Positions 1 to 38,526 of a stretch of DNA of 38,526 nucleotides are shown one piece after another. Where the stretch lies: assembly GCA_029907305.1 (NCBI GenBank), contig JARYMC010000001.1, forward strand, positions 1-38,526. Reading direction: 5' to 3'. The stretch is from Thermoplasmatota archaeon. GTDB taxonomy: Archaea > Thermoplasmatota > E2 > DHVEG-1. The translations under genes and the position numbers were made by a program. The notes below the pieces were generated by a model, which saw nothing but the letters and a program-made list of their open reading frames with translations, was not told the DNA's origin and ran no database searches. The stretch's first letter is position 1. Each line of letters starts with the position of its first letter.

Positions 1-1
1 G

Positions 2-610
2 GCAAACAAGTTCAACCCAGATAACACAAACAAAGAAGACTTCAAAATAAACCAGGATGAAACGATCAAGGTAGACATGATGCACCTCACAGGCATAAAA
101 TTCAACTACACAGAAACCAGTGAGCTACAAATACTAAAAATGCCATACAAGGGAAACGACCTATCAATGATAATAATATTACCAAAAGAAAACAACATCA
201 CCCTAGCTGAGTCAGAGCTGAACCACGCAAACCTAGTAAACTGGATCAACAACCTAGAAGAAACAGAGATAAACATAAACATACCAAAATTCAAATTCGA
301 AACAGAATACAACCTAAACAACATCCTAATTGACATGGGGATGAAAGACGCATTCACACCAGACATCGCAGATTTCTCAGGGATGGATGGAACAAAATAT
401 TTGTACATAAGCAATGTTTTACACAAAGCATTCGTAGAGGTAAACGAAGAAGGAACAGAAGCAGCAGCAGCCACAGGCGTCATAGTAGTAACAAAAGCTA
501 TCGATAAAACATTTAACGCAGACCACCCATTCATATTTTTAATTCAACACGAAGAAACAGGTGCGATAATATTTATGGGAAAAATCATGAAACCAACAAC
601 AGCGGAATAA
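2..610 (+). CDS. Serpin (serine protease inhibitor), C-terminal part; N-terminus lies upstream of the window
   Basis: Frame is open from the window edge (ANKFNPDNT...). Serpin hinge/reactive-centre loop 'EVNEEGTEAAAATGVIVVTKAIDK' is followed by 'FNADHPFIFLIQHEETGAIIFMGK'. Counting from the hinge places Lys at P1. Confidence 0.85.
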   Translation, partial: ANKFNPDNTNKEDFKINQDETIKVDMMHLTGIKFNYTETSELQILKMPYKGNDLSMIIILPKENNITLAESELNHANLVNWINNLEETEININIPKFKFETEYNLNNILIDMGMKDAFTPDIADFSGMDGTKYLYISNVLHKAFVEVNEEGTEAAAATGVIVVTKAIDKTFNADHPFIFLIQHEETGAIIFMGKIMKPTTAE

Positions 611-625
611 AAAAAAGTTTTTTTT
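609..625. terminator. A8-G-T8 palindrome between convergent genes (candidate bidirectional oligo-T terminator)
   Basis: 'aaaaaaaagtttttttt' lies exactly between the serpin stop (610) and the HAD gene stop (628). Oligo-T tracts are archaeal termination signals. Confidence 0.35.
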
Positions 626-627
626 GG

Positions 628-1368
628 TTACAGAAAACGTTCAATAAAAGGCAAAACCTTGGTGAGATCCCTTGACTCAACAACATAATCAGCAGCTTTG
701 CGTACACAATCATCCCCGGGGTTAAAAGCTATACCAACACCACAAACCTCAAACATGGGTATATCAAAACAAGAGTTACCAACAGCAACAAAATCACCGA
801 GTGGAACCTTACTCAACTCAGAAAGCCTCCTAACACTTTTTTCCTTATACATAAGCCTGACATTCAACAAACCCTCACCAGTAACAAAACCATTCCTATC
901 AGTTTTCAAACCATTAGCAAAAACATAGTCTATACCAGTCTTACTAGCAACACGTCTAGCAAGTATATCAAGACCAGCGCTAACAATAGCAGTCTTAACA
1001 CCATGCTCTCTGAGTGAACCTATGCATTCCCTCGCACCCCTCATAAGAGGAACACCAGACAAGATCTCAACAAGCATATCAAAACTAACAGGTTTACCAT
1101 CAACACGCCAGAGAGAAACATCCCTTCTTATAAACTCCAAATCATCAATCTCACCCCTAAGATAAGCATCCACTGATCTATCATTTGAGCTACCAAAAAA
1201 ATCATGGACATACCTCCATGAACTAATAGTATCAGTGAGTACACCATCCATGTCAAAAACCACTAGTTTTATTTTACCAGGTTTCTTCTTGTTAACACTA
1301 TTAAACCCCCTAGTTCTCCTATAACAATGATACCTACACTTCTGATCCATCAGAGTGGACACATACAA
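628..1368 (-). CDS. HAD-superfamily phosphatase (phosphoserine-phosphatase-like, HAD-IB)
   Basis: Motif I 'VVFDMDGVLTD', 'TAIVSAGLD', and a motif IV-like 'AVGNSCFDIPMF'. True start is uncertain (ATGs at aa 1 and 7). Confidence 0.75.
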   Translation of the reverse strand: MYVSTLMDQKCRYHCYRRTRGFNSVNKKKPGKIKLVVFDMDGVLTDTISSWRYVHDFFGSSNDRSVDAYLRGEIDDLEFIRRDVSLWRVDGKPVSFDMLVEILSGVPLMRGARECIGSLREHGVKTAIVSAGLDILARRVASKTGIDYVFANGLKTDRNGFVTGEGLLNVRLMYKEKSVRRLSELSKVPLGDFVAVGNSCFDIPMFEVCGVGIAFNPGDDCVRKAADYVVESRDLTKVLPFIERFL

Positions 1369-1496
1369 AAACTGTTATAATAACTTTTATAGATCCCCCT
1401 CATCGAACCCAGCCATAAGGTAAACATTTATAAACCAATAAATATATTATTATATTTGGGTTTTAAAATTATATGAAAAGGGGGTTATAAGATTAT

Positions 1497-2912
1497 ATGA
1501 AAAAACATAACCTAAAAAAAACCATGGTTTTAACCATAGTCACATTATTTTTAACACTCACCTTAACACCAGCTGTGAACTCAGCAAACACAGATGATAT
1601 AGCAGAACAAACAAACGATGAACAACAAAACTATAAACTACTAATAATAACACCAAAAAAATTTGTTAGATCACTAAAACCCTTGATAAACCATAAAAAC
1701 AGCGTCGGCGTACCAACAAAAATTGTTACACTAGACCAGGTGTACAAACAAATAGGGAACCAAGGGCGAGACAAACCAGAGAAAATAAAATACTACATAA
1801 AAAATGCTGTTGAAACATGGGGGATCAAATACGTTATGCTAGTAGGCAACTTCAGGCAGATGCCAATAAGGTATGTTTACAACGATGAACCATGGCCTGT
1901 TTTCCCTGAACCCTGTTTCATCTCAGAGTTGTACTACGCTGACATATATGACAAAAACGGTAATTTCTCAAGCTGGAATTCAAATGATAACGATAAATTC
2001 GGGGAATGGAAAGGGGATGAGGCACAAGACAGGGACATAGATCTTTACCCAGATGTCTATGTTGGTAGGCTAGCATGTAGGACAAACCTTGAAGTAAATA
2101 TCATGGTAAACAAAATTATAACATATGAGATAACAACATATGGTAAAGAATGGTTTAAAACAATGGTTGTAGTCGCAGGTGACACCTACCCACCAGGTTC
2201 ATACAATTTTTCAACAGATCCTTTCGAAGGAGAAGAAAACACAAAGACTGCTCTGAGCTACATGTCTGGTTTCAAAAATGTTACACTATGGACATCAACC
2301 GGTACATTAACAGGTCCAAAGGATGTGATAAACGCTGTAAACAATGGCTGTGGTTTCCTGTTTTTTGATGGACACGGCAACCCTGGTATATGGAGTACGC
2401 ATCCACCAAATGACAAAAAAAACTGGACAAACGGGTTATTAAAAACTGATATTAGTAAACTGAAAAACAAAAACATGTACCCGATTTGTGTTGTTGGTGG
2501 TTGTCATAACAGCCAGTTTGATGTAGCGTTAACAAACCTGCTGAAATACGGGAAAAAAGCAATTTATTACTCAACCTGGTTACCAGAGTGCTGGAGTTGG
2601 AAGATGACATGTAAAATAGCTGGTGGGAGCATAGCAACCATTGGTAACACAGGACTTGGTATGACAAAAGAGGATAAAACCAGTCAATCAGGAGCAAGTG
2701 ATTTCCTGGACTCACAGTTCTTCTATGAATACGGTATAAACGGAACCGATATACTTGGTGAGGTATGGGGAAAAGCTATAACAAACTACCTAAACAACTA
2801 CCCGATAAACTGGTCAACACCAGCAGGCTGGGATTATGCGTATGATGCGAAAACAGTGCAACAATGGACACTGTTTGGTGACCCTAGCCTGAAGATAGGT
2901 GGGTACTCATAA
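1497..2912 (+). CDS. Secreted peptidase, C25 (gingipain)-like family
   Basis: N-terminal signal peptide (MKKHNLKKTMVLTIVTLFLTLTLTPAVNSA). C25-like pattern 'YKLLIITPKKF..LKPLINHK', 'KYVMLVGN', 'YPDVYVGRL', 'FFDGHGNPG', 'VVGGCHNSQF'. Confidence 0.5.
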   Translation: MKKHNLKKTMVLTIVTLFLTLTLTPAVNSANTDDIAEQTNDEQQNYKLLIITPKKFVRSLKPLINHKNSVGVPTKIVTLDQVYKQIGNQGRDKPEKIKYYIKNAVETWGIKYVMLVGNFRQMPIRYVYNDEPWPVFPEPCFISELYYADIYDKNGNFSSWNSNDNDKFGEWKGDEAQDRDIDLYPDVYVGRLACRTNLEVNIMVNKIITYEITTYGKEWFKTMVVVAGDTYPPGSYNFSTDPFEGEENTKTALSYMSGFKNVTLWTSTGTLTGPKDVINAVNNGCGFLFFDGHGNPGIWSTHPPNDKKNWTNGLLKTDISKLKNKNMYPICVVGGCHNSQFDVALTNLLKYGKKAIYYSTWLPECWSWKMTCKIAGGSIATIGNTGLGMTKEDKTSQSGASDFLDSQFFYEYGINGTDILGEVWGKAITNYLNNYPINWSTPAGWDYAYDAKTVQQWTLFGDPSLKIGGYS

Positions 2913-2974
2913 CAAAAAGAATTTATTTAGTCAATCTAAAACTCTGCTCTTACTCATTTTTTTTTTGATTGTAG

Positions 2975-3919
2975 AAAAAAATATTTCAACATCAGCCTCA
3001 AACAAAAAAGAGTATTTTTTCAAAAGAAAAAAGAGAATATTTTAAAAAATGGTTATCACCGCGCGTTAAAGAATTAAGATACAGTCTACATCTAATTAGA
3101 CAAAGCCCCCTCGCAATTGTTGGGATTATAATTATTCTTATACTTGTTCTTACAGCAATATTAGCCCCATTTATCAGCCCATATGGCCCTGAGGAACACA
3201 TATGGGGTGAAAGTAAACAACCGCCGAGTTGGAAACACCTTTTTGGAACTGATGAAACCGGTGGAGATGTTTTCACAAAGGTTTTATGGGGTGCCAGAAT
3301 CTCTATAGAAATTGGTTTAATTGTTGTATTAGGTGGTCTGGGTTTAGGAATAATACTTGGTGCTTTTGCTGGATACTATGGTGGATATATAGATGAATTT
3401 ATTATGAGAATTACAGACATCTTTCTCTCAATCCCATATCTAATCCTTGTGATGGGGTAGGCAGCGATCCTTGGGAAAAGTATCGAAAACGTTATGATAG
3501 CAATGATTGTTGTTTGGTGGCCAGCTTATACTCGTTTAGTTCGAGGGCAAATTCTCTCTGTAAGAGAAAACCAATATGTAGAAGCAGCTAAATCTGTAGG
3601 GGCTGGAGACACTAGAATTATCTTTAGGCATATTTTACCAAATTCTATGGCACCACTTATTGTTCAAACAACCATGGATCTTGGTAATGCAATTCTTACT
3701 GCTGCTGGATTAAGTTTTTTAGGTTTCGGGGCTGGACCAGGAGCTGCTGAATGTGGTAGAATGGTTTCAGATTCAAGAAATTATTTTATGAACTATCCTT
3801 GGATGATGATATCCCCTGGACTTGCTATATTCATCACAGTGTTAGGTTTTAATTTATTAGGTGACGGACTTAGAGACATTCTGGATCCAGGGTTAAGAAG
3901 AGGAGGAGGAAAAACATAA
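2975..3919 (+). pseudogene. oppC: Oligopeptide/dipeptide ABC permease (OppC/DppC type), disrupted
   Basis: One continuous permease frame ('LAPFISPYGPEE', 'LFGTDETGGDVF', 'EAAKSVGAGDTRIIFRHILPN') carries an in-frame TAG at 3458-3460. There is no ATG/GTG/TTG before the first TM segment after the upstream stop at 2972-2974. No oppA/oppB partner is present. Confidence 0.8.
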
Positions 3920-4958
3920 CAACAGAGCCGCTTCTTTCAGTAAAAAACCTCAAAGTGTATTTCGAAACCTATGAAGGAACTGTGAAAGCTTTAGAAGATG
4001 TTAGTTTTGAGATACATCCTGGGGGAAACCATTGGACTGGTTGGTGAAACAGGATGCGGGAAAAGTGTCACTGCTCTTGCTGTCATGCGTTTAATACCTG
4101 ACCCTCCTGGTAAAATTGTTAGTGGTGAAATACGATTTAACAATGAAAATCTCCTATTAAAAAGCAACGAAGAAATGCAACATATAAGAGGAAAAGACAT
4201 CTCAATGATTTTCCAAGAACCTATGACTGCGTTAAACCCAACTTATACTACTGGAGATCAAATAGCCGAGGTTATTTTATTGCATGAGGCATTAGAAGGT
4301 GATGGAAAAAAACCTTTTGGTAGATTGAGTCTCATCAAAAAAAGACAGCAACAGAAAAAAGCAAAAAAGATAGCGTTGGAAAAAGCGATCGAAGCACTGA
4401 AAATGGTTAAAATACCAAATGCTGAACAAGTAGCGAAACAGTATCCTCATGAGTTAAGCGGAGGGCAGCGACAAAGAATCGGCATTGCACGTGCCCTCGC
4501 TTTAAATCCAGATTTCATTATACTGGATGAACCAACTTCAGCATTAGATGTTTCAGTTCAAGCATAAATTCTCAATTTGTTAAAAGATCTCCAGAAAAAA
4601 TTTGGGTTAACCTATTTATTCATCACCCATAATTTAAGTGTAATCAAACATATCAGTGACAGGATAGCTATAATGTACGCAGGGAAAATCGTTGAACTAG
4701 CGCCAACACAAGAAATATTCAAAGAACCTATACATCCTTACACTAAAGCTTTGCTTTCAGCAATTCCTATCTCAGATCCTCTTTTAAAAAGAAAATTTAT
4801 TCCCTTGAAAGGAGAAGTCCCTAGTCTTGTGAACCCCCTCTGGTTGTAGATTCCATCCCAGATGCGACCATGCGACCCAGCAATGTTCAAAAGTTGAACC
4901 GGTTTTAAAGGAAGTAAAAAAAGACCATTATGTAGCGTGTTTACCCAATGAAACTTAG
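3916..4958 (+). pseudogene. oppD: Oligopeptide ABC transporter ATPase (OppD/F type), multiply disrupted
   Basis: N-terminus '[34 protein letters not shown]' has ATA where ATG is expected (3916). Lesions are a frameshift in the G5 run at 4021-4025 before Walker A 'GETGCGKS', an in-frame TAA at 4565-4567 ('[15 protein letters not shown]'), and a frameshift in the C5 run at 4834-4838 before '[10 protein letters not shown]'. Final stop is at 4956-4958. Confidence 0.8.
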
Positions 4959-5145
4959 ATATCTCTTCATTAGACAAAATCTTTCAAAAAAAGAACCTTT
5001 CTGTTCTCAAAATAAAAAACAAACTCCAAGAAAAAAATCACACACAGGTTCACTATATAGGACTATGCATTATCTTTTAAAAAGAAGACGTGAAAATATC
5101 TTAAAAAGTATGATGCGACCATTGTAATAGGAAGTACTAAAATCC

Positions 5146-5340
5146 ATGTTTTTTGTTTTTGCATTGCTGATTGATACACTCATTCCACTTGAGATAATAA
5201 GGGTATTATCATCACATTGGGGGTACATTATTGCCTTACTTATCTTAGCTATATTCTTGTATGTTGAGATAAAAATTTACAGCTCATTTTGGGGTAAAAA
5301 TGGTCGTTTGTCTCTTGAAAAATACAAAGAAAACAGATAA
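5146..5340 (+). CDS. Hypothetical small membrane protein
   Basis: 64-aa ORF with two hydrophobic stretches. No recognisable family. Confidence 0.2.
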   Translation: MFFVFALLIDTLIPLEIIRVLSSHWGYIIALLILAIFLYVEIKIYSSFWGKNGRLSLEKYKENR

Positions 5341-5363
5341 AAAAAGTTAGAAAAAAAAATTAT

Positions 5364-5528
5364 TTATTGTTTTTTCCTAGCCCAGTTATAATGTCTCAAC
5401 TTACTTGACTCGCCGAAACCACAAGAAGAGCATCTCCTCTTCTGCATATGAAAAGAATGCTTGCCGCATCTTCTACAAATCGTATGGGTTTTTTTGCCGC
5501 CAAAATGGGATGATGTTCCTTTCGTCAT
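5364..5528 (-). CDS. rpl37e: 50S ribosomal protein L37e
   Basis: Not in the ORF track (54 aa). My translation is [54 protein letters not shown], with the C4 zinc ribbon typical of L37e. It sits downstream of the LSm gene, as in many archaea. Confidence 0.9.
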
Positions 5529-5543
5529 AAATCAAACCTCATT

Positions 5544-5762
5544 TCATGGGGATATATAGATTATGTTGTCCCCTCTAACAATAATTGTATCATGTTTCTT
5601 AACTAATTCACCGTTCACTATCTCATCAGCTTTTTTGAGAACAAGGTTCATATGAGGGACATCATAGCCATCAAGGATACCATGATATCCTCTTCCGCCT
5701 CTAAGCTCCACGATGACACGGTTGTTTAAACTAGCATGCAGTATCTTAAGTGGTTTTTCCAT
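5544..5762 (-). CDS. Sm-like (LSm) RNA-binding protein
   Basis: 'MEKPLKILHASLNNRVIVELRGGRGYHGILDGYDVPHMNLVL...IIVRGDNIIYISP' carries the Sm1/Sm2 motifs. I prefer the ATG at 5762 over the longer track ORF (5816). Confidence 0.85.
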   Translation of the reverse strand: MEKPLKILHASLNNRVIVELRGGRGYHGILDGYDVPHMNLVLKKADEIVNGELVKKHDTIIVRGDNIIYISP

Positions 5763-5870
5763 AAAGCTACCTAGGAAACACGAAATAAACATCGTGTTTA
5801 TAAGGATTTGGGACAAACAAAAAAAAAATGTTGGGTAACATTAAAAAACAAAAAAGAACTAACATGTCTG

Positions 5871-6368
5871 ATGCTGATAAAAGTAAAAAACAGACACACC
5901 CTTAGAAGAAAAGAAGTTAGAGAACTAATAAATAAAATCAGGGAAAACTACAACCACAGTTTTTTTGAAGAAAAATCAAACGTTGAAACAGGTGAGGTAG
6001 AGGGATACAAACTGGTTTTTGTTGAAAACAAACCAGTTTTTATGTTCCATGAAAAACAGATGGTTTTTACACTAAACGGTATTAATAAATTTAGGCCACA
6101 AGAAAAATTTGTAGTAGTTGACATGGGCGCTGTCAGTTTTGTCACAAGCGGGGCAGACGTTATGGCACCAGGAGTAGTTGATGCTGATAAAGGGATTTCC
6201 GAGGGTGATCCTGTTTGGGTGTGCGATGAGAAACACAAAAAACCCCTAGCGGTAGGTTTCGCTTTGATGAACAGTGAACAGATGATAAAAGAAGAGAAAG
6301 GAAAAGCAGTGAAAGTGGTTCATTACGTTGGTGACAGGCTGTGGAATCTTATCTCCAAAAGTTTATAA
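5871..6368 (+). CDS. PUA-domain RNA-binding protein
   Basis: C-terminal PUA-like segment 'VVVDMGAVSFVTSGADVMAPGVVDADKGISEGDPVWVCDEKHKKPLAVGFALM'. The ATG at 5871 is preferred over the TTG at 5808. Confidence 0.65.
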   Translation: MLIKVKNRHTLRRKEVRELINKIRENYNHSFFEEKSNVETGEVEGYKLVFVENKPVFMFHEKQMVFTLNGINKFRPQEKFVVVDMGAVSFVTSGADVMAPGVVDADKGISEGDPVWVCDEKHKKPLAVGFALMNSEQMIKEEKGKAVKVVHYVGDRLWNLISKSL

Positions 6369-6409
6369 ACACAAATATATTTTAGAGTAATGGTTAAAAT
6401 AATCAGGAG

Positions 6410-6790
6410 ATGAAAACCGGTATGGGAATTGTCAATAAGATTTGGGGTGATAAAAAATCAGGTGATGTTGGAGGATATATTGATCTAGAGAAATATGTGG
6501 AATCAACTGAAACACCACAGCCAGCAAAAATGTATGTGAGGGTTGGTGAGATACAGAGGTATGAGGATTTAAAAGAGCTCACAGATTATGTTTACGGCGG
6601 GAATGTTTTAATACTTGATTTCGCTGCTATAGCCGAGGAAGAGGTTATTCTAAAAAGGATAACAAATGACCTAAAAAAACTTGTTTCTGAGATAAATGGT
6701 GACATCGCAGGGATTGGGAATAACTTGATGATTGTTTCTCCATCTGGTGTGAAAATAGATAGAAGGAAAATACGTGGGAGATACGCTTAA
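6410..6790 (+). CDS. sepF: Cell-division protein SepF-like (DUF552)
   Basis: ~125 aa. Core 'YVRVGEIQRYEDLKELTDYVYGGNVLILDF...LKRITNDLKKLVSEINGDIAGIGNNLMIVSPSGVKI' matches the SepF pattern. Confidence 0.7.
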   Translation: MKTGMGIVNKIWGDKKSGDVGGYIDLEKYVESTETPQPAKMYVRVGEIQRYEDLKELTDYVYGGNVLILDFAAIAEEEVILKRITNDLKKLVSEINGDIAGIGNNLMIVSPSGVKIDRRKIRGRYA

Positions 6791-6820
6791 AAAAAAATTT
6801 TAGTTTTCTTAATTCTTTCA

Positions 6821-6881
6821 CAAAAAAACCTTCTTTTTTTTTCTTTACTCCTTTTTTTTACCAAAAAAAACTTTTTTTTTT
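6821..6881. terminator. Two A-tract/T-tract palindromes (candidate bidirectional terminators)
   Basis: 'caaaaaaaccttcttttttttt' (6821-6842) and 'ccaaaaaaaactttttttttt' (6861-6881) lie between sepF and the convergent tRNA. Confidence 0.3.
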
Positions 6882-7085
6882 CTAGTCTGCCCCTTTTATC
6901 CTAATGTTTTTTTTTTAAATAAAAAGGTGGGGGGAATCTGGGTTATGTGGATGGTAAGATGAAAGGAAGAAATAAAAACTCCAGATCCCTCTAAGTTATA
7001 CTTTGTAGAATGTAATATATATAGTTATCGTGTAAAATTATCTTTTTGAAAAAAAACACACACACAAAAAAAAAACCAAGAAAAA

Positions 7086-7157
7086 CGGACCCACGGGGAT
7101 TCGAACCCCGGTATCCGGCTCCGAAGGCCGGAAGGATATCCACTACCTCATGGGCCC
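7086..7157 (-). tRNA. tRNA-Arg (anticodon UCG)
   Basis: Reverse complement is GGGCCCAUGAGGUAGUGGAUAUCCUUCCGGCCUUCGGAGCCGGAUACCGGGGUUCGAAUCCCCGUGGGUCCG. It has a 7-bp acceptor stem (one G-U), an anticodon stem CCGGC/GCCGG with loop CUUCGGA, and a T-arm CGGGG-UUCGAAU-CCCCG. No encoded CCA. Confidence 0.85.
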
Positions 7158-7358
7158 TTATATAAAATTCTCAGAAGCACAATTACCACATACTGATATA
7201 AACTTGTCTAAAAAAAATTATTCAACACCAACTAATAAAAGAAAGATATAAATAGACATAAAATATATCAAACCAAGCGGATGAGATGCATACATAGAAG
7301 TTGAAAATGTTAGTTATATTTAGATTAAACTAAACAAAGTCTTAAAGATGTAACAGGG

Positions 7359-9761
7359 ATGCGGATGCGTTACATAAGAGGAAATAAAAAAGTAAAAAAA
7401 ATCGTTTTCAAACAGGAGGAATCTGTCTTGAAAAAAGACAGAGAAAAACCATTCAAAAAAACATCATCCTCCTCAAAAATAGATGAAAAAAAACTATTAG
7501 AAATAGAAAAAAAGATAGACGAAACCATAACAAAAAACAAAGAAACAACAGCTGAAAAAAACCTTGTAGAAAGATACTCATTCAAAAACAAACAAGGAGA
7601 AGCCATATATTTCCTAAAAGAGAAAAAAAACAATAACACTGAATCTAAAGATCTAAAAGAAGATGAAAAAGAATTTATAGAAGAACAACCAACCAATCAT
7701 AAAAACCAGGAAACAAACGGTTCTATAGATAAAAAAATAGATGAAATAATTTTTTCAAAATATGATGATAAAACAGGGGAGATAAAAACAGAAAACAGCG
7801 GAATTAAGAAAAAAGAAATCCTTTTAGAAAAGAACAAAACTGTAGACAAAAAAACAAAAAAAGAGAAAACTGCTAAAAATAGAAAATTAAGACTAAGAAT
7901 AGGAAAAAAAACCTTAAAACCAGATGAATTACCAGAAGAAGAATACGATGAAACTGAACCGCAAACTGATACTAACCTGTTGGATTCATCTGAAAAAGAT
8001 GATTTAAGTTTAACAGACATTTTGACGGCAAATGTTCAAGAAAATGGTTTAGAACATGTTTTTTTTGATGAGGTGGATATAAGTTTTGGTGGATGGAGCC
8101 CGAGGATAACTGATCAAGAAAAAAAGGATCTAGCATTGCCTTTCCAGGCTAAACCAGAGATTAAAAACGAGAACATGGTTGAGGCTGAGATACCAAAGGA
8201 ACTGTTCAAAGACAAATCCATGATAATTAAGGAGCTTGGTTTAAAAGAAAACGAATGGGAGGAGCTAGAGTTTTATCCACTAAAAGAGCCGTTTGCTTAT
8301 GTAGAAATATTACGTGAAAAAGAAAGCCTTGATAAACGCTATTTTTTAGTTGAAGTTGATTTAGATGAAGAAGAACAAAGGCTGGTAAAATTTATCACAG
8401 AAACCCTAACTACTTTATCAATAAATTATTTAGAGATGCAGTCAACTGGTGATGAGAAGTATCTGGTAAATAAAGTGGATGAGGTTATCAAAGAGTATGG
8501 TCTTAAAATAAGAGATGAGTCTAAAAAAAAGATATTGTATTATATCGAAAAAAGTTCTCTAGGGCTTGATAAAATAGATCCACTTATGAGGGATCCTAAC
8601 ATTGAGGACATATCATGTGATGGAGCTAACATACCAATCTTTTTGTATCATAGGAAGTATGGTTCACTTAAGAGCAATATTGATTTTAAAAGTGAGGATG
8701 AGCTTTCTTCTTTTATTTTTAAGCTTGCTCAGAAATGTGGTAAACACATAAGCATAGCGGAACCCATGCTGGATGCAACAATGCCAGATGGCTCAAGGAT
8801 ACAGATGACGCTTAGCGATGAGATCACTGCTAAGGGTTCAACGTTTACAATCAGGAAGTTTAGGGAAAACCCGTTCTCGCCACCTGATCTGGTTGAGTTT
8901 AACACGATGTCATCAGAGATGCTAGCTTATATGTGGCTTGCTGTTGAAAACGGTGTTAACACACTCATAGCAGGTGGAACAGCCAGTGGCAAAACCACTG
9001 TACTAAACGCACTCTCACTGTTTATCCCACGAGAATCAAAAATAGTAAGCATAGAAGAAACACGTGAAATCAACCTACCACACCCCAACTGGATACCAGG
9101 AGTAGCAAGAACAGGATTCGGAGAAATCGTACAAGACAAAATGGTCGGAGAAATAGACATGTACGACCTAATGAAAGCAGCACTAAGACAGAGACCAGAA
9201 TACATAATAGTAGGAGAAATCAGAGGAAAAGAAGCATACGTACTATTCCAAGCAATGGCAACAGGACACGCAACATACTCAACAGTACACGCAGACTCAG
9301 CTAAATCACTTATACACAGGCTTGAGGGTAAACCCATTGAGATACCTAGGATTATGTTACAGTCGCTTGATATTGTAACCATTCATATAACCACGCGTGT
9401 TAAAGGTAAACGTGTTAGGAGATGCAAGCAGATCATTGAGATAATAGACATAGATCCTACGACAAAAGAGATTCTTACAAACGAGGCTTTCCACTGGGAT
9501 CCTGTTGAGGACAAGTTCATCTACACTGGTAAAAGCTATGTTTTAGAGGGTATACGGGCCCGCTGGGATATGAACAAAGAGGAGATTGTTAATGAGCTTA
9601 GAAAAAGAGCTGAGATCCTAGAGTGGATGCGTGAAAAAAATGTTAGGACATTCAAAGAAGTAGCAAGGGTTATATCAAAGTATGCTGAAAACCCTGAAGA
9701 GGTTATGAAATTAGTTAAACAAAAAAAAGATGAAAACGTGATAAAAGATGCCTCTAACTAA
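7359..9761 (+). CDS. Type IV filament/secretion ATPase (FlaI/TadA/VirB11 superfamily) with a long Lys/Glu-rich N-terminal extension
   Basis: Walker A 'GGTASGKTT' (8974-9000), 'SIEETREI', Walker B-like 'PEYIIVGEIRGKEA', and 'GHATYSTVHA'. The first ~300 aa are low-complexity K/E/N-rich. Confidence 0.9.
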   Translation: MRMRYIRGNKKVKKIVFKQEESVLKKDREKPFKKTSSSSKIDEKKLLEIEKKIDETITKNKETTAEKNLVERYSFKNKQGEAIYFLKEKKNNNTESKDLKEDEKEFIEEQPTNHKNQETNGSIDKKIDEIIFSKYDDKTGEIKTENSGIKKKEILLEKNKTVDKKTKKEKTAKNRKLRLRIGKKTLKPDELPEEEYDETEPQTDTNLLDSSEKDDLSLTDILTANVQENGLEHVFFDEVDISFGGWSPRITDQEKKDLALPFQAKPEIKNENMVEAEIPKELFKDKSMIIKELGLKENEWEELEFYPLKEPFAYVEILREKESLDKRYFLVEVDLDEEEQRLVKFITETLTTLSINYLEMQSTGDEKYLVNKVDEVIKEYGLKIRDESKKKILYYIEKSSLGLDKIDPLMRDPNIEDISCDGANIPIFLYHRKYGSLKSNIDFKSEDELSSFIFKLAQKCGKHISIAEPMLDATMPDGSRIQMTLSDEITAKGSTFTIRKFRENPFSPPDLVEFNTMSSEMLAYMWLAVENGVNTLIAGGTASGKTTVLNALSLFIPRESKIVSIEETREINLPHPNWIPGVARTGFGEIVQDKMVGEIDMYDLMKAALRQRPEYIIVGEIRGKEAYVLFQAMATGHATYSTVHADSAKSLIHRLEGKPIEIPRIMLQSLDIVTIHITTRVKGKRVRRCKQIIEIIDIDPTTKEILTNEAFHWDPVEDKFIYTGKSYVLEGIRARWDMNKEEIVNELRKRAEILEWMREKNVRTFKEVARVISKYAENPEEVMKLVKQKKDENVIKDASN

Positions 9762-10611
9762 TTACCAGAAAATGTGTTACAGGAGACTAGGTGATGTCGC
9801 GGAAAATGCGGTTACTGAAAAGCTTAAACAAAACCTTGAGAGCGCACACATTGAGATGCGCGCCGGTGCATACCTCTCATATGCATGGGTTAACACCGTA
9901 TTAGCTGGTACAATAGCTGTTTTACTTTATCTTTCTTTTATCATGCTAATTAAAATGGAGCTAGTTATAACCTTGTTACTAGCAATATTCCCAGCTCTTG
10001 CAACTCTCGGTATCTATCTTTATTATATGCATGCACCTGGTTTAAAGGCTAGGGCACGTGGTAAAAAAATCGATTTGCATCTACCTTATGCGCTTAATTT
10101 TATTTCAGCTATGTCATCCGCTGGTATAACGCCTACAGAGATCTTTAAAAGTCTTTCTAAACAGGATATCTATGGTGAGATAAGGGATGAGGCTCTTTGG
10201 ATATACCGTGATGTCAGCCTCTTAGGTAAAGATATCATCTCTGCTATAAAAGCAAACATAAACAGGACTCCCTCTGCTAAGTTCAAAGAGTTTCTACAGG
10301 GTGCTGTTGTAACCGTTCAATCAGGTGGTAGCCTTAAACCATATTTTATGGCAAAGGCTGATCAGTACATGCGTGAAAACAGGTTGGCGCAGAAACAACT
10401 CATAGAAAGTTTAGGGATCATGGCTGAGTGTTATGTTACAGCAGCGGTTGCAGGTATACTGTTGGTTATAATAATTATACCTCTTATGATGATGATATCC
10501 CAAAGTGGTACAGGTCAGTTGATTATTATGAATCTCTTCTCCTTTTTTGTTATACCCCTAATACATGTGGGGTTTGCGGTGGTTATTGCGCTTATGACTA
10601 CGAGGGTGTAA
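9748..10611 (+). CDS. Platform membrane protein, single T2SSF domain (FlaJ/TadB/TadC-like), half 1
   Basis: TM helices flank the cytoplasmic 'LPYALNFISAMSSAGITPTEIFKSL...GKDIISAIKANINRTPSAKFKEFLQGAVVTVQSGGSL'. Overlaps the ATPase stop by 14 nt. Confidence 0.8.
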   Translation: MPLTNYQKMCYRRLGDVAENAVTEKLKQNLESAHIEMRAGAYLSYAWVNTVLAGTIAVLLYLSFIMLIKMELVITLLLAIFPALATLGIYLYYMHAPGLKARARGKKIDLHLPYALNFISAMSSAGITPTEIFKSLSKQDIYGEIRDEALWIYRDVSLLGKDIISAIKANINRTPSAKFKEFLQGAVVTVQSGGSLKPYFMAKADQYMRENRLAQKQLIESLGIMAECYVTAAVAGILLVIIIIPLMMMISQSGTGQLIIMNLFSFFVIPLIHVGFAVVIALMTTRV

Positions 10612-10615
10612 AAAA

Positions 10616-11530
10616 ATGGTTGCGGAAATAAAAAAACCTAGTTTGATAAAAAACCTGATTCTCACAGGGCAGCTTACCAGACTAATAATATACCTATGTG
10701 TGACTATACCTGCTATAATTTTTATTATCTTTGCCCTGTTGGTTCATCTGGGCTTGACGGGCCCACTTGTTATAGGACCTCTACGTATCGGTACATCCTT
10801 GGATTTCATCCTTTTCGCGATCTTCCTTGGCACAGGAACATTTGGTATATATGAATATTTTCATATGCGTAGGGTTCGTAAGATAGATGACAGGTTCCCT
10901 GATTTCGTCCGTGACCTAGCTGAGTCTAGGCGTGCTGGTATGACTTTCACAAAAGCAATCTTGTATGCATCTAAGGGGAACTATGGTGTTTTAACATCTG
11001 AGATAAAAAAGATATCACAGCAGATATCCTGGGGTAGTAGCGTGGAGGAGGCTCTGGCTGCTTTTGCCAAGAGGGTTAACACAAGGTTAATTAGGAGGAT
11101 TATTTCTTTGATTATTGAGGCTAGCCGTAGTGGTGGTAACGTTGCTGATGTGCTTGATGCTGCATCTAGGGATGCAAGGGAGATAAGGTTGTTGGAGCGT
11201 GAGAGAAGATCAAATATGATGTCCTACGTGGCAATAATCTATGTTGGTATGGGTATATTTCTGTTGATAATCGCCATATTATGTGTTACCCTTATCCCTG
11301 CTATGACTGGTGAAGGATCCGCAGCTCTTTCAGCTGCAACAGGTGGAAAAGGGATGATCACAAAAGCAGACATAGTCCCTGTGTTTTTTTATGCTAACCT
11401 TTCTCAGAGTATCGGTATGGGGCTGGTGACAGGTGTTTTTGAGGAGGGGAATGTTGCCTCAGGGATAAAACATGTTTTTATAATGTCTCTGGTGACATGG
11501 GTTGTGTTCAAGTTTGTGATAGGGTTGTAG
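10616..11530 (+). CDS. Platform membrane protein, single T2SSF domain, half 2
   Basis: 'FPDFVRDLAESRRAGMTFTKAI...SWGSSVEEALAAFAKRVNTRLIRRIISLIIEASRSGGNVADVL' plus C-terminal TM helices. Starts 4 nt after the previous stop, in a different frame. Confidence 0.8.
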   Translation: MVAEIKKPSLIKNLILTGQLTRLIIYLCVTIPAIIFIIFALLVHLGLTGPLVIGPLRIGTSLDFILFAIFLGTGTFGIYEYFHMRRVRKIDDRFPDFVRDLAESRRAGMTFTKAILYASKGNYGVLTSEIKKISQQISWGSSVEEALAAFAKRVNTRLIRRIISLIIEASRSGGNVADVLDAASRDAREIRLLERERRSNMMSYVAIIYVGMGIFLLIIAILCVTLIPAMTGEGSAALSAATGGKGMITKADIVPVFFYANLSQSIGMGLVTGVFEEGNVASGIKHVFIMSLVTWVVFKFVIGL

Positions 11531-11538
11531 AGGTTATG

Positions 11539-11579
11539 AAAAAAAAAAATTTGTTTAAATTTTGTCAGAAATGACAAAA
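11539..11579 (+). promoter_or_regulatory. Shared upstream motif AAAAAAAATTTGTTTAA(A/G)TTTGTC plus an 8-bp hairpin
   Basis: 'aaaaaaaaaatttgtttaaattttgtc' recurs at 15110-15133 upstream of the next pilin-like gene. 'ttttgtca-gaaa-tgacaaaa' (11560-11579) is a perfect inverted repeat. Confidence 0.35.
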
Positions 11580-11657
11580 CGTCACGATATGATTAAATAC
11601 TAGTTTAGATAAAGTATAGCGTATTGAGGGGTGTGTTGCACATCTGGTGAAAATGGT

Positions 11658-14600
11658 ATGAAGAAAAATAACAGAGCGGTTTCACCTGTGATCTCAGCTG
11701 TTTTAGCTTTGATGATTGTTACTTCCACGATGACCGCTGTTTTCGTCTGGGGTGTACCATATATTGATCAGATTAACACTGTTACATCCATAGAAAACTC
11801 TTTAAACCAGTTCACCTCATTTATTGATTCTATAGGTGAGTTGACTAATTCCTATGTTAATGATAGTAGAATAAACACGTTAGGTGTTAGTAAGGGTAGT
11901 GTTTCTGCTGGTGTTGACGAAGGAGGAAAAGACAGGGTTGTTGTTACGTATTCATATGATGAGGGTTATGATTTCACTGTATCTGGTTTGGATACCTGTT
12001 TTTTAGCTGGGACAAAGGTTTTGATGGCAGATGAGTCTTATAAGAACATTGAAGAGATAAATATTGGTGACATGGTTTTATCATATGATGAACATCTTGG
12101 CAGGGTTGTTTCCTGTAGGGTAGTTAATGTTTTTGCTCATCATCCTAGTGAGATGGGTGATTATTATCTTGTAATAAATGATGGTTTGAGGGTTACTCCT
12201 AATCATAGGTTTTATTCTAATGGTAGATGGGTTTATGCCGGTAATCTAAGAGTCGGGGACCCGTTGTTTGGTAAGGATATGGGTTCTAACTATCAGGTTG
12301 TTTCTATTAAAAAAATATATGAGCGGGAGCAGAGTTTTGATTTAGAAGTTGAAGGTTGTCATACGTATTTTGTATCAGTTGGTGGTGTTGATGTTCTTGT
12401 GCATAATGATGATGTGCAATCCCCTGAAAATAAATTGGTTCTATACCCTGAAAAGGATACACATATTAGGGAATTTCACAACACTAAAACTGGTGAAGAT
12501 CATCGGTACCTAAATTTTGGTGGATCTCCAAAACTTAGTGTAGATCTACTCGCTGATCTATTTGGGATATTTTTGGGGAGAGAACATATTCTCATTAAAT
12601 TTGATCTAACAAGCATCCCGATTGGTTCAACCATAGTATCCGCGAAATTAGGCTTATATTATTACGAGTGGGGATATAAAAATTTGTGGTATGATAATCC
12701 TTCCGGTAAAAAACTTGAATGCCATAGGTTAAAGCGTGATTGGAAGGAAGGAAATGGACCGGATGAAGGGATAAGAGGGAACGCAAATTGGTTTAATTCA
12801 ACAGATGATGAAAAGTGGGATATCCTGGGAGGGGACTACGATAATGCTGTTACAGCCTCTGCAGAAATGCCAAACATAGGTAAGGATCCCCCTTATGATC
12901 CTGCATGGATTTATTTGGATGTAAAAAGCGATGTAATAAAATTTTTAAATGACGCACCAAATCATGGGTGGCTACTAAAATATGAAGATCCCCAATATGG
13001 AGTTATTCGGAGTTTTTTAGCTAATTTTACCTCAAATGAAACCACTGTTCAAGATCCGAATACTGGTGATATCGCGAGACCAAAACTAGAAATCATATAC
13101 CTGAAAACAGAAACACTTGGTGCAACCAATGTCCAGAAAAACCGTGCTACTCTTAAGGGCAAAGTAGTCTCATATGGTAATGGTTGTAAATATGGTTTTT
13201 ATTATAGAAAATATGGTACTGACAACTGGTTTTTTACAGGATGGCCAAACATAAATATGACGACAAATGGAGAATTCAGCAAACCTATACAAGGGCTTTC
13301 ACCTGGGTGTCTGTATGAGTACCGTGCGAGCATAAAATGCACATACCAATCCACTGATTACATAAATAACGGGTCTATCATGTATTTCCTTACACCTGGG
13401 GAGATAACCAATTTTAATGCAACTGCTGTTACACCTAGGGATATAATTCTTAAATGGGATCTAGTTGATAACGCAAAGGGGGCATACATTGAATGGTTTA
13501 CAACCCCACCGCCAAGCCCATGGAATCCAGAGCCTTATAACCAAAGCCGTAACAAGGTAGGCATAGATGGTTATTGCGAGGGTGAAAGTTTTCAACATAC
13601 TGGTCTAACACCAAGGACAACCTATTATTACAAGGCATGGGCATATGCTCGTAATAGTGGTTGGATATCAAATGGTAGTGCAACTGCTCCATTTGGAAAC
13701 ACATGTACTAAAGAGGAGGAAACATTTGATGCACCAATCATTTTTACTTATCCGTCACCAAATGTGAATCGTTCAAGGGATGCGACACTAAGAGGACTTC
13801 TCACACATACTACAACTGGAGAAAACTGTATGGTTTGGTTTGATTATGGTCTAACCCCAGCATGTGGCACTGCATCCAAAGACCGTGATTGGACAAATGG
13901 AACTGGTACGTATGATTTTAATATAACCATTGATGGGTTAAAACCAGGTACAAAATACTATTACCGCGCAGTATACGAAGCCGTATACGGAGGAGGCTAT
14001 AAATGTAGATATAGAGACCCAAATATCTCTAGTTTTACAACTCTTATAAACGACTTGGAGGTTGTTTCACCTCAATATAGTGACAGCTGGATAAAAGGGA
14101 TCACCCATAAAATAGAATGGTACTATGGACCAAAGTTAAAAGGTACTAACGTAACTATTGAGTTATATATAGGAAAAGATCCTTGTTATGGAGCAATAGA
14201 TGGGTATGATTACGTGGAGCTGCCCATAAACTATAGTGGAACCGATAAAAACGGGTCATTTAACTGGGTTATACCAAAGAATCTATCCAGTGGTAAATTC
14301 ATCTATAGGATAAAGATAACTAGTGTTTTTGACCAGAATATATATGATTACAGTGATTATTTTTCAATAAGAGATATACATGAAGGAATAGTGTGGAATA
14401 GAACAATAACACCAACACACGAAGGAGACAACAGATATCGGGTTAACTGTGGGTCATCTAGTTGTGAGGGAGATGAATCTTTTAATATCACAATGATAAA
14501 AGGTATTTTAACTAGAGCCGAGGTATACGGGCTTTATTACGGGGGAGAACTATGTGATTGCTCGTTCAGAGGAACAGTACAAATAGACCTATATAACGAT

Positions 14601-15068
14601 AGTTATTGTTTTGGTAGCATCATCCTCCTGGATTCTGATTCCTTAACCTACGAATCTCCATCTAGTAGCGGAACCTATATTTCAACAATTGAAAACGGCG
14701 GGCTTTTATATTCTGATCCCAACATAAATAAATATCTGAAAAAAACACCACCTATTTATGCTGGTGGAGGTGTTTTTTCAATGCATGCGATACAAATTGT
14801 TGCATCACCTTTTTCAGCAGGGGGAAGCAATGGTTTTAGGATCAGGGTAAAAACCGTTGTTAACGTAAACAGTATAAGAGAAAAGGATTATGTTTATAAT
14901 CTTAGACTACAGTTTTATGGTGACAACTCTGATTTGTGGTTAAAATATTTCAGGATTAACTACCCTGTTTTTGAGAGGCAGGGTGACACATTGTTTTATA
15001 CCTCTTCTTCTACATCTAAACTGTGGTTTGTGTTTTCACATACCGCGATTCAGATCAGTTTTGTATGA
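11658..15068 (+). CDS. Giant pilin-like surface protein: class III signal peptide, Hint domain, DNRLRE-like, FN3-like and Kre9/KNH-like modules, pilin-like C-terminal domain
   Basis: The ATG at 11658 is preceded by GGTGA (11646-11650). The track ORF starts at the GTG at 11631. N-terminus is 'MKKNNRAVSPVISAVLALMIVTSTMTAVFVWG'. Other motifs are 'ILIKFDLTSIPIGSTIVSAKLGLYYY' and FN3-like 'GLTPRTTYYYKAWAY' and 'GLKPGTKYYYRAVYE'. The N- and C-terminal ends resemble ORF 15194. Confidence 0.8.
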   Translation: MKKNNRAVSPVISAVLALMIVTSTMTAVFVWGVPYIDQINTVTSIENSLNQFTSFIDSIGELTNSYVNDSRINTLGVSKGSVSAGVDEGGKDRVVVTYSYDEGYDFTVSGLDTCFLAGTKVLMADESYKNIEEINIGDMVLSYDEHLGRVVSCRVVNVFAHHPSEMGDYYLVINDGLRVTPNHRFYSNGRWVYAGNLRVGDPLFGKDMGSNYQVVSIKKIYEREQSFDLEVEGCHTYFVSVGGVDVLVHNDDVQSPENKLVLYPEKDTHIREFHNTKTGEDHRYLNFGGSPKLSVDLLADLFGIFLGREHILIKFDLTSIPIGSTIVSAKLGLYYYEWGYKNLWYDNPSGKKLECHRLKRDWKEGNGPDEGIRGNANWFNSTDDEKWDILGGDYDNAVTASAEMPNIGKDPPYDPAWIYLDVKSDVIKFLNDAPNHGWLLKYEDPQYGVIRSFLANFTSNETTVQDPNTGDIARPKLEIIYLKTETLGATNVQKNRATLKGKVVSYGNGCKYGFYYRKYGTDNWFFTGWPNINMTTNGEFSKPIQGLSPGCLYEYRASIKCTYQSTDYINNGSIMYFLTPGEITNFNATAVTPRDIILKWDLVDNAKGAYIEWFTTPPPSPWNPEPYNQSRNKVGIDGYCEGESFQHTGLTPRTTYYYKAWAYARNSGWISNGSATAPFGNTCTKEEETFDAPIIFTYPSPNVNRSRDATLRGLLTHTTTGENCMVWFDYGLTPACGTASKDRDWTNGTGTYDFNITIDGLKPGTKYYYRAVYEAVYGGGYKCRYRDPNISSFTTLINDLEVVSPQYSDSWIKGITHKIEWYYGPKLKGTNVTIELYIGKDPCYGAIDGYDYVELPINYSGTDKNGSFNWVIPKNLSSGKFIYRIKITSVFDQNIYDYSDYFSIRDIHEGIVWNRTITPTHEGDNRYRVNCGSSSCEGDESFNITMIKGILTRAEVYGLYYGGELCDCSFRGTVQIDLYNDSYCFGSIILLDSDSLTYESPSSSGTYISTIENGGLLYSDPNINKYLKKTPPIYAGGGVFSMHAIQIVASPFSAGGSNGFRIRVKTVVNVNSIREKDYVYNLRLQFYGDNSDLWLKYFRINYPVFERQGDTLFYTSSSTSKLWFVFSHTAIQISFV
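11997..12407 (+). other. Hint (Hedgehog/intein-like) domain, copy 1, 137 aa
   Basis: Starts at Cys ('CFLAGTKVLMADESY'), has block B 'VTPNHRF', and ends 'GVDVLVHN'. The next residue is Asp (12408-12410). No endonuclease insert. Confidence 0.75.
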
Positions 15069-15109
15069 TGATGCAGATTCTTTGTTTTAATAATATCATA
15101 TTTTTAAAG

Positions 15110-15150
15110 AAAAAAAATTTGTTTAAGTTTGTCTACGTAGTATTTATATA
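15110..15150 (+). promoter_or_regulatory. Shared upstream motif plus TATA-like box for ORF 15194
   Basis: 'aaaaaaaatttgtttaagtttgtc' (15110-15133) is followed by 'tatttatata' (15141-15150), ~45 nt before the ATG. Confidence 0.35.
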
Positions 15151-15193
15151 AGAGAAATAGGATTACTTGTTATAATTTGAGTGGGATAGTTGG

Positions 15194-16192
15194 ATGCATA
15201 CTCTTAGTAATTATGCTGTAACTGAGGTTCTAAGTCTTGTCACTGTTGTTATAATTGCATCATCAGCTATCACCGCGGTGCTTTTATGGGCTATACCAGA
15301 GTTGGATGCTAAGAAGCAGTCTGTTCGTATTGATAGTGCTTTGACACAGTTTAAGACCATAAGAGATGTTATAGAGGATGTTACCAGCGGTGGTGCTGGT
15401 GCAAGTAATTTCGTTGATTTTGTAACAGATGCTGGTGATGTTTCCTTGGATTCTAAAGGCGATAGGTTTATTTTTTACTATTCGCTTGTTGAAGGTTTTG
15501 ATTTCAATGTATCTAATCTTGGTGATAGTTACGATAGAAAATTTGGTTTTAAAATAGAAAGCGCTGCTGGACCTGGATCCGCTGTGGATTCTTTTTTAAC
15601 AATATATTATCTATATAGTGGCGAATCGGAAACCGTACCAATTACTAATCAAGTTGAAATCTCTAAGAATTTAGCAGATGCCGTTAAAATAGATGTTACC
15701 TATTCTGGTAAAATTTCTGGTCGTATCTGGCTTTTTGACTCAGGATACTTATCATACGAAGTAGCATCCAGCTCCGGGGTTTTTAGGCTTTTTGCTGAGA
15801 ACGGAGCAACTATCTCAGTATACCCCTCTGGTTATCTATACCATAAACCTGGTTTTTACAACAAAGATAACTCAGTTGTTATGAAAATGATACAGATAAA
15901 ACCAGGTGATATAAGAGGTGGAAGCGGGAAAGGCGTATACAAATTCCTAATCAGATCAAATGCTAGCTACGTAAGAGAGGTTAAAGCAGATATACATGGA
16001 TGTTTTAAAATGCAGATATATGGGGGTAACAGTGAGGCTTGGGTAAGGTTTTACACGATGGAACATGGTTTCAAAAAATTTGGTTCAACCCAAGGAGGTT
16101 CTCTCTCTCAAGATACATTGTATCTGGAGGCGGGTAAAACCTTTTCGCTTGTTCAATCAGTTTGTGATGCTAGGTTGGTGGAAATAAAATGA
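15194..16192 (+). CDS. Pilin-like protein (class III signal peptide), 332 aa; uninterrupted paralog of the ORF 11658 scaffold
   Basis: N-terminus 'NYAVTEVLSLVTVVIIASSAITAVLLWAIPELD'. Both N- and C-terminal regions align by eye with ORF 11658. Confidence 0.7.
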   Translation: MHTLSNYAVTEVLSLVTVVIIASSAITAVLLWAIPELDAKKQSVRIDSALTQFKTIRDVIEDVTSGGAGASNFVDFVTDAGDVSLDSKGDRFIFYYSLVEGFDFNVSNLGDSYDRKFGFKIESAAGPGSAVDSFLTIYYLYSGESETVPITNQVEISKNLADAVKIDVTYSGKISGRIWLFDSGYLSYEVASSSGVFRLFAENGATISVYPSGYLYHKPGFYNKDNSVVMKMIQIKPGDIRGGSGKGVYKFLIRSNASYVREVKADIHGCFKMQIYGGNSEAWVRFYTMEHGFKKFGSTQGGSLSQDTLYLEAGKTFSLVQSVCDARLVEIK

Positions 16193-19100
16193 GGAGTATA
16201 ACCTACGATAGAAAGGGTGTTTCAAATATTCTTGGTTACGTTTTTTCATTTGGCGTAGCATCTATGTTGATGATTAGCGCTGTTCTTATAACCACAGGTA
16301 TACTTGATAACAGAACCGCTGCTGTTGCAGGTATGCAGGCTCAGAGTGTTGCCAACAAGATAGCAGACGCGGTTGTAGAGGCAATCGCGGTACTACAGTC
16401 TCCATCTAACATGGGTTATAAAAAAACCTTGGATATACCTATGGATATAGCTGGGCGTAGCTACTATGTTGATGTCACAGATAAACTGATATACGTAAAC
16501 ACCACAGATGGGCTGGTGAGCAGAAGCTGCCCAACCTACACAGCTGAGGACCTAAAAATCGGTGTTGGTGGTGGTAGAACATATTGTGGTGGCGTAGGCA
16601 AGATCAATGTTTCTGTTGATAAATCTGATACACTCTATAAACTGGATTTCGGATCAGGAAACACAACCAGGCATTCACCTGTTGCATCAGGATATTATTT
16701 TGTGAGTAACACATCTGCAATAAAGCCTGAGTTAAGGGACCCACCTTGGTGGAATACTAGTTATACAAACAGGGTTCCAATATTGATAAACAACACCTCA
16801 CCATATGATCTGGTAAATGTACCAGTTAAGGTAGTTCTCAACACATCAAATTTTGATTACAGCAAGGCAAATGTGGTTTTTGAAGAATCTTCTTCAAATT
16901 TTACATCTAATCTTGTTTTTAATGACCCCTCAGATAATGCTGTGACTAAGATCGAAATCCTTACAAAGGAATGGAACCCTGGTTGGTTTTATACTTACTA
17001 CTATCCTACTGAAAACACTGTTACTGTTAGAATCAAAGAGATTGCTGGAGGATATGATATATCCTACATAAGAGGAGAAACCATTAAGTTAAACGGAAAT
17101 GTAAAAAGAAAATCATGGGATGCATCTACAGGTATTGCTAAATTTGATGGCAAAGAAGCTCTGGAGTCGCTTGAAAACGGGGAACATTTCCTAAAAAAAT
17201 CTAGGTACACTGTTACTGTTTCTGGTTTACTTAAAAACGGGGTTGAATTCTACGGCTTAGGAGATATATCTATAAATGCTGTGTACGTTCGCCCCGGGGA
17301 TAGCATAAAAAATGCTATTCAGAGATCATCCCCAGGGGGCACGGTTTTTGTATACAAAGGAACATATGTTGAAGAGGGTTTAAGTATAAATAAACCGTTG
17401 AATCTTATTGGCGAAAGCAGGGATGAAACTATTTTTAATGTAAATAAAAGTTATAAAACTGCCATCAATATAGATAGCACATCTTATGTAAATATCGACT
17501 CCTTCTGGGTATACCCAAAGCTACAATCTAATGAACCTGGGAGTGGACCTGGGATTGGTATAGATGTCAGTAAGTGTGAACATGTTAATATCACAAACTG
17601 TAGGATAAACAAAACTGCAAAAGGCATAAGAATAGGTGATTTATCATCTGATGTTTCTATATCAAATTGTTTAACATATGACATAACGCCCTCCGACGAC
17701 GTGCGTGGGAATGGAATAGCTGTTGCGAACAGCAAATACGTTCGTATCACAAACTGCACAACATATCATCTTAATACAACCCTTGGCGACGGTTTTGATA
17801 TTCGCTCATCTGAGTACGTCGATGTAATAAGATGCATATCTCATAGCCATTATGGAAAGAGGGCAAATGGGGTAAAGTTAATAGCTAGTAATCATTGTAA
17901 CGTAATAGACAGCAGGTTCTATAATCTCACTGGTAACGCAACAGCTGGTGTAGAGATCTGCGCAGATGTTAATGGAAACCCAAGCAAATATAATGTGGTA
18001 AAAGGCTGTGTTATATATGGGAACAACGCATCTGGTGCTCCAAATGATGTAGGACGCGGGGTTTATATCGCGGATGCGGGCACTGATTATAACATTATTG
18101 AGAATTGTACTATTTACAAAAACAGCATAGGCATACAATTTACAACTATTATTGCTTATGAGTTTGAAAAACTCAGCCTCATATTGGAAGGGCTCCTTGA
18201 TTTTTTTAAGGAGGGACCAAAATCTCATAACAGTATACTAAACTGTAGTATATACGAAAATCTAAACCATGGCATAGCTTTTTTCCATATGCTAGGTAAT
18301 AATATCAGCAACTGCAACATTTATAACAATGGCATAAACCCAAACATGGGTACATCGTTTGATGACCCATGTGGCATTCTTCTCGTAGCTTCTGGAAAAA
18401 ACAACATAACAAATTGTAACATCTATAAAAACGGTCTAAGTGATAAATCGGGTGGCTGTGGTCTTATTTTAATATTTGCTGGATGGAACCATATAGAATA
18501 TTGTAACATATATGGCAACATTAAAAGTAGCAGCCATCTCAAGTCTGGGGATGGTATTAAACTTATGTCATCTTATGGTACTTTTTCTCTGACAGGATGC
18601 GGATTTAACGAAATAAAATATTGTAATGTCTTTGATAACGGCAGAGATGGCCTCGAGTTATACAAAGGCAACACTTTAAACAAAATTTCCAATTGCAATT
18701 TCTATTGCAATGGTGAAAAAGGAGTCTACATTAGTGGTATTAATCCTTCTAATCAGATAGAGTATAGCAATTTCGAAAAAAACGGTGAAAATGCCAATGA
18801 TAGTATATTAGGAGGAATAAATTCTTGGAATGGAAATTTTTGGGATGACTTTGAATCTAATTGTGGACACGATGATGGTTATTATTGTATCCCACCTGGT
18901 ATTTGTGGGGAGGAGAAATGTCTTGGTCATGGAGATGATAACCCGCGATCTACTCGTAACCCAAATCCTGCTTTTTTCCAAGTTGACTACAGTTACTCTG
19001 CTGAGGATTTCTACCACACGCGATCAATAAAAAATGCACTACAAAACATGGATACCATGGAAGTTGGAGGGACTGTAAAGGTTTATGCTGGTACTTATAA

Positions 19101-21633
19101 CGGCATCGTAACAATAAAACAAGCAAATGTTAAGCTAATAGGCGAAGGAAACGTTATTGTCAGTGGTAATGATCCACCACTGAAATCAACAGCTATCACT
19201 GTGAAAAATTATAGTGTCAGCATAGAAGGATTAACAATAAAAGATAGCCTAAGAGGAATATGGTATAAAAATAACCTTTCTTCAGGAGGTTTACCTTTAA
19301 AAATCAAAAATTGCAAAATAGAAAACAATACCCAAGAAGGCATTTATCTAGGGGGAAACAGCAACAACTACTGCATTATAAATAGCTGTAACATATCCAA
19401 CAATAAATATGGCATATATGGTGGTACAAATGGTAACAAAATCATAGACTGCACCATCAAAAATAACAATGATGCTGGTGTTAAAATCAAAAACCGTAAT
19501 TCAAATAACTTCACAAACTGCACTTTATCTAATAACAAAATCGGTTTCATCATAGAATCTGGTTCTGATAACATCATCATCAACTCCAGGATACTTAATC
19601 ATGAAAACGAGGGTATCAAAATCTCAGGCTCCTCTAATAACAATATTTTGAATTGTAATGTAAATGGTAATAATGAAGGTATTAGTATCACAGGTTCTTC
19701 CACTAACAACAAGATTTCAAACTGTACTATAAATTACAACGCTAAGGGCATCTATATTGATTCCTTAGGAAATGCTAGCTATAACGAGATCAGTTACTCT
19801 AATATATCTGGTAGTACAAATGGTGTAGAGATAAAAGATTCTTTTGACAATACTATCACGTACTGTAATATTTATAACAATAGCAACGGCGTCTATATAC
19901 ATGACAACACTCCGCTATCATGTAATTATATTCTTTGCGAGAATATTATCACAAACTGCAGCATATATAATAACAATAATTACGGTGTTTTGACTAATAC
20001 ATCATCATATTACAACAAAATATATCACAACATTTTTAAAAACAAAAAAAACGCTAACGCTAAGGAAAAAAAATATCCGAACATATGGGATAATGGTTAC
20101 CCAAGTGGTGGAAACCTATGGTCTGACTATGATGACGAATCAGATAATGCCTTTGACTACTTCAGCGGAGAAAGCTATCCCCCTGGAGGTCAAGAGGACC
20201 CTGGCAGCGACGGCATAGCAGACAAACCATACAACAAAAACGGTGTGAAAGACAAATATCCATTCTGTAGAAAAAACCCTAGGATACCCTACTACATAGA
20301 TTACTGGAACCCACATGGTGAATCTGTGATCCTAGTAAACATAAGCATAGGAGCACACTCAGCTAAATGCATAAATCTATACTATGGGTATGATGGAGCA
20401 TTAGAAAAAATCCATAATCATACCATGAATGAGATATCACTGTTTTTTGATGACTTCCTCGGAACTAGTATTGATACAAACAAGTGGCTACGGCTACAAG
20501 CTTCAGAACCAATTACGCCGAAATATAAAGTCCAAGACGGGTGTATCAATTTTTCAGATGAAGGAAACATCACAACAAAAGATTTTGCCATACCAGATAT
20601 TGGGGATCCACCAAAAAATACACTGTCTCTAACCACAAACGAGTCAATGTACATCGTTGAAGCAAAAATGAAAATAAACAGAGGGCAGGGTAATATGATT
20701 TTACTGAAAATAGGCACTAATAGATCCTACTATTTAGTTTCAGCTAATGCAACACCATCACATACCCTCTCTCTTCATAAAAATTGTTTACCTCCACATA
20801 AAACATTTTATGAATTAGATAATGCCCCCTCATCAAACCTAAGCCACTGGATAAGAATGAAAGCCTACATACACCTAAGCAAAACCTACTACCCAGACCC
20901 ATATAATCCAAGCAAGTACTTACAAACAAATGCTACATTTATAAAAACCTATGTCTATGATTACAATACATTTGCTGATCTAGCCAGCGTCTCAGCTTTA
21001 GATACATGGAGCTACCCAGGAAGTTGGTCTGAGCCACCATACGAAGCAGCACAAGGCAAACCATATCCATACCCAGGACACAATGGTAAAATTGGTTTAG
21101 GATCCGGAATACTATCCTCAGAAGTTAGCAACGTCTTAATCGACTGGATAAGGGTAATGAAAACCCCGGTTGTTCAACCAACAGTCACAGTTGGAAGCAT
21201 GGAATCCATAAACTACGGATGGGACACATCAGGTGTAAAAACCTGGAACACAAACAACCCAAACCCATTTGAGCTAACAAACCCAGTGCTCTGTGATTTC
21301 AACTATGGTATTAGTAGCCCCACTGGGCCGAGCTTAAGTATAAACTTTGTAATAAAAAATTTACCCGCTGGTAAATATACTATCACAGTTACAAAAGGTA
21401 ACTACACAAACACAACCGACCAAATAACAGTTACAGTTACAGAAACCGGCAGCGAATCCAAAGAAATGAATATCCCAGATACAGACTACGGTAAATTCGA
21501 AACAAAATGGGTTACAATAAACAAAGAAAAAGATAACAGTGATATAAACATTGTTTTTTCCGGTAAAAAATGGCTTGTAAACTCAATTATCATAGACCGA
21601 GGAGCAAAAGGCGTTAAAGTAGGATGGGAATAA
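16189..21633 (+). CDS. Giant (1814 aa) pilin-like surface protein with DUF2341-like, two parallel beta-helix (PbH1/NosD-like) arrays and a LamG-like region
   Basis: ATGA overlap with the previous stop. N-terminus is 'RKGVSNILGYVFSFGVASMLMISAVLITTG'. DUF2341-like segment is 'WWNTSYTNRVPILINNTSPYDLVNVPVKVVLNTSNFDYSKAN'. Beta-helix array starts are 'GDSIKNAIQRSSPGGTVFVYKGTYVEEGLSINKPLNLIGE' and 'SIKNALQNMDTMEVGGTVKVYAGTYNG'. There are dozens of 'I.NC.IYNN..GI' turns. Confidence 0.8.
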   Translation: MRSITYDRKGVSNILGYVFSFGVASMLMISAVLITTGILDNRTAAVAGMQAQSVANKIADAVVEAIAVLQSPSNMGYKKTLDIPMDIAGRSYYVDVTDKLIYVNTTDGLVSRSCPTYTAEDLKIGVGGGRTYCGGVGKINVSVDKSDTLYKLDFGSGNTTRHSPVASGYYFVSNTSAIKPELRDPPWWNTSYTNRVPILINNTSPYDLVNVPVKVVLNTSNFDYSKANVVFEESSSNFTSNLVFNDPSDNAVTKIEILTKEWNPGWFYTYYYPTENTVTVRIKEIAGGYDISYIRGETIKLNGNVKRKSWDASTGIAKFDGKEALESLENGEHFLKKSRYTVTVSGLLKNGVEFYGLGDISINAVYVRPGDSIKNAIQRSSPGGTVFVYKGTYVEEGLSINKPLNLIGESRDETIFNVNKSYKTAINIDSTSYVNIDSFWVYPKLQSNEPGSGPGIGIDVSKCEHVNITNCRINKTAKGIRIGDLSSDVSISNCLTYDITPSDDVRGNGIAVANSKYVRITNCTTYHLNTTLGDGFDIRSSEYVDVIRCISHSHYGKRANGVKLIASNHCNVIDSRFYNLTGNATAGVEICADVNGNPSKYNVVKGCVIYGNNASGAPNDVGRGVYIADAGTDYNIIENCTIYKNSIGIQFTTIIAYEFEKLSLILEGLLDFFKEGPKSHNSILNCSIYENLNHGIAFFHMLGNNISNCNIYNNGINPNMGTSFDDPCGILLVASGKNNITNCNIYKNGLSDKSGGCGLILIFAGWNHIEYCNIYGNIKSSSHLKSGDGIKLMSSYGTFSLTGCGFNEIKYCNVFDNGRDGLELYKGNTLNKISNCNFYCNGEKGVYISGINPSNQIEYSNFEKNGENANDSILGGINSWNGNFWDDFESNCGHDDGYYCIPPGICGEEKCLGHGDDNPRSTRNPNPAFFQVDYSYSAEDFYHTRSIKNALQNMDTMEVGGTVKVYAGTYNGIVTIKQANVKLIGEGNVIVSGNDPPLKSTAITVKNYSVSIEGLTIKDSLRGIWYKNNLSSGGLPLKIKNCKIENNTQEGIYLGGNSNNYCIINSCNISNNKYGIYGGTNGNKIIDCTIKNNNDAGVKIKNRNSNNFTNCTLSNNKIGFIIESGSDNIIINSRILNHENEGIKISGSSNNNILNCNVNGNNEGISITGSSTNNKISNCTINYNAKGIYIDSLGNASYNEISYSNISGSTNGVEIKDSFDNTITYCNIYNNSNGVYIHDNTPLSCNYILCENIITNCSIYNNNNYGVLTNTSSYYNKIYHNIFKNKKNANAKEKKYPNIWDNGYPSGGNLWSDYDDESDNAFDYFSGESYPPGGQEDPGSDGIADKPYNKNGVKDKYPFCRKNPRIPYYIDYWNPHGESVILVNISIGAHSAKCINLYYGYDGALEKIHNHTMNEISLFFDDFLGTSIDTNKWLRLQASEPITPKYKVQDGCINFSDEGNITTKDFAIPDIGDPPKNTLSLTTNESMYIVEAKMKINRGQGNMILLKIGTNRSYYLVSANATPSHTLSLHKNCLPPHKTFYELDNAPSSNLSHWIRMKAYIHLSKTYYPDPYNPSKYLQTNATFIKTYVYDYNTFADLASVSALDTWSYPGSWSEPPYEAAQGKPYPYPGHNGKIGLGSGILSSEVSNVLIDWIRVMKTPVVQPTVTVGSMESINYGWDTSGVKTWNTNNPNPFELTNPVLCDFNYGISSPTGPSLSINFVIKNLPAGKYTITVTKGNYTNTTDQITVTVTETGSESKEMNIPDTDYGKFETKWVTINKEKDNSDINIVFSGKKWLVNSIIIDRGAKGVKVGWE
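17281..20056 (+). other. Right-handed parallel beta-helix repeat region (two NosD/pectate-lyase-like arrays)
   Basis: Periodic ~22-25 aa units such as 'NITNCRINKTAKGIRI', 'NISNCNIYNNGIN', 'NITNCNIYKNGLS', 'IEYCNIYGN', 'IINSCNISNNKYGIY', 'ILNCNVNGNNEGISI'. Confidence 0.75.
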
Positions 21634-21639
21634 AAAAAA

Positions 21640-22230
21640 ATGGATGAAAAAGCCCAGATGATGGTAATAGAATCAATAGTTTTCACAATCACCATACTCG
21701 TCGCCCTAATCTTCTTCTACCAACTATCACCAACCACAACAGTCAGTAACATATACACAAACGACCTAAAAATCAAAGGCGACGACGCCCTTAGAACACT
21801 ATACAACGACCAAGTTACAGTAGATTTACCAAAAAATTTCCCAAAAAACAAACTCATATTCTACCTGATAAAAGACAGCTACGAAAGCATGGTTCTACAC
21901 CTACAAAGCAAACTCCCATCAAACACCATATTCAACATATACATAAGCAACGGAACAAACAAGACATTTTGGTGCTCATCCGCCATAAATAACGCAACAC
22001 CTTTACCAGTTACAGAACCAGTCACAATATCACACTACATAATATCAATACATCCACAGTTTTTCAACCAATCAAAATTTCCAAGTATAATCAGCAATGA
22101 TGGTTGTGAAATAGCAAAAGCATTCAACGTATATAAAATGGATGAGTATGGAAAAATTGACATAACAAAAATAAGAGAAGACTACAAAGACTCCACATAT
22201 GATGTGATACTAGAAATGTTCTACACATAA
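21640..22230 (+). CDS. Small pilin-like protein (class III signal peptide)
   Basis: N-terminus 'MDEKAQMMVIESIVFTITILVALIFFYQL'. 196 aa, 6 nt after the preceding stop. Confidence 0.55.
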   Translation: MDEKAQMMVIESIVFTITILVALIFFYQLSPTTTVSNIYTNDLKIKGDDALRTLYNDQVTVDLPKNFPKNKLIFYLIKDSYESMVLHLQSKLPSNTIFNIYISNGTNKTFWCSSAINNATPLPVTEPVTISHYIISIHPQFFNQSKFPSIISNDGCEIAKAFNVYKMDEYGKIDITKIREDYKDSTYDVILEMFYT

Positions 22231-22265
22231 AGAAAAAAACAAAAAAAAAACATAATGAGGATGTT

Positions 22266-22778
22266 ATGAAAAACAAAAAACATAACAAAAAAAACAGAAA
22301 ACTATGCGATCAAAAAAACGGGCAGATGATAATAATAATGGGGGTAGTACTAGCACTCATAATCTTCGTAATAGCCTCACTATCAGCCGACATAATAAAC
22401 CTCAACGTGATAATATCAAATGAAAGAGCCACATCAATAGTATCCGAGTTCAACTACATAAAAGAAGCTTTTGGAACATCCCTAAACTACAATCTAATAA
22501 ACAATGTTACCAGACAAACCGAAGAAAAAGAAAGCTTTTTGATATTCCAAGGAGACATTCATGGTATCACAGAAGCATTCAATCAAACCAGAGACACGTT
22601 CTACACCATAGAGCTAAACTACAGCAGAGTCTTCGATGCAAATCTAAACAAATACTGGTATTCACATAAAAGCGATGAAAACCACATATACCATGTTAGC
22701 GTAACCCTATCACTCTACGACGGAAAAACCTACATAGCTGAAAACGTTGTGTACTCCATACTATGCGAACCATCATAG
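22266..22778 (+). CDS. Small pilin-like protein (class III signal peptide)
   Basis: Basic leader followed by 'KNGQMIIIMGVVLALIIFVIASL'. 'gagg' lies upstream of the ATG. Confidence 0.55.
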   Translation: MKNKKHNKKNRKLCDQKNGQMIIIMGVVLALIIFVIASLSADIINLNVIISNERATSIVSEFNYIKEAFGTSLNYNLINNVTRQTEEKESFLIFQGDIHGITEAFNQTRDTFYTIELNYSRVFDANLNKYWYSHKSDENHIYHVSVTLSLYDGKTYIAENVVYSILCEPS

Positions 22779-22888
22779 AACAAAATCATAAAAAGAGAGG
22801 AATAATGCCAAAATGACATAATCTCATAAAAAATTTAAATAACAAAAATTGAAAAGTATAATATTAATAGTATGTGGAGAAAAAGCTC

Positions 22889-25800
22889 ATGAAAAGATAC
22901 AGAAAACATCTTATCAACGATGAAAAAGGTGTTTCTCAGGTTTTAGAATCATTGATAGCAATTGGTATATCTGTCTTGCTTCTGCTCATATTTTTTATAA
23001 CCGCGAACAACATATTTGTCGCCCATGATAAACCTAGTATTGACATGGAAGCAAAATGTATAGCTATCATGGAAACTCTACTCAGCTCACCAGGTCAAGG
23101 CAATGAATACGAATCAAACTGGGAGAACAACCCTGAAAAACTTAGCAGCCTTGGTTTAGCTACATCCCCAACAATAGCATATGGTAGCTTTCATATGAAC
23201 GACAAGGGTCAGATAACAGAGTTGTACAAAAAACCTTTTTATGATAGTAGCATAGGCATAGCTAAAACATGTTTTTTAGCTGGGACAAAAATAGTGATGG
23301 CAGATGAGTCCTACAAAAACATTGAGGATATTATTGTTGGAGACATGGTTTTATCATATGATTTAGAAACAGGTGAAATCACAGATGGAAAAGTTACCCA
23401 TGTCTTGCATCACAAGCCAGGGGAGATGGGTGATTATTATCTTGTAATAAATGGTTTCCTCAAAGTGACACCTAACCATCAAATATACTCCAATGGTAGA
23501 TGGGTTTATGCTAGTGAACTAAAAACCGGTGATCCATTGTTTTACCCATCCAGGGACTACAAAGTTGAATCTATAGAAAAAGTCTATGAAAAAATGCCTA
23601 CCTATGATTTTGAGGTTGATGTTAGTCACTGTTATTTTGTAGCTATGGATACAACTGATGTTTTGGTTCATAATCCACCACTATACAACGTCCCACCGAT
23701 CGCTAAGTTCACATGGTTTGACATCGACGGCCTTAACAGTGAGACAACCATATTTTTTGATGCATCTGAGTCTTATGATCCAGATGGAAGAATAGTAGAA
23801 TATAAATGGGATTTCGGAGACGATGAATCTACAACTAGTGATAAGCCAACAGCCTCTCACACCTTTTATGATAGCAGCATGTATATGGTTAGCCTAACAG
23901 TCACCGATAACGAAAGCGCAAATAATACCTATACTTGTGCTGTTCAAGCAAACACCCTTAGCCTCCCAGACATTGAACAAGCACCATGGGTACTAACCGG
24001 GAAAAACATATATTCCTATAACAACGACCAAACACTCTCACCATGTGACGAAAACTACTATGTTGAATACAAAAACCTAGGCAACAACAATTATTCATTT
24101 GAGATAAAAGAAAAAAACAGTCTATATACAATCATAGATTACGATAAAATCACTAATCTCTCGAAAATAGGATATTGGGGTGCGAAATTAATTTTAGGGT
24201 TAAACGAAATCAGTAACGTATTGTATAGCTTTAACATAACCATTATTAGCTACAGTGGTGGAACAACCTATTACTATGGACCAACATGGGAAAACGCTAA
24301 CGCTATGGTTTCAAACAGTAGAGACGTTTTAATATACCATAAACCCGAGGTGAACAAAAGCGACATAACCGATATCACCCCACCATATTATGAGAACGGA
24401 AAGATCATCCTACGTTTCTTCATAGGTGGACCACCACCAAACAGACCACCAAACACACCTAGTAACCCAAGCCCAGTTAACGGAACAACTAAGGTTCTAA
24501 TAACCGCTGATCTCAGCTGGGGTTGTAGTGATCCTGATGATGACCTATTGACTTATGATGTTTACTTTGGTAACACACCTAACCCACCGAGGGTATCTCG
24601 AGGTCAACCCAGTACCATTTATGATCCAGGATTATTGAATGAAAACGAATGGTACTATTGGATGATAGTAGCCAGGGATCAATATGGTGCATCAACAGCT
24701 GGTCCAGTTTGGAGTTTCAAAACTACGTATGTCAGTGGTATACATCCACCACCATACACACCAAGTAATCCTAACCCAGCAAAGGGATCAACAGGTGTAT
24801 ATATAGATGACGATTTGTCCTGGGATGGTGGAGACCCAGAGTCTGGTGATGAAGTGAAATATGATATATATTTCGGTACAAATCCTTCGCCACCACATAT
24901 TGGTACCGCACGCTGGCCAGGGAGCCAAAGACGAATAACCTACCCTCTTGGAACAATGGAATACAACACTACCTATTATTGGAAGATTGTAGCTACAGAT
25001 AACTATGACAATACAGAAGAAGGCCCGATTTGGAGGTTCACAACAAGAAAAAATGATCCATTTATGCCAAATAACCCCAGTCCAGCAGACGATTCTAATG
25101 TAAATCCCCTTAAAACGACACAACTGAGTTGGTATGGAGGAGACCCAGACGGCCCAGATGACACAGTAACTTATGATATATACCTTTGGAACAGCATAAA
25201 TCCACCACCACCTGAACCTATTGGTTTTATCAAAATCTCAGGAGGCTGGTATGACCCTATAACCTATGACCTTCCTGAACCATTGGGGTATAACAAAACC
25301 TATTACTGGAAGATTATAGCTACAGATACCCATAGTAATTCTGCAGAAAGTCCGATTTGGAATTTTACCACTTATGATCCATGTATGCCCAGAAACCCGT
25401 TTCCCGTCAACGAATCAATCAATATAGATGTTGAAGTGCAACTGGAGTGGGACGGCGGAGACCCAGACGGCCCAGATGACACAGTAACTTATGATATATA
25501 CCTTTGGAACAGCATAAATCCACCACCACCTGAACCTATTGGTTTTATCAAAATCTCAGGAGGCTGGTATGACCCTATAACCTATGACCTTCCTGAACCA
25601 TTGGGGTATAACAAAACCTATTACTGGAAGATTATAGCTACAGATACCCATAGTAATTCTGCAGAAAGTCCGATTTGGAATTTTACCACTTATGATCCAT
25701 GTATGCCCAGAAACCCGTTTCCCGTCAACGAATCAATCAATATAGATGTTAAAGTGCAACTGGAGTGGGATGGCGGAGACCCAGATGGCCCAGAGGATAC

Positions 25801-26041
25801 TGTAACTTATGATATATACCTTTGGAACAGCATAAATCCACCACCATCTAAACCTATTGGTTCCATACTCGAAGTCCCAGGAGACGAGATACGGCAAGTA
25901 TATAGGCCCGGATCACTGATGCAAGGAACCATCTATTATTGGTATATCAAAGCTACAGATAGTCATGGTTTACAAACAGTTGGGCCGATATGGAAGTTTA
26001 CCACCACTCCCTCTGACTCTGGAGGGAAAGGTATAGGGTAG
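22889..26041 (+). CDS. Giant pilin-like adhesin: class III signal peptide, Hint domain, PKD domain, five FN3-like modules
   Basis: The ATG at 22889 is preceded by 'ggag'. The track ORF starts at the GTG at 22874. N-terminus is 'EKGVSQVLESLIAIGISVLLLLIFFI'. PKD segment is 'FDASESYDPDGRIVEYKWDFGDD'. FN3-like modules follow the pattern 'P.NP.P..G.....LSW.GGDPD...V.YDIY......YYWKI.ATD....'. Confidence 0.8.
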   Translation: MKRYRKHLINDEKGVSQVLESLIAIGISVLLLLIFFITANNIFVAHDKPSIDMEAKCIAIMETLLSSPGQGNEYESNWENNPEKLSSLGLATSPTIAYGSFHMNDKGQITELYKKPFYDSSIGIAKTCFLAGTKIVMADESYKNIEDIIVGDMVLSYDLETGEITDGKVTHVLHHKPGEMGDYYLVINGFLKVTPNHQIYSNGRWVYASELKTGDPLFYPSRDYKVESIEKVYEKMPTYDFEVDVSHCYFVAMDTTDVLVHNPPLYNVPPIAKFTWFDIDGLNSETTIFFDASESYDPDGRIVEYKWDFGDDESTTSDKPTASHTFYDSSMYMVSLTVTDNESANNTYTCAVQANTLSLPDIEQAPWVLTGKNIYSYNNDQTLSPCDENYYVEYKNLGNNNYSFEIKEKNSLYTIIDYDKITNLSKIGYWGAKLILGLNEISNVLYSFNITIISYSGGTTYYYGPTWENANAMVSNSRDVLIYHKPEVNKSDITDITPPYYENGKIILRFFIGGPPPNRPPNTPSNPSPVNGTTKVLITADLSWGCSDPDDDLLTYDVYFGNTPNPPRVSRGQPSTIYDPGLLNENEWYYWMIVARDQYGASTAGPVWSFKTTYVSGIHPPPYTPSNPNPAKGSTGVYIDDDLSWDGGDPESGDEVKYDIYFGTNPSPPHIGTARWPGSQRRITYPLGTMEYNTTYYWKIVATDNYDNTEEGPIWRFTTRKNDPFMPNNPSPADDSNVNPLKTTQLSWYGGDPDGPDDTVTYDIYLWNSINPPPPEPIGFIKISGGWYDPITYDLPEPLGYNKTYYWKIIATDTHSNSAESPIWNFTTYDPCMPRNPFPVNESINIDVEVQLEWDGGDPDGPDDTVTYDIYLWNSINPPPPEPIGFIKISGGWYDPITYDLPEPLGYNKTYYWKIIATDTHSNSAESPIWNFTTYDPCMPRNPFPVNESINIDVKVQLEWDGGDPDGPEDTVTYDIYLWNSINPPPSKPIGSILEVPGDEIRQVYRPGSLMQGTIYYWYIKATDSHGLQTVGPIWKFTTTPSDSGGKGIG
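23270..23674 (+). other. Hint (Hedgehog/intein-like) domain, copy 2, 135 aa
   Basis: 'CFLAGTKIVMADESY...VTPNHQI...TTDVLVHN', followed by Pro-Pro (23675-). Shares identical nucleotide runs of up to 31 nt with copy 1. Confidence 0.75.
23693..23953 (+). other. PKD domain
   Basis: 'PPIAKFTWFDIDGLNSETTIFFDASESYDPDGRIVEYKWDFGDDESTTSDKPTASHTFYDSSMYMVSLTVTDNESANNT'. Confidence 0.75.
24458..26006 (+). repeat. Five tandem FN3-like protein modules (~88-106 aa each)
   Basis: Module starts are PSNPSPVNGTT, PSNPNPAKGST, PNNPSPADDSN, PRNPFPVNESI and PRNPFPVNESI. Each ends with 'GP[IV]W.F.T'. Confidence 0.8.
25141..25866 (+). repeat. 318-bp tandem direct repeat, 2 full copies plus ~90 bp of a third
   Basis: 25141-25458 and 25459-25776 differ at only 2 positions (g/a in 'gttgaagtg' vs 'gttaaagtg', c/t in 'gggacgg' vs 'gggatgg'). 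The third copy diverges after ~25866. The period is 106 codons, so the repeat is in frame. Confidence 0.9.
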
Positions 26042-26146
26042 TTATAGTTGGGGATTAGAAAACAGTTCACAAAAAGATGAACAAATAATTTAGAGATAAA
26101 ACCTATATAAAGCCTATTTTTTATTCAACATTATATTGGTTTTACC

Positions 26147-26473
26147 ATGCCAAGAAGAATTATAAAGGATAAGAAAACACAAAAAACAATAGCTAGGAGC
26201 AGAATCAACCATTTATTCATACTTGCAGAGAAATATGCACTATCAGGCAGATTAAACCTAGCAAACAGATACGTAGACCTAGCACGTAAAATATCAATGC
26301 GATATCTTGTACCAATACCAAAAGAATTCAAACGCTGTTTCTGCAAACATTGTTATCAATATATGCTACCAAATGTTACATGCAGGGTAAGGATCCATAG
26401 GGGTAAACTGATTACTTTTTGTAACCATTGTAAAAAATACACTAGACACCTGCTAAAAAACACCATAAAATAG
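26147..26473 (+). CDS. RNase P protein component 4 (Rpr2/Rpp21 family)
   Basis: 'RINHLFILAEKYALSGRLNLANRYVDLARKISMRY' plus the zinc ribbon 'CKHCYQYMLPNVTCRVRI...CNHCKKYTR'. A TATA-like 'ctatataaa' sits at 26103-26111. Confidence 0.8.
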   Translation: MPRRIIKDKKTQKTIARSRINHLFILAEKYALSGRLNLANRYVDLARKISMRYLVPIPKEFKRCFCKHCYQYMLPNVTCRVRIHRGKLITFCNHCKKYTRHLLKNTIK

Positions 26474-26524
26474 TTTATCCACAACACCAAACCACACATA
26501 TAGGTATTGGTTTTTTTCCAACTA

Positions 26525-26760
26525 TGTTCAAAAACCAGTACCCATATCAGATACAAACCCCTCTCGCAGTTCTGTTCAAAAATCGAGACCTGTTTTTCTC
26601 CTTGTATTTAAAAGCTTGTTCAAAATCCGTGACCCGGTTTTTGTTCAAAACTTGGTACCTATACCCCCAGTTTTTTTTTGTTCAAAACTTGGTACCTATG
26701 CGCCTAGTTTTTTTTGTTCAAAACCCATAATCTACTCTCGCCCAAAATCCATGACCACAT
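26525..26760 (+). repeat. Irregularly spaced direct-repeat array, ~7 copies of GTTCAAAA-N3-4-G(T/A)(G/A)(A/C)CC
   Basis: Copies start at 26526 (gttcaaaaaccagtaccc), 26574 (gttcaaaaatcgagacc), 26618 (gttcaaaatccgtgaccc), 26643 and 26680 (gttcaaaacttggtaccta), 26716 (gttcaaaacccataatc), plus a degenerate 26743 (caaaatccatgacca). Spacing is 25-48 bp, and several units end in T-runs. Confidence 0.6.
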
Positions 26761-26944
26761 TCTAGGGTCTGTCTAATGAGTTGTTCTAATACTTAGATGG
26801 TAGATGGTTTGAATGGAATCAACAAAAAAATGCTGATGCAGAGAAAATCTAGTAAAAGGAGGTTACCCATCTAATTGAGAATAATGCTTAAATTATTTAG
26901 ACAAAACTTGAAAATAATTATAAGACAAAACAGAATTAATAGAA

Positions 26945-26952
26945 TTTATATA
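26945..26952 (+). promoter_or_regulatory. TATA-box candidate for rps19e
   Basis: 'tttatata' lies ~42-60 nt upstream of the candidate start codons (26994/27012). Confidence 0.3.
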
Positions 26953-26993
26953 CCCTATCATTTATTACCGTTACCCAAATTTCATCCTTACAT

Positions 26994-27464
26994 ATGGGAG
27001 TAGCAATTACTATGACAACAGTATATGATGTACCAGCTAAGGATTTAATAGATACTGTAGCAAAAAAACTACGTGAAGAAAAAACCATTGTTCCACCAGA
27101 GGGCTGCAGCTACTGGAGGACAGGTGTAGACAAAGAAAAACCACCAGAAAACAGAGACTGGTGGTACACGAGATGCGCTAGTGTACTACGTAAACTATAC
27201 ATAACAGATGCGATAGGTGTAGAGCGTCTCAGAGCAGAATATGGTGGCAATAGGGATCGTAGAACAAAACCAAATAGGGTGAGAAAAGCAAGCGGGGCCA
27301 TTGTTAGGAGAGCGCTGCAGCAGCTTGAACAAGCAGGTTATGTGACAAAGGTTAGGGGCAAAGGCCGTGTGTTGACACCAAAAGGTAGATCCTTTCTGGA
27401 TAAAACATCATATGAGGTGTTGCAAAACATACAGGAAAACTATCCTGGTTTAAAAAAATATTAA
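26994..27464 (+). CDS. rps19e: 30S ribosomal protein S19e
   Basis: 'TVYDVPAKDLIDTVAKKLRE...WWYTRCASVLRKLY...GVERLRAEYGG...ASGAIVRRALQQLEQAGYV'. The start may be the ATG at 27012. Confidence 0.9.
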   Translation: MGVAITMTTVYDVPAKDLIDTVAKKLREEKTIVPPEGCSYWRTGVDKEKPPENRDWWYTRCASVLRKLYITDAIGVERLRAEYGGNRDRRTKPNRVRKASGAIVRRALQQLEQAGYVTKVRGKGRVLTPKGRSFLDKTSYEVLQNIQENYPGLKKY

Positions 27465-27478
27465 TATAACTAGGTTTT

Positions 27479-27814
27479 ATGGATGAAGATTTAGAGAACC
27501 TTAGGAAAAAAAGGTTGCAGGAGTTACAGCAGCAGATAGCGATGCAGGGTGCATTAGAGGAACAGGAGGCGCAAAGAGAAGAGCTTGAGCAACAGAAAAA
27601 GATTATAATGAGGGCTATACTAACACCACAGGCTAGAGAGAGACTTGGTAGAATCAAGGTTGCGCGCCCTGATGTTGCTGAGGCTATAGAAAACCAGTTG
27701 ATAATATTGGCTCAAGAAGGTAGACTAAGAAACAAGATAGATGATGATCAGTTGGTGATGCTGCTTTCGAAAATAATGCCAAAGAAAAAAGATATAACTA
27801 TAAAGAGAAGGTAG
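27479..27814 (+). CDS. PDCD5/TFAR19-family dsDNA-binding protein
   Basis: 'LRKKRLQELQQQ...ILTPQARERLGRIKVARPDVAEAIENQLIILAQEGRL..KIDDDQL'. Occupies the conserved archaeal position between S19e and L39e. Confidence 0.8.
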   Translation: MDEDLENLRKKRLQELQQQIAMQGALEEQEAQREELEQQKKIIMRAILTPQARERLGRIKVARPDVAEAIENQLIILAQEGRLRNKIDDDQLVMLLSKIMPKKKDITIKRR

Positions 27815-27822
27815 GATAACGT

Positions 27823-27981
27823 ATGTCGTCACATAAATCATTTGGTAGAAAAAACCGTCTTAATAAGGCGGTGAAAAGTAACAGGCGTGTACCAGCTTGG
27901 ATTATGATTAAAACCAACCGTAGGTTTACTCGTCATCCTAAGACGCGTAACTGGCGGAGAAATAAACTGAAGAGAGCGTAG
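27823..27981 (+). CDS. rpl39e: 50S ribosomal protein L39e
   Basis: Not in the ORF track (52 aa). My translation is [52 protein letters not shown]. Confidence 0.9.
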
Positions 27982-27987
27982 TTGTTT

Positions 27988-28611
27988 ATGGCAGAAGAAA
28001 TAGAGAGAATATATGTTATACCTTTGAAGAAAAACAACTACAGGTCATCTGTGGCTGCACCATATGCTGTGAAAAAAGTTAAAAGTTTTTTGACTAGACA
28101 TATGAAGGTTGAAAACGATAAGGTTTGGATTGATGATTCTTTGAACAATGCTTTGTGGTCAAGGGGTAAATTCCATATACCAACGAAGATACGTGTCAAA
28201 GCAGTTAAATTCGATGATGGTGTAGTGGAGGCTTATCTACCTGAGCTTGAGTTTAAGAAATCCAGGCGGGAAATATTGAAGGAAGAAAAAGCGAAAAAAG
28301 AACCTATACTGAAGAAAGAGAAACCAGAGGAAGAGAAACCTGCTGAGGGTGAGGAGAAGATTGAGATCGCTCCTACTGTTGGTGGAGATGTTAAGATAAA
28401 GAAAAAGAAGGTTCGTGAGAAAAAAGAGAAGCCTGTGAAAGAAGAAAAACCTGTGGTCAAAGAAAAAACCGTTGAGGAAAAAACAGTTGAGGAGAAACCT
28501 GAGGAGAAAAAAGTTGAACCTAAGAGTAAAAAGAAGAGTTCTTCTAAACCTAAGGCTAAGGCAGCTAAGACCACAAAGAAGGGTAAGGGTGCTAAGAAGA
28601 AAAGTGAATAA
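27988..28611 (+). CDS. rpl31e: 50S ribosomal protein L31e with a ~110-aa Lys/Glu-rich C-terminal extension
   Basis: Core is 'ERIYVIPLKK......APYAVKKVKSFLTRHMK...VWIDDSLNNALWSRG...PTKIRVKA'. The tail is 'KEEKAKKEPILKKEKPEEEKP...KKGKGAKKKSE'. The ATG at 27988 is preferred over the TTG at 27982. Confidence 0.85.
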   Translation: MAEEIERIYVIPLKKNNYRSSVAAPYAVKKVKSFLTRHMKVENDKVWIDDSLNNALWSRGKFHIPTKIRVKAVKFDDGVVEAYLPELEFKKSRREILKEEKAKKEPILKKEKPEEEKPAEGEEKIEIAPTVGGDVKIKKKKVREKKEKPVKEEKPVVKEKTVEEKTVEEKPEEKKVEPKSKKKSSSKPKAKAAKTTKKGKGAKKKSE

Positions 28612-28614
28612 CGC

Positions 28615-29280
28615 ATGCTTCAGTTGTTGGATTTCAACGAGAACCCTAACTTGGGTGTTTTTTGTAGAGCAAATGATGATGTGATATTTTTACGTAAAGG
28701 TTTGTCAAAAAGGGTTAAAAAAATCATAGTTGAGACCCTGGGTGTAAAGATTGTTGAGCTTAGTATAGCTGATGCTAGCATAATTGGTTCCCTTCTTGTT
28801 TTCAACTCAAAGGGTGCTGTTGTAACTGATTTTGTTGACAGAGAGAGCATAAAGCTTATTGAGAAACAGGGTTTTGATGTTTGTGTTATAGATGATAAAC
28901 TTAATGCTGTTGGGAATGATATACTTGTCAGCGACAAAGGCGCTCTGGTTCATCCTGAGATGAAGGATGAGAGCATAAAAAACATGGAGAAGGTTTTTGA
29001 TGTACCTGTGTATAGAGGTAGTATTGGTTCTTTGAAGACTGTTGGTATGGCAGCTGTTGTGACAAAAAAGGGTATGCTTTGTCACCCTAAGGTTACTGAT
29101 GAGGAAAAGTTTGTTTTAGAGAAGGTTTTTGATGTTAATGTTATGACTGGGACTGTTAACCATGGTACCCCGCTTATTGGTAGTGGTCTTGTAGCCAACT
29201 CCAGGGGTGCTATTATAGGTAGTCTAACCACTGGTATCGAAATGGGTAGGATAGAGGAAGCACTAGGTTTTCTGGGGTAA
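28615..29280 (+). CDS. eif6: Translation initiation factor 6 (aIF6)
   Basis: 221 aa, five-fold pseudo-repeat pattern ('NPNLGVFCRANDDV', 'SIIGSLLVFNSKGAVV', 'NAVGNDILVSDKGALVHP', 'GSLKTVGMAAVVTKKGMLCHP', 'TPLIGSGLVANSRGAIIG'). Confidence 0.9.
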   Translation: MLQLLDFNENPNLGVFCRANDDVIFLRKGLSKRVKKIIVETLGVKIVELSIADASIIGSLLVFNSKGAVVTDFVDRESIKLIEKQGFDVCVIDDKLNAVGNDILVSDKGALVHPEMKDESIKNMEKVFDVPVYRGSIGSLKTVGMAAVVTKKGMLCHPKVTDEEKFVLEKVFDVNVMTGTVNHGTPLIGSGLVANSRGAIIGSLTTGIEMGRIEEALGFLG

Positions 29281-29385
29281 AAAAACCGATAAATTTTATA
29301 TTATTTTATTATATTTACTAAAAGAAAAAATATATAAACTACTTATATATTATACGATTTGTAAAATAATAATTGAGTATGGTTG

Positions 29386-29772
29386 ATGAATATGGAAAAT
29401 AACAAAAACATCAGAATAACACCACAAGATGACAAGGTAATAAAAATATTCACAGAACTAGGTATGCCAAAAAACCTTGCTAAGATTTTAATGTACATCT
29501 CACAGGTTGATGAATGCCGTTCCGCTGACGTAGAACAAGGAACAAAACTTAGGCAACCAGAGGTAAGCGTTGTTATGCAGCAGCTAATGAAAAAAGGCTG
29601 GGTTAAAAAACGAGACCTCAGGAAAAAAGGAAAAGGCAGACCCATACATATCTACAAACTAACATACCCACTTGGATCAATAATAGAAAACTTTGAAAAA
29701 GAGAAAATGCTGGAGATAAAGAAAATAAAAAACGACATAGCAGAGTTAAAGAACATTGTAAAAAACATATAA
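29386..29772 (+). CDS. Winged-helix transcriptional regulator (ArsR/TrmB-like)
   Basis: 'IFTELGMPKNLAKILMYISQVDECRSADVEQGTKLRQPEVSVVMQQLMKKGWVKKRDLRKKGKGRPIHIYKL'. Confidence 0.6.
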   Translation: MNMENNKNIRITPQDDKVIKIFTELGMPKNLAKILMYISQVDECRSADVEQGTKLRQPEVSVVMQQLMKKGWVKKRDLRKKGKGRPIHIYKLTYPLGSIIENFEKEKMLEIKKIKNDIAELKNIVKNI

Positions 29773-29824
29773 ACAATATAGAATACTACAAATACTAGAT
29801 GTCTTGTATTCAAAAAAAAAAAAC

Positions 29825-29875
29825 AAAAAATTTTTTTTATAAAAACCTTTTTTTTAGGTAAAAAAACTTTTTTTT
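29825..29875. terminator. Cluster of three A-tract/T-tract palindromes
   Basis: 'aaaaaatttttttt', 'aaaaacctttttttt' and 'aaaaaaactttttttt' lie downstream of the regulator gene. Confidence 0.3.
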
Positions 29876-29892
29876 CTAAATAGAAAGCAACG

Positions 29893-29900
29893 TTTATAAG
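29893..29900 (+). promoter_or_regulatory. TATA-box candidate for valS
   Basis: 'tttataag' ends 41 nt upstream of the ATG at 29941. Confidence 0.3.
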
Positions 29901-29940
29901 TAATAATCTAGTTTGACCTCCACAAAACCATTAGGGTAAC

Positions 29941-32673
29941 ATGGAGAGTAGAATGGCTAATTACAACCAGAAAAAAATCGAGGAAAAATGGCAGAAGAAA
30001 TGGCAGGAGATGAAGATACATCATTTCGACCCAGCTAGTGATAAACCTGTCTATAGTATAGATGTACCACCACGTTATGCATCAGGGCCGCTACACGCAG
30101 GTCATGCTGTACACTACACGCATATTGATTTCGCTGCGCGTTATAAACGTATGCGGGGGTACAATGTTTTCTTCCCACTCTGTTTTGATGTAAATGGTAT
30201 ACCTATCGAGGAGCGTGTTGAGAGGCAACTTAACATTACACGTAAAGACATTGATAGGCATGAGTTCACAAAACTGTGTTCAGAGTTTGCTGAAAAAAAC
30301 ATAAAAACCATGACAGACCAGTTCACAATACTTGGTGAGAGCATGGATCCTACAATTTATTATCAGACAAACGCTGAGTACTACAGGCGCCTAACACAAA
30401 TCTCTTTCATCGAGTTGTACAAAAAAGGCTATATCTATAAGGGTGAGTTCCCAGTTAACTGGTGCCCTAGGTGTATGACAGCAATGGCTGATGCAGAAGT
30501 AACATACAACAACAGGACAACTAAACTGAACACAGTAAAGTTTTATTTCACAGAGAATCAACCAGAGCAGATACTGAAATACAGAAACATTGGCAGAGAC
30601 AAAAAAGGAGTGTATGTCGAGATTGCTACAACAAGACCTGAGATGCTACCATCATGCCAGATCGTAGCTGTGCACCCAACAGATGAAAGAGCACCATGGC
30701 TTGTTGACAAAACACTAGAAGTACCCTTATTTGGTAAAAAAGTCAAGATCGTTGAGGATGATGCTGTCGACCCTGAGTTCGGCTCAGGTGTGGTAATGGT
30801 CTGCACAGTCGGTGACAAAGAAGACCTCAAATGGGTTTTCAAATACAAGCTACCACTTGAGATGAGCATAGACGAAGAAGGACGAATGACACAGATATGC
30901 GGTAAATACAAGGGTATGAAAATAGAGGAAGCAAGAAAAGCAGTTATAGAGGATCTAAAGAAAAAAGATATTCTAATCAAACAAGAGCCTCTTGAGCAGA
31001 ACGTTGGTGTATGCTGGCGATGCAAAACACCAGTAGAGTTCATAAACGCTAAACAATGGTTTCTGAAAACCATACAATTCAAACAAACTGTGCTAGACGC
31101 AAGCAACAAAATGAGATGGTACCCAGAGTTCATGAAAATAAGATTAGAAGACTGGGTGAAATCCCTTGAGTGGGACTGGGTTATATCAAGACAGAGGTAC
31201 TTTGCTACACCAATACCACTATGGGAATGCGAGAAATGTGAACACGTTGTTTTAGCTAGAATAGAGGACTGCTACATAGACCCAACAAAAGACAAACCAC
31301 CTGTGGAAAAATGCCCGAAATGCGGCGGTAAACTAAAAGGATGCGAGGATGTTTTTGACACATGGATGGACTCATCCATATCACCATTATATAACACCTA
31401 TTGGTATAGAGATGAAGAGAAATTCAAAAAACTATACCCTATGTCACTCCGCCCACAAGCACATGACATAATCAGGACATGGGCTTTCTACACGATACTG
31501 AGATGCACACTGTTAACAGACAAAGAACCATTTGAAAACATAATGATGGGAGGCTTCATACTATCAGAAGATGGTACACCAATGCATGCAAGCCTAGGAA
31601 ACGTGATAGACCCCCTGGATGTGATAAAAGAATACGGCTCCGATGCCTTTAGATGCTACGCAGCAAGCTGCGCACTAGGAGAAGACAACCCATTTAGATA
31701 CAAGGATGTGATAAGAGGAACAAGGCTACTACGTAAACTATGGAACGTAGAAAACTTCATATCAAACATAACAAAAAAAGGTAAACCAAAAAAAACAGAG
31801 CTCATAGACATCGACAGATGGATATTAACAAAATACAGTAAACTAGTAAAAAAATGTACAGAACAAATGGATGCTTTCAACTACTCACAGGCGATGAAAG
31901 AAACAGAGTACTTCCTATGGCATGAACTAGCTGACCACTACATAGAGATGGTTAAATCACCATTGTACAAAAAAGAAAACACAGAGAGCATAAAATACAC
32001 ACTATACACACTAGGTTTAGGGATCCTGAAACTTTTCGCACCATTCTTCCCACACATAACAGAAGAGATATACCAGCAGCATTACAAAAAAAATGAGGGA
32101 TTCGAGAGCATACATATATCACCATGGCCTGAACCATTATTCATCGATGAGGAAAAAGAAAAAGCAGGAGAAACCATCAAAGACTATATATCAAAGATGA
32201 GGTCCTGGAAAAGCGAAAAAGGCATAGCACTAAACGCACCACTGGAAGCATACGCAACATACTCAGACAAATCATTTATAGAGAAACTAAAAACAAGTAG
32301 CCCAATAATAAAATCAACATTAAACCTACCAGATGAACACGAGTTCATAGCTGGGAAACCAGACACACAAGATAGGATAACAGCTGTGAAACCAGTTTAC
32401 TCAAAGATAGGGCCATTGTTCAAAAAAGACAGCAAAAAGATAAATGAATGGATAACAACACACCAAAAAGAGTTAATCAAAAAAATAGAGGAAAAAGGTG
32501 ACATAAAATGGTCAGATATACCTACATTAGAAAACAGTGTACCTGATGAGTATTTAATAAAAAATGGTTACTTGGAAGTTAAGAAAGAGGCTTTGCTAAA
32601 GGGTAAAAAAGATAGGGTTATATTAAAGTTGGATGATTTCTACATAGAAGTCTCAGGGAGGTACGTAAAATGA
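29941..32673 (+). CDS. valS: Valyl-tRNA synthetase
   Basis: 'YSIDVPPRYASGPLHAGHAVHYTHIDFAARYKRMRGYNVFFPLCFDVNGIPIE', 'PVNWCPRCMTAMADAEV', 'EIATTRPEMLPSCQIVAVHP', 'WVISRQRYFATPIP'. The KMSKS position reads 'PMHASLGNVIDP'. Confidence 0.85.
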   Translation: MESRMANYNQKKIEEKWQKKWQEMKIHHFDPASDKPVYSIDVPPRYASGPLHAGHAVHYTHIDFAARYKRMRGYNVFFPLCFDVNGIPIEERVERQLNITRKDIDRHEFTKLCSEFAEKNIKTMTDQFTILGESMDPTIYYQTNAEYYRRLTQISFIELYKKGYIYKGEFPVNWCPRCMTAMADAEVTYNNRTTKLNTVKFYFTENQPEQILKYRNIGRDKKGVYVEIATTRPEMLPSCQIVAVHPTDERAPWLVDKTLEVPLFGKKVKIVEDDAVDPEFGSGVVMVCTVGDKEDLKWVFKYKLPLEMSIDEEGRMTQICGKYKGMKIEEARKAVIEDLKKKDILIKQEPLEQNVGVCWRCKTPVEFINAKQWFLKTIQFKQTVLDASNKMRWYPEFMKIRLEDWVKSLEWDWVISRQRYFATPIPLWECEKCEHVVLARIEDCYIDPTKDKPPVEKCPKCGGKLKGCEDVFDTWMDSSISPLYNTYWYRDEEKFKKLYPMSLRPQAHDIIRTWAFYTILRCTLLTDKEPFENIMMGGFILSEDGTPMHASLGNVIDPLDVIKEYGSDAFRCYAASCALGEDNPFRYKDVIRGTRLLRKLWNVENFISNITKKGKPKKTELIDIDRWILTKYSKLVKKCTEQMDAFNYSQAMKETEYFLWHELADHYIEMVKSPLYKKENTESIKYTLYTLGLGILKLFAPFFPHITEEIYQQHYKKNEGFESIHISPWPEPLFIDEEKEKAGETIKDYISKMRSWKSEKGIALNAPLEAYATYSDKSFIEKLKTSSPIIKSTLNLPDEHEFIAGKPDTQDRITAVKPVYSKIGPLFKKDSKKINEWITTHQKELIKKIEEKGDIKWSDIPTLENSVPDEYLIKNGYLEVKKEALLKGKKDRVILKLDDFYIEVSGRYVK

Positions 32674-32771
32674 AGAAAGGGACACTGAAATCATGGCTTT
32701 TTAAAATCTTTGTGCTACTAATAGTATTTTTTATGATCGCAGCAGGATTTGTAGTAATCTTTTGGAAATAA
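32670..32771 (+). CDS. Possible 33-aa single-TM micro-protein overlapping the valS stop (ATGA)
   Basis: My translation is MKKGTLKSWLFKIFVLLIVFFMIAAGFVVIFWK. The 4-nt ATGA overlap suggests translational coupling. No homology evidence. Confidence 0.25.
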   Translation: MKKGTLKSWLFKIFVLLIVFFMIAAGFVVIFWK

Positions 32772-32835
32772 AAACTTGATTTTCTCGATAGTTTTTTAAA
32801 TAAGATTTTAATTCAACGGTTCGGAGGCTATATTT

Positions 32836-33432
32836 ATGGAACAAAAAAATATATTGGCAAACCCGGCACCATTAGGTTTGATGGGTTTCGGGATGACGAC
32901 TGTACTGTTGAACATACACAACGCAGTTCCCACAGAATATAAACTAACATCGATGATTCTTGCTATGGGAATATTTTATGGTGGACTAGCACAAATAATC
33001 GCTGGGATACTTGAATATAGGAGAGGCAACACATTTGGTGTAACAGCTTTTACATCCTATGGTTTGTTCTGGTTGAGTCTTGTCGGGATTTTAATCATCC
33101 CTGAGATAATCACTAGTGGAACCTACGCAGTAAGCACAACAAAACCATTCCTAGCTTGGTACTTCTTCATGTGGGGTTTCTTCACAATGATGATGTTCAT
33201 CGGCGCATTAAAAAAGAACTGTTCACTATCATTTGTCTTCGGAAGCCTATTCATATTGTTCTACTTACTAGCATTGCGCGACTGGGGGTACATAACAGGT
33301 GATGCAGCAAACCTCATAGGCTACGAGGGAATAATCTGTGGTCTCAGCGCCATATACCTCGCAATGGCAGAAGTATTAAACGAGGTGTATGGAAAAACCA
33401 TTCTACCAATCGGAAAACCCTTAATAAAATAA
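32836..33432 (+). CDS. GPR1/FUN34/YaaH-family acetate/succinate channel (SatP-like)
   Basis: Family signature '[18 protein letters not shown]', six hydrophobic segments, and '[16 protein letters not shown]'. Confidence 0.85.
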
Positions 33433-33434
33433 AT

Positions 33435-34421
33435 TCATAGTTCAATCAACTGATATGAGGATGATCCTAAACCGATCTCCTCACCATACCTTATTTGTTT
33501 AAACGGGTCCACCTCAGTTTCCTTCTGAAAAACATCTTTTTTAACATCATTTATTAGATCAAGCGATGCCTTATCTATAGCAACAGGATCACTAGAAACA
33601 AGGAAACCGATATCAGGCACAACTATAGGTCCTGGGAAAGGATCACAGTCACAGCTACCAGCCATACGCCTAAGCTCATTTATGTAAATCACATTCTTAT
33701 CAGCAACACAAGCATATGCTGCTAGAACAAGAAGATACTGCAAATCAATATCAACATGTTTAATAGCCTTGTTTTTACAGACATCAACACAGACACCACA
33801 ACCAAAACAAGCCCTGTTACTGAAACTCCATTTATCCCTAGATACCTTTATAGCATCAAAAGGACACATCTCAGCGCACACACCACAAAAAGTACAAGCA
33901 TCCTTATTATAAACAGGTCTGCTACCATGATGCATCCTCTTTTTCGTCTCCCTAGTTACACCACCCATACCAAAGTTTTTTATCGCACCACCAAGACCAG
34001 TCTGAATATGACCCTTCACATGAGAAACAGCAACAATATGTGTAGACTCAAACAGCTGTGTAGCAACATCAAAAACCCGGTTTTCAACAGTAACAGGAAC
34101 ACCGGTGTCACCAATAACAACATCGCAACCAATCTTATTCTTAGAAAAACCATGCATCCTAGCAAGCTTCTCATAACCAGTTTTTGTGCTACGCAAACCA
34201 GGGTAAGCAACAGTTGTATCAAACAAAAAAGGCTCAGCACCAAAACCTTTTATTTCATCAACAACCATTTTAACAAAATCAGCTGGTGGATAATTCTGGT
34301 TTTTCACCTCACCCATATGAAGCTTAACAGGAGTTTTTTTACCAGCAAAACCATCCATGTTAAAACTAGATAAAGCCTCATGCAGTTTATTTAAATCCTT
34401 GAAAAAAACAACCTTACTCAT
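33435..34421 (-). CDS. DUF362-family protein with an inserted 2x[4Fe-4S] ferredoxin domain
   Basis: 'CTFCGVCAEMCPFDAI' and 'CFGCGVCVDVCKNKAI'. The ATG at 34421 forms an ATGA overlap with the upstream gene's stop. The track ORF extends to 34439. Confidence 0.75.
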   Translation of the reverse strand: MSKVVFFKDLNKLHEALSSFNMDGFAGKKTPVKLHMGEVKNQNYPPADFVKMVVDEIKGFGAEPFLFDTTVAYPGLRSTKTGYEKLARMHGFSKNKIGCDVVIGDTGVPVTVENRVFDVATQLFESTHIVAVSHVKGHIQTGLGGAIKNFGMGGVTRETKKRMHHGSRPVYNKDACTFCGVCAEMCPFDAIKVSRDKWSFSNRACFGCGVCVDVCKNKAIKHVDIDLQYLLVLAAYACVADKNVIYINELRRMAGSCDCDPFPGPIVVPDIGFLVSSDPVAIDKASLDLINDVKKDVFQKETEVDPFKQIRYGEEIGLGSSSYQLIEL

Positions 34422-35716
34422 CCAACGATTTTCTCCCATTTCTTTAGTTTAAGAACGCTACCGAGTGACCCGCCACCTTTTATCTCCTCACGGATGCGGT
34501 TCTCCTGCTCCTTAACATCCAAAGCCCTGTTAGCTATTTCCTGTGCAATCTCCTGTGGCACAACAACAACACCAGAGTCGTCACCAATTATCCAGTCACC
34601 GGTTCTAACAATCTGGCCACCACATTTTATCTCAGCACCTATCTCACCGAAACCCTTTGGTTCACCAGCATTAGAAGAAACATGCCTAGAGAAAACAGGG
34701 AAATCCATCTTAACAATATCATCAAGGTCTCTTATCGCACCATCAACCACAACACCACTAAGACCCTTGATTTTAGCACTCCAAGTAGCGAGCTCGCCCC
34801 ACACAGCAGTCCTACCACCATTAACATCAACAACTAAGACATCCCCCTTCTCAGCTTTATCGATGCCTTGTATTGGTTTAGCCCAATCACCATCAATCGT
34901 ACATACAGTGAGCGCCTTTCCAACCATATGAAAACCTAGTTTAACAGGTCTTATACCATGCATAGCACCATGTTTATGCATAGCATCAGAGATGTTTGGT
35001 GTTGAAACCTTCATAAAAGCCTCTCTAAGCTCTGTCTTATCATATTTTTTATGAAGCTCAGTAGGAACAGGTTTTTTCTCAGAAACAGCTTTTTTTATCT
35101 GTTTAGCAGCCTTGGTTACATCCTTAGCCTTGGTTATAGCACCACCAACTATTATTATGCTAGCACCTGCTTTAACAACATCAGCAACAGTCTCACTGTT
35201 CAACCCACCAGCAACAGCAACAGGTAGACTAGTTGATTTAACAACAGAACGAAGCACATCAAACGGTTTTTTACCCATCATCTGCTCATCTATACCAACA
35301 TGGATACAAAGATAATCAACACCAAATTTCTCCATCTGTTTAGCACGCCTAAGCTTATCTCTGACACCAATAAGGTCAACCATGATTTTTGTACCATATT
35401 TACGAGCAGACTTCAAAGCATCAATTATAGTGGCATCATCAGAGACACCAAGTATGCAAACAACATCAGCTCCTGCTTTTGCAGCCATCTCAGTCTCAAG
35501 AGCACCAGTATCCATGGTTTTCATATCAGCAACAACAATGTTCTTAGGGAAACTCTGTTTAAGCCTCCTTATAACATCCATGCCCTCGCTTTTTATCAGA
35601 GGTGTACCAGCCTCAAGCCAACAGTTTGGGTCACCTTTTACCGCATCCCGAGCTATAACTAGGGCTCTATGAGCATTCAGAAGATCAAGCGCCACTTGAA
35701 TAGTTGCCTCCCGCAT
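34418..35716 (-). CDS. Fusion protein: 3-hexulose-6-phosphate synthase (OMPdecase-like) N-domain plus RraA/DlpA-like C-domain
   Basis: N-domain: 'IQVALDLL...WLEAGTPLIKSEGMDVIRRLKQSFP...VADMKTMDTGALE...HVGIDEQ...VAVAGGL'. C-domain: 'ISDAMHKHGAMHGIRPV...GDVLVVDVNGGRTAVWGELATWSAKIKGLSGVVVDGAIRD'. Confidence 0.8.
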   Translation of the reverse strand: MREATIQVALDLLNAHRALVIARDAVKGDPNCWLEAGTPLIKSEGMDVIRRLKQSFPKNIVVADMKTMDTGALETEMAAKAGADVVCILGVSDDATIIDALKSARKYGTKIMVDLIGVRDKLRRAKQMEKFGVDYLCIHVGIDEQMMGKKPFDVLRSVVKSTSLPVAVAGGLNSETVADVVKAGASIIIVGGAITKAKDVTKAAKQIKKAVSEKKPVPTELHKKYDKTELREAFMKVSTPNISDAMHKHGAMHGIRPVKLGFHMVGKALTVCTIDGDWAKPIQGIDKAEKGDVLVVDVNGGRTAVWGELATWSAKIKGLSGVVVDGAIRDLDDIVKMDFPVFSRHVSSNAGEPKGFGEIGAEIKCGGQIVRTGDWIIGDDSGVVVVPQEIAQEIANRALDVKEQENRIREEIKGGGSLGSVLKLKKWEKIVG

Positions 35717-35810
35717 AGCAACCTGAATAAAACAACCTAGTTAAAAAACATTAGGGTGAAGATATAAAGAAAAGCTTAATTATCCCAACAGGCTAATACA
35801 AAGCTAGTTT

Positions 35811-36617
35811 ATGATGAAAAACGAGAAAATCTCTAAGTTCCACAAAAGATCAAAAGAAGATTTAGAGGATTTCATAAAAAAACTAGAGCTGCAAGCACTA
35901 GAAACAGCAGAAGAAAGACTACCACTCTACATGGAAGTTGGACTAAAAGAGGCAAAAATTATCTTAGATGTAGGCTGCGGATCAGGGATAGTAACAAGAG
36001 ATATAGCACGCCTAACCAAAGGCAAGGTAATAGCAGTAGACGGCTCAAAAGATATGCTAAAAGTAGCAAAAAATATTCTAAACAACCACAAAAACGTGGA
36101 ACTATGCATGGGCAGCGCAGAAAATCTACCATTCTGCGATAACACATTTGATATTGTAACATGTAACCTACTATTAATGTGGGTTAACAAACCTCAAAAT
36201 GTTGTCAATGAGATGACACGTGTAACCAAAAAAGGTGGAACAGTACTAGCAACCCTTGAGCCAGACTATGGTGGCAAACTACATTGGCCTGAGAACAAAA
36301 AGGTTGATCCTATATTTGCTGGAGAAGCTATAAAGAAAAAAGGTGGAGACCCACACATAGGCAGAAAACTCCGCTACCTTTTTGTGAAAGCAGGTTTAAA
36401 AACCAAGGTTGGAATAGGAAACACCCGTATATGGAGCTGCGAAGAAGACAAAGCATATTACCTACACTCCAGAGACTTCTACATAAAAACCCTGCGTGAA
36501 GCTAGTTTAACCGAAAAGGAGATAGATAAATGGGAATACGAATACCTAAAATCACTGGACGAGGGTGTGCAGCTAAACTTTTTCCCACAATTCTATGCCA
36601 TAGGTAAGAAAACATAG
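35811..36617 (+). CDS. Class I SAM-dependent methyltransferase
   Basis: Motif I 'ILDVGCGSGIVTRDIA' and 'FDIVTCNLLLMWV'. Confidence 0.75.
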   Translation: MMKNEKISKFHKRSKEDLEDFIKKLELQALETAEERLPLYMEVGLKEAKIILDVGCGSGIVTRDIARLTKGKVIAVDGSKDMLKVAKNILNNHKNVELCMGSAENLPFCDNTFDIVTCNLLLMWVNKPQNVVNEMTRVTKKGGTVLATLEPDYGGKLHWPENKKVDPIFAGEAIKKKGGDPHIGRKLRYLFVKAGLKTKVGIGNTRIWSCEEDKAYYLHSRDFYIKTLREASLTEKEIDKWEYEYLKSLDEGVQLNFFPQFYAIGKKT

Positions 36618-36661
36618 AGTTTATAACCATATATATAGATTCTATTTTTGGAAACAAAAAT

Positions 36662-37519
36662 ATGACCGCTAAGATAATCTATGGTAAACCAATAGCAGAA
36701 GATATACGTAAAAAAATAAAAAAAGAAATCACAATTCTACAAAAAAAACATGGGGTTAAACCAAGTATTACCACAATCAAAATTGGGGAAGACCCATCAT
36801 CAGAACTCTATCTAAAATTAAGAGACAAAGCCTGTGAAGAAGTAGGAATAAAATCAAGACATCTAGTTTTTCATAAAAACGCCCCTGAAAAAAAGGTTTT
36901 AGAATCAATAAAAAAATTAAATGATGACAACAGCATTCATGGTATCCTAATTCAATACCCTGTGCCAAAACATATATCCCCGGATAAACTTATGAAAACA
37001 GTTGATCCCAGTAAAGATGTTGAGGGTTTCAACCCAAAGAACATGGGTGGACTCTTGATTGGTGATGAACACATAGTATCATGCACACCCTTGGCTGTTT
37101 TAACTATACTAGAATACGAAAAAACCGTTCTTAAAAGCAAAAATGTAACCATCGTTAATCATAGCAACGTAGTCGGTAAACCATTGGCAGCTCTTTTCCT
37201 TAACAGGAATGCAACCGTCTCTGTTTGTCATGTTTACACAGATGATATAAAGAAGTATACAAACAAGGCGGACATCCTTGTGACAGCTACTGGTAAACCA
37301 AAACTTATAACAAAAGATCATGTGAAAAACAATAGTTTCGTGATAGATGTTGGCATCAACAAAACAAAAAACGGTTTATGCGGTGACGTAGATTTTGATT
37401 CCGTTAAAGAAAAAATAGGAAAAATCACACCTGTACCTGGTGGTGTAGGACCAGTTACAGTTGCTTGTTCATTGATAAACATGATTAAAACATTTAAAAA
37501 CTGTGTTGAGGAAAAATAA
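36662..37519 (+). CDS. folD: Bifunctional methylenetetrahydrofolate dehydrogenase/methenyl-THF cyclohydrolase
   Basis: 'AKIIYGKPIAEDIRKKIK', 'PSITTIKIGEDPSSELYLKLRDKACEEVGI', 'HGILIQYPVPKHI', 'DVEGFNPKNMGGL', 'TPVPGGVGPVTVA'. Confidence 0.9.
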   Translation: MTAKIIYGKPIAEDIRKKIKKEITILQKKHGVKPSITTIKIGEDPSSELYLKLRDKACEEVGIKSRHLVFHKNAPEKKVLESIKKLNDDNSIHGILIQYPVPKHISPDKLMKTVDPSKDVEGFNPKNMGGLLIGDEHIVSCTPLAVLTILEYEKTVLKSKNVTIVNHSNVVGKPLAALFLNRNATVSVCHVYTDDIKKYTNKADILVTATGKPKLITKDHVKNNSFVIDVGINKTKNGLCGDVDFDSVKEKIGKITPVPGGVGPVTVACSLINMIKTFKNCVEEK

Positions 37520-37522
37520 GAT

Positions 37523-37912
37523 ATGAACAAATACAGTGTTTTATCTTTTATGTGTTTCATTGTTGGTATAGCATTTTTTGTAATAGGTTTTCTAACCGGC
37601 GAAATACAAGGAGGAATCCTTGTTGTATTCCCATTTATTGTTGGCTCTGGTTTATATGCGTTAGCAGGTTTTATCATGATTTCCATTGCGATATTATTGT
37701 TTATTTTTGGATTTACTAGAAATATACAAACAGAGGAAAACTACTATGATCTTGGTGAACCAGCTAAAAAATCATCTGTGAAAGGCGGTGGGGTTGTTCT
37801 CATTTGGCCAATACCAATTGTTTTTGGGTCAAACTGGAAAATAGCAATCCTACTCATGATTCTAAGTATTATACTTATAGTAACCATGTTCTTTTTCCTA
37901 AGATTCATATAA
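37523..37912 (+). CDS. Small archaeal membrane protein (DUF131/TIGR00304-like)
   Basis: TM helices plus the 'GGGVVLIWPIPIVFGS' motif. Confidence 0.55.
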   Translation: MNKYSVLSFMCFIVGIAFFVIGFLTGEIQGGILVVFPFIVGSGLYALAGFIMISIAILLFIFGFTRNIQTEENYYDLGEPAKKSSVKGGGVVLIWPIPIVFGSNWKIAILLMILSIILIVTMFFFLRFI

Positions 37913-37925
37913 AAAAAATTTTGGC

Positions 37926-38526
37926 TCATGTCCGTAAGTTGTCGGATAGAATAATTTCAAACCATTGATCTTTTTCATTCAGCAGGAACGCAAGAAAATC
38001 AAGATACCCTTGGAGGTAGTTCTTTGATACTCCCCGGTATCTTCTGAGGTAACTCCTAATAAAAACCATTCCTGTTTTTCACAATTGTTTACATGAATGT
38101 CTCCATTTGCCCATTCATGATTTCCATTGGTTAACTATGTGATGTTCTTGTACTTCTGGAATCTTCTCAGCAATCCCTTCATAGATGGTGTATTCATCGG
38201 TATTCATAATCACATCCCCGTTGATCAAACTTTGAAGCTTTCCAATAAAATGTTGGAAGGTTTTTTTCATTACTTTGTATCTAACCCTCGGGGTGCTCCT
38301 CCCCCTTTTTACGATCGTAAGCACTGGTGGTTTATCTTTCCAGTCATGTGCCTCGTCCTCGTGTTCGTAATCCTCTTTTTCAGGCACCCGGGTGTTTTTT
38401 TATCCCTTTAGCACCTGCATGAACATAGGCTTCATCCAATTCAATAATTCCTTCAATGGTGATTTTATGAGCATGATATGACGCATGTTCATGAGCTCTA
38501 TGAACAAAATCAAGAACTGAATCATA
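37926..38526 (-). mobile_element. IS1595-family (ISXO2-like DDE) transposase remnant, frameshifted; continues beyond the window
   Basis: Minus-strand fragments lie in at least three different frames. They read 'YDSVLDFVHRAHEH...IEGIIELDEAYVHAGAKGIKKHPGA*', then 'PVLTIVKRGRST..INGDVIMNTDEYTIYEGI...HHIVN', then 'NHEWANGDIHVNNCE', then 'IRSYLRRYRGVSKNYLQGYLDFLAFLLNEKDQW...*' (stop at 37926-37928). Confidence 0.7.

Follow-up and report, generated by a model that had tools for sequence, protein, structure and literature searches.

Several systems are known in which the two DNA strands differ in composition. In Borrelia, Treponema and Chlamydia, codon usage is split between leading and lagging strands together with a replication-associated keto/amino skew. 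The dialects of G/T- and A/C-ending codons are set there by the DNA strand and not by the gene, amino-acid usage is affected, and the polarity turns only at the origin and terminus, over hundreds of kb and with moderate amplitude. In vertebrate mitochondrial DNA, the asymmetry of heavy and light strands comes from deamination of the displaced strand. Strand-coordinated mutation also occurs around double-strand breaks, as in kataegis and the asymmetry around meiotic hotspots. In archaea, strand-specific mutational skew is reported to be slight (PMC12999951).

The window analyzed here, a stretch of 38,526 nt from a Thermoplasmatota archaeon (GCA_029907305.1, contig JARYMC010000001.1, positions 1-38,526 of the forward strand), is a real mosaic of DNA-strand compositional asymmetry of the keto/amino type, with G+T on one strand and A+C on the other. 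As a measure we used M3, the plus-strand A+C fraction at third codon positions excluding Met and Trp (33 genes, 10,973 sites); M blocks are A+C-rich and K blocks G+T-rich on the plus strand. Unlike in Borrelia, Treponema and Chlamydia, the polarity changes every 0.3-6 kb and within genes, with values up to 0.95-0.99. No known process fully accounts for this patchwork.

M3 spans 0.22-0.97 in the window and 0.23 to 0.91 in 80-codon windows, where the sd (0.148) exceeds the binomial expectation (0.056); in 500-nt windows, plus-strand A+C is 0.39-0.69. Penalised segmentation of M3 gave 14 segments of ~0.3-8 kb with at least three levels, not two, and boundaries at 1802, 7373, 7949, 8960, 9299, 11933, 12416, 20820, 22775, 27290, 29391, 30792 and 36922. 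The same segmentation gave one segment after a global shuffle and 8-9 segments when synonymous codons were shuffled within each gene and amino acid. The segments are as follows, with support besides segmentation in brackets.

1..1802: A+C-rich block, M3 0.80; serpin 3' part (+), HAD hydrolase (-), first ~100 codons of C25 peptidase (+) [C25 split 1853]
1805..7373: near-balanced, M3 0.55; remainder of C25, ABC-transporter fragments, L37e (-), Sm (-), PUA, SepF, tRNA-Arg
7376..7949: A+C-rich block, M3 0.78; Lys/Glu-rich N-terminal extension of ATPase [codon counts]
7952..8960: mildly G+T-rich, M3 0.42; within ATPase
8963..9299: extreme A+C block, M3 0.94 (0.97 over 9039-9278); Walker-A-to-catalytic core of T2SSE-type pilus ATPase
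9302..11933: mildly G+T-rich, M3 0.42; ATPase 3' end, TadB, TadC, start of 1145-aa secreted protein
11936..12416: G+T-rich block, M3 0.22; Hint (intein-like) domain of 1145-aa protein
12419..20820: balanced on average, M3 0.50
20823..22775: A+C-rich block, M3 0.79 (peaks 0.91); 3' end of 1814-aa protein, small ORFs of 196 and 170 aa
22879..27290: near-balanced, M3 0.58; 1055-aa protein, Rpp21, S19e 5' part
27293..29391: G+T-rich block, M3 0.37 (eIF6 0.24-0.38); S19e 3' part, PDCD5-like, L39e, L31e, eIF6
29397..30792: near-balanced, M3 0.59; regulator, valS 5' third
30795..36922: A+C-rich block, M3 0.72; valS 3' two-thirds (+), SatP 3' half (+), DUF362/4Fe-4S (-), HPS-RraA (-), methyltransferase (+), FolD 5' part (+) [junction continuity]
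36925..37894: near-balanced, M3 0.54

The first block is continuous over both opposite-strand junctions, and the relative L055 has like but weaker polarity there. The segment 12419..20820 has sub-structure (14800-15550, ~0.26-0.34; 18732-19101, ~0.33-0.39; 19104-19584, ~0.64-0.71), and the block 30795..36922 has a dip at 32440-33110. The A+C-rich blocks listed by eye in a first-pass annotation match the segmentation boundaries, each with M3 of 0.68-0.94 (0.746 inside vs 0.496 outside), and its seven hand counts of 60-nt lines were all exact on recount. On the other hand, the remainder, called G+T-rich there, is balanced on average (M3 0.50, all-site A+C 0.507), and true G+T-rich pockets lie at ~7952-8960, 9302-12416, 14800-15550 and 27293-29391. 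Switches inside intact ORFs had also been claimed. Heterogeneity of M3 was seen within seven genes (all p<=0.003): the ATPase, big1145, the giant ORF, valS and SatP (p<=0.0005; best split of SatP at 33117, p=0.0005), p332 (p=0.001) and the C25 peptidase (best split 1853, p=0.003). However, valS climbs gradually, with no switch at 30480.

Amino-acid composition alone could produce such blocks from Lys/Asn/Thr-rich and Gly/Val/Phe-rich regions, and minus-strand membrane proteins would mimic A+C blocks. Together with gene orientation, amino-acid content explains ~60% of the variance of total A+C. However, this effect is removed by tests at third positions and within amino acids, and the blocks persist in both. 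The synonymous residual (sd 0.046) is about 3x the one-codon-table expectation (0.016), and the amino-acid shift itself follows the direction of the DNA bias. As the sole cause, amino-acid composition is refuted by the within-amino-acid shuffles and the synonymous residual, and we give it almost no credence.

The mosaic is a strand bias of the DNA itself, independent of gene orientation, and not one of codon selection or amino-acid content. The skew reaches all weakly constrained sites, namely third positions, the Leu first position and intergenic DNA, and is weaker at amino-acid-changing positions. In plus-strand genes, the C fraction at the first position of Leu YTR codons is 0.70 in M blocks vs 0.35 in K blocks (Fisher p=4e-8), and it is 0.32 in minus-strand genes lying in M blocks. 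In intergenic DNA the effect is weaker than at third positions, with A+C of ~0.57-0.60 for M blocks vs 0.44 for K blocks, and codon positions 1+2 track M3 more weakly (r=0.40, p=1e-5). At the protein level, M blocks are enriched in Lys, Asn, Thr and Pro, and K blocks in Val, Gly, Ser and Arg. Three minus-strand genes keep the polarity of their plus-strand neighbours. Three of the four opposite-strand junctions in the window deviate clearly on both sides in a strand-like manner, and the fourth (SatP/DUF362, M3 0.79/0.64) has the same sign. Over the strongly mosaic loci, such junctions were strand-like in eight cases and coding-like in two, and no junction correlation was negative.

Junctions across orientation, Leu first positions and intergenic DNA thus bear out the earlier view of a strand property rather than simple codon preference. 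The contrast drawn there between two Lys/Glu-rich tracts also agrees with codon counts (AAA 45, AAG 3, GAA 28 and GAG 4 in the ATPase N-terminus; AAA 17, AAG 18, GAA 8 and GAG 14 in the L31e tail). The claim that the two states differ by transitions is true of two-fold codons, by construction, but the main axis at four-fold sites is A vs T (A 0.60-0.73 against T 0.55), plus C vs G. The type of skew is compatible with the proposed strand-asymmetric deamination, and cytosine deamination on opposite strands could yield it; deamination itself is what we infer.

Selection on transcripts would instead give two codon dialects, A/C-ending codons with Watson-Crick pairing to G34/U34 tRNAs and unstructured mRNA, and G/T-ending codons read by wobble, by which genes or domains are tuned to fast or slow translation. 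The cognate set does coincide exactly with the A/C set, and nearly one codon per amino acid is used in the ATPase core block 8963..9299. In L008, GcvP and RFC are both A/C-rich in coding terms across a divergent junction, and tests across lineages among weakly skewed relatives had a mixed outcome, with some coding-like correlations (HPS vs valS, r=-0.40). A/C is also slightly in excess at gene 5' ends (0.513 vs 0.495), but this effect is far too small for the blocks. Moreover, Leu first positions and intergenic DNA obey the polarity, minus-strand genes agree with plus-strand neighbours on the DNA strand, and ribosomal-protein and eIF6 genes fall in the wobble dialect. For the same ATPase core, some lineages have 95-99% A/C-ending codons, whereas other lineages have 80-95% G/T-ending codons. 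Such selection is improbable as the cause of the mosaic.

Other assemblies from the same population are 99.7-100% identical over block boundaries, and 13 of the 14 segments, and all other boundaries, have identical sequence in JGI 3300038743 contigs and GCA_050410955.1. The M3 profile also correlates with that of L055, which comes from another sample and has ~80% nucleotide identity (r=0.66, 60 bins), even though the third positions of identical residues differ in 25-55% of cases; that the profile is shared in spite of heavy synonymous divergence suggests that it is maintained and not decaying. Among related Thermoplasmatota, some go further (M3 0.05-0.97) and most are flat. As judged from these alignments, the mosaic is heritable and not an assembly artefact.

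The sharpest blocks lie in modules that are conserved and present in several copies, namely the core of the pilus ATPase and a Hint domain. The columns of the ATPase core are extreme M in L055 (both paralogues), L058, L079, L112 and L128, and extreme K (M3 0.05-0.2) in L006, L008, L063, L070 and L072; in L060 (both paralogues), 0.97-0.99 is reached only in the second of two core bins, with a block mean of 0.84. Tandem ATPase paralogues of L055, L063, L006, L072 and L060, all extreme in skew at the core, have 94-98% nucleotide identity exactly in the core vs 75-80% in the flanks. In L002, two adjacent paralogues share the Hint domain as an exact repeat of 433 bp (M3 0.11), in which amino-acid replacements go in the G/T direction. 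The identity patterns indicate that the ATPase core is gene-converted between tandem paralogues, with opposite polarity in different lineages.

Skew extremeness correlated with paralogue identity (Spearman 0.47, p=3e-4), partly trivially because saturated codon choice forces identity. L009, L057 and L001 have paralogue identity of 0.88-0.92 yet M3 of ~0.4, without skew. The 318-bp repeat in big1055 has M3 of ~0.55, repeats in L121 and L122 are likewise unskewed, and a test of repeats against skew (n=5) was not significant.

The ATPase of the window is a hybrid of two paralogues. Paralogue 1 is joined to paralogue 2 over a 260-bp exact repeat, with the junction in the core block, and two other same-population assemblies retain both paralogues. 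Sequence comparison delimits two features.

9042..9301 (+): hybrid junction, with 100% identity to both tandem ATPase paralogues of same-population assemblies
9302..9416 (+): 115-bp patch with 27 differences from both sister-assembly paralogues, 87% identical to L055 paralogue 2

The patch starts where the extreme block ends and is 23% divergent between otherwise identical assemblies. Conversion in the sister assemblies covers ~8925-9461, beyond both ends of the skewed block (8963-9299). Short, highly divergent patches are present elsewhere in the otherwise clonal same-population background. The first-pass annotation had proposed alignment to close relatives to see whether block boundaries match recombination tracts. 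The right edge of the ATPase block speaks for this, and of nine such patches two are found no more than 25 nt from an M3 boundary (p ~0.045, post hoc).

The hybrid ATPase with its foreign-looking patch, and the few other divergent patches, would also be expected from a chimeric or mis-joined metagenome assembly of related populations. The hybrid may be a repeat collapse, a local exception to the general rejection of chimeric assembly, which the annotation had raised as a cause. The identical sequences in other assemblies and the same profile in a distinct relative contradict it, the phenomenon recurs in assemblies from different assemblers, and the parents would need extreme skews beforehand. 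It is very improbable for the mosaic as a whole.

Persistent local mutational asymmetry without recombination would require one strand of each block to be habitually single-stranded or poorly repaired, possibly through the direction of forks from numerous initiation sites, through R-loops or through sense/antisense transcription, and deamination would drive the exposed strand to a G+T equilibrium. The composition is a classical skew followed by all weakly constrained sites. A position-bound cause would fit the polarity that the window shares with L055, and L008 with L128 at the gcvP and RFC blocks; divergent promoters coincide with some switches (5909/6101 in L008). However, switches every 0.3-6 kb and within genes, with a 340-bp island of M3 0.94 between flanks of 0.42, match no known replication or transcription unit. 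Both polarities occur in same-orientation genes and blocks continue over convergent and divergent pairs, so simple sense transcription is excluded. Moreover, Orc1/Cdc6 was absent among the genes annotated in same-population assemblies, the amplitude of 0.95-0.99 is very high for mutation bias, and little such skew is reported in archaea (PMC12999951). We regard this asymmetry as an unlikely cause.

The blocks may also be relics of replichore-scale skew in the lineage or in donors that hold the locus in opposite replication orientation, where inversions, translocations and homologous replacement left un-equilibrated tracts with no conversion bias. This combines the first two causes listed in the annotation. 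Divergent imported patches in a clonal background would fit, as would the contig-wide mean M3 of relatives, which varies from 0.31 to 0.66 with the ATPase always on the plus strand, and the C-terminal half of the ATPase, wholly M in L112 and L128 and wholly K in L008. However, inversions give no intragenic switches in intact ORFs, and rearrangement leaves those switches unexplained. None of the relatives has a uniformly extreme contig that might serve as donor, and the lineages with extreme skew are mosaics too. Because almost all third positions differ between alleles of opposite polarity, homologous exchange would be expected only very rarely, and the profile common to L055 also speaks against relics. 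Their part as the main cause is unlikely.

Our tentative best guess is a strand-asymmetric bias in gene conversion or in homologous recombination over short tracts, for which the support is circumstantial. Conversion between tandem or dispersed paralogues, probably also between related lineages, would create and keep the patchwork through intermediates with defined strand polarity. The single-stranded partner may gather deamination-type changes, or heteroduplex mismatches may be corrected asymmetrically, giving a strand-asymmetric conversion bias. The tracts that recombine most often would be the conserved multi-copy modules (ATPase core, Hint domain), pushed near saturation to 95-99% A/C-ending, or 90-95% G/T-ending in relatives. 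The sign would be set by which strand is habitually invading or converted, and polarity would therefore differ between blocks and between lineages. In our judgement, mutation bias by itself would not carry M3 to 0.95-0.99, and such an amplitude points to a fixation bias. On the other hand, most blocks (serpin-HAD, valS to FolD, eIF6) are single-copy genes without known recombination partner, which counts against conversion, and conversion may simply copy skew of other origin. The unskewed paralogues and repeats, the conversion tract that exceeds the skewed block and the mixed cross-lineage correlations count against it as well.

Among known systems, vertebrate mitochondrial DNA has comparable amplitude at four-fold sites and C-to-T and A-to-G pressure on the exposed strand, but its single polarity extends over the whole molecule, graded by single-stranded time, with no mosaic. 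GC-biased gene conversion (gBGC) with concerted evolution of tandem paralogues likewise limits extremes to recombining or converted tracts and, like a fixation bias, can change amino acids. However, gBGC favours G/C on both strands, whereas here GC3 is unchanged in all block classes (0.31-0.33) and the bias is between strands; our literature search found no description of a strand-asymmetric form. Kataegis and hotspot asymmetry share the kilobase scale and a polarity that depends on which strand is resected or single-stranded, but they are unselected mutation clusters at all codon positions, whereas the mosaic here is selection-filtered, mainly synonymous and conserved between species, with intact ORFs. 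The report on archaea (PMC12999951) is consistent with most of the relatives sampled, which are nearly flat (median sd 0.07). In contrast, the window and a few relatives (L008, L002, L112, L116, L128 and L055) have strong local skew, and the same pattern thus recurs in a subset of related sediment Thermoplasmatota.

On the plus strand, the polarity switches 13 times within 38.5 kb, in a mosaic of A+C-rich (M), near-balanced and G+T-rich (K) blocks; seven of the switches lie inside ORFs, and one island spans 340 bp. We followed it by M3, the proportion of A+C on the plus strand at the third positions of all codons but those of Met and Trp, since nearly all such positions are free to take A/C or G/T synonymously. 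The window (G+C 37%) comes from an uncultured Thermoplasmatota archaeon, and its relatives are sediment Thermoplasmatales MAGs. Its genes, named from the Pfam families assigned to identical proteins of sister contigs, are as follows.

Serpin, HAD hydrolase (minus strand) and C25 peptidase
Opp-type ABC transporter, fragments only
L37e (minus strand), Sm (minus strand), PUA and SepF, with tRNA-Arg
Type-IV-pilus-like T2SSE ATPase and two T2SSF membrane proteins
Giant secreted proteins with Hint, beta-helix and PKD domains
Rpp21, S19e, PDCD5-like, L39e, L31e, eIF6, a regulator, ValRS and SatP
DUF362/4Fe-4S (minus strand), HPS-RraA (minus strand), methyltransferase, FolD and DUF131

The Opp/Dpp-type transporter at 2913-5363 is in pieces (141-aa permease, 189-aa ABC_tran and 90-aa oligo_HPY) with non-coding gaps between them, and looks like a decaying operon. 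The 1055-aa PKD-repeat protein contains 2.3 copies of a 318-bp unit at 25139-25862, which are 98% identical and not skewed (M3 about 0.55); its counterpart in the sister assembly L134 is 838 aa, so the copy number varies between assemblies. A 37-nt unit is repeated 2.4 times at 26638-26724 in the 520-nt Rpp21-S19e spacer, and an ORF at the right end (38115-38387, minus strand) positionally matches an IS1595-family DDE transposase called in L134.

M3 ranged from 0.23 to 0.91 across 80-codon windows (sd 0.148 versus a binomial 0.056). Per gene, the coding-strand M3 varied from 0.21 (HAD) to 0.80 (serpin and the ORF p196), with ranges of 0.12-0.77 for C/(C+T) and 0.37-0.88 for A/(A+G). Segmentation of M3 gave 14 segments, compared with one after a global shuffle and 8-9 after a shuffle preserving the protein and codon usage of each gene. 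The segment boundaries reproduced the A+C-rich blocks that the first-pass annotation had listed by eye, and every one of its hand counts of bases was exact. Five genes (ATPase, big1145, the giant ORF of 1814 aa, valS and SatP) were internally heterogeneous at p<=0.0005, the ORF p332 at p=0.001 and C25 at p=0.003. Amino acids and orientation explain about 60% of the total A+C variance, and the residual left at synonymous sites is threefold that expected from a single codon table. Third-position and within-amino-acid shuffles ruled out that amino-acid composition explains everything. Thus, the segmentation, the intragenic tests and the synonymous residual reveal discrete blocks beyond the amino-acid effect. 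The DNA outside the listed blocks had been regarded as G+T-rich in a two-state picture; it is in fact balanced (M3 0.496, A+C 0.507) with a few G+T-rich pockets, and at least three levels are present. An A-rich effect at 5' ends is real but tiny (0.513 vs 0.495). Antisense ORFs of 100-205 aa lie within the skewed blocks (106-534, 7370-8020, 8927-9382, 30558-31133, 33756-34373, 34494-34931 and 35300-35662). They are expected by-products rather than genes, because antisense stops require T, or C then TA, at sense third positions.

The idea that the pattern is a strand property rather than a simple codon preference was borne out by gene junctions, Leu first positions and intergenic DNA. Three strongly skewed minus-strand genes have a coding M3 of 0.21-0.31, which equals 0.7-0.8 on the plus strand and is continuous with their plus-strand neighbours. 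In all strongly mosaic loci examined, the opposite-strand junctions whose two flanks both deviated clearly were strand-like in eight cases and coding-like in two. Junction correlations in wider samples were about zero (-0.02) to 0.47 and none was clearly negative, as a coding-level property would require. In weakly skewed relatives, the cross-lineage and junction correlations had mixed signs, and the clear result came only from strongly mosaic loci. The synonymous first position of Leu YTR codons tracks block polarity (0.70 vs 0.35, p=4e-8) and is inverted in minus-strand genes. Intergenic A+C tracks it weakly (about 0.57-0.60 in M blocks vs 0.44 in K blocks), codon positions 1+2 and amino-acid usage move in the same way, and GC3 is constant by class (M 0.33, mid 0.31, K 0.31). 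Taken together, these observations mean that the mosaic is due to a DNA-level, strand-asymmetric force. The two states had been said to differ by transitions; this fits the look of the skew in two-fold codons, but the four-fold axis is A (0.60-0.73) versus T (0.55), plus C versus G, that is, the classical keto/amino skew.

Transcription-associated asymmetry makes the coding strand G+T-rich and flips its sign with gene orientation. The window does not behave in this way: plus-strand genes are found in both states (coding M3 0.30-0.84), and polarity runs across convergent and divergent pairs. Translational codon bias is confined to the coding strand and absent from non-coding DNA, whereas the intergenic DNA here follows the blocks. 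Nor is there one preferred codon set, strongest in highly expressed genes, since G/T-ending codons prevail in eIF6, L31e and L39e, and A/C-ending codons in valS, the serpin and small ORFs. Moreover, the orthologous ATPase core has opposite polarity among relatives. Wobble or tRNA selection is rejected on account of the Leu first positions, the intergenic DNA and this opposite polarity in orthologues.

Chimeric assembly, one of the causes first suggested, is rejected as a general explanation by comparison with other assemblies. Same-population contigs found by exact-protein look-up (JGI 3300038743 and GCA_050410955.1) are 99.7-100% identical to the window over essentially all boundaries, e.g., one SNP in 8.9 kb; the boundaries sit in sequence identical to the loci L134-L136, L217 and L218, except for the ATPase junction at 9042-9416. 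The nearest distinct relative, L055, is syntenic at about 80% nucleotide identity and comes from a different sample. Its M3 profile resembles that of the window (r=0.66, 60 orthologous 40-codon bins), while 25-55% of third positions differ at identical residues. The mosaic was shown to be real and heritable, and it is not explained by amino acids, gene orientation, translation-level selection or mis-assembly. The differences within the population are few and lie in clustered patches affecting all codon positions, so that these nearly identical contigs are of no use for polarising ongoing substitutions. Short divergent patches (10-25%) against the otherwise identical assemblies occur at 18784-19075, 19906-19938, 20782-20800, 32238-32304 and 26647-26669; they could have been imported, or they could reflect differences in how repeats were assembled. 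Of nine divergent patches, two are no more than 25 nt away from an M3 boundary (post hoc, p about 0.045). A rival reading, that the blocks are un-equilibrated relics of rearrangement or replacement, is improbable in our view, and the profile shared with L055 counts against it.

Among about 200 related loci sampled, most are nearly flat (sd 0.06-0.08), and a minority equal or surpass the window in their mosaic pattern. L008 shows M3 of 0.05-0.15 over kilobases of gcvP and ATPase genes and 0.8-0.97 over RFC and a convergent gene. Between L128 and L008, the gcvP and RFC blocks are alike in polarity and the ATPase is opposite. The shared polarity of the gcvP and RFC blocks would fit a mutational asymmetry bound to position, a rival that we nevertheless regard as rather unlikely to be the cause of the mosaic. 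The strongest skews seen are those of the gcvP1/gcvP2 operon and the RFC small-subunit gene (L008 2541-8390 and L128 2-5356), with plus-strand M3 of 0.06-0.2 in the gcvP1/gcvP2 and 0.9-0.97 in the RFC regions of L008; the gcvP/RFC divergent spacer is a switch site conserved in both loci.

The sharpest block of the window is the conserved ATPase core at 8963-9299 (M3 0.94, and 0.97 over 9039-9278). Rfam and tRNA scans of the window gave tRNA-Arg as the sole match, so an embedded RNA does not explain this conserved core. In 161 homologues, M3 of the core columns has an sd of 0.157, compared with 0.086 in the flanks, and both tails are populated. It is 0.9-0.99 in the window, L055 (both paralogues), L058, L079, L112 and L128, and 0.05-0.2 in L006, L008, L063, L070 and L072. 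Both paralogues of L060 are partly extreme (0.97-0.99 in the second bin, 0.84 over the block). The signs of core and flank are correlated (r=0.70), and the core amplifies the local skew trend. Most relatives have two tandem ATPase paralogues whose core block is far more similar than the flanks, a sign of gene conversion, and each of the five most similar pairs is extreme in skew. Co-conversion with intein homing was considered for this block and rejected, since long homologues have N-terminal extensions without a Hint domain. Low synonymous divergence in the core as a sign of recent transfer was also dropped, because it is indistinguishable from saturated codon choice.

The second sharp block is a Hint domain at 11936-12416 (M3 0.22). 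In L002, two adjacent paralogues that have little in common elsewhere share this domain as an exact repeat of 433 bp, with M3 of 0.11 and amino-acid replacements in the G/T direction. Intra-locus repeats did not differ significantly in skew from the background, with only five repeats passing the filters. In the window, Hint/PT-HINT (intein-like) domains occur in two giant secreted proteins, at 11936-12416 and about 23384-23800; the copies share about 72% nucleotide identity, and strong G+T skew is present in the first only.

The ATPase of the window (7359-9761) is a single 800-aa T2SSE protein and a hybrid of two tandem paralogues, both of which (772/793 aa and 550 aa) are kept in two other same-population assemblies. 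It equals sister paralogue 1 up to 9301 and both paralogues over 9042-9301 (a 260-bp exact repeat), carries at 9302-9416 a 115-bp variant of its own, which differs at 27 of 114 sites and most resembles paralogue 2 of L055, and equals sister paralogue 2 from 9417 onward. This pattern means that recombination, or the assembler, joined the paralogues through the skewed block, whose right edge is a polymorphic tract boundary. The hybrid is due either to a true deletion by unequal crossover or to a collapse made by the assembler; exact look-up of its protein returned no record.

A possible explanation, which we hold with somewhat less than even confidence, is that the patchwork arises and is kept up by short-tract recombination or gene conversion, and that a strand-asymmetric bias in this process would yield the near-saturated islands. 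The bias might come from damage to a single-stranded partner, or G·T and A·C mismatches might be corrected unequally. Measured against typical skews, an amplitude of 0.95-0.99 is in our judgement more in line with a fixation bias than with mutation bias on its own. Weighing against this reading are converted segments without skew, a conversion tract that extends beyond the skewed block in the sister assemblies, and the fact that most blocks are single-copy. That the conversion itself is biased is our proposal. More broadly, it is conceivable, though rather doubtful, that in some sediment Thermoplasmatota a strand-asymmetric biased gene conversion or another recombination-linked fixation bias pushes often-recombining conserved modules to near-complete A/C- or G/T-ending codons, writing a kilobase-scale polarity mosaic into the genome. 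If so, modules of opposite polarity, differing at almost every third position, could be recombination barriers between lineages.

Strand skews serve for origin location, inference of mutational mechanisms and codon-usage models, all of which presume domains that are large and set by replication. For an abundant group of uncultured archaea, this assumption is broken by a heritable mosaic whose scale is sub-kilobase to kilobase, whose islands in conserved gene cores are near saturation and whose polarity can be opposite between sister lineages. Skewed tracts can lead assemblers astray, as in the candidate collapse of the ATPase paralogues, and likewise HGT detection based on codon usage, dN/dS estimates and the prediction of origins. 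If a recombination-linked strand bias is the cause, it would rank beside gBGC as a new force in evolution, acting on synonymous sites and on amino-acid content, and perhaps on which lineages can still recombine.

A survey reported little strand-specific mutational skew in archaea (PMC12999951). The window shares with replication chirochores an orientation-independent G+T versus A+C skew at weakly constrained sites, but chirochores switch only at origins or termini and extend over about 100 kb to Mb. Among the genes called in the sister loci, none had an Orc1/Cdc6-type Pfam family. The leading and lagging dialects of Borrelia-type genomes match the two of the window, and mitochondrial strand asymmetry matches its amplitude, but neither matches its scale and intragenic switching. 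Kataegis-like hypermutation hits all codon positions alike, whereas the effect here is far stronger at synonymous sites and the ORFs are intact. A diversity-generating retroelement is adenine-specific with a reverse transcriptase nearby, whereas the window shifts both the A/G and C/T axes and has no reverse-transcriptase family among the annotated genes. A shift confined to conversion tracts, as in gBGC, is seen at the ATPase core and the Hint domain but not in other repeats, so the mosaic may resemble gBGC in this respect. By definition, gBGC is strand-symmetric and biased to G and C; in the mosaic, GC3 stays constant and the two strands differ, with A+C versus G+T on one strand. Literature searches for such a mosaic or a described equivalent found none.

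Follow-up and report, generated by a model that had tools for sequence, protein, structure and literature searches.

Gene content of the locus

The window, by which we mean the entire 38,526-nucleotide stretch of DNA that was analyzed, contains nine consecutive genes of interest, all on the plus strand at the positions previously assigned to them (Table 1). The leading three, at 7359-11530, had been described as an ATPase gene and two T2SSF genes, a reading borne out by matches to PF00437 and PF00482. The six open reading frames (ORFs) that follow, termed A through F, are co-directional, begin with N-termini identical to those quoted in the preliminary description, and include the three giants of 1136 (A), 1814 (C) and 1050 aa (F) noted there. 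The spacing is looser than the "tiny or overlapping gaps" of that description, with successive gaps of +127, +125, −4, +6, +35 and +110 nt. Family scans covered every non-shadow window ORF longer than about 130 aa, plus some shorter ones. No archaellum-specific family occurs among the scanned ORFs, consistent with the non-archaellum character proposed for the locus, and Peptidase_A24 is absent from them, in line with the reported lack of a prepilin peptidase. We also found no candidate major pilin in the window, and a crude motif scan of 81 related loci revealed no prepilin peptidase.

Table 1. Features of the locus, with the evidence for each assignment.
Feature	Position	Strand	Evidence
Secretion/assembly ATPase, 800 aa	7359..9761	+	PF00437 T2SSE 3e-36
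Platform protein N-terminal half, T2SSF/TadC-like, 287 aa	9748..10611	+	PF00482 4e-19
Platform protein C-terminal half, T2SSF/TadC-like, 304 aa	10616..11530	+	PF00482 2e-23
ORF A, 1136 aa, DUF7289-type pilin scaffold apparently split by Hint-plus-cargo insertion	11658..15068	+	ORF B family profile
ORF A pilin N-half, ends ...GLDT	11658..11996	+	sequence, AF2 secondary structure
ORF A Hint, aa 114-250	11997..12407	+	PF07591 PT-HINT 58.2 bits (cut-off 27.7)
ORF A cargo: DNRLRE (aa 285-479), then FN3/Ig-like array	12510..14537	+	NF033679 2e-11
ORF A pilin C-half, aa 969-1128	14562..15041	+	homologous to ORF B C-terminal beta domain
ORF B, 332 aa, uninterrupted DUF7289-type pilin-like protein, paralogue of A	15194..16192	+	40 homologues
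ORF C, 1814 aa, DUF7266 pilin-like N-module (aa 7-118)	16189..21633	+	DUF7266 43.1 bits (cut-off 27.6)
ORF D, 196 aa, small pilin-like protein	21640..22230	+	leader MDEKA/QMMVIE
ORF E, 170 aa, small pilin-like protein, weakly DUF7261-like	22266..22778	+	leader ...DQKNG/QMIII
ORF F, 1050 aa	22889..26041	+	PT-HINT 54.7 bits, PKD_4 1e-16, Big_5/Ig matches
ORF F Hint, Cys128 ... His261-Asn262, then Pro-Pro	23270..23674	+	sequence, PT-HINT match
318-nt tandem repeat, 2.3 copies, 98% identical, in FN3-like modules of F	25139..25862	+	repeat in DNA

The ATPase core spans about aa 300-785, behind a Lys/Glu-rich N-terminal extension of ~300 aa. Its closest solved relative is GspE of Archaeoglobus fulgidus (2OAP, 454 bits; 302 bits for FlaI). 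Scores on the FlaI equivalog model (425 bits) and the BasE model (207 bits) lie under the respective cut-offs of 550 and 1000 bits, and there is a weak match to PilB3_C. The two T2SSF products align to positions 5-243 and 272-540 of the 555-position ArlJ/FlaJ model. They thus cover its N-terminal and C-terminal halves and constitute one split platform protein.

Pilin-like N-termini and structure models

In all six downstream ORFs, as previously described, a polar leader runs up to an Ala/Gly site, behind which lies a long hydrophobic helix. The prepilin-type site holds in all six with respect to Ala/Gly, but Lys or Arg at −2 is present in only four; B has Tyr and E has Asn at this position, which is unconserved among orthologues. 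A home-made FlaFind-like pattern, run on all ORFs of at least 40 aa in six frames, picked out the six genes; the remaining hits all fell either within a fragmentary ABC permease or on shadow ORFs of the antisense strand.

In the AF2 model of ORF B (pLDDT 85.6, pTM 0.81), an N-terminal helix of 63 residues (aa 4-66) is followed by an all-beta domain, and in that of ORF A (pLDDT 79) a helix of 55 residues (aa 8-62) leads into beta structure. The modeled proteins thus resemble a pilin-like "lollipop" and not a 20-residue membrane anchor. A Foldseek search with the ORF B model returned no similar solved pilin.

An interrupted pilin scaffold and its paralogue

The paralogy of A and B was overlooked in the preliminary description, as were the two Hint domains and the tandem repeat in F. 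Most of the 40 homologues of B carry PF23960, and the B family profile matches a haloarchaeal DUF7289 protein at 2e-11, although window A and B both score below the Pfam DUF7289 cut-off. The same profile matches A twice, with profile positions 3-112 aligning to aa 2-114 and positions 161-319 to aa 969-1128. The N-half of A comprises the leader (MKKNNRA/VSPV), the alpha-1 helix and the first beta strands, and matches the DUF7289 N-terminus (5e-5) and, weakly, Pilin_N. Its C-half shares with B the AF2 secondary-structure pattern of strands, one helix and strands. These alignments indicate that the DUF7289 fold of A holds a Hint domain and cargo within a loop. The FN3/Ig-like part of this cargo gives Pur_ac_phosph_N, fn3 and Kre9_KNH matches, and Foldseek aligns it to FN3 arrays at 1e-12.

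Eighty-two homologues of A combine DUF7289, PT-HINT and variable cargo. The B profile retrieves 917 cluster representatives, and among the best 150 of these about 53 are at least 500 aa and about 21 at least 1000 aa long, matched in two stretches.

The remaining pilin-like proteins

Behind its pilin-like module, ORF C contains two parallel beta-helix regions at about aa 370-1320 (Beta_helix 3e-47, NosD 2e-28), a DUF2341 domain at aa 1362-1433 (33 bits, cut-off 23.4) and a PEGA-like end. The corresponding genes of related loci keep the N-module while varying in length from 641 to 1836 aa. ORF F consists of a pilin-like N-module with a weak link to DUF7287 (aa 1-127), a Hint domain (aa 128-262), a PKD domain (aa 267-350) and FN3-like repeats. 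The modules named in the preliminary description are therefore present (Beta_helix/NosD and DUF2341 in C, PKD and FN3/Ig-like repeats in F, DNRLRE and FN3-like in A), and the view of these three ORFs as modular giants with adhesin-type cargo is supported. The label "enzyme-like" does not suit all of them, since the cargo of A matches FN3 arrays and 51 large relatives contain no catalytic or toxin family.

For ORF D, 11 orthologues were compared: Gln6 reaches a conservation of at least 90%, and every one of them has Glu11. The family is weakly DUF7288-like (two of 11 members at 0.002; hhalign 0.008), and DUF7288 is also the best match of its profile among haloarchaeal cassette proteins (7e-4). 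Nine orthologues of E share an invariant Gln at +1 and Gly at +7.

Relationship to known pilus systems

About 15 metagenome-assembled genomes of Thermoplasmatota keep this gene order, and in each the locus occupies the same place in the chromosome, ahead of Rpp21-S19e. Some relatives (L007, L011-13 and L016) retain the ATPase and platform genes without the cassette. The core machinery is thus not dependent on the six genes. A plasmid of Halobaculum halophilum (NZ_CP058531.1) encodes, in order, a Pilin_N pilin, an ATPase, T2SSF, DUF7287, DUF7288, DUF7261, DUF7266 and DUF7289, with cassette proteins that are all 150-333 aa. Each window family has a different member of this cassette as its best match. 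By sequence, the six ORFs appear to map onto the five-family cassette, with DUF7289 represented twice, DUF7266 once, and DUF7288, DUF7261 and DUF7287 more weakly.

These relationships bear on whether the six are instead ordinary signal-anchor surface proteins that adjoin an ATPase/platform operon and are neither processed by a peptidase nor assembled. This would accord with the absence of a peptidase from the window, the non-canonical −2 residues of B and E, mostly sub-threshold N-terminal Pfam matches, and the relatives having machinery without a cassette. Nonetheless, we judge it very unlikely. The helices of 55-63 residues followed by a beta domain in the AF2 models of A and B, the position of the same families behind pilB/pilC in haloarchaea, and the tight linkage and conserved gene order in about 15 genomes all argue against it, as do the pilin-style residues of E (invariant +1 Gln) and D (a +1 Gln with at least 90% conservation, and a Glu at about +6 that never varies). 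A non-archaellum type IV filament locus with six pilin-like ORFs, as first described, is supported.

Sequence likeness places the locus in the euryarchaeal "clade 2" pilus type, which is known only from comparative-genomic catalogues and has an ATPase similar to haloarchaeal PilB and to GspE of A. fulgidus. The preliminary description knew of no characterized equivalent, and we found none characterized experimentally, but the locus has catalogued precedent (PMC4858521 and others). Euryarchaeal pilus loci have been listed with two tadC genes and a minimum of five minor pilins (Makarova et al. 2016, PMC4858521, sections 9 and 11), and the same catalogue includes large "adhesins" with DUF2341 as well as a duplicated all-beta pilin of variable length (arCOG02911). 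Adhesin-like proteins of large size in loci of this kind are also mentioned in a preprint of 2026 (10.64898/2026.04.22.720090). Clade 2 loci (H. volcanii PilB4-type, Makarova et al. 2016; "System 2", Sivabalasarma & Albers 2026) share the GspE/PilB3-like ATPase, platform gene(s) and five-DUF cassette, and the duplicated, length-variable DUF7289 agrees with the description of arCOG02911. However, the haloarchaeal cassette proteins, at 150-333 aa, are without cargo or Hint, whereas three proteins here reach 1050-1814 aa. The present locus also differs in its split platform, its gene order and an ATPase without clear PilB3_N/C.

For comparison, the Epd pilus of Methanococcus maripaludis ("clade 1" or "System 1") likewise combines one ATPase with two TadC-like platform genes. 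Further points in common are a complement of at least five minor pilins, large proteins with DUF2341 that are predicted to be tip adhesins, a major pilin gene outside the locus, and a +1 Gln in certain pilins (D and E in our case). In contrast, our locus has no DUF361/Class_IIIsignal matches and no EppA peptidase, Epd components are without Hint, and the ATPase, which resembles A. fulgidus GspE, is not demonstrably of clade 1.

Hint domains within pilin scaffolds

A PT-HINT/BIL-type Hint lies directly behind the pilin module in both A and F. This putative autoprocessing domain inside a pilin scaffold is the most unusual feature of the locus, and we found no paper describing a Hint domain built into a pilin. 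The A Hint carries Cys114, Thr180-x-x-His183 and His249-Asn250, followed by Asp; C114, T180 and H183 are invariant across 42 homologues. Among solved structures, it comes nearest to the 8W20 PT-HINT and to 2LWY, a BIL domain. When 67 Hints chosen by their Cys1 motif were compared, block B TxxH was present in 66, Thr at −1 in 51 and the terminal His-Asn in 56, while 10 lack the terminal Asn but still keep Cys1 and TxxH. Ser, Thr or Cys occupies +1 in seven of 57, against a background of 17%. Because the +1 nucleophile is missing and the terminal Asn is sometimes lost, these domains are probably not splicing inteins. We infer that the Hints of A and F self-cleave at the Thr/Cys junction after export.

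Among 99 split-scaffold proteins, 62 contain a Hint, which in 53 of the 62 sits precisely where the insert starts on its N-terminal side and in four at its C-terminal edge; the other 37 insert-bearing relatives have none. A bacterial N_methyl pilin-Hint fusion was also found, in a minor-pilin operon adjoining a prepilin peptidase and PilX.

Rather unlikely, in our view, is a Hint that acts as a bacterial-intein-like element, excising itself through splicing or double cleavage, plays no role in the pilus and is tolerated because the surface protein evolves fast and the loop is permissive. One relative, P0285, does have a Hint-only insert between adjacent scaffold positions, tandem Hints occur in several others, and BIL domains are typically found where non-conserved secreted proteins are hypervariable (PMC7765530). 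The terminal His-Asn is common, and the A and F Hints are mutual best matches within this genome at 56%, which is compatible with intragenomic spread. Conversely, the residues at +1 (Asp, Ala, Pro or Gly), with no enrichment of Ser/Thr/Cys, should exclude canonical splicing, and the 10 Hints without terminal Asn, the Hint-only P0285 included, could neither splice nor cut at their C-terminus. The non-random position at the N-terminal edge and the independent pilin-Hint fusions in bacteria also speak against such an element.

The domains share with BIL/PT-HINT proteins (PF07591; 2LWY, 8W20) the mini-Hint form, Cys1, TxxH, a usual terminal His-Asn and the lack of a +1 nucleophile. Those proteins, described mainly in bacteria, are hypervariable secreted proteins with known or predicted self-cleavage; here the host is a pilin scaffold, the Hint occupies a fixed loop and no toxin lies downstream. 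Hedgehog Hog-Hint proteins similarly place an exported N-terminal module before a Hint whose Cys1 thioester frees that module, and bacterial pilin-Hint proteins such as P0009 are Hedgehog-like in having the Hint at the extreme C-terminus. Unlike Hog-Hint, the domains here show no sterol-recognition region and no sign of transfer to a nucleophile.

A possible function for the locus

We consider it somewhat probable that the locus is a non-motility type IV pilus assembly operon whose minor-pilin set bears adhesin cargo and Hint autoprocessing domains. The ATPase and two-gene platform protein would extract the pilin-like proteins from the membrane, presumably with cleavage of their signal peptides. 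The six downstream genes would supply not the bulk (major) pilin but the conserved five-family minor-pilin set, which by analogy with bacterial minor pilins might prime assembly and occupy the filament tip. In this lineage three small scaffolds may have turned into carriers of large adhesin-type modules, such that a filament could attach to surfaces or polysaccharide by what it displays, namely FN3/PKD stalks, a DNRLRE domain, and beta-helix and DUF2341 lectin-like modules. After export and folding, the Hint of A or F would form a thioester at the Thr/Cys junction, where the chain would break. The cargo of A could remain tethered by the C-half of its DUF7289 scaffold, yielding a two-chain pilin, while that of F would be held only non-covalently or shed. 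The lack of a peptidase or major pilin in the window, the missing −2 Lys/Arg in B and E, and the weak family links of D, E and F are points against this proposal.

Bacterial "modular pilins" follow the same design principle (PMC8179133). In these proteins (S. sanguinis PilB/PilC, CofB, GspK; Raynaud et al. 2021) a small pilin module presents a grafted functional module, with recurring lectin/LamG, FN3 and PKD-type modules, and the domain inserted in the pilin beta-sheet of GspK is a precedent for insertion within a pilin fold. They differ in being defined by an N-methylation motif (IPR012902) and in size, the largest reported having 860 aa; the list of Raynaud et al. includes an autoprocessing peptidase module (IPR030392) and no Hint.

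The giant proteins might instead be surfaced by a machine resembling a type II secretion pseudopilus or a bindosome, with the pilin module serving only to bring them there and the Hint freeing the cargo to act as an adhesin or binding protein, either secreted or bound to the S-layer. PT-HINT is a processing module that precedes released toxin domains, consistent with the PGAP name and with Streptomyces relatives; F has no C-terminal pilin half to retain its cargo; its N-module, judged from the ORF by itself, stands alone in L066 as a 127-aa pilin; and archaeal class III signal-peptide proteins that are displayed without polymerizing are known (10.64898/2026.04.22.720090). In the Sulfolobus bindosome (Bas) and its class III substrate-binding proteins, a type IV filament-type ATPase/platform pair handles large, functional non-pilin proteins; no substrate-binding-protein domains occur here. 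We regard display and release as unlikely overall, because A and more than 60 relatives keep the DUF7289 C-terminal half past the cargo, which is hard to explain under simple shedding. Cleavage in the four relatives with a Hint at the C-terminal edge would leave cargo on the pilin helix, and 37 of the 99 insert-bearing relatives manage without any Hint.

Variability of the cargo

Across 51 large relatives the cargo families are PKD, Y_Y_Y, LamG, DUF2341, cadherin/Ig and FN3, with no toxin or enzyme family. This hypervariability, the above-threshold PF07591 match and the PGAP name of a sister protein ("polymorphic toxin-type HINT domain-containing protein") would suit a polymorphic-toxin-like system, with PT-HINT setting free an effector of variable C-terminal sequence that is directed at competitors. 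Such a function is highly improbable, however, as neither the window nor these relatives contain a toxin, nuclease, deaminase or immunity family, FN3, PKD or DNRLRE lies behind the Hint, and A ends in a conserved structural half-domain and not in a variable tip. Variation in F is also visible between closely related sequences: a near-identical sister contig has two copies fewer of the 318-nt repeat, such that its F protein is 838 aa compared with 1050 aa in the window.

A predicted type IV filament machine

Nine genes, all co-directional on the + strand, make up the locus (see table). The preliminary description had read the first three as an ATPase and two T2SSF-type membrane proteins, and profile searches bear this out, placing PF00437 (T2SSE family, 3e-36) in the first gene and PF00482 in the next two. 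When compared with solved relatives, the ATPase scores highest against A. fulgidus GspE (2OAP, 454 bits), followed by FlaI (302 bits) and CpaF (143 bits). It reaches 425 bits on the NCBI archaellum FlaI equivalog model, for which the cut-off is 550, and it gives a weak PilB3_C match (21 bits versus a cut-off of 27). Its best plasmid matches are haloarchaeal ATPases with ∼41-43% identity; these and the PilB3_C match are the only hints of a clade 2 ATPase with PilB3-like extensions. Both T2SSF genes align to the ArlJ/FlaJ model, one to its N half and the other to its C half, and thus represent a single platform protein split in two.

Features of the window and their coordinates
Feature	Position	Strand	Protein length or location
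Serpin (cut by window edge)	77-610
C25 (gingipain-type) cysteine peptidase	1497-2912
ORFs resembling ABC transporter fragments	3494-4849
ABC ATPase domain, first short ORF	3998-4567
ABC ATPase domain, second short ORF	4577-4849
tRNA-Arg(TCG)	7086-7157	-
Pilus locus	7359-26041	+
ATPase	7359-9761	+
Low-complexity N-terminus of ATPase	7359-8260	+	∼300 residues
T2SSF gene	9748-10611	+
T2SSF gene	10616-11530	+
ORF A	11658-15068	+	1136 aa
Hint of A	11997-12407	+	aa 114-250
ORF B	15194-16192	+	332 aa
ORF C	16189-21633	+	1814 aa
ORF D	21640-22230	+	196 aa
ORF E	22266-22778	+	170 aa
ORF F	22889-26041	+	1050 aa
Hint of F	23270-23674	+	aa 128-262
318-nt repeat in F	25139-25862	+

Archaellin (FlaB/ArlB), ArlF/ArlG/ArlH, ArlX and ArlCDE are absent from every window ORF scanned. 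Together with an ATPase score below the FlaI cut-off, this rules out an archaellum, as had been concluded before. A bindosome is likewise ruled out by the absence of substrate-binding domains and by BasE/BasF scores far under cut-off. No Peptidase_A24 prepilin peptidase occurs among the window ORFs scanned, in agreement with the preliminary description, and a crude motif scan found none in 81 related loci. Among window ORFs of at least 40 aa, no hidden major pilin was found.

The N-terminus of the ATPase is a Lys/Glu/Asn-rich stretch of low complexity, has no family match, and sits where homologues have a zinc ribbon. A sister contig reached via a homologue (L081, GCA_050410955.1; 97-99% identical) carries two tandem ATPase genes at 622-4570, one of 772 aa like that of the window and one of 550 aa with an N-terminal zinc ribbon. 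The single 800-aa gene of the window matches the first sister gene in its 5′ part and the second in its 3′ part, as if paralogues had recombined or the assembly had collapsed them. In most other relatives, the ATPase next to the platform genes is of the zinc-ribbon type.

Six prepilin-like N-termini

The six N-termini quoted in the preliminary description read exactly as written there; its "tiny or overlapping gaps" need correction, as some intergenic gaps reach ∼125 nt. A FlaFind-like pattern built for this analysis, run on all ORFs of at least 40 aa in six frames, matches these six genes; all its remaining matches are shadow ORFs and a stretch within a permease. Orthologues of A, B and C share the motif [A/G]|V-[S/T]-x-V. 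In those of D the motif is A|Q-x-x-V-x-E, its Glu being present in 11 of 11 and its Gln in at least 90%, and those of E follow [G/S/A]|Q-x-I, in which Gln and a Gly six residues on are invariant. Lys or Arg at −2, present in four of the six window ORFs (all except B and E), is unconserved among orthologues, and Pilin_N reaches only 15 bits. The formal bacterial criterion for a modular type IV pilin, the N-methyl motif of IPR012902, is inapplicable to archaeal leaders.

An AlphaFold2 model of ORF B based on 38 homologues (pLDDT 85.6, pTM 0.81) has an N-terminal helix of 63 residues and, after it, an all-beta domain, and the model of ORF A begins with a helix of 55 residues followed by beta structure. 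Both are predicted to take the "lollipop" shape of pilins, unlike a signal anchor. One rival reading is that the six genes encode ordinary anchored surface proteins; the modeled helices of 55-63 residues and the beta structure in A and B argue against it, and we place it third in likelihood among four rivals to the main explanation. A Foldseek search of the PDB with the ORF B model gave no match at E ≤ 1e-3, with top TM-scores below 0.2, and therefore provides no structural link to solved pilins.

A haloarchaeal cassette and a catalogued pilus type

The N-terminal module of ORF C matches DUF7266 at 43.1 bits, above the Pfam cut-off of 27.6. PF23960 (DUF7289) is recognized in most of 40 homologues of ORF B; window ORF B itself scores 18.7 bits (cut-off 27), and window A is likewise sub-threshold. 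For D and F, a Pfam scan of the N-terminal module gave no match, and Pfam searches over all orthologues yielded only weak hints of DUF7288 for D and DUF7261 for E.

A tblastn search with the ATPase core led to haloarchaeal plasmids. In Halobaculum halophilum (NZ_CP058531.1), a Pilin_N pilin lies upstream of the ATPase and a fused T2SSF gene, downstream of which are five small genes encoding DUF7287, DUF7288, DUF7261, DUF7266 and DUF7289, in that order. The best match of each window-family profile in this cassette is a different member (B to DUF7289, 2e-11; D to DUF7288, 7e-4; E to DUF7261, 1e-3; F to DUF7287, only 0.15), which suggests that the six ORFs correspond to the five-family cassette with DUF7289 duplicated. 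Over separate comparisons, E-values were 0.002, 0.008 and 7e-4 for D, and 0.077, 0.0096 and 1e-3 for E; for D, E and F (0.15) the similarity is mostly in the N-terminal helix, and hhalign alignments to single haloarchaeal proteins are confined to N-terminal helices.

This assignment fits published comparative genomics of euryarchaeal clade 2 loci (PMC4858521). Makarova et al. 2016 describe these loci as having their own pilin set and often two tadC genes (PMC4858521, sections 9 and 11); an all-beta minor pilin whose length varies, arCOG02911, is duplicated in them (PMC4858521). In the window, as in the euryarchaeal clade 2 or PilB4-type locus, pilin-like genes of the DUF7266 and DUF7289 families follow the ATPase and platform genes. 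The Epd pilus (System 1) provides another comparison: its clade 1 loci have large DUF2341 "adhesins" (Makarova et al. 2016, PMC4858521), and the window shares with it a split platform protein and a large DUF2341 protein, here C at 33.2 bits (cut-off 23.4). The window has no match to PF04021 (DUF361/Class_IIIsignal) or to Peptidase_A24 (EppA), and of the Epd pilin traits only Gln at +1 in D and E is common to both. A recent preprint remarks on large adhesin-like proteins encoded by System 2 loci and states that their role is unknown (Sivabalasarma and Albers 2026, 10.64898/2026.04.22.720090). We found no relevant paper on DUF7266, DUF7287, DUF7288 or DUF7289.

The system is a euryarchaeal pilus type that has been catalogued but never characterised, represented here by a form with giant modular pilins. 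What the preliminary description observed holds; its interpretation does so in part, since comparative genomics had already catalogued the pilus type. The functions of the parts of the locus are inferred throughout.

Giant pilin-like proteins carry adhesin-type cargo

A profile built from uninterrupted ORF B orthologues only matches ORF A twice, with profile positions 3-112 aligning to aa 2-114 and positions 161-319 to aa 969-1128. By this measure ORF A appears to be a split pilin whose halves are separated by ∼850 residues of Hint, DNRLRE and FN3/Ig-like domains. Both scaffold halves are modeled with pLDDT of ∼75-90, the C half has the secondary-structure pattern of ORF B, and a Foldseek search of the A model retrieves FN3 arrays (LAR, fibronectin, titin) at ∼1e-12. 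The full-length A query was needed to find homologues, as its first 260 aa returned Hint-level matches only.

When searched against 1.84 billion cluster representatives, the ORF B profile has 917 members at E ≤ 1e-3. Among the best 150 of these, ∼53 are at least 500 aa long and ∼21 at least 1000 aa, with the longest at 2302 aa, and the long members show two matched stretches with a break around profile position 110-150. We conclude that giant split DUF7289 proteins are common in metagenomes. The cargo of 51 large relatives comprises PKD, Y_Y_Y, LamG, DUF2341, cadherin/Ig, FN3, BACON and beta-propeller families; no enzyme or toxin family was found in it. Of the "adhesin- or enzyme-like" modules first proposed for the giants, the adhesin type is therefore present and the enzyme type finds no counterpart in relatives. 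Domain maps of A, C and F each show an N-terminal pilin module plus an extra non-pilus domain, as in the modular type IV pilins of Raynaud et al. 2021.

In five related loci (L010, L019, L023, L025 and L049), the paralogue at the position of B is likewise interrupted at this loop, by a large insert that lacks a Hint. The loop thus accepts cargo with or without a Hint.

Hint domains at a fixed scaffold position

PT-HINT (PF07591) is recognized in A at 58.2 bits and in F at 54.7 bits, well above the cut-off of 27.7. The closest solved relatives of these domains are the 8W20 Hint (3e-16) and the C. thermocellum BIL domain 2LWY (1e-8). Catalytic residues are C114, T180-H183 and H249-N250 in A, and C128 and H261-N262 in F; directly after the Hint (+1), A has Asp and F has Pro. 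Related loci contain 35 Hints in 29 ORFs at 20 loci, and some relatives carry two or three in tandem. A Hint is present in 62 of 99 split-scaffold proteins: 53 have it bordering the N half of the scaffold, four have it bordering the C half, and in five it is internal.

Among 67 Hints compared, a set selected by the Cys1 motif, 66 have TxxH, 51 have Thr at −1, and 56 end in His-Asn, with 10 lacking Asn. The +1 residue in related Hints is Asp, Ala, Pro or Gly, and is Ser, Thr or Cys in 7 of 57 (versus a background of 17%). Because Cys1 and TxxH are kept, Asn is sometimes lost and there is no +1 nucleophile, the conserved chemistry is probably an N-terminal acyl shift. These residues exclude canonical splicing and, for some members, cleavage at the C-terminus too. 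A canonical (class 1) intein is accordingly ruled out by the +1 residue, even with Cys1, block B TxxH and terminal His-Asn present.

BIL/PT-HINT domains self-cleave and occur in hypervariable secreted proteins (PMC7765530). The domains described here match this type, given a PF07591 score above threshold, a variable secreted host and the missing +1 nucleophile, and in A and F they keep the catalytic residues that self-cleavage would need. The Hint could be a functionally neutral, self-removing BIL element, an explanation we rank second among the four rivals. A polymorphic toxin system, the least likely of them, would also place a PT-HINT in a variable secreted protein; it is ruled out because no C-terminal toxin, adjacent immunity gene, or toxin or immunity family occurs in the window or in the 51 large relatives.

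A metagenome protein of the split-scaffold set (P0285, 500 aa) is a DUF7289 protein whose sole insert is a Hint (aa ∼144-280) without terminal His-Asn. This is the minimal form of the Hint-in-pilin architecture. The Hints of A and F are mutual best matches with 56% identity overall and about 85% across the first 32 residues, a closeness equal to that between the Hint of A and its orthologues in other genomes. These pairwise identities are only suggestive of exchange or spread within the genome.

A Hint of this kind is also joined to an N-methyl pilin leader in two bacterial proteins (L085 192-5558, JGI 3300007351; L083 8001-8867). In L085, genes encode an N_methyl pilin, a hypothetical protein, a prepilin peptidase, the pilin-Hint (416 aa), two hypothetical proteins and a PilX_N protein, in this order, such that the fusion lies between the prepilin peptidase and PilX_N genes of a minor-pilin operon. 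Its Hint is at the extreme C-terminus. Since a similar fusion exists in a bacterial minor-pilin operon, evidence on whether pilins can process themselves would bear on type IV filaments in general and would extend BIL/PT-HINT biology into archaea.

Neither Makarova et al. 2016 (PMC4858521) nor Sivabalasarma and Albers 2026 (10.64898/2026.04.22.720090) mentions Hint domains or inteins, and a literature search for Hint, intein or pretoxin with pilin and archaea returned no paper linking Hint domains to pilins. A Hint embedded in a pilin scaffold is in no paper we found, and is a feature beyond those in the preliminary description.

Conserved pilin modules and variable cargo

The order ATPase-T2SSF-T2SSF-A-B-C-D-E-F-Rpp21 recurs in ∼15 Thermoplasmatota contigs and in the sister contig (97-99% DNA identity). 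The closest public relatives of the window are uncultured Thermoplasmatota MAGs; relatives derive from marine sediment and similar sources, and three of them are complete (CP070712.1, CP070798.1 and CP070724.1). Elsewhere among the relatives, this site holds the ATPase and platform genes but no cassette. In L007, L011, L012, L013 and L016, the ATPase and two platform genes stand directly before Rpp21-S19e and the six-gene cassette is absent; in some of these contigs a ∼420-aa secreted protein replaces it. More distant loci of Methanomassiliicoccales (L071-L080) have two ATPases flanking the platform genes and, on the opposite strand, a gene for a protein of ∼2000 aa whose N-terminus bears a hydrophobic helix.

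Sequence comparison indicates that the pilin modules are conserved and the attached parts vary. A-like proteins range from 431 aa without an insert (L064) to 1458 aa, C-like proteins from 641 to 1836 aa, and F-like proteins from a bare 127-aa ORF (L066; downstream sequence unchecked) to more than 1000 aa. The 318-nt repeat in F, whose copies are 98% identical, is polymorphic between near-identical genomes: the F protein of the sister contig is 212 aa shorter, or exactly two repeat units.

A proposed role at the filament tip

In this locus an ATPase and a platform protein of the type IV filament kind accompany a conserved minor-pilin-type cassette, with modular giants that carry adhesin-type cargo and with Hints that lie at a fixed position and retain their N-terminal catalytic residues. 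Of the four rivals to the reading set out here, display and later release of the cargo is the most likely. The leaders would be cut by a peptidase encoded elsewhere. By analogy with bacterial minor pilins, PilY1, modular pilins (PMC8179133) and the models of Makarova et al., the six proteins might together prime a filament, or cap its tip as a complex, with the major pilin encoded elsewhere. The cargo would mediate attachment, and after export the Hint would cut at Thr|Cys. Such a cut in A might create a two-chain pilin joined by the split DUF7289 domain, and one in F might loosen or release the PKD/FN3 stalk.

A broader proposal, which we hold only tentatively and judge rather unlikely, is that Hints have repeatedly become functional partners of type IV pilins, in archaea as in bacteria, and that after export they convert the peptide bond closing the pilin module to a thioester. 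The product could be a pilin of two chains, in which only split-beta-domain complementation holds the giant adhesin and the link lets go under force, or a Hedgehog-like activated C-terminus for covalent attachment, perhaps to a neighbouring subunit, the envelope or a substrate. Either outcome, if true, would represent the first self-processing pilin and a new means to arm or disarm a pilus tip.

Apart from the archaellum and a handful of adhesion pili, archaeal type IV pili have received almost no study, and no role is known for the "extra" pil loci that euryarchaea carry. The present locus illustrates one form that such a cassette can take, seemingly a platform presenting very large, rapidly changing adhesin modules, with cargo that differs among relatives and a repeat number that differs between near-identical genomes. 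The Hint offers a concrete biochemical handle, being located in a fixed scaffold loop with the thioester-forming residues kept and the splicing residues not.

Genomic surroundings

The window is a piece of archaeal chromosome, with flanking genes for SepF, a PUA-domain protein, the RNase P subunit Rpp21, ribosomal proteins S19e and L31e, eIF6 and a class I aminoacyl-tRNA synthetase. The tRNA-Arg(TCG) gene, ∼200 nt upstream of the ATPase start, is its only RNA gene according to ARAGORN and Rfam. Among the ORFs resembling ABC transporter fragments, the permease ORF spans profile positions 57-184 only and the ABC ATPase domain is divided between two short ORFs, which suggests frameshifts or pseudogenes. 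The serpin gene lies close to that of the C25 peptidase, and the two constitute an inhibitor/protease pair with no relation to the pilus locus.

Follow-up and report, generated by a model that had tools for sequence, protein, structure and literature searches.

Type IV filaments are the main surface organelles of archaea and, to our knowledge, are known to mature through signal-peptide removal and glycosylation. The solved structures closest to the domain described here, which lies in a pilin-like protein of a type IV filament operon, are those of intein-like (BIL) domains. A-type BILs are defined by Hint motifs, a conserved C-terminal His-Asn and the lack of a nucleophile at +1 (PMC7765530, PMC7664689), and BIL domains, which do without that nucleophile, yield for the most part products of N- and C-cleavage (PMC7664689, PMC7765530). 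A-type BILs that lack the nucleophile are also capable of low-efficiency splicing. BIL2, from the Tetrahymena thermophila BUBL (BIL-ubiquitin-like) locus, joins its N-extein to lysine epsilon-amines (PMC8616854), and in polymorphic toxins the HINT domain frees the toxin (PMC3482391).

The window analyzed, a stretch of 38,526 nucleotides from an uncultured Thermoplasmatota archaeon (contig JARYMC010000001.1), contains a type IV filament operon encoding an assembly ATPase, two platform proteins and six pilin-like proteins, all on the forward strand. The ATPase is T2SSE/PilB-like (7359–9761; Pfam T2SSE, 3e-36). Two T2SSF/TadC-like platform-protein genes follow (9748–10611 and 10616–11530; the pair scored 4e-19 and 2e-23 with Pfam T2SSF), the second immediately upstream of pilin A (11631–15068), the pilin-like surface protein studied here. 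Beyond pilin A lie pilin B (15194–16192; 332 aa), an 1814-aa pilin-like protein with DUF7266 and a right-handed β-helix (16189–21633), two small pilin-like proteins (21640–22230 and 22266–22778) and pilin F (22874–26041; 1055 aa); the three genes between pilins B and F were assigned by Pfam and from their translations. The pilin-like genes between 16189 and 22778 keep their order in related loci, and the synteny of ATPase, TadC-like and pilin genes is common to more than 20 loci. No Peptidase_A24-like gene was found in the window. The pilin A open reading frame extends to 1145 aa from a GTG codon. Its probable true start is the ATG at 11658, which has GGTGA upstream and gives a protein of 1136 aa beginning MKKNN, identical to NCBI MGF3584119.1 (P0001). 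Residues are numbered below according to the longer reading frame.

Residues 123–259 of pilin A (11997–12407, forward strand), a stop-free translation of 137 aa, form a true mini Hint domain whose catalytic set is intact. The intein motifs are complete and comprise Cys1 at the Thr122/Cys123 junction (11994–11999), the block B sequence Thr189-Pro-Asn-His192 (12195–12206), FDLEV..H, the block F Asp237 (12339–12341) and the terminal His258-Asn259 (12402–12407), after which comes Asp260 at +1 (12408–12410). The best-scoring Pfam family was PT-HINT (PF07591) with an E value of 9e-17, an agreement far beyond chance; the domain scored 62.0 bits and the complete protein 58.2 bits, where the cut-off is 27.7. 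The Hom_end_hint, Intein_splicing, Hint and Vint models scored above or close to their cut-offs, the Hint model at 34 bits only and over the N-terminal part. A phmmer search of the PDB returned the UmbC1 HINT (8w20; 3e-15) and the Clostridium thermocellum BIL (2lwy; 1.5e-8).

AlphaFold modeled the domain with 15 residues on either side at a pLDDT of 88 and a pTM of 0.82. The best Foldseek match to this model was BIL2 (6y75; E 4e-11, TM 0.73/0.79; TM 0.73–0.81 and 27% identity for 6y75/6tmm), followed by the BIL 2lwy (E 1e-9, TMt 0.85) and thereafter by mini-inteins and Hedgehog (1at0). The best 49 PDB matches listed were all BIL domains, inteins, a Vint domain or Hedgehog, and among them Hedgehog 1at0 ranked 43rd by fold. 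The first-pass annotation had recognized Hint/mini-intein blocks in this segment, with no homing-endonuclease insert, and had placed them in a prepilin-type protein; it proposed profile scoring and fold prediction as a check. Both methods found the Hint domain, with its all-β horseshoe fold; its total of 137 aa holds no endonuclease insert, and the host has an archaeal prepilin-type N terminus and a type IV filament operon around it. The likeness to BIL domains drawn in the same annotation is borne out by the closest solved structures. The likeness to Hedgehog-type Hints extends to the fold only: the pilin-borne copies conserve His-Asn and lack a sterol-recognition region. The Hog domain is C-terminal, has a sterol/adduct-recognition region and lacks a terminal Asn, whereas the pilin A Hint is internal.

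A second Hint occupies residues 133–267 of pilin F (23270–23674, forward strand) and is 53% identical to that of pilin A. It reads AKT/CFLAGTKIVMADESY...DVLVHN/PPLY, slashes marking the junctions, so that Pro is at +1. Pilin F (Pfam PT-HINT, 1.7e-14, and PKD) consists of a prepilin-like N terminus, the Hint, a PKD domain, a conserved segment reaching to about residue 519 and FN3-like repeats; its short orthologues stop at the conserved segment. With class 1 mini-inteins such as Ssp DnaB, Npu DnaB and gp41-1 the two Hints share blocks A, B, F and G and the fold. They differ in having Asp or Pro at +1, a position that varies throughout the family, in being hosted by a non-conserved surface protein, in showing no sign of homing and in diverging together with the host gene class. 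Canonical splicing by the pilin A Hint is unlikely on this pattern of residues, as the first-pass annotation had argued from the non-nucleophilic Asp alone.

The Hint appears to interrupt a single conserved module. The 113-aa segment upstream of it (the N-half; 11658–11996, ending in Thr122 at −1) begins with a class III prepilin-type signal, MKKNNRA/VSPVISAVLALMIV, followed by a long N-terminal helix and four β-strands; in the AlphaFold model the helix spans residues 6–63 and the strands residues 71–110, in a numbering 8 lower than that of the reading frame. Within KKNNRA/VSPVISAVLALMIVTSTMTAVFVW a basic residue and a Gly/Ala cleavage motif precede the hydrophobic helix, and from these features we take the motif to be an archaeal prepilin signal. 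The family consensus at this N terminus is A.SPV.S..L.L.IV. The N-half aligns with residues 5–109 of pilin B, a Hint-less paralogue in which the two halves are contiguous, and the C-terminal ~170 aa of pilin A (the C-half; residues 973–1145, 14547–15065) align with residues 163–299 of the same protein. Pilin A and pilin B scored 19 and 18.7 bits with the DUF7289 profile, both below the cut-off of 27, pilin A matching weakly at model positions 1–79 in its N-half. Hint-less orthologues of pilin B reached 34–43 bits over model positions 2–86 and 100–210, the latter corresponding to the C-half. On this sequence evidence the N-half and C-half appear to make up a single conserved pilin-like module, that of DUF7289. 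The first-pass annotation had envisaged a short pilin fragment being split from ~880 aa of adhesin-like modules. Such a simple detachment is not supported, because the last ~170 aa seem to complete the pilin-like module begun by the N-half and are not adhesin.

Between the Hint and the C-half lies a variable passenger (residues 260–972, 12408–14546) that starts with the +1 residue. Pfam and NCBIfam identified a DNRLRE domain at residues 294–488, and Pfam further detected β-sandwich modules resembling FN3 and the N-terminal domain of purple acid phosphatases and a Kre9/KNH-like Ig domain at residues 813–913. DNRLRE was the only domain that NCBIfam found in pilin A, apart from sub-threshold intein matches. 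The passenger is modeled as all-β modules that match FN3 arrays in Foldseek; the full-length AlphaFold model retrieved only FN3/Ig arrays and α-2-macroglobulin-like proteins.

This architecture bears on the name given by NCBI, polymorphic toxin-type HINT domain-containing protein, which implies that the Hint is the toxin-release module of a polymorphic toxin. PT-HINT is indeed its top Pfam family, its nearest non-archaeal relatives are the HINT domains of Streptomyces UmbC-type toxins, and with the UmbC1 pretoxin HINT it has in common, besides the best profile and sequence match, a secreted multidomain host and presumed autoproteolysis. However, the pretoxin HINT sits just before a C-terminal domain and has a toxin and an immunity gene downstream, whereas the pilin A Hint sits near the N terminus, after the pilin N-half, and has neither. 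No toxin domain follows it. The protein ends in a conserved pilin C-half, the passenger is made of DNRLRE, FN3 and Ig-like modules, the next gene encodes a pilin-like paralogue rather than an immunity-like protein, and the gene belongs to a pilus operon. We rejected a polymorphic toxin on the grounds of the C-half, the passenger and the operon, and consider a role in toxin release almost certainly mistaken.

Relatives of pilin A were collected entirely from metagenome bins. A search for related loci with pilin A alone returned one spurious bacterial match, so an alignment query was used instead; a search for contigs encoding the 332-aa pilin B gave no match. The loci from the alignment query are enriched for Hint because they were retrieved by Hint-derived patterns, and frequencies were accordingly taken from a sample drawn through the TadC2 gene, which is independent of Hint. 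Representative searches with a full-length profile produced 81,565, 28,935 and 3,858 matches, counts that are no measure of family size because giant FN3-repeat proteins contaminate them heavily; only the best 150, re-classified, were used.

The order N-half, Hint, C-half recurs in 57 plus 37 proteins, ~94 distinct sequences from Thermoplasmatota metagenomes, and the N-half HMM matched in 94 proteins. Spacing was measured in 57 of them. In 52 no more than 9 aa separate the N-half from the start of the Hint; in the remaining 5 the passenger is upstream and the Hint lies shortly before the C-half. The C-half match ends 0–14 aa from the C terminus in all 57. Passengers differ in their domains and measure between 37 and 944 aa, and the Hint adjoins a conserved N-half as well as this variable segment. 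Among natural variants the Hint may border the passenger on one side, on the other or on both. Two proteins (L006 and L007) have the Hint with a linker of ~37 aa and no passenger, and the last gene of related operons encodes tandem arrays of 2–5 Hints. The Hint is carried by two or three genes per type IV filament operon. Compared with A-type BILs (Amitai 2003; 2lwy), the pilin Hint has the same mini Hint fold, Cys1, TxxH, C-terminal His-Asn and lack of a +1 nucleophile, likewise adjoins hypervariable regions of secreted or surface proteins, and is predicted to undergo the same N- and C-terminal autocleavage; 2lwy, taken as a proxy for the group, is one of its two best structural matches (1.5e-8 by sequence, 1e-9 by fold). 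A-type BILs are bacterial, however, whereas this Hint is archaeal, is found in two or three genes within a single type IV filament operon, sits at a fixed site where it appears to split a conserved pilin-like module, and strongly favors Thr at −1.

The full-length alignment of the family has 15 invariant columns, every one of them within the Hint. Cys1 is present in 125 of 125 distinct archaeal copies, TxxH in 124 of the 125 and the terminal His-Asn in 94 of 96 full-length copies, and the catalytic set appears to be under selection. A catalytically dead Hint fold with a structural role only could find some support in a few degenerate members, namely P0090 and P0180, which have Ser or Gly at position 1, and in several lineages that have lost the terminal Asn. 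Both copies in the window and almost all relatives nevertheless keep every catalytic residue; an inactive domain would not be expected to do so, and we regard a dead fold as highly improbable.

Our preferred reading, which we hold to be the probable one if by a modest measure, is that a Hint of the BIL/PT-HINT type, fixed in accessory pilin-like proteins, severs the polypeptide between the two pilin halves instead of splicing it. Pilin A would first be exported and its prepilin signal removed, and the Hint would then fold. Cys123 would attack the Thr122-Cys123 bond in an N-S acyl shift to give a thioester, and cyclization of Asn259 would break the Asn259-Asp260 bond. Without a nucleophile at +1 no branched intermediate should form, and scission with loss of the Hint would therefore be the main outcome, the thioester being resolved by hydrolysis and not by ligation. 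The product would be two chains, with the N-half, comprising the helix and small sheet that would enter the filament, apart from the passenger and C-half. The two chains, each with one half of the module, would probably stay together non-covalently. In SEA and GAIN domains, too, a folded module that cleaves itself persists as a pair of associated chains; the likeness is functional only, as the folds and chemistry are unrelated and no homology is claimed. Scission would open a loop, turning a passenger anchored at both ends into an extended free arm, presumably to functional advantage. The reaction at the N-junction would be the invariant one, given that lineages without the terminal Asn retain Cys1 and TPNH. 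Several points count against this reading: a splicing element would equally conserve both Cys1 and His-Asn, A-type BILs are capable of some splicing even without a nucleophile at +1, pilin A itself falls below the DUF7289 cut-off, the forms with a ~37-aa linker are unexplained by the freed-arm rationale, and so are the tandem arrays.

The conservation of the chemistry at both junctions would also suit nucleophile-independent splicing, in which Asn259 cyclizes, the freed α-amino group of the +1 residue attacks the Thr122 thioester and the chain is rejoined. The mature protein would then be continuous and Hint-less, the Hint being either a passenger that the protein tolerates or a timer holding back the folding of the pilin module until after export. 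The termini of the Hint are adjacent in the fold of the closest structures; these are BIL domains, for which ligation independent of nucleophilic side chains has been reported (2lwy; Aranko 2013 and Dassa 2004, cited in PMC7664689 and PMC7765530). A Hint-less product would be functional, because among the B-type orthologues, those of pilin B, some carry the Hint and others lack it at one and the same site. Against this stand the 94 archaeal copies ending in His-Asn, in which the +1 residue is unconstrained (Ala 21, Asp 20, Gly 11, Pro 11, Lys 10, others; no Cys and 6 Ser/Thr). Pro, a hindered acceptor, is found in 11 of them, the pilin F Hint included. Lineages without Asn would be unable to free the +1 amine yet keep Cys1 and TPNH, and BILs give mainly cleavage products (PMC7664689, PMC7765530). 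A selfish or neutral element should, moreover, vanish from fast-evolving surface proteins, whereas the Hint is their most conserved part and is present in 20 of 20 operons with A-type genes in the TadC2-based sample. We consider splicing of this kind unlikely.

In the same sample the Hint was present in 6 of 16 B-type genes. In a neighbor-joining tree the Hints grouped by host gene class, and they match the host gene in GC content. A mobile intein was rejected in view of this tree and GC content, the lack of an endonuclease and the presence in all 20 A-type genes. By these sequence criteria the Hint is a fixed, vertically inherited feature of the family, resident and not mobile. The sole intein-like trait of its distribution is the presence/absence polymorphism in B-type genes.

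The thioester proposed for chain cutting could have another fate. An amine or hydroxyl of a lysine in the C-half, of a neighboring subunit, of a glycan or of a lipid might take over the Thr122 thioester, leaving the N-half covalently attached to it; we judge such transfer to be decidedly unlikely. Cholesterol transfer by Hedgehog and isopeptide conjugation by Tetrahymena BIL2 are parallels, as are, functionally, the sortase-built pili of Gram-positive bacteria, in which a Thr-carboxyl thioester is an intermediate of pilus biogenesis; with sortase pili, too, fold and chemistry are unrelated to those of the Hint pilins. Transfer would fit a best structural match to BIL2 of the BUBL locus, which resembles the pilin A Hint in lacking canonical splicing and in the N-junction thioester (here presumed). 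It would fit an absolutely invariant Cys1, kept even in Asn-less lineages, a Thr at −1 in 79 of 125 copies despite differing upstream context, and a Lys conserved at +1 in some Hint subfamilies. However, BIL2 (6y75/6tmm) is eukaryotic and cytosolic, with ubiquitin-like flanks and lysine conjugation, and no acceptor is identifiable for the pilin A Hint; neither a conserved acceptor residue nor an adduct-recognition region was found. His-Asn, which a pure Hedgehog-type transferase would not need, is retained in most copies. By analogy with sortase, reaction of the Thr122 thioester with an amine of a pilus component or of the C-half could give a peptide or isopeptide link, and thus an enzyme-free means of building or locking the tip complex of an archaeal pilus, comparable to the Lys conjugation by BIL2, the closest domain in structure; this too is a long shot.

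On the reading that we prefer, these pilus proteins would sever their own chain once exported. In line with the first-pass annotation, which knew of none, no pilin-like protein with a Hint is described in the literature searched, and we found such self-cutting described nowhere as a maturation step for pili. If the reading is correct, pilus biogenesis would gain an autocatalytic step of chain scission or ligation, taking place at a constant position in two or three of each operon's accessory pilins and conserved in ~94 distinct proteins. BIL/PT-HINT biology would then reach beyond bacterial toxins and adhesins into archaea, in the defined context of splitting one domain. The natural variants, with or without Hint at one site, lacking Asn, placed at either passenger edge or in tandem, make the chemistry directly testable. 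Cys1/Asn Hints may also serve protein engineering, because any +1 residue seems to be tolerated, Pro included.

The 137-aa peptide that the first-pass annotation had picked out as a Hint (intein-like autoprocessing) module is the translation of positions 11997–12407 of the forward strand. Profile and structure searches, either of which could have overturned that identification, upheld it, with a match to Pfam PT-HINT (pretoxin HINT; E 9e-17) and Foldseek matches to bacterial intein-like (BIL) domains. The domain belongs to the HINT superfamily and passes the PT-HINT profile (62 bits, cut-off 27.7), and it was also matched by Hom_end_hint (E 2e-9), Intein_splicing (6e-9), Hint (2.5e-8) and Vint (2e-6). 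The top PDB sequence matches were the HINT of Streptomyces UmbC1 (8w20, 3e-15; PMC11062931) and a C. thermocellum BIL (2lwy, 1.5e-8). An AlphaFold model of the domain with 15 aa on either side, computed from a 39-sequence alignment, had a pLDDT of 88 and a pTM of 0.82. Its best Foldseek match was BIL2 from the BUBL locus of Tetrahymena (6y75, E 4e-11, TM 0.73/0.79), followed by 2lwy (1e-9, TMt 0.85), mini-inteins and, at 4e-5, Hedgehog (1at0). The context by which PT-HINT is defined is not that of the present domain, however: a toxin and an immunity gene are both absent, and we regard toxin release as extremely improbable.

The host gene, pilin A, is an ORF of 1145 aa counted from a GTG (11631–15068), from which residues are numbered here. 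The true start is probably the ATG at 11658, with GGTGA upstream, giving the 1136-aa P0001 of our collected database proteins (NCBI MGF3584119.1, [quoted passage not shown]). The N-terminus, KKNNRA|VSPVISAVLALMIV..., is a typical euryarchaeal prepilin-type signal and helix, judged from direct reading, the familiar motif and the helix present in the AF2 model. Pilin A opens a series of six pilin-like genes and lies downstream of a T2SSE-type ATPase gene (7359–9761) and two T2SSF/TadC-like platform genes (9748–10611 and 10616–11530), the second being TadC2. The ATPase is a single 800-aa gene in the window; related loci L003, L007, L008, L021 and L025 have two consecutive genes (~900–990 aa and ~570–660 aa). 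A single tRNA-Arg(TCG) gene (7086–7157, minus strand) lies just 5' of the operon.

The Hint lies where a conserved pilin-like module is broken in two. Pilin A residues 13–120 (N-half) match aa 5–109, and residues 982–1120 (C-half) match aa 163–299, of pilin B, a Hint-less 332-aa paralogue in the same operon (15194–16192; BLASTP, E 4e-14 and 5e-11). In Hint-less orthologues of pilin B one Pfam model, the pilin-like DUF7289 (238 positions), scored above cut-off, with the N-half covering positions 2–86 and the C-half positions 100–210. As both halves match one model, the Hint and a passenger have been inserted between positions ~86 and ~100. HMMs built for N-half, Hint and C-half and run against all collected proteins found this order in 57, with the C-half ending 0–14 aa from the C-terminus in every case. 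In 52 of them no more than 9 aa separate the N-half from the Hint, which is followed by a passenger of 37–944 aa. Spacing differs in P0020, P0024, P0044, L013 and L008 (locus positions 6750–8504); in the first four the passenger (620–1257 aa) lies between N-half and Hint, and the C-half follows 30–143 aa further on. P0022 has two N-half matches and an unchanged layout, and P0016 carries Hints at both passenger edges. An exhaustive 1.84-billion-protein library added 37 N-half–Hint–C-half representatives of 50% identity clusters.

The first Hint has a complete set of intein splicing blocks: the N-junction is Thr122|Cys123, block B is Thr189-Pro-Asn-His192, block F is FDLEVEGCHTYF, and block G is VLVHN, ending at Asn259 with Asp260 at +1. 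Neither the N-S acyl shift, which needs Cys1 and TxxH, nor Asn cyclisation, which depends on the block F Asp/His and on His-Asn, lacks a required residue; a +1 nucleophile is absent. Conservation was counted over 125 distinct archaeal Hint copies, 96 of them full-length. Position 1 is Cys in all 125, TxxH occurs in 124 (the sole exception is truncated by a contig end), and 94 of the 96 end in His-Asn. All 15 invariant columns of the full-length alignment (37 sequences) fall within the Hint, and many homologues are detectable over N-half and Hint only. Beside such conservation, a dead structural Hint fold seems very unlikely.

The –1 residue is Thr in 79 of the 125 copies despite varied upstream context (SGLDT, WLNDT, FNFDT, LSWST, PTKET, GIAKT). 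A Thr thioester might, by analogy with BIL2 or Hedgehog, be transferred to another amine or hydroxyl, an outcome we consider doubtful. At +1 the tally for the 94 copies that end in His-Asn is A21, D20, G11, P11, K10, Q4, S4, N3, E3, V2, L2, T2, R1 and no Cys. Several lineages carry another residue, often Ser, in place of the terminal Asn (VLVHS, VLVQS, FLV[RK]S, VSVRV) and retain Cys1 and TPNH, so the N-junction reaction appears to be the invariant one. Such variants occur in P0016 (aa 135–269, with a complete Hint on the other passenger edge), P0058, L009 6255–7790, L010 1172–4261, L014 3947–4933, L018 3132–7232 and L021 9962–13297.

We lean, by somewhat better than an even chance, towards a model drawn from these sequence comparisons in which a Hint of BIL/PT-HINT type would break the chain between the pilin halves. 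By analogy with intein and BIL chemistry (PMC7664689, PMC7765530), a thioester would form at Thr122-Cys123 and the Asn259-Asp260 bond would be cut; cleavage products would dominate because transesterification is impossible without a +1 nucleophile. The chain would be opened between the N-half and the remainder, and copies that retain Asn would also shed the Hint. Going by homology, the N-half would remain associated with the passenger–C-half chain, the two being halves of one module, and the passenger would change from a segment tethered at both ends to a free-ended arm. Chain breakage fits three facts better than release of a cargo: the Hint occurs on either passenger edge yet always between the halves, Cys1 is never lost whereas Asn sometimes is, and position +1 tolerates many residues, Pro among them. 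The Hint differs from canonical inteins in both its +1 residue and its lack of signs of mobility. On comparison with the published description of A-type BILs, it fits save for the archaeal host; nucleophile-independent splicing, as in those domains, is an unlikely but real contender. The chain-break model does not explain tandem Hints, passenger-less Hints or the Asn-to-Ser variants. Related operons have tandem arrays of 2–5 Hints, some ~10 aa apart, in their last pilin-like gene (L021 19198–23151; P0091, P0155, P0187, P0125); in many of these Hints the C-terminal junction is GILVHN|K, where the +1 Lys is conserved.

A six-frame scan with the family HMM found only two Hints in the window. The second (23270–23674; PT-HINT 1.7e-14) lies in pilin F, the last gene of the block (22874–26041), is 53% identical to the first and has the junctions AKT|CFLAGTKIVMADESY...DVLVHN|PPLY, with Thr at –1 and Pro at +1. 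Pilin F follows the same logic as pilin A: N-part, Hint, PKD, a conserved segment at which short orthologues end, and an optional FN3-like extension. Its 3' end holds a 318-bp tandem repeat (25139–25862; 2.3 copies, 98% identical) encoding FN3-like modules; near-identical database versions of 838, 949 and 1050 aa indicate that repeat number is variable or collapsed in assemblies. The GC content of the Hints (0.36) matches that of host genes and window (0.37–0.40).

In a neighbour-joining tree, Hints grouped by host gene class (first-gene, last-gene, and multi-Hint last genes of another sub-lineage), which argues for vertical co-divergence with the host gene rather than homing. Because the first related loci had been retrieved with Hint-derived patterns, the operon was resampled through TadC2. 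The sequences, here as throughout the analysis, all come from metagenome bins. In this sample, an orthologue of pilin A following TadC2 had a Hint directly past the N-half in 20 of 20 loci (16 complete genes, four truncated at contig ends). Orthologues of pilin B carried one in 6 of 16. In an alignment of pilin B orthologues the Hint is a clean presence/absence difference at a single site; in L006 and L007 it has a linker of only ~45 aa, and in L010 and L018 the site holds a non-Hint domain. More distant operons encoded other large pilin-like proteins without a Hint. Other relatives (L081, L085–L088, L091, L098, L105) lack the entire pilin block, and TadC2 directly adjoins the S19e, L31e, eIF6 and tRNA-synthetase genes found at 26994–32673 in the window; the ~15-kb block (11631–26041) is therefore an insertion/deletion difference.

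Pilin-like proteins with a Hint or an intein are mentioned neither in a review of archaeal type IV pili (PMC4858521) nor in a survey of archaeal type IV filament systems from 2026 (10.64898/2026.04.22.720090) nor in a polymorphic-toxin compendium (PMC3482391), and targeted full-text literature searches found none. Since annotation pipelines already flag the domain, as the NCBI name of P0001 illustrates, what is new is its context and conserved architecture, the domain itself being known. Another unusual context is provided by bacterial alpha-2-macroglobulin-like proteins of ~1700–1850 aa (CPR bacteria, Gammaproteobacteria; L036, L037, L042, L043, L051, L064; P0065–P0074), which contain an internal Hint that is related and ends HN[QE]KGG.

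Elsewhere in the block, an 1814-aa pilin-like protein (16189–21633) has a DUF7266 N-terminus, long right-handed beta-helix/NosD repeats and DUF2341; its start overlaps the preceding stop by 4 nt (16189–16192), which suggests translational coupling. The ~1.2 kb at 4567–5808 contain no ORF of at least 100 aa and no Rfam match. A serpin gene (77–610), truncated where the window begins, has a Peptidase_C25 (gingipain-like) gene in its vicinity (1497–2912); the two are a protease and inhibitor pair near the surface-protein operon.

Follow-up and report, generated by a model that had tools for sequence, protein, structure and literature searches.

The window analysed here is a stretch of 38,526 nt from an uncultured Thermoplasmatota archaeon (assembly GCA_029907305.1, contig JARYMC010000001.1). 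It harbors a type IV pilus-like operon, of which the two genes of principal interest, A and B, are members. The operon encompasses the following genes:

7359-9761, plus strand: FlaI/T2SSE-type ATPase (NCBIfam and Pfam matches)
9748-10611 and 10616-11530, plus strand: two FlaJ/TadC-type half-size membrane proteins (NCBIfam and Pfam matches)
11658-15068, plus strand: gene A, a split DUF7289-like minor-pilin-like protein of 1136 aa (ORF list)
15194-16192, plus strand: gene B, its unsplit DUF7289-like paralogue of 332 aa (homologues, AF2)
16189-21633, plus strand: pilin-like protein with a DUF7266 N-terminus, β-helix/NosD and DUF2341 (Pfam)
21640-22230 and 22266-22778, plus strand: two small pilin-like proteins with N-terminal hydrophobic helices (gene order)
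22889-26041, plus strand: gene C, a second Hint-bearing pilin-like protein of 1050 aa (Pfam)

This full order is common to five further loci (L001-L005), in which the synteny of the assembly machinery (7359-11530) is kept; the order of the pilin-like genes from 16189 to 22778 is likewise retained in five loci. The pair of split and then unsplit paralogue is also found in L006, L008 and L009. Gene A starts at the ATG at 11658, a GTG at 11631 having been rejected. In L001 the called orthologue likewise has 1136 aa, at 99.4% identity, and the N-termini of the orthologues read MKKNN or MEKKN. The overall organisation, including the large DUF2341-containing protein, is that of the archaeal type IV pilus loci described by Makarova, Koonin and Albers (2016, PMC4858521), which contain an ATPase, two TadC-type proteins, at least five minor-pilin-like proteins and DUF2341 proteins, the latter proposed to be pilus adhesins. 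However, that census makes no mention of Hint or intein, and the split DUF7289-like family with its insertion hot spot is absent from it.

Within the DUF7289-like family, gene A and the adjacent B are ancient paralogues; the members of this family have a class-III-signal-like N-terminus, a helix of ~60 residues and a β-rich head. B has 40 word-indexed homologues of ~330 aa each, most of them with PF23960, and no relative of B was found in the PDB when searched by fold and by sequence. From an alignment by eye, an earlier note had read A as a B-like pilin interrupted by a cassette of ~780 aa that begins exactly at the Hint cysteine. When A (11658-15065) is compared with B (15194-16189) by BLASTP, two HSPs appear in collinear order, A4-111 with B5-109 (35% identity, E=4e-14) and A973-1111 with B163-299 (30% identity, E=5e-11), and all four segments aligned by eye lie inside them. 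A B-family profile built from 38 proteins returns the same two stretches, pairing A2-114 with profile positions 3-112 (66 bits) and A969-1128 with positions 161-319 (78 bits), and MAFFT places B1-110 onto A1-112 and B114-332 onto A939-1136. The homology breaks off at Thr113|Cys114, so that the Hint (C114...VLVHN250) starts with Cys114 as its residue 1, just as had been claimed; the size of the insert needs correction, to ~825 aa (A114-938) relative to B. The parts of A, together with the corresponding loop of B, are:

11658-11996, plus strand: N part of A, aa 1-113, ending ...FTVSGLDT (BLASTP, profile, AF2)
11997-12407, plus strand: Hint domain of BIL-A/PT-HINT type, aa 114-250, 137 aa (PF07591)
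12510-13094, plus strand: DNRLRE/CBM96-like (carbohydrate-binding-type) domain, aa 285-479 (NF033679)
13110-14051, plus strand: β-rich, weakly FN3-like region, aa 485-798 (sub-threshold matches)
14067-14369, plus strand: Kre9/KNH-like Ig-like domain, aa 804-904 (PF10342)
14466-14549, plus strand: displaced hairpin, aa 937-964, ESFNITMIKGILTRAEVYGLYYGG (BLAST-type match, MAFFT)
14550-15065, plus strand: C part of A, aa 965-1136, homologous to B ~160-332 (BLASTP, profile, AF2)
15521-15679, plus strand: loop/hairpin of B, aa 110-162, the insertion hot spot of the family (comparison with L001)

The N part, modelled by AF2 at pLDDT 80-90, opens with the class-III-signal-like MKKNNRA|VSPVISAVLALMIV, after which come a long helix spanning aa 8-63 and, at aa 70-109, four β-strands. 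In A the displaced hairpin follows the cassette, whereas most relatives have it ahead of the Hint; A937-973 matches residues 121-154 of P0047 (51% identity, E=6e-5), and MAFFT places the hairpin of A on B114-150.

Within the cassette the Hint is followed by the DNRLRE/CBM96-like domain, the FN3-like β-modules and the Kre9/KNH Ig-like domain. The Hint (PF07591, 58.2 bits, cut-off 27.7), DNRLRE (NF033679, E=2.2e-11, 44 bits, cut-off 34) and Kre9/KNH modules (PF10342 run on the segment, 30.5 bits, cut-off 24.6) are as the earlier note had named them, and CBM96 scores 24.5 bits on the DNRLRE segment, slightly below its cut-off. The three FN3-like modules are less certain: two of the segments have sub-threshold Pur_ac_phosph_N/fn3 matches, the first has none to either model, and the region forms β-strands of low pLDDT in the AF2 model.

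The insertion loop of the head is exposed and variable. The window is ~100% identical to L001 except at B ~112-176 and in patches of ORF 16189; in the bin 15400-15685 identity falls to 75.7% with 34 gap columns, against ~100% in the flanking DNA, and B aa 110-162 is hypervariable between near-identical strains. The B-family profile matched 917 relatives, and among the best 150 representatives there are 57 split members, 81 unsplit members and 12 fragments. The cassettes of these split members range from 61 to 1951 aa and are found at the loop hot spot, the N stretch ending at a median profile position of 142. Depending on lineage the cassette lies on either side of one hairpin, and P0173 has it at a third site, within the C part. 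Whatever the kind of cassette, the C part is retained after it, at the very C-terminal end of the protein. The suggested modular loading of cargo into a pilin fold is hence family-wide, with very diverse cassettes. The Hint does not appear to be its enabler, as 30 of the 57 split members have none, so that it is not required for the architecture, and cassette length with and without a Hint does not differ significantly across the 57 (p=0.12). Nor are cassettes always led by the Hint: among the 27 Hint-bearing split representatives it directly follows the N part in 21 but not in the other six. Examples with a mid-cassette or terminal Hint are P0155, P0179, P0172, P0198, P0202 and P0221. This large archaeal family is apparently undescribed, and no earlier account of the design was found.

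The AF2 model of B has a pLDDT of 85.6 and a pTM of 0.81. The model of A is confident for both its N and its C part (C part pLDDT 85-92), with a strand order collinear with that of B, in line with the proposal that they reconstitute the B fold, but the cassette that was to loop out has a pLDDT below 50. Mean-field DCA, run on ~115 effective sequences and with implausible pairs such as 9-191 in its top list, recovers the AF2 hairpin 166-176/168-174 and returns a ladder between the N and C parts (109-174, 110-173, 106-178, plus 102-168); four of the top 60 pairs fall within this 260-pair block, where ~0.3 would be expected. Model and ladder together suggest a single β-sheet to which both the N and the C part contribute. 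Ordinary domain shuffling would leave no fold to be split, the N part being an autonomous pilin module, the C part an independent domain, the cassette an occupant of the linker and the Hint one more module. Bacterial modular pilins are so built (PMC8179133), a domain boundary could lie at profile ~142-150, where the break usually falls, and P0047 and P0054 consist of N part, hairpin and Hint with no C part, so that the N part may stand alone. Such an explanation is nevertheless unlikely, given the fixed terminal position of the C part, the pTM of the B model, the ladder that links the final strand of the N part to one in the C part, and a break in the A lineage, at profile 112, that lies upstream of the hairpin that elsewhere precedes the Hint.

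Two known kinds of pilin offer a comparison. In PilB and PilC of Streptococcus sanguinis (Raynaud et al. 2021, PMC8179133) a pilin module displays vWA, lectin or carbohydrate-binding modules, and such modular pilins are probably tip-located and, as in the present family, highly diverse in architecture. In contrast to these pilins, the cassette here lies within the head and is followed by a conserved C part. The survey in question is also bacterial and based on IPR012902, whereas the host here is archaeal, and neither Hint nor intein is named in its main text, whereas half of the cassettes here carry an autoprocessing domain. GspK/PilX-type minor pseudopilins (PMC8179133) resemble A in having an extra domain between the β-strands of the pilin head; they are tip-located, as A presumably would be. 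Their insert, however, is one fixed α-domain of ~100 aa, whereas the cassettes here are variable, multi-domain and 61-1951 aa in length, with a self-cleaving module as a possible component. Neither sequence nor fold comparison showed any similarity between that type and this family.

Gene C bears out the view that ORF 22889 is built on the same logic as A. It has an N-terminal helix, Hint, PKD (PKD_4, 60.9 bits) and, after a conserved β-rich stretch, an FN3 array, with the Hint located as follows:

23270-23674, plus strand: Hint of gene C, aa 128-262, +1 residue Pro (Pfam PT-HINT, 54.7 bits)

Its orthologues keep the Hint at ~aa 127, and that of L005 (612 aa) ends right after the β-rich region behind Hint and PKD, which marks the FN3 array as an add-on.

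The Hint of A is, to judge from its sequence, a BIL-A/PT-HINT-type autoprocessing domain. It has Cys114 as residue 1, block B as TPNH (180-183), VLVHN250 at its end and Asp251 at +1. A canonical intein was rejected, for Cys1, TxxH and His-Asn are kept but the +1 residue is Asp, which points to the BIL-A/PT-HINT type. The nearest solved relatives are 8w20, a PT-HINT-containing protein (8w20_A, E=3e-15), and the BIL domain 2lwy (2lwy_A, E=1.5e-8), both of which end in VLVHN. Across the family Cys1 is found in 34/37 Hints, Thr at -1 in 25/37 and the C-terminal His-Asn in 29/30, while the +1 residue may be A, S, Q, K, T, D, R, G, E, I or P (Cys in 0/30, Ser or Thr in 8/30). The position of the Hint is identical in the A orthologues of L001-L005, with D, G, D, D and A at +1, and the site is the same in L006 and L008, even though the B orthologue there is just 37-40% identical. 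A-type BIL and pretoxin HINT domains (Amitai 2003; Dassa 2004; 2lwy; PF07591) match the A Hint significantly in sequence and share with it the mini-Hint of ~137 aa, Cys1, TxxH, the C-terminal VLVHN, the missing +1 nucleophile and a place within hypervariable regions of secreted or surface proteins. Their hosts, however, are bacterial toxins, adhesins or CdiA, whereas the A Hint resides in an archaeal pilin-like protein, at a conserved orthologous position, and is followed not by a toxin but by modules of adhesin type and the remaining half of the host's fold.

Lacking a +1 nucleophile, BIL domains yield predominantly N- and C-cleaved products (PMC7664689), and the BIL domain of Pseudomonas syringae CdiA autocleaves (PMC4725963). 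Taken with this precedent, the retention of all catalytic residues and the Asp at +1 favour a post-translational cut at the A Hint. Were the Hint to splice, it would excise itself and join Thr113 to Asp251, an ability that engineered or native BIL domains can have even when a nucleophilic side chain is missing, and the mature protein would be one chain from whose head the rest of the cassette loops out. Both junction chemistries are intact in A, some orthologues have Ser or Thr at +1 (HN|S in P0045/P0046, of which P0045 has 576 aa), and the 2lwy structure is from a paper that PMC7664689 cites for ligation without nucleophilic side chains. Splicing is nonetheless improbable, since the +1 residue is unconstrained even among A orthologues (Asp, Gly or Ala), BIL products are mostly cleaved, a homing endonuclease is absent, and the site is a hypervariable loop and not a conserved active site.

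The reading that we favour, and hold to be somewhat better than an even bet, is a modular minor pilin with the cassette as a glycan-binding or adhesin arm, cut and not spliced at the Hint. In a type IV pilus-like machine of Thermoplasmatota, A would act as a modular subunit resembling minor pilins, its head interrupted in the exposed loop where insertions and hypervariability concentrate in this family. A B-type head would be rebuilt from the N part (aa 1-113) and the C part (~aa 937-1136), the final strand of the former probably pairing with the conserved 'GRIWLFD'-type strand of the latter; this much is shown in part. The cassette would jut out as the arm, presumably at the pilus tip; domain types and analogy point to this location and to the adhesin function. 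With the residues for the N-S acyl shift (Cys114, TPNH) and Asn cyclisation (His249-Asn250) all present, the Hint is predicted mainly to cut the chain, at Thr113|Cys114 and/or Asn250|Asp251, after which the head would consist of two polypeptides held non-covalently. Such a design would combine modular pilins with BIL domains. SEA and GAIN domains are autoproteolytic, with a break inside a folded β-domain whose fragments stay non-covalently associated. A would resemble them in this respect, but the chemistry and fold are unrelated, the cut being made by an inserted Hint and not driven by strain of the host fold.

It is quite doubtful that the Hint instead works as in polymorphic toxins or Hedgehog, freeing its cargo or passing the C-terminus of the N part, via a thioester, to a nucleophile such as a lipid, glycan or neighbouring subunit. 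In Pfam the pretoxin HINT family matches best, the nearest non-archaeal matches are Streptomyces polymorphic-toxin HINT proteins, the Hint usually comes right after the N part (21 of 27) with a conserved -1 Thr, and the bacterial pilins P0056, whose locus includes a prepilin peptidase, and P0051 have a C-terminal Hint with almost nothing behind it. As in Hedgehog Hh-C, the A Hint directly follows a functional N-terminal domain and a thioester would form at the junction, and Hh-C is a possible model for an N-side cut; transfer to a nucleophile is pure speculation for A. However, Pfam finds no toxin or immunity module, no sterol- or lipid-recognition region was found, and the presence of a conserved C part after the cargo speaks for a cargo that remains docked to the head. 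Unlike Hh-C, the A Hint also retains the C-terminal His-Asn, so that C-side cleavage is possible too.

In place of the favoured cutting Hint, the domain could be mainly a DNA or protein 'handle' at the border of a recombining cassette, its catalysis incidental or lost, a role reportedly proposed before for pretoxin motifs. N part and Hint (aa 1-252) are 57-72% identical among A orthologues against 29-47% for the remainder, modules are gained or lost right behind the Hint (~100 extra aa in P0215, straight to Kre9/KNH in P0045 and P0046), and stretches of 20-33 nt are identical between the Hints of A and C, but this is very unlikely, as the catalytic residues are under clear purifying selection, Hints group by orthologue set and not by genome, which implies little concerted evolution, and the Hint-free split members swap cassettes as well.

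ORF 11658, hereafter A, encodes a pilin-like protein of 1136 residues that corresponds to its unsplit neighbour B (ORF 15194, 332 residues) interrupted by a long cassette with a Hint domain at its head, and the cassette lies in a loop that acts as an insertion hot spot. BLASTP aligns the two proteins in two collinear segments, A4-111 with B5-109 (35% identity, E=4e-14) and A973-1111 with B163-299 (30% identity, E=5e-11). A profile derived from an alignment of 38 B-family proteins also matches A in two stretches, A2-114 at profile positions 3-112 (66 bits) and A969-1128 at positions 161-319 (78 bits), and MAFFT places B1-110 on A1-112 and B114-332 on A939-1136. These matches are far above chance, and the four segments aligned by eye in the earlier note all fall inside the two BLASTP segments. 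The homology ends at Thr113 and Cys114 is the first residue of the 137-residue Hint, which bears out the claim that the cassette opens exactly at the Hint cysteine. The insert is larger than the roughly 780 residues first estimated, at about 825 relative to B. Its proposed modules were recovered in the case of PT-HINT (58 bits), DNRLRE (E=2e-11) and Kre9/KNH (30.5 bits; cut-off 24.6); the three FN3 modules named alongside them are weakly supported, with two segments below threshold and a third that has no match at all. Overall, the observation of a split pilin-like protein is confirmed, and its interpretation as a cargo-loading or cleavable pilin fold is supported in part.

Both genes belong to a single co-directional cluster in low-GC (about 37%) archaeal DNA, which is followed by Rpr2 and ribosomal protein genes.

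Co-directional cluster at nt 7359-26041 (forward-strand positions)
7359-9761: FlaI/T2SSE-type ATPase
Two half-size FlaJ/TadC (T2SSF) membrane proteins
11658-15068: A, 1136 aa
15194-16192: B, 332 aa
From 16189: ORF 16189, 1814 aa; DUF7266 N-terminus, β-helix/NosD, DUF2341
Two small proteins
22889-26041: ORF 22889 (C), 1050 aa

Six of these proteins (A, B, C, the ORF 16189 product and the two small proteins) share a charged short N-terminus followed by a hydrophobic helix. The general layout is like that of complex archaeal type IV pilus loci, which encompass an ATPase, two TadC-type proteins, at least five minor-pilin-like proteins and DUF2341 'adhesins' (Makarova et al. 2016, PMC4858521). The synteny of the pilus genes is kept in five related loci (L001-L005), and the first of these, a contig of Thermoplasmatota MAG GCA_050410955.1, is the nearest public relative of the window with approximately 98% DNA identity over the operon. 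The N-terminus of A, MKKNNRA/VSPVISAVLALMIVTSTMTAVFVWGVPYI, has the form of an archaeal class III signal, with a charged start and a hydrophobic segment that opens a long α-helix, modelled by AF2 at residues 8-63 in A and 4-66 in B. Genes for the T2SSE/FlaI-type ATPase and the T2SSF/FlaJ/TadC-type platform adjoin both A and B, as is typical of type IV pilin-like proteins. With respect to DUF7289 (PF23960), A and B score 19.0 and 18.7 bits against a Pfam gathering cut-off of 27, in matches that cover the N-terminal 60-80 residues only; since most B-family relatives carry a precomputed hit, the window proteins are regarded as relatives rather than members. No significant Pfam assignment was obtained for the two small ORFs or for either conserved half of C.

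Some 40 proteins of about 330 residues are close homologues of B over its full length, all from metagenomes or Thermoplasmatota MAGs and most with the precomputed PF23960 assignment. An exhaustive profile search with the B family returned 917 proteins at E<=1e-3, 214 of them at E<=1e-30. The best 150 representatives of the 917, mapped with the B and Hint profiles, comprise 81 unsplit proteins, 57 in which an N stretch and a C stretch are separated, and 12 fragments. The inserts range from 61 to 1951 residues (median 580). The N stretch ends at a median profile position of 142 (inter-quartile range 138-144), typically at '...IYWLN(D/E)T', and the C stretch resumes at about position 146-160. The cassettes, judged by eye in the relatives and by Pfam in the window proteins, are very diverse and include PKD-, FN3-, DUF2341/LamG-, DNRLRE/CBM96-, vWA- and Kre9-like segments as well as β-propeller-type repeats. 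A Hint is present in 27 of the 57 split proteins, directly behind the N stretch in 21 of these and otherwise mid-cassette or at the cassette end; the other 30 are split without one. The architecture described in the earlier note therefore generalises across the family, but a Hint is not required for insertion and does not always lead the cassette. The idea that a Hint is needed for long cassettes was not upheld, the median non-Hint insert being 597 residues with a Hint and 334 without (p=0.12). Some split members, P0172, P0192 and P0202 among them, contain two or three tandem Hints. Elsewhere in this set of relatives, to which P0210 also belongs, Cys1 of the Hint is replaced by G or S, or the terminal Asn is lost (HD). 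One relative, P0173, has a third insertion site within its C part, at profile position ~226, that holds a β-propeller array of ~380 residues.

The design is ancient and widespread in the lineage. A search of the related genomes for cassette-free orthologues of A, proposed in the earlier note, found none among the loci L001-L010. The gene upstream of the unsplit paralogue is complete in L001-L006, L008 and L009, and in each of these it is split and contains a Hint; the contig of L007 stops within it, and L010 lacks an unsplit copy but has two that are split. A carries a pilin module together with non-pilus modules (DNRLRE/CBM96-like, Kre9/KNH and Hint), as do modular pilins (Raynaud 2021), but it differs from them in that its modules are internal, with about 200 residues of host fold behind them.

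The Hint domains of A and C score 58.2 and 54.7 bits against PF07591 (PT-HINT), above its curated cut-off of 27.7. Among PDB sequences, those closest to the A domain are 8w20_A, which contains PT-HINT (E=3e-15), and 2lwy_A, a bacterial intein-like domain (E=1.5e-8); all three terminate in VLVHN. The catalytic set of A consists of Cys114, TPNH at 180-183 and VLVHN ending at Asn250, with Asp251 at +1. These residues are conserved, with Cys1 in 34 of 37 family Hints, TxxH usual and the C-terminal His-Asn in 29 of 30. Position +1 shows no constraint (six Ala, five Ser, four Gln, four Lys, three Thr, three Asp and one each of Arg, Gly, Glu, Ile and Pro), and Cys never occurs there. Among A orthologues, in which the Hint site is constant, the +1 residue is D, G, D, D and A; in C-type orthologues it is P, A and L, with Pro in C itself. 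The residue at -1 is Thr in 25 of the 37 Hints. The motif before the Hint Cys is often N-(D/E)-T (YWLNDT/C in P0139, P0148 and P0171), which is also an N-glycosylation sequon.

On the basis of its PF07591 score, its motifs and the lack of a +1 nucleophile, the A domain is by sequence a member of the BIL-A/PT-HINT group. Published Hint-type domains of this kind have no +1 nucleophile and give mainly cleaved products (PMC7664689), they occur where secreted bacterial proteins are hypervariable (PMC7765530), and the BIL of a P. syringae CdiA autocleaves (PMC4725963). The location in A is comparable, in a hypervariable loop of a surface-type host. Judged from its conserved residues, the A Hint would be autoproteolytic. 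BIL-type splicing, in which the Hint would be spliced out, could draw on the same residues; the unconstrained +1 position and the mainly cleaved products of such domains sit more easily with cleavage. A canonical (class 1) intein is rejected, as +1 is Asp251 in A and Pro in C rather than Cys, Ser or Thr, and the site is that of a 137-residue mini-domain with no endonuclease in the hypervariable loop of a variable surface protein. A polymorphic toxin system is likewise rejected, given that the Hint is followed by DNRLRE, FN3-like, Kre9 and DUF7289 C-part segments with no toxin, and the next gene is the paralogue B.

The AF2 model of B, made with the 38-sequence alignment, has a mean pLDDT of 85.6 and a pTM of 0.81, and combines an N-terminal helix of 63 residues with some 22 β-strands and a single short helix. 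Foldseek gave no match to this fold in the PDB at E<=1e-3, with TM below 0.2, and the B profile found nothing among PDB sequences at E<=1. In the AF2 model of A, the N part reaches a pLDDT of 80-90 and the C part 85-92, with the cassette below 50 because the alignment is shallow there. The order of secondary structures in the N and C parts of A is that of B. Mean-field DCA on 125 family sequences (effective number ~115) is noisy, yet it recovers the AF2 hairpin 166-176/168-174, and its top 60 pairs include 109-174, 110-173 and 106-178, on one anti-diagonal, together with 102-168. These four pairs fall in a block of 260 pairs in which about 0.3 would be expected. The covariation suggests that the last strand of the N part and the conserved C-part strand 'GRIWLFD' pair antiparallel. 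Taken with the modelled secondary-structure order and the pTM, it is likely that the N and C parts of A-type proteins make up one integrated head.

The alternative, less probable, is that the N and C parts are two independent domains with the cassette in their linker. The A lineage (A, P0215, P0045/46 and the A orthologues of L001-L006 and L008) breaks earlier than other members, at profile position ~112 ('...FTVSGLDT/CFLAGT'). A short hairpin, A937-964 (ESFNITMIKGILTRAEVYGLYYGG), lies behind the entire cassette in A, whereas in P0047, P0054, P0139 and most other members the equivalent hairpin precedes the Hint; A937-973 and P0047 121-154 are 51% identical (E=6e-5). The cassette is thus found on either side of one hairpin, depending on the lineage, a pattern that a simple inter-domain linker would hardly explain.

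The integrated head finds its exceptions in P0047 (L011 1696-3243) and P0054, in which the N part, hairpin and Hint are followed by unrelated repeat domains, the C part being absent. P0047 is not part of a pilus operon; it lies beside an HMGL-like gene, and its neighbour gene was checked and is no DUF7289 relative. Proteins of this type suggest that the N part is able to function alone or that cargo is released. Cargo release or thioester transfer would be a further, less probable rival for A itself, set against the conserved C part. The Hint as a recombination handle is another improbable rival. The Hints group by orthologue (A, X or C) and not by genome, so they are old, vertically inherited gene parts rather than mobile inteins, and insertion also occurs without them.

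The hot spot also varies between strains. Between nt 9700 and 24950, the window is essentially 100% identical to L001 in 300-nt bins, save for sharply bounded patches of 76-95% identity with indels. The strongest, at 15400-15685 (75.7% identity, 34 gap columns), trails into the next bin (to 15985) and covers B residues about 112-176, the unsplit counterpart of the insertion hot spot. The sharp divergence of this patch indicates that alleles are also replaced rapidly in the hot-spot loop, as would suit an exposed surface that determines interactions. Three more patches fall within ORF 16189, the β-helix protein (18686-19285, 19886-20155 and 20756-21049), and the set as a whole resembles the outcome of allelic replacement, or of diversifying selection, on exposed loops. 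DGR-type mutagenesis of the B patch was rejected, as the substitutions are not A-biased and indels are included.

The same logic had been proposed for C. Its N part differs from that of A and B and lacks a DUF7289 match, with an otherwise similar plan. The Hint is kept at about residue 127 in C orthologues, and the orthologue in L005 (612 residues) terminates directly behind the β-rich region that follows Hint and PKD, so that this region is the C-terminal partner that is conserved, and the window protein extends beyond it by its FN3 array. No cassette-free homologue of C was found, so a split fold is for C no more than a possibility. A word-indexed search with the A N part and Hint also detected bacterial N_methyl/T2SSG pilins with a like Hint, P0051 and P0056, located near their C-termini. 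The neighbours of P0056 (L012 2016-3266), which belongs to a minor-pilin cluster, include genes for a prepilin peptidase A24 and a PilX_N protein. These fusions make a Hint behind a pilin module a recurrent theme.

The working that we propose for A draws on sequence, predicted structure and analogy. Its N and C parts would rebuild the head, from which an arm of DNRLRE, FN3-like and Kre9 modules may be displayed for glycan or surface binding. The Hint would cut between Thr113 and Cys114 and/or between Asn250 and Asp251, leaving a two-chain head joined by β-sheet complementation. A broader reading, which we hold only tentatively and consider rather unlikely as a whole, is that pilus subunits carry the BIL-type Hint as an inbuilt means of breaking their own chain, which cuts between N part and cassette after export and gives a two-chain, β-sheet-complemented head. 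The result might be an adhesin arm of a 'break-away' kind, which comes off under load, or the C-terminus of the N part might be passed to another nucleophile by Hedgehog-style thioester transfer. As Hints fused directly behind the pilin module are also present in another pilin family of this operon and in minor-pilin clusters of bacteria, this reading would make the cut a general, cross-domain and undescribed maturation step. If true, a load-detachable arm would be attractive for the wall-less Thermoplasmatota.

How simple type IV filaments acquire functional diversity is an open theme, for which the bacterial answer so far has been 'modular pilins' with C-terminally grafted modules. The archaeal locus represents a different solution, a conserved head fold with an internal hot spot that takes cassettes of up to ~1950 residues, about half of which include a Hint predicted to be self-processing. 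Should the Hint cut, A would be, to our knowledge, the first pilin-type subunit to mature by intein-like autoproteolysis; 'bacterial' intein-like domains would be extended to archaeal surface biology, and a natural split-protein scaffold for large-cargo display would be at hand. The modular pilin and the BIL-type autoprocessing domain are known separately, and we found no prior description of their combination. No account of a Hint in pilin-type proteins, or of the split family, was found in full-text literature lying mostly outside the subscription journals, and neither Makarova 2016 nor Raynaud 2021 mentions a Hint or intein.

Several minor features of the locus may also be recorded. The Hint-coding DNA of A (11997-12407) and C (23270-23674) shares several runs of 20-33 identical nt between divergent stretches, and the two domains are 61% identical as proteins. 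Gene conversion between them is possible, although concerted evolution between the Hints of one genome is weak at best in view of their orthologue-wise clustering. In the FN3 array of C (24900-25900), two consecutive repeats of ~110 residues are almost identical (...PCMPRNPFPVNESINIDV...SPIWNFTTYD), and the L001 orthologue is shorter, at 838 against 1050 residues, which suggests a recent tandem repeat expansion or contraction. The window has one 800-residue ATPase (7359-9761, compared with L001 622-4570), whereas L001 and L002 have two each (772-864 and about 550 residues) and an ATPase of ~557 residues is visible at the locus edge in L003/L004. Window 8520-9708 aligns with both L001 copies, such that the window ATPase looks like a recombinational fusion/deletion of paralogues or an assembly collapse. 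Upstream of the operon are a truncated serpin ORF (77-610, equivalent to positions 192-370 of the serpin model) and, at 1497-2912, a gene for a gingipain-type peptidase C25. Finally, L003 (3027-5933) and L004 (2371-5910) encode a third Hint-bearing DUF7289-like paralogue of 968-1179 residues upstream of the A orthologue, with its Hint at the later insertion point (...ARLSWST/C) and an extra small ORF also present.

Follow-up and report, generated by a model that had tools for sequence, protein, structure and literature searches.

Previously described Hint and bacterial-intein-like (BIL) domains occur in secreted proteins of bacteria and in polymorphic toxins. Inteins occupy conserved sites of housekeeping proteins, and canonical mini-inteins have the same fold with blocks A, B, F and G, a Cys, Ser or Thr at the +1 position and Hint-less alleles that resemble the spliced product. 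A-type BIL domains, of which one from Clostridium thermocellum is available as a structure (2lwy), are HINT folds of about 135 residues without endonuclease, contain Cys1, a TxxH block and a terminal VLVHN but no +1 nucleophile, and lie in the variable parts of secreted proteins that have no housekeeping role; splicing by such domains is possible at low yield. The pretoxin HINT domain (PF07591), represented in Streptomyces proteins and by the structure 8w20, lies N-terminal to a variable region, for which autoproteolytic release is predicted. In Tetrahymena the BUBL domain BIL2 (6y75/6tmm) is located between independent domains, and its N-flank is conjugated to lysine through an isopeptide bond (PMC8616854). 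Where the +1 nucleophile is missing, BIL domains yield for the most part cleaved products (PMC7664689). Type IV pilus loci of archaea that include large minor-pilin or adhesin genes comprise a FlaI/PilB-like ATPase and TadC-like proteins together with several class III-signal proteins and a large protein containing DUF2341; the survey describing them (Makarova et al. 2016, PMC4858521) makes no mention of inteins or Hint domains in connection with pilins.

We analysed a stretch of 38,526 nt from a Thermoplasmatota archaeon (assembly GCA_029907305.1, contig JARYMC010000001.1), referred to as the window, which shows all of the above pilus locus components and in which two pilin-like genes, G1 and G2, each contain a Hint domain. 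On balance we favour the reading that these are two old paralogous A-type BIL/PT-HINT autoprocessing domains in pilus-locus pilins, with the nucleotide runs they share probably arising from short-tract conversion. The domains share with A-type BILs the fold, size, residues and kind of host protein listed above, but differ from them in their archaeal host, the class III-signal pilins that carry them, their position at a passenger junction and the presence of two to three paralogues per locus, and their activity is predicted. PT-HINT is the best Pfam match, yet instead of a toxin domain or immunity gene we found PKD/FN3 domains and the conserved C-terminal half of a pilin-like protein. BIL2 is the top structural match, but there are no ubiquitin-like flanks. 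Unlike canonical mini-inteins, the two domains have no nucleophile at +1 and reside in fast-evolving surface proteins.

The locus and its two Hint domains

The features of the locus are given below, with the supporting evidence in brackets.

7359-9761, plus strand: FlaI/PilB-type ATPase (Pfam T2SSE; NCBIfam FlaI-like with 425 bits, below the equivalog cut-off)
9748-10611 and 10616-11530, plus strand: two TadC-like platform proteins (Pfam T2SSF)
11658-15068, plus strand: G1, DUF7289-like, pilin-like gene (1136 aa) with Hint copy 1
11997-12407, plus strand: Hint copy 1, 137 aa, followed by Asp-Asp (Pfam PT-HINT; clusters with the Hints of G1-type orthologues)
12408-14474, plus strand: G1 passenger between Hint and C-part, with DNRLRE, FN3/PhoD_N-like and Kre9/KNH-like Ig domains (Pfam, NCBIfam)
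14475-15065, plus strand: G1 C-part, completing the pilin-like protein (colinear with the Hint-less paralogue)
15194-16192, plus strand: Hint-less DUF7289-like paralogue of G1
within 16189-22778, plus strand: 1814-aa protein with DUF7266, beta-helix and DUF2341 (Pfam)
21640-22230 and 22266-22778, plus strand: two small conserved ORFs (gene order kept in relatives)
22889-26041, plus strand: G2, pilin-like gene (1050 aa) with Hint copy 2 (ORF list, translation)
22889-23269, plus strand: N-terminal module of G2 (aa 1-127) with class III-type signal, hydrophobic helix and 'part A' (read from the sequence; motif also in orthologues)
23270-23674, plus strand: Hint copy 2, 135 aa (aa 128-262), with Cys1, TPNH and terminal His-Asn, followed by Pro-Pro (Pfam PT-HINT)
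23687-23938, plus strand: PKD domain of G2 (aa 267-350), directly 3' of the Hint (Pfam PKD_4, E=1.3e-16; PKD structures in Foldseek)
23945-24439, plus strand: 'part B' of G2 (aa 353-517), conserved body that adjoins part A directly in a Hint-less orthologue (colinearity with P0197)
24440-26038, plus strand: C-terminal FN3-like repeats of G2 (translation, tandem repeat finder, repeat families D1-D3)

The pilus ATPase and the two T2SSF proteins lie directly upstream of the Hint pilin genes, and the gene directly after G2 encodes RNase P Rpr2. Class III signals consist of a short charged N-terminus, a [KR][GA] cleavage motif and a hydrophobic helix. By eye, motifs of this kind are recognizable in both host proteins, with …NNRA preceding VSPVISAVLALMIVTS in G1 and …DEKG preceding VSQVLESLIAIGISVLLLLIFF (VSQVLE…) in G2, and they recur in the orthologues. 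Judged from these sequence features, G1 and G2 encode pilin-like proteins with class III signals and belong to a type IV pilus locus of Thermoplasmatota. A prepilin peptidase gene was not found among the window ORFs scanned against Pfam, a set from which several ORFs were left out (e.g. 33435-35716, minus strand). The DUF7289 score of G1 was 19-23.6 bits against a cut-off of 27, with the N-part matching model positions 1-79, and the C-part of the orthologue P0029, equivalent to that of G1, covers positions 104-206, so that the model is split by the Hint. For the pilin body of G2, no family was matched in Pfam and NCBIfam scans, and an exact look-up of the whole protein gave no record. Its AF2 model shows a helix at residues 12-46 followed by strands, and in the C-terminal repeats a 318-nt unit is present in 2.3 copies with 98% identity (25121-25862).

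Translation and Pfam agree on an intact Hint at 23270-23674 that is paralogous to copy 1, as had been claimed from the sequence alone. The copy 2 protein reads CFLAGTKIVMADESYKNIEDI...DVLVHN and is indeed followed by Pro-Pro, leaving no splicing nucleophile at +1. It begins about 88 residues beyond the hydrophobic helix (approximately aa 15-40), close to the roughly 90 residues estimated beforehand. PT-HINT (PF07591) scored 54.7 bits for copy 2 and 58.2 bits for copy 1 (cut-off 27.7), with weaker matches of copy 2 to Intein_splicing, Hint and Vint. A Hint profile matched the C. thermocellum BIL structure 2lwy with E=1.5e-14, VLVHN being the end of both, and the PT-HINT-bearing chain 8w20 with E=5e-20. 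Foldseek with the AF2 model listed BIL domains first (6y75, 2lwy; TM 0.76-0.82 normalised to the target). The two AF2 models were of moderate quality overall (pLDDT ~74, pTM ~0.5), with block-mean pLDDT values mostly of 76-91 for the Hint residues 128-262, and 69 for residues 171-180.

The residues Cys1, T67, H70, H134 and N135 show no variation in alignment A2, and 99 of the 105 archaeal relatives have the TxxH block. At +1, Pro follows copy 2 and Asp copy 1; among the 105 relatives, Ser or Thr occurs in 9 and Cys in none, so that 96 are without a +1 nucleophile, while the -1 residue is Thr in 71. Taken together with the length of 135-137 aa, the absence of a homing endonuclease and the fast-evolving pilin-like surface proteins that serve as hosts, the sequence evidence identifies the module as an A-type BIL/PT-HINT domain. 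Three other assignments fit less well. A canonical (class 1) intein would have Cys, Ser or Thr at +1, where neither window copy and few relatives have one. A polymorphic toxin system is rejected for the lack of a toxin domain and an immunity gene, the region downstream consisting of PKD/FN3-like domains and a pilin-like C-part with Rpr2 next to it. A Hedgehog-type Hog domain, in which a C-terminal Hint leads into a region recognising a sterol or adduct, does not agree with the long region past the Hint (788 aa in G2, 885 aa in G1), and the Hog model reached 28.4 and 29.6 bits (cut-off 29.7).

Insertion site, distribution and selection

When Hint and PKD are removed, G2 is colinear with the Hint-less syntenic orthologue P0197 (E=7e-54), and likewise G1 without Hint and passenger is colinear with the adjoining Hint-less paralogue (E=3e-26). 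The missing segment varies, as the Hint is absent along with the PKD domain in P0197 and along with about 25 adjacent residues in P0180, which retains a PKD domain. A homology search with G2 minus Hint and PKD returned nothing, with the matches listed apparently confined to about 1.75 times the query length, and the Hint-less G2 relatives were recovered by an exhaustive search with part B, which matched only 52 cluster representatives among 1.84 billion. Foldseek with the AF2 model of the Hint-less P0180 gave PKD domains only, and it is colinearity that suggests parts A and B to be one fold. These comparisons place the Hint at the N-side junction, where the pilin module meets a passenger cassette (PKD, FN3 and others) that appears to interrupt a pilin-like protein. 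The sequence-only reading had the two Hints at the same topological position; this holds within the window, while relatives can have the Hint at the C-side junction of the passenger.

Relatives are encoded on 357 metagenomic and 308 genomic stretches, the nearest all being Thermoplasmatota MAGs, and the combination of pilin and Hint, for which a search of other genomes had been proposed, turned out to be common among related genomes. Dozens of contigs carry two or three Hint pilins per locus, and tandem double Hints occur. The gene order of the locus is kept in L001, L003, L161 and L162; L001 and L003 have Hints in both host genes, and syntenic orthologues of G2 lie directly upstream of Rpr2/S19e in L001, L003 and L162. 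In relatives with class III-type N-termini the Hint begins 111-168 aa into the protein, and in all relatives surveyed for architecture it is located at a passenger junction. Type IV pilins with a Hint are also found in bacteria (P0126, P0134).

The span from Cys to His-Asn is open in all 67 related copies defined by tblastn coordinates, with no stop or frameshift, and dN/dS is 0.06-0.23 for the Hint compared with 0.32-0.41 downstream. The Hint is thus under purifying selection and is the most conserved portion of a fast-evolving protein. This agrees with the earlier argument for a functional domain rather than a decaying intein, Cys1 and His-Asn having been kept in every one of the open copies. 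The proposal that the Hint is only a structural spacer without catalytic activity, or what is left of a decaying intein, to which the missing +1 nucleophile and the purely predicted activity would lend themselves, is very improbable given the invariant catalytic residues in all copies examined, dN/dS values as low as 0.06 and the intact reading frames.

Relationship of the two copies and their identical runs

Copies 1 and 2 share 61% of amino acids and 67% of nucleotides. In a tree of 67 Hints the window copies fall into two separate old clades, each together with the Hints of its own host gene's orthologues, and the same-contig Hint pairs of four other genomes are also divided by type. Pairs of type 1 and type 2 Hints have a mean identity of 55% (95th percentile 61%), so that the window pair is high but still within what is usual for such pairs. 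The host proteins, with Hints and passengers removed, gave a best BLASTP match of E=0.034, which is not significant and agrees with the description of the flanking protein as unrelated, yet both are pilin-like. The picture of a homogenised cassette, in contrast, did not survive: because the copies are separate old lineages that track their host genes, the cassette was not homogenised as a whole, and both whole-domain homogenisation and recent duplication are rejected on the basis of the tree and the ordinary pair identity.

All five identical strings reported for the two Hints were located in register. The window contains two occurrences of each and no more, always 11273 nt apart (the second string is in fact 16 nt long), and a repeat search recovered the Hint pair independently (families D4 and D6).

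23270-23289, 23295-23310, 23342-23362, 23423-23453 and 23492-23511, plus strand: five patches in copy 2, within 23270-23511
11997-12016, 12022-12037, 12069-12089, 12150-12180 and 12219-12238, plus strand: corresponding patches in copy 1, within 11997-12238

The patches of 16-31 nt are limited to the first 242 nt of the Hint and are interleaved with 81 sites at which each copy matches its own orthologue. A rival account of them would be conserved catalytic blocks combined with the shared AT-rich codon preference of one genome, and no gene conversion at all. Four of the five lie on or near conserved blocks (A and B), where unrelated cross-genome pairs sometimes share single runs of 15-23 nt; an 18-nt core of the '31-nt' string is common across genomes, and GAGATGGGTGATTATTAT is common to copy 1, L004 and L012 as well as to copy 2, L045 and L020. 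Part of each identical run is therefore conservation plus codon bias. As an explanation of the whole pattern, however, this account has only a slim chance of being correct. The copies have 82 residues in common, and the codon is the same for 53 of them, compared with 37 +/- 4 expected from the codon usage of the window, so that in the alignment check nucleotide identity exceeds what amino-acid conservation predicts. Under the codon-usage null, a maximum run length of 31 nt is expected with P~0.001, and none of 20,000 simulations produced five runs of 15 nt or more. Among 478 cross-genome pairs the maximum was two such runs, and the four other same-genome pairs have none, their longest runs being 8-11 nt. 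A run of 71 nt is common to L026 and L021/L023. Conditioned on overall synonymous identity, run clustering remained significant (P=0.008 for number, P=0.0002 for summed length), and a Sawyer-type sum-of-squares test gave P<5e-5, with controls marginal at most or not significant.

Two further observations argue against codon preference. The patch at nt 73-93 of the Hint lies outside the usual hot spots and bears Leu28; alignment A2 has Lys at this position in each of the eleven other G2-type Hints, and Leu is found in the orthologue P0029 and in L038, a G1-type sister. In addition, the window copies share states that differ from both orthologous lineages at 8 sites, among them a Gly-to-Glu change in codon 13, compared with 2 and 2 in the cross controls; these numbers are small, and both sister sequences, L004 and L038, lie on short contigs. 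Only three amino-acid columns are 'type-diagnostic', too few for mapping conversion tracts. The pattern points to gene conversion of short, scattered tracts, exchanged between copies 1 and 2 within the lineage of the window, with donors in both directions and without wholesale homogenisation, so that the gene conversion suggested earlier would stand for five short patches and not for the cassette as a whole. That the mosaic is an assembly artefact, i.e. a chimeric consensus of two similar metagenome repeats, is hardly credible even for a window that is probably metagenome-assembled and whose G2 protein has no exact record, as assembler switching is expected to give long blocks instead of five short patches interleaved with own-orthologue sites, and both ORFs are intact.

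Predicted self-cleavage and its meaning

Domain identity, catalytic residues, insertion site, cross-genome conservation and purifying selection were computed here, and from membership in the BIL/PT-HINT family we infer that the most likely function is self-cleavage of the exported precursor at the junction of pilin and passenger. After export the Hint would fold, and Cys1 would undergo an N-to-S acyl shift assisted by the TPNH block. The resulting thioester would be resolved mainly by hydrolysis, and cyclisation of the terminal Asn, assisted by the penultimate His, would give the cut on the C-side; in copy 2 the Pro at +1 may slow this cyclisation. Because the +1 nucleophile is absent, the main products would be cleaved fragments and not a spliced protein, with the chain opened at the pilin-passenger junction. 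The fragments might then stay together non-covalently, or the distal part might be released.

Splicing and conjugation by the Hint are less probable alternatives. In the former case, the Hints would act by BIL aminolysis: once the N-S shift and Asn cyclisation have set free the amine of the C-flank, it would attack the thioester, the Hint would excise itself and a continuous pilin-passenger protein would be left, and the domain would be a tolerated, vertically inherited, mini-intein-like passenger without host function. Work cited as Dassa 2004 and Aranko 2013 reportedly covers splicing by an A-type BIL that has Ala at +1, as well as trans-splicing in which nucleophilic side chains are lacking. 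P0197 and P0180 resemble spliced products exactly, and since Hint-less orthologues function as a continuous chain, a spliced product would be functional too. One contig carries Hint-bearing and Hint-less G2-like genes side by side, and the Hint is therefore dispensable for the family; an obligate splicer would likewise retain its catalytic residues. We nevertheless regard splicing as unlikely. BILs of this kind yield mainly cleaved products (PMC7664689), Pro at +1 of copy 2 is a poor amine for aminolysis, and loci with two to three copies, Hints doubled in tandem and the constant location at a passenger junction are unlike inteins. In addition, the Hint is the best conserved part of a fast-evolving protein.

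Less probable still, by analogy with conjugating BILs, is that the Hint thioester drives an ATP-independent extracellular ligation, instead of being lost to hydrolysis, and that the newly formed C-terminus of the pilin module is joined to a lysine or N-terminal amine; the acceptor could be another pilus subunit, the passenger of the other Hint pilin or an envelope protein. If this were true, the pilus tip would be covalently cross-linked, which would make it the archaeal equivalent of pili built by sortases, and the bacterial type IV pilins with Hint would indicate a general pilin-Hint partnership.

A literature search for Hint, BIL or PT-HINT domains in pilins or archaea gave nothing relevant, and in the literature searched there is no report of a Hint/BIL domain inside type IV pilin-like proteins, archaeal or bacterial. 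The short-tract conversion, if correctly interpreted, would mean that paralogous Hints of one locus are still exchanging sequence. If the domains are active, BIL biology would be extended to Archaea, and the relatives would supply many small natural domains that cleave themselves, presumably outside the cell. These archaea would then cut their own minor pilins or adhesins outside the cell, without ATP or a protease, at the very point where passenger arrays are inserted, which would offer one explanation of how adhesive domains of very large size come to be attached to the pili of archaea or freed from them.

Two Hint copies in a type IV pilus locus

The window carries an archaeal type IV pilus gene cluster, whose genes are listed below in locus order.

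7359-9761, FlaI/PilB-type ATPase
9748-11530, two TadC-like proteins
11658-15068, G1, the gene with Hint copy 1 (W1)
15194-16192, Hint-less DUF7289-like paralogue
between this paralogue and the next entry, 1814-aa DUF7266 / beta-helix / DUF2341 protein
21640-22230 and 22266-22778, two small ORFs upstream of G2
22889-26041, G2, the gene with Hint copy 2 (W2), followed by housekeeping genes (Rpr2, S19e, eIF-6 and others)

Class III-type signals were found at the starts of both G1 (NNRA/VSPVIS…) and G2 (DEKG/VSQVLE…). Translation of G2 gives a product of 1050 aa and confirms the placement of copy 2 in the sequence-only reading, at residues 128-262 (nt 23270-23674), where it reads CFLAGTKIVMADESYKNIEDI…DVLVHN and is followed by Pro-Pro. 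Copy 1 occupies 11997-12407 within G1. The two copies, which were also found independently by a repeat search of the window, show 61% protein identity and 67% DNA identity. Five nucleotide strings quoted as shared between them have two occurrences each and no more in the window, always 11273 nt apart. With the Hints and passengers (inserted domain cassettes) taken out, no significant protein similarity was detected between G1 and G2, in keeping with the unrelated flanks stated before.

Regarding other features, the 800-aa ATPase has an N-terminal extension of ~300 aa without Pfam match ahead of its FlaI-like core. Towards the 3’ end of G2, 25121-25862 holds a 318-nt unit in 2.3 tandem copies that are 98% identical and code for FN3-like modules, which points to duplication or homogenisation within the gene in very recent times; between Rpr2 and S19e (26638-26711), a 37-nt sequence is directly repeated in tandem with 92% identity. 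The region 77-2912 holds, at the edge of the window, the C-terminal fragment of a serpin and, close to the pilus locus, a gingipain-like peptidase C25 gene. Two short ABC-transporter ORFs lie at 3494-4567; the match of the permease ORF to the BPD_transp_1 model is confined to model positions 57-184, and the two may be truncated genes.

Domain type and insertion site

Both copies were called by Pfam as PT-HINT (pretoxin Hint, PF07591) well over threshold, while the intein, Hog and Vint models scored under or near their own thresholds. A profile built from 17 related Hints matched the PT-HINT-bearing chain 8w20 (E=5e-20) and the A-type BIL (bacterial intein-like) domain 2lwy from C. thermocellum (E=1.5e-14), the end of which also reads VLVHN. 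When residues 1-520 of G2 were modelled with AF2 (pLDDT 73.8) and compared with the PDB by Foldseek, BIL domains ranked first, with TM-scores of 0.76-0.82 normalised to the target. Every Hint in the alignment has Cys1, the TPNH block and the terminal His-Asn. Of 105 distinct archaeal relatives, 99 have TxxH and 71 have Thr at -1; at +1, nine have Ser or Thr and none has Cys. Judged by these residues, the combination of Cys1, TxxH and His-Asn without a +1 nucleophile is the signature of A-type BILs, the products of which are mostly N- and C-cleaved because this nucleophile is absent (PMC7664689; PMC7765530).

Comparison with Hint-less proteins places the Hint at one border of a cassette that has been inserted into a pilin-like protein. 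Once Hint and PKD are removed, G2 aligns over its full length with the Hint-less protein P0197 (E=7e-54), whose upstream neighbours are 54-55% identical and equal in length to the window ORFs 21640-22230 and 22266-22778. Another protein, P0180, keeps the PKD and lacks the Hint, and its contig also carries G1- and G2-like genes that bear Hints. G1 without the Hint and its ~690-aa passenger is colinear with the adjoining Hint-less paralogue (E=3e-26), and the DUF7289 model is split around the Hint, with positions 1-79 ahead of it in G1 and 104-206 behind it in the orthologue P0029. In some relatives (contigs L037, 10001-10414; L056; L102; L028) the C-side passenger junction holds the Hint instead, in L037 at residue 1700 of 2049, after the passenger domains and just ahead of the pilin-like C-part; either border of the insert can therefore be marked by the Hint. 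On contig L162 (JAUWIE010000035.1) the pilin-like gene set is tandemly duplicated, the first G2-like gene being without and the second with a Hint.

Old duplication and probable patchy exchange

The sequence-only reading regarded the Hint as a mobile or homogenised cassette. A tree of 67 Hints shows two large clades that track host gene type, with W1 among the G1-type (type 1) and W2 among the G2-type (type 2) Hints, and same-contig pairs of four other genomes divide likewise. The duplication is therefore old, and wholesale homogenisation of the module is ruled out.

What remains of this claim is probable local exchange. Five runs of 15 nt or more (31, 21, 20, 20 and 16 nt) are identical between W1 and W2, whereas 478 type 1 x type 2 pairs taken across genomes show at most two (mean 0.23), and the longest runs in other same-genome pairs measure only 8-11 nt. 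Under a codon-usage null the longest run has P~0.001 and five runs were never reached; shuffling synonymous states among identical residues gave P=0.008 for run number and P=0.0002 for summed length. In a Sawyer-type permutation of variable sites, the summed squares of the fragments had P<5e-5 and the longest fragment P~0.001-0.003, with controls non-significant or marginal only. The pair is an outlier on every identical-run test, and its identical runs exceed the amino-acid expectation. Four of the five patches do, however, lie on conserved blocks where unrelated pairs at times share 15-23 nt, and the leading 18 nt of the 31-mer are common across genomes.

Direction and extent were read against the nearest orthologues, L038 for W1 and L004 for W2. 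Each copy matches its own orthologue at 81 sites, both are in the G2-type state at 22 and in the G1-type state at 23, and at eight sites, including a Gly-to-Glu change at codon 13, they share a state absent from both orthologues. Six of these eight fall inside the identical patches, all of which lie within the first 242 nt of the Hint. The pattern fits exchange both ways, with one or a few heteroduplexes repaired in patches, and makes the suggested gene conversion probable for short stretches and not for the whole module. Should the contigs concerned come from one genome, another conversion event probably accounts for a 71-nt identical run (Hint nt 1-71) between L026 4027-4437 (type 1) and L021 1837-2241 or L023 661-1065 (type 2), which belong to one sample series.

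Distribution and putative function

The combination of class III signal and Hint does occur in other genomes, with relatives encoded on 357 metagenomic stretches in one scan and 308 genomic stretches in another. The closest all derive from uncultured Thermoplasmatota/Thermoplasmatales MAGs, the Hint of the best species representative being only ~60% identical, and in nearly all Thermoplasmatota examples the N-terminus is of class III type and the Hint begins 111-168 residues into the protein. At the syntenic loci L001 and L003 orthologues of both G1 and G2 bear Hints; several related loci (L035/L005, L032/L006, L043/L015) have three Hint-bearing pilin-like genes, compared with two in the window. 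The conserved G2 body after Hint and PKD (part B, aa 353-517) has only 52 cluster representatives among 1.84 billion, and most full-length ones bear a Hint, judged from the part B start position. Bacterial type IV pilin-like proteins with PT-HINT at or near the C-terminus were also found (P0126, P0134; L111, L114 and L129 from Omnitrophota), with N_methyl above the Pfam threshold in P0126 and P0134. In five closely related ortholog pairs dN/dS is 0.06-0.23 for the Hint versus 0.32-0.41 downstream; the module is therefore maintained and not decaying, in agreement with the earlier argument for function over a decaying intein.

No description of the pilin and Hint architecture was found in the literature searched, including surveys of archaeal type IV filament systems. 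The Hint/BIL family is already known; what sets these copies apart within it is the placement in pilin-like proteins, the multiplicity per locus and the junction position.

In the best-supported reading, the exported precursor would cleave itself where pilin and passenger meet. Cys1 would undergo an N-S acyl shift to a thioester that is then lost, and Asn cyclisation would act at the C-side of the Hint, so that a passenger tethered at both ends may become tethered at one, or its distal part be freed. Splicing of the Hint via the BIL aminolysis route is possible, as the Hint-less orthologues resemble spliced products. A Hint-driven conjugation is likewise possible by analogy with Tetrahymena BIL2, the top structural match, which makes an isopeptide bond with a lysine (PMC8616854). 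Regarding cleavage, several proteins carry two or three Hints in tandem, separated by short linkers or small domains (P0007; L044 19148-19999; L092 18124-19068; L093 10262-11107; L085; L095; L129), and double cleavage at these sites would free the segment between them.
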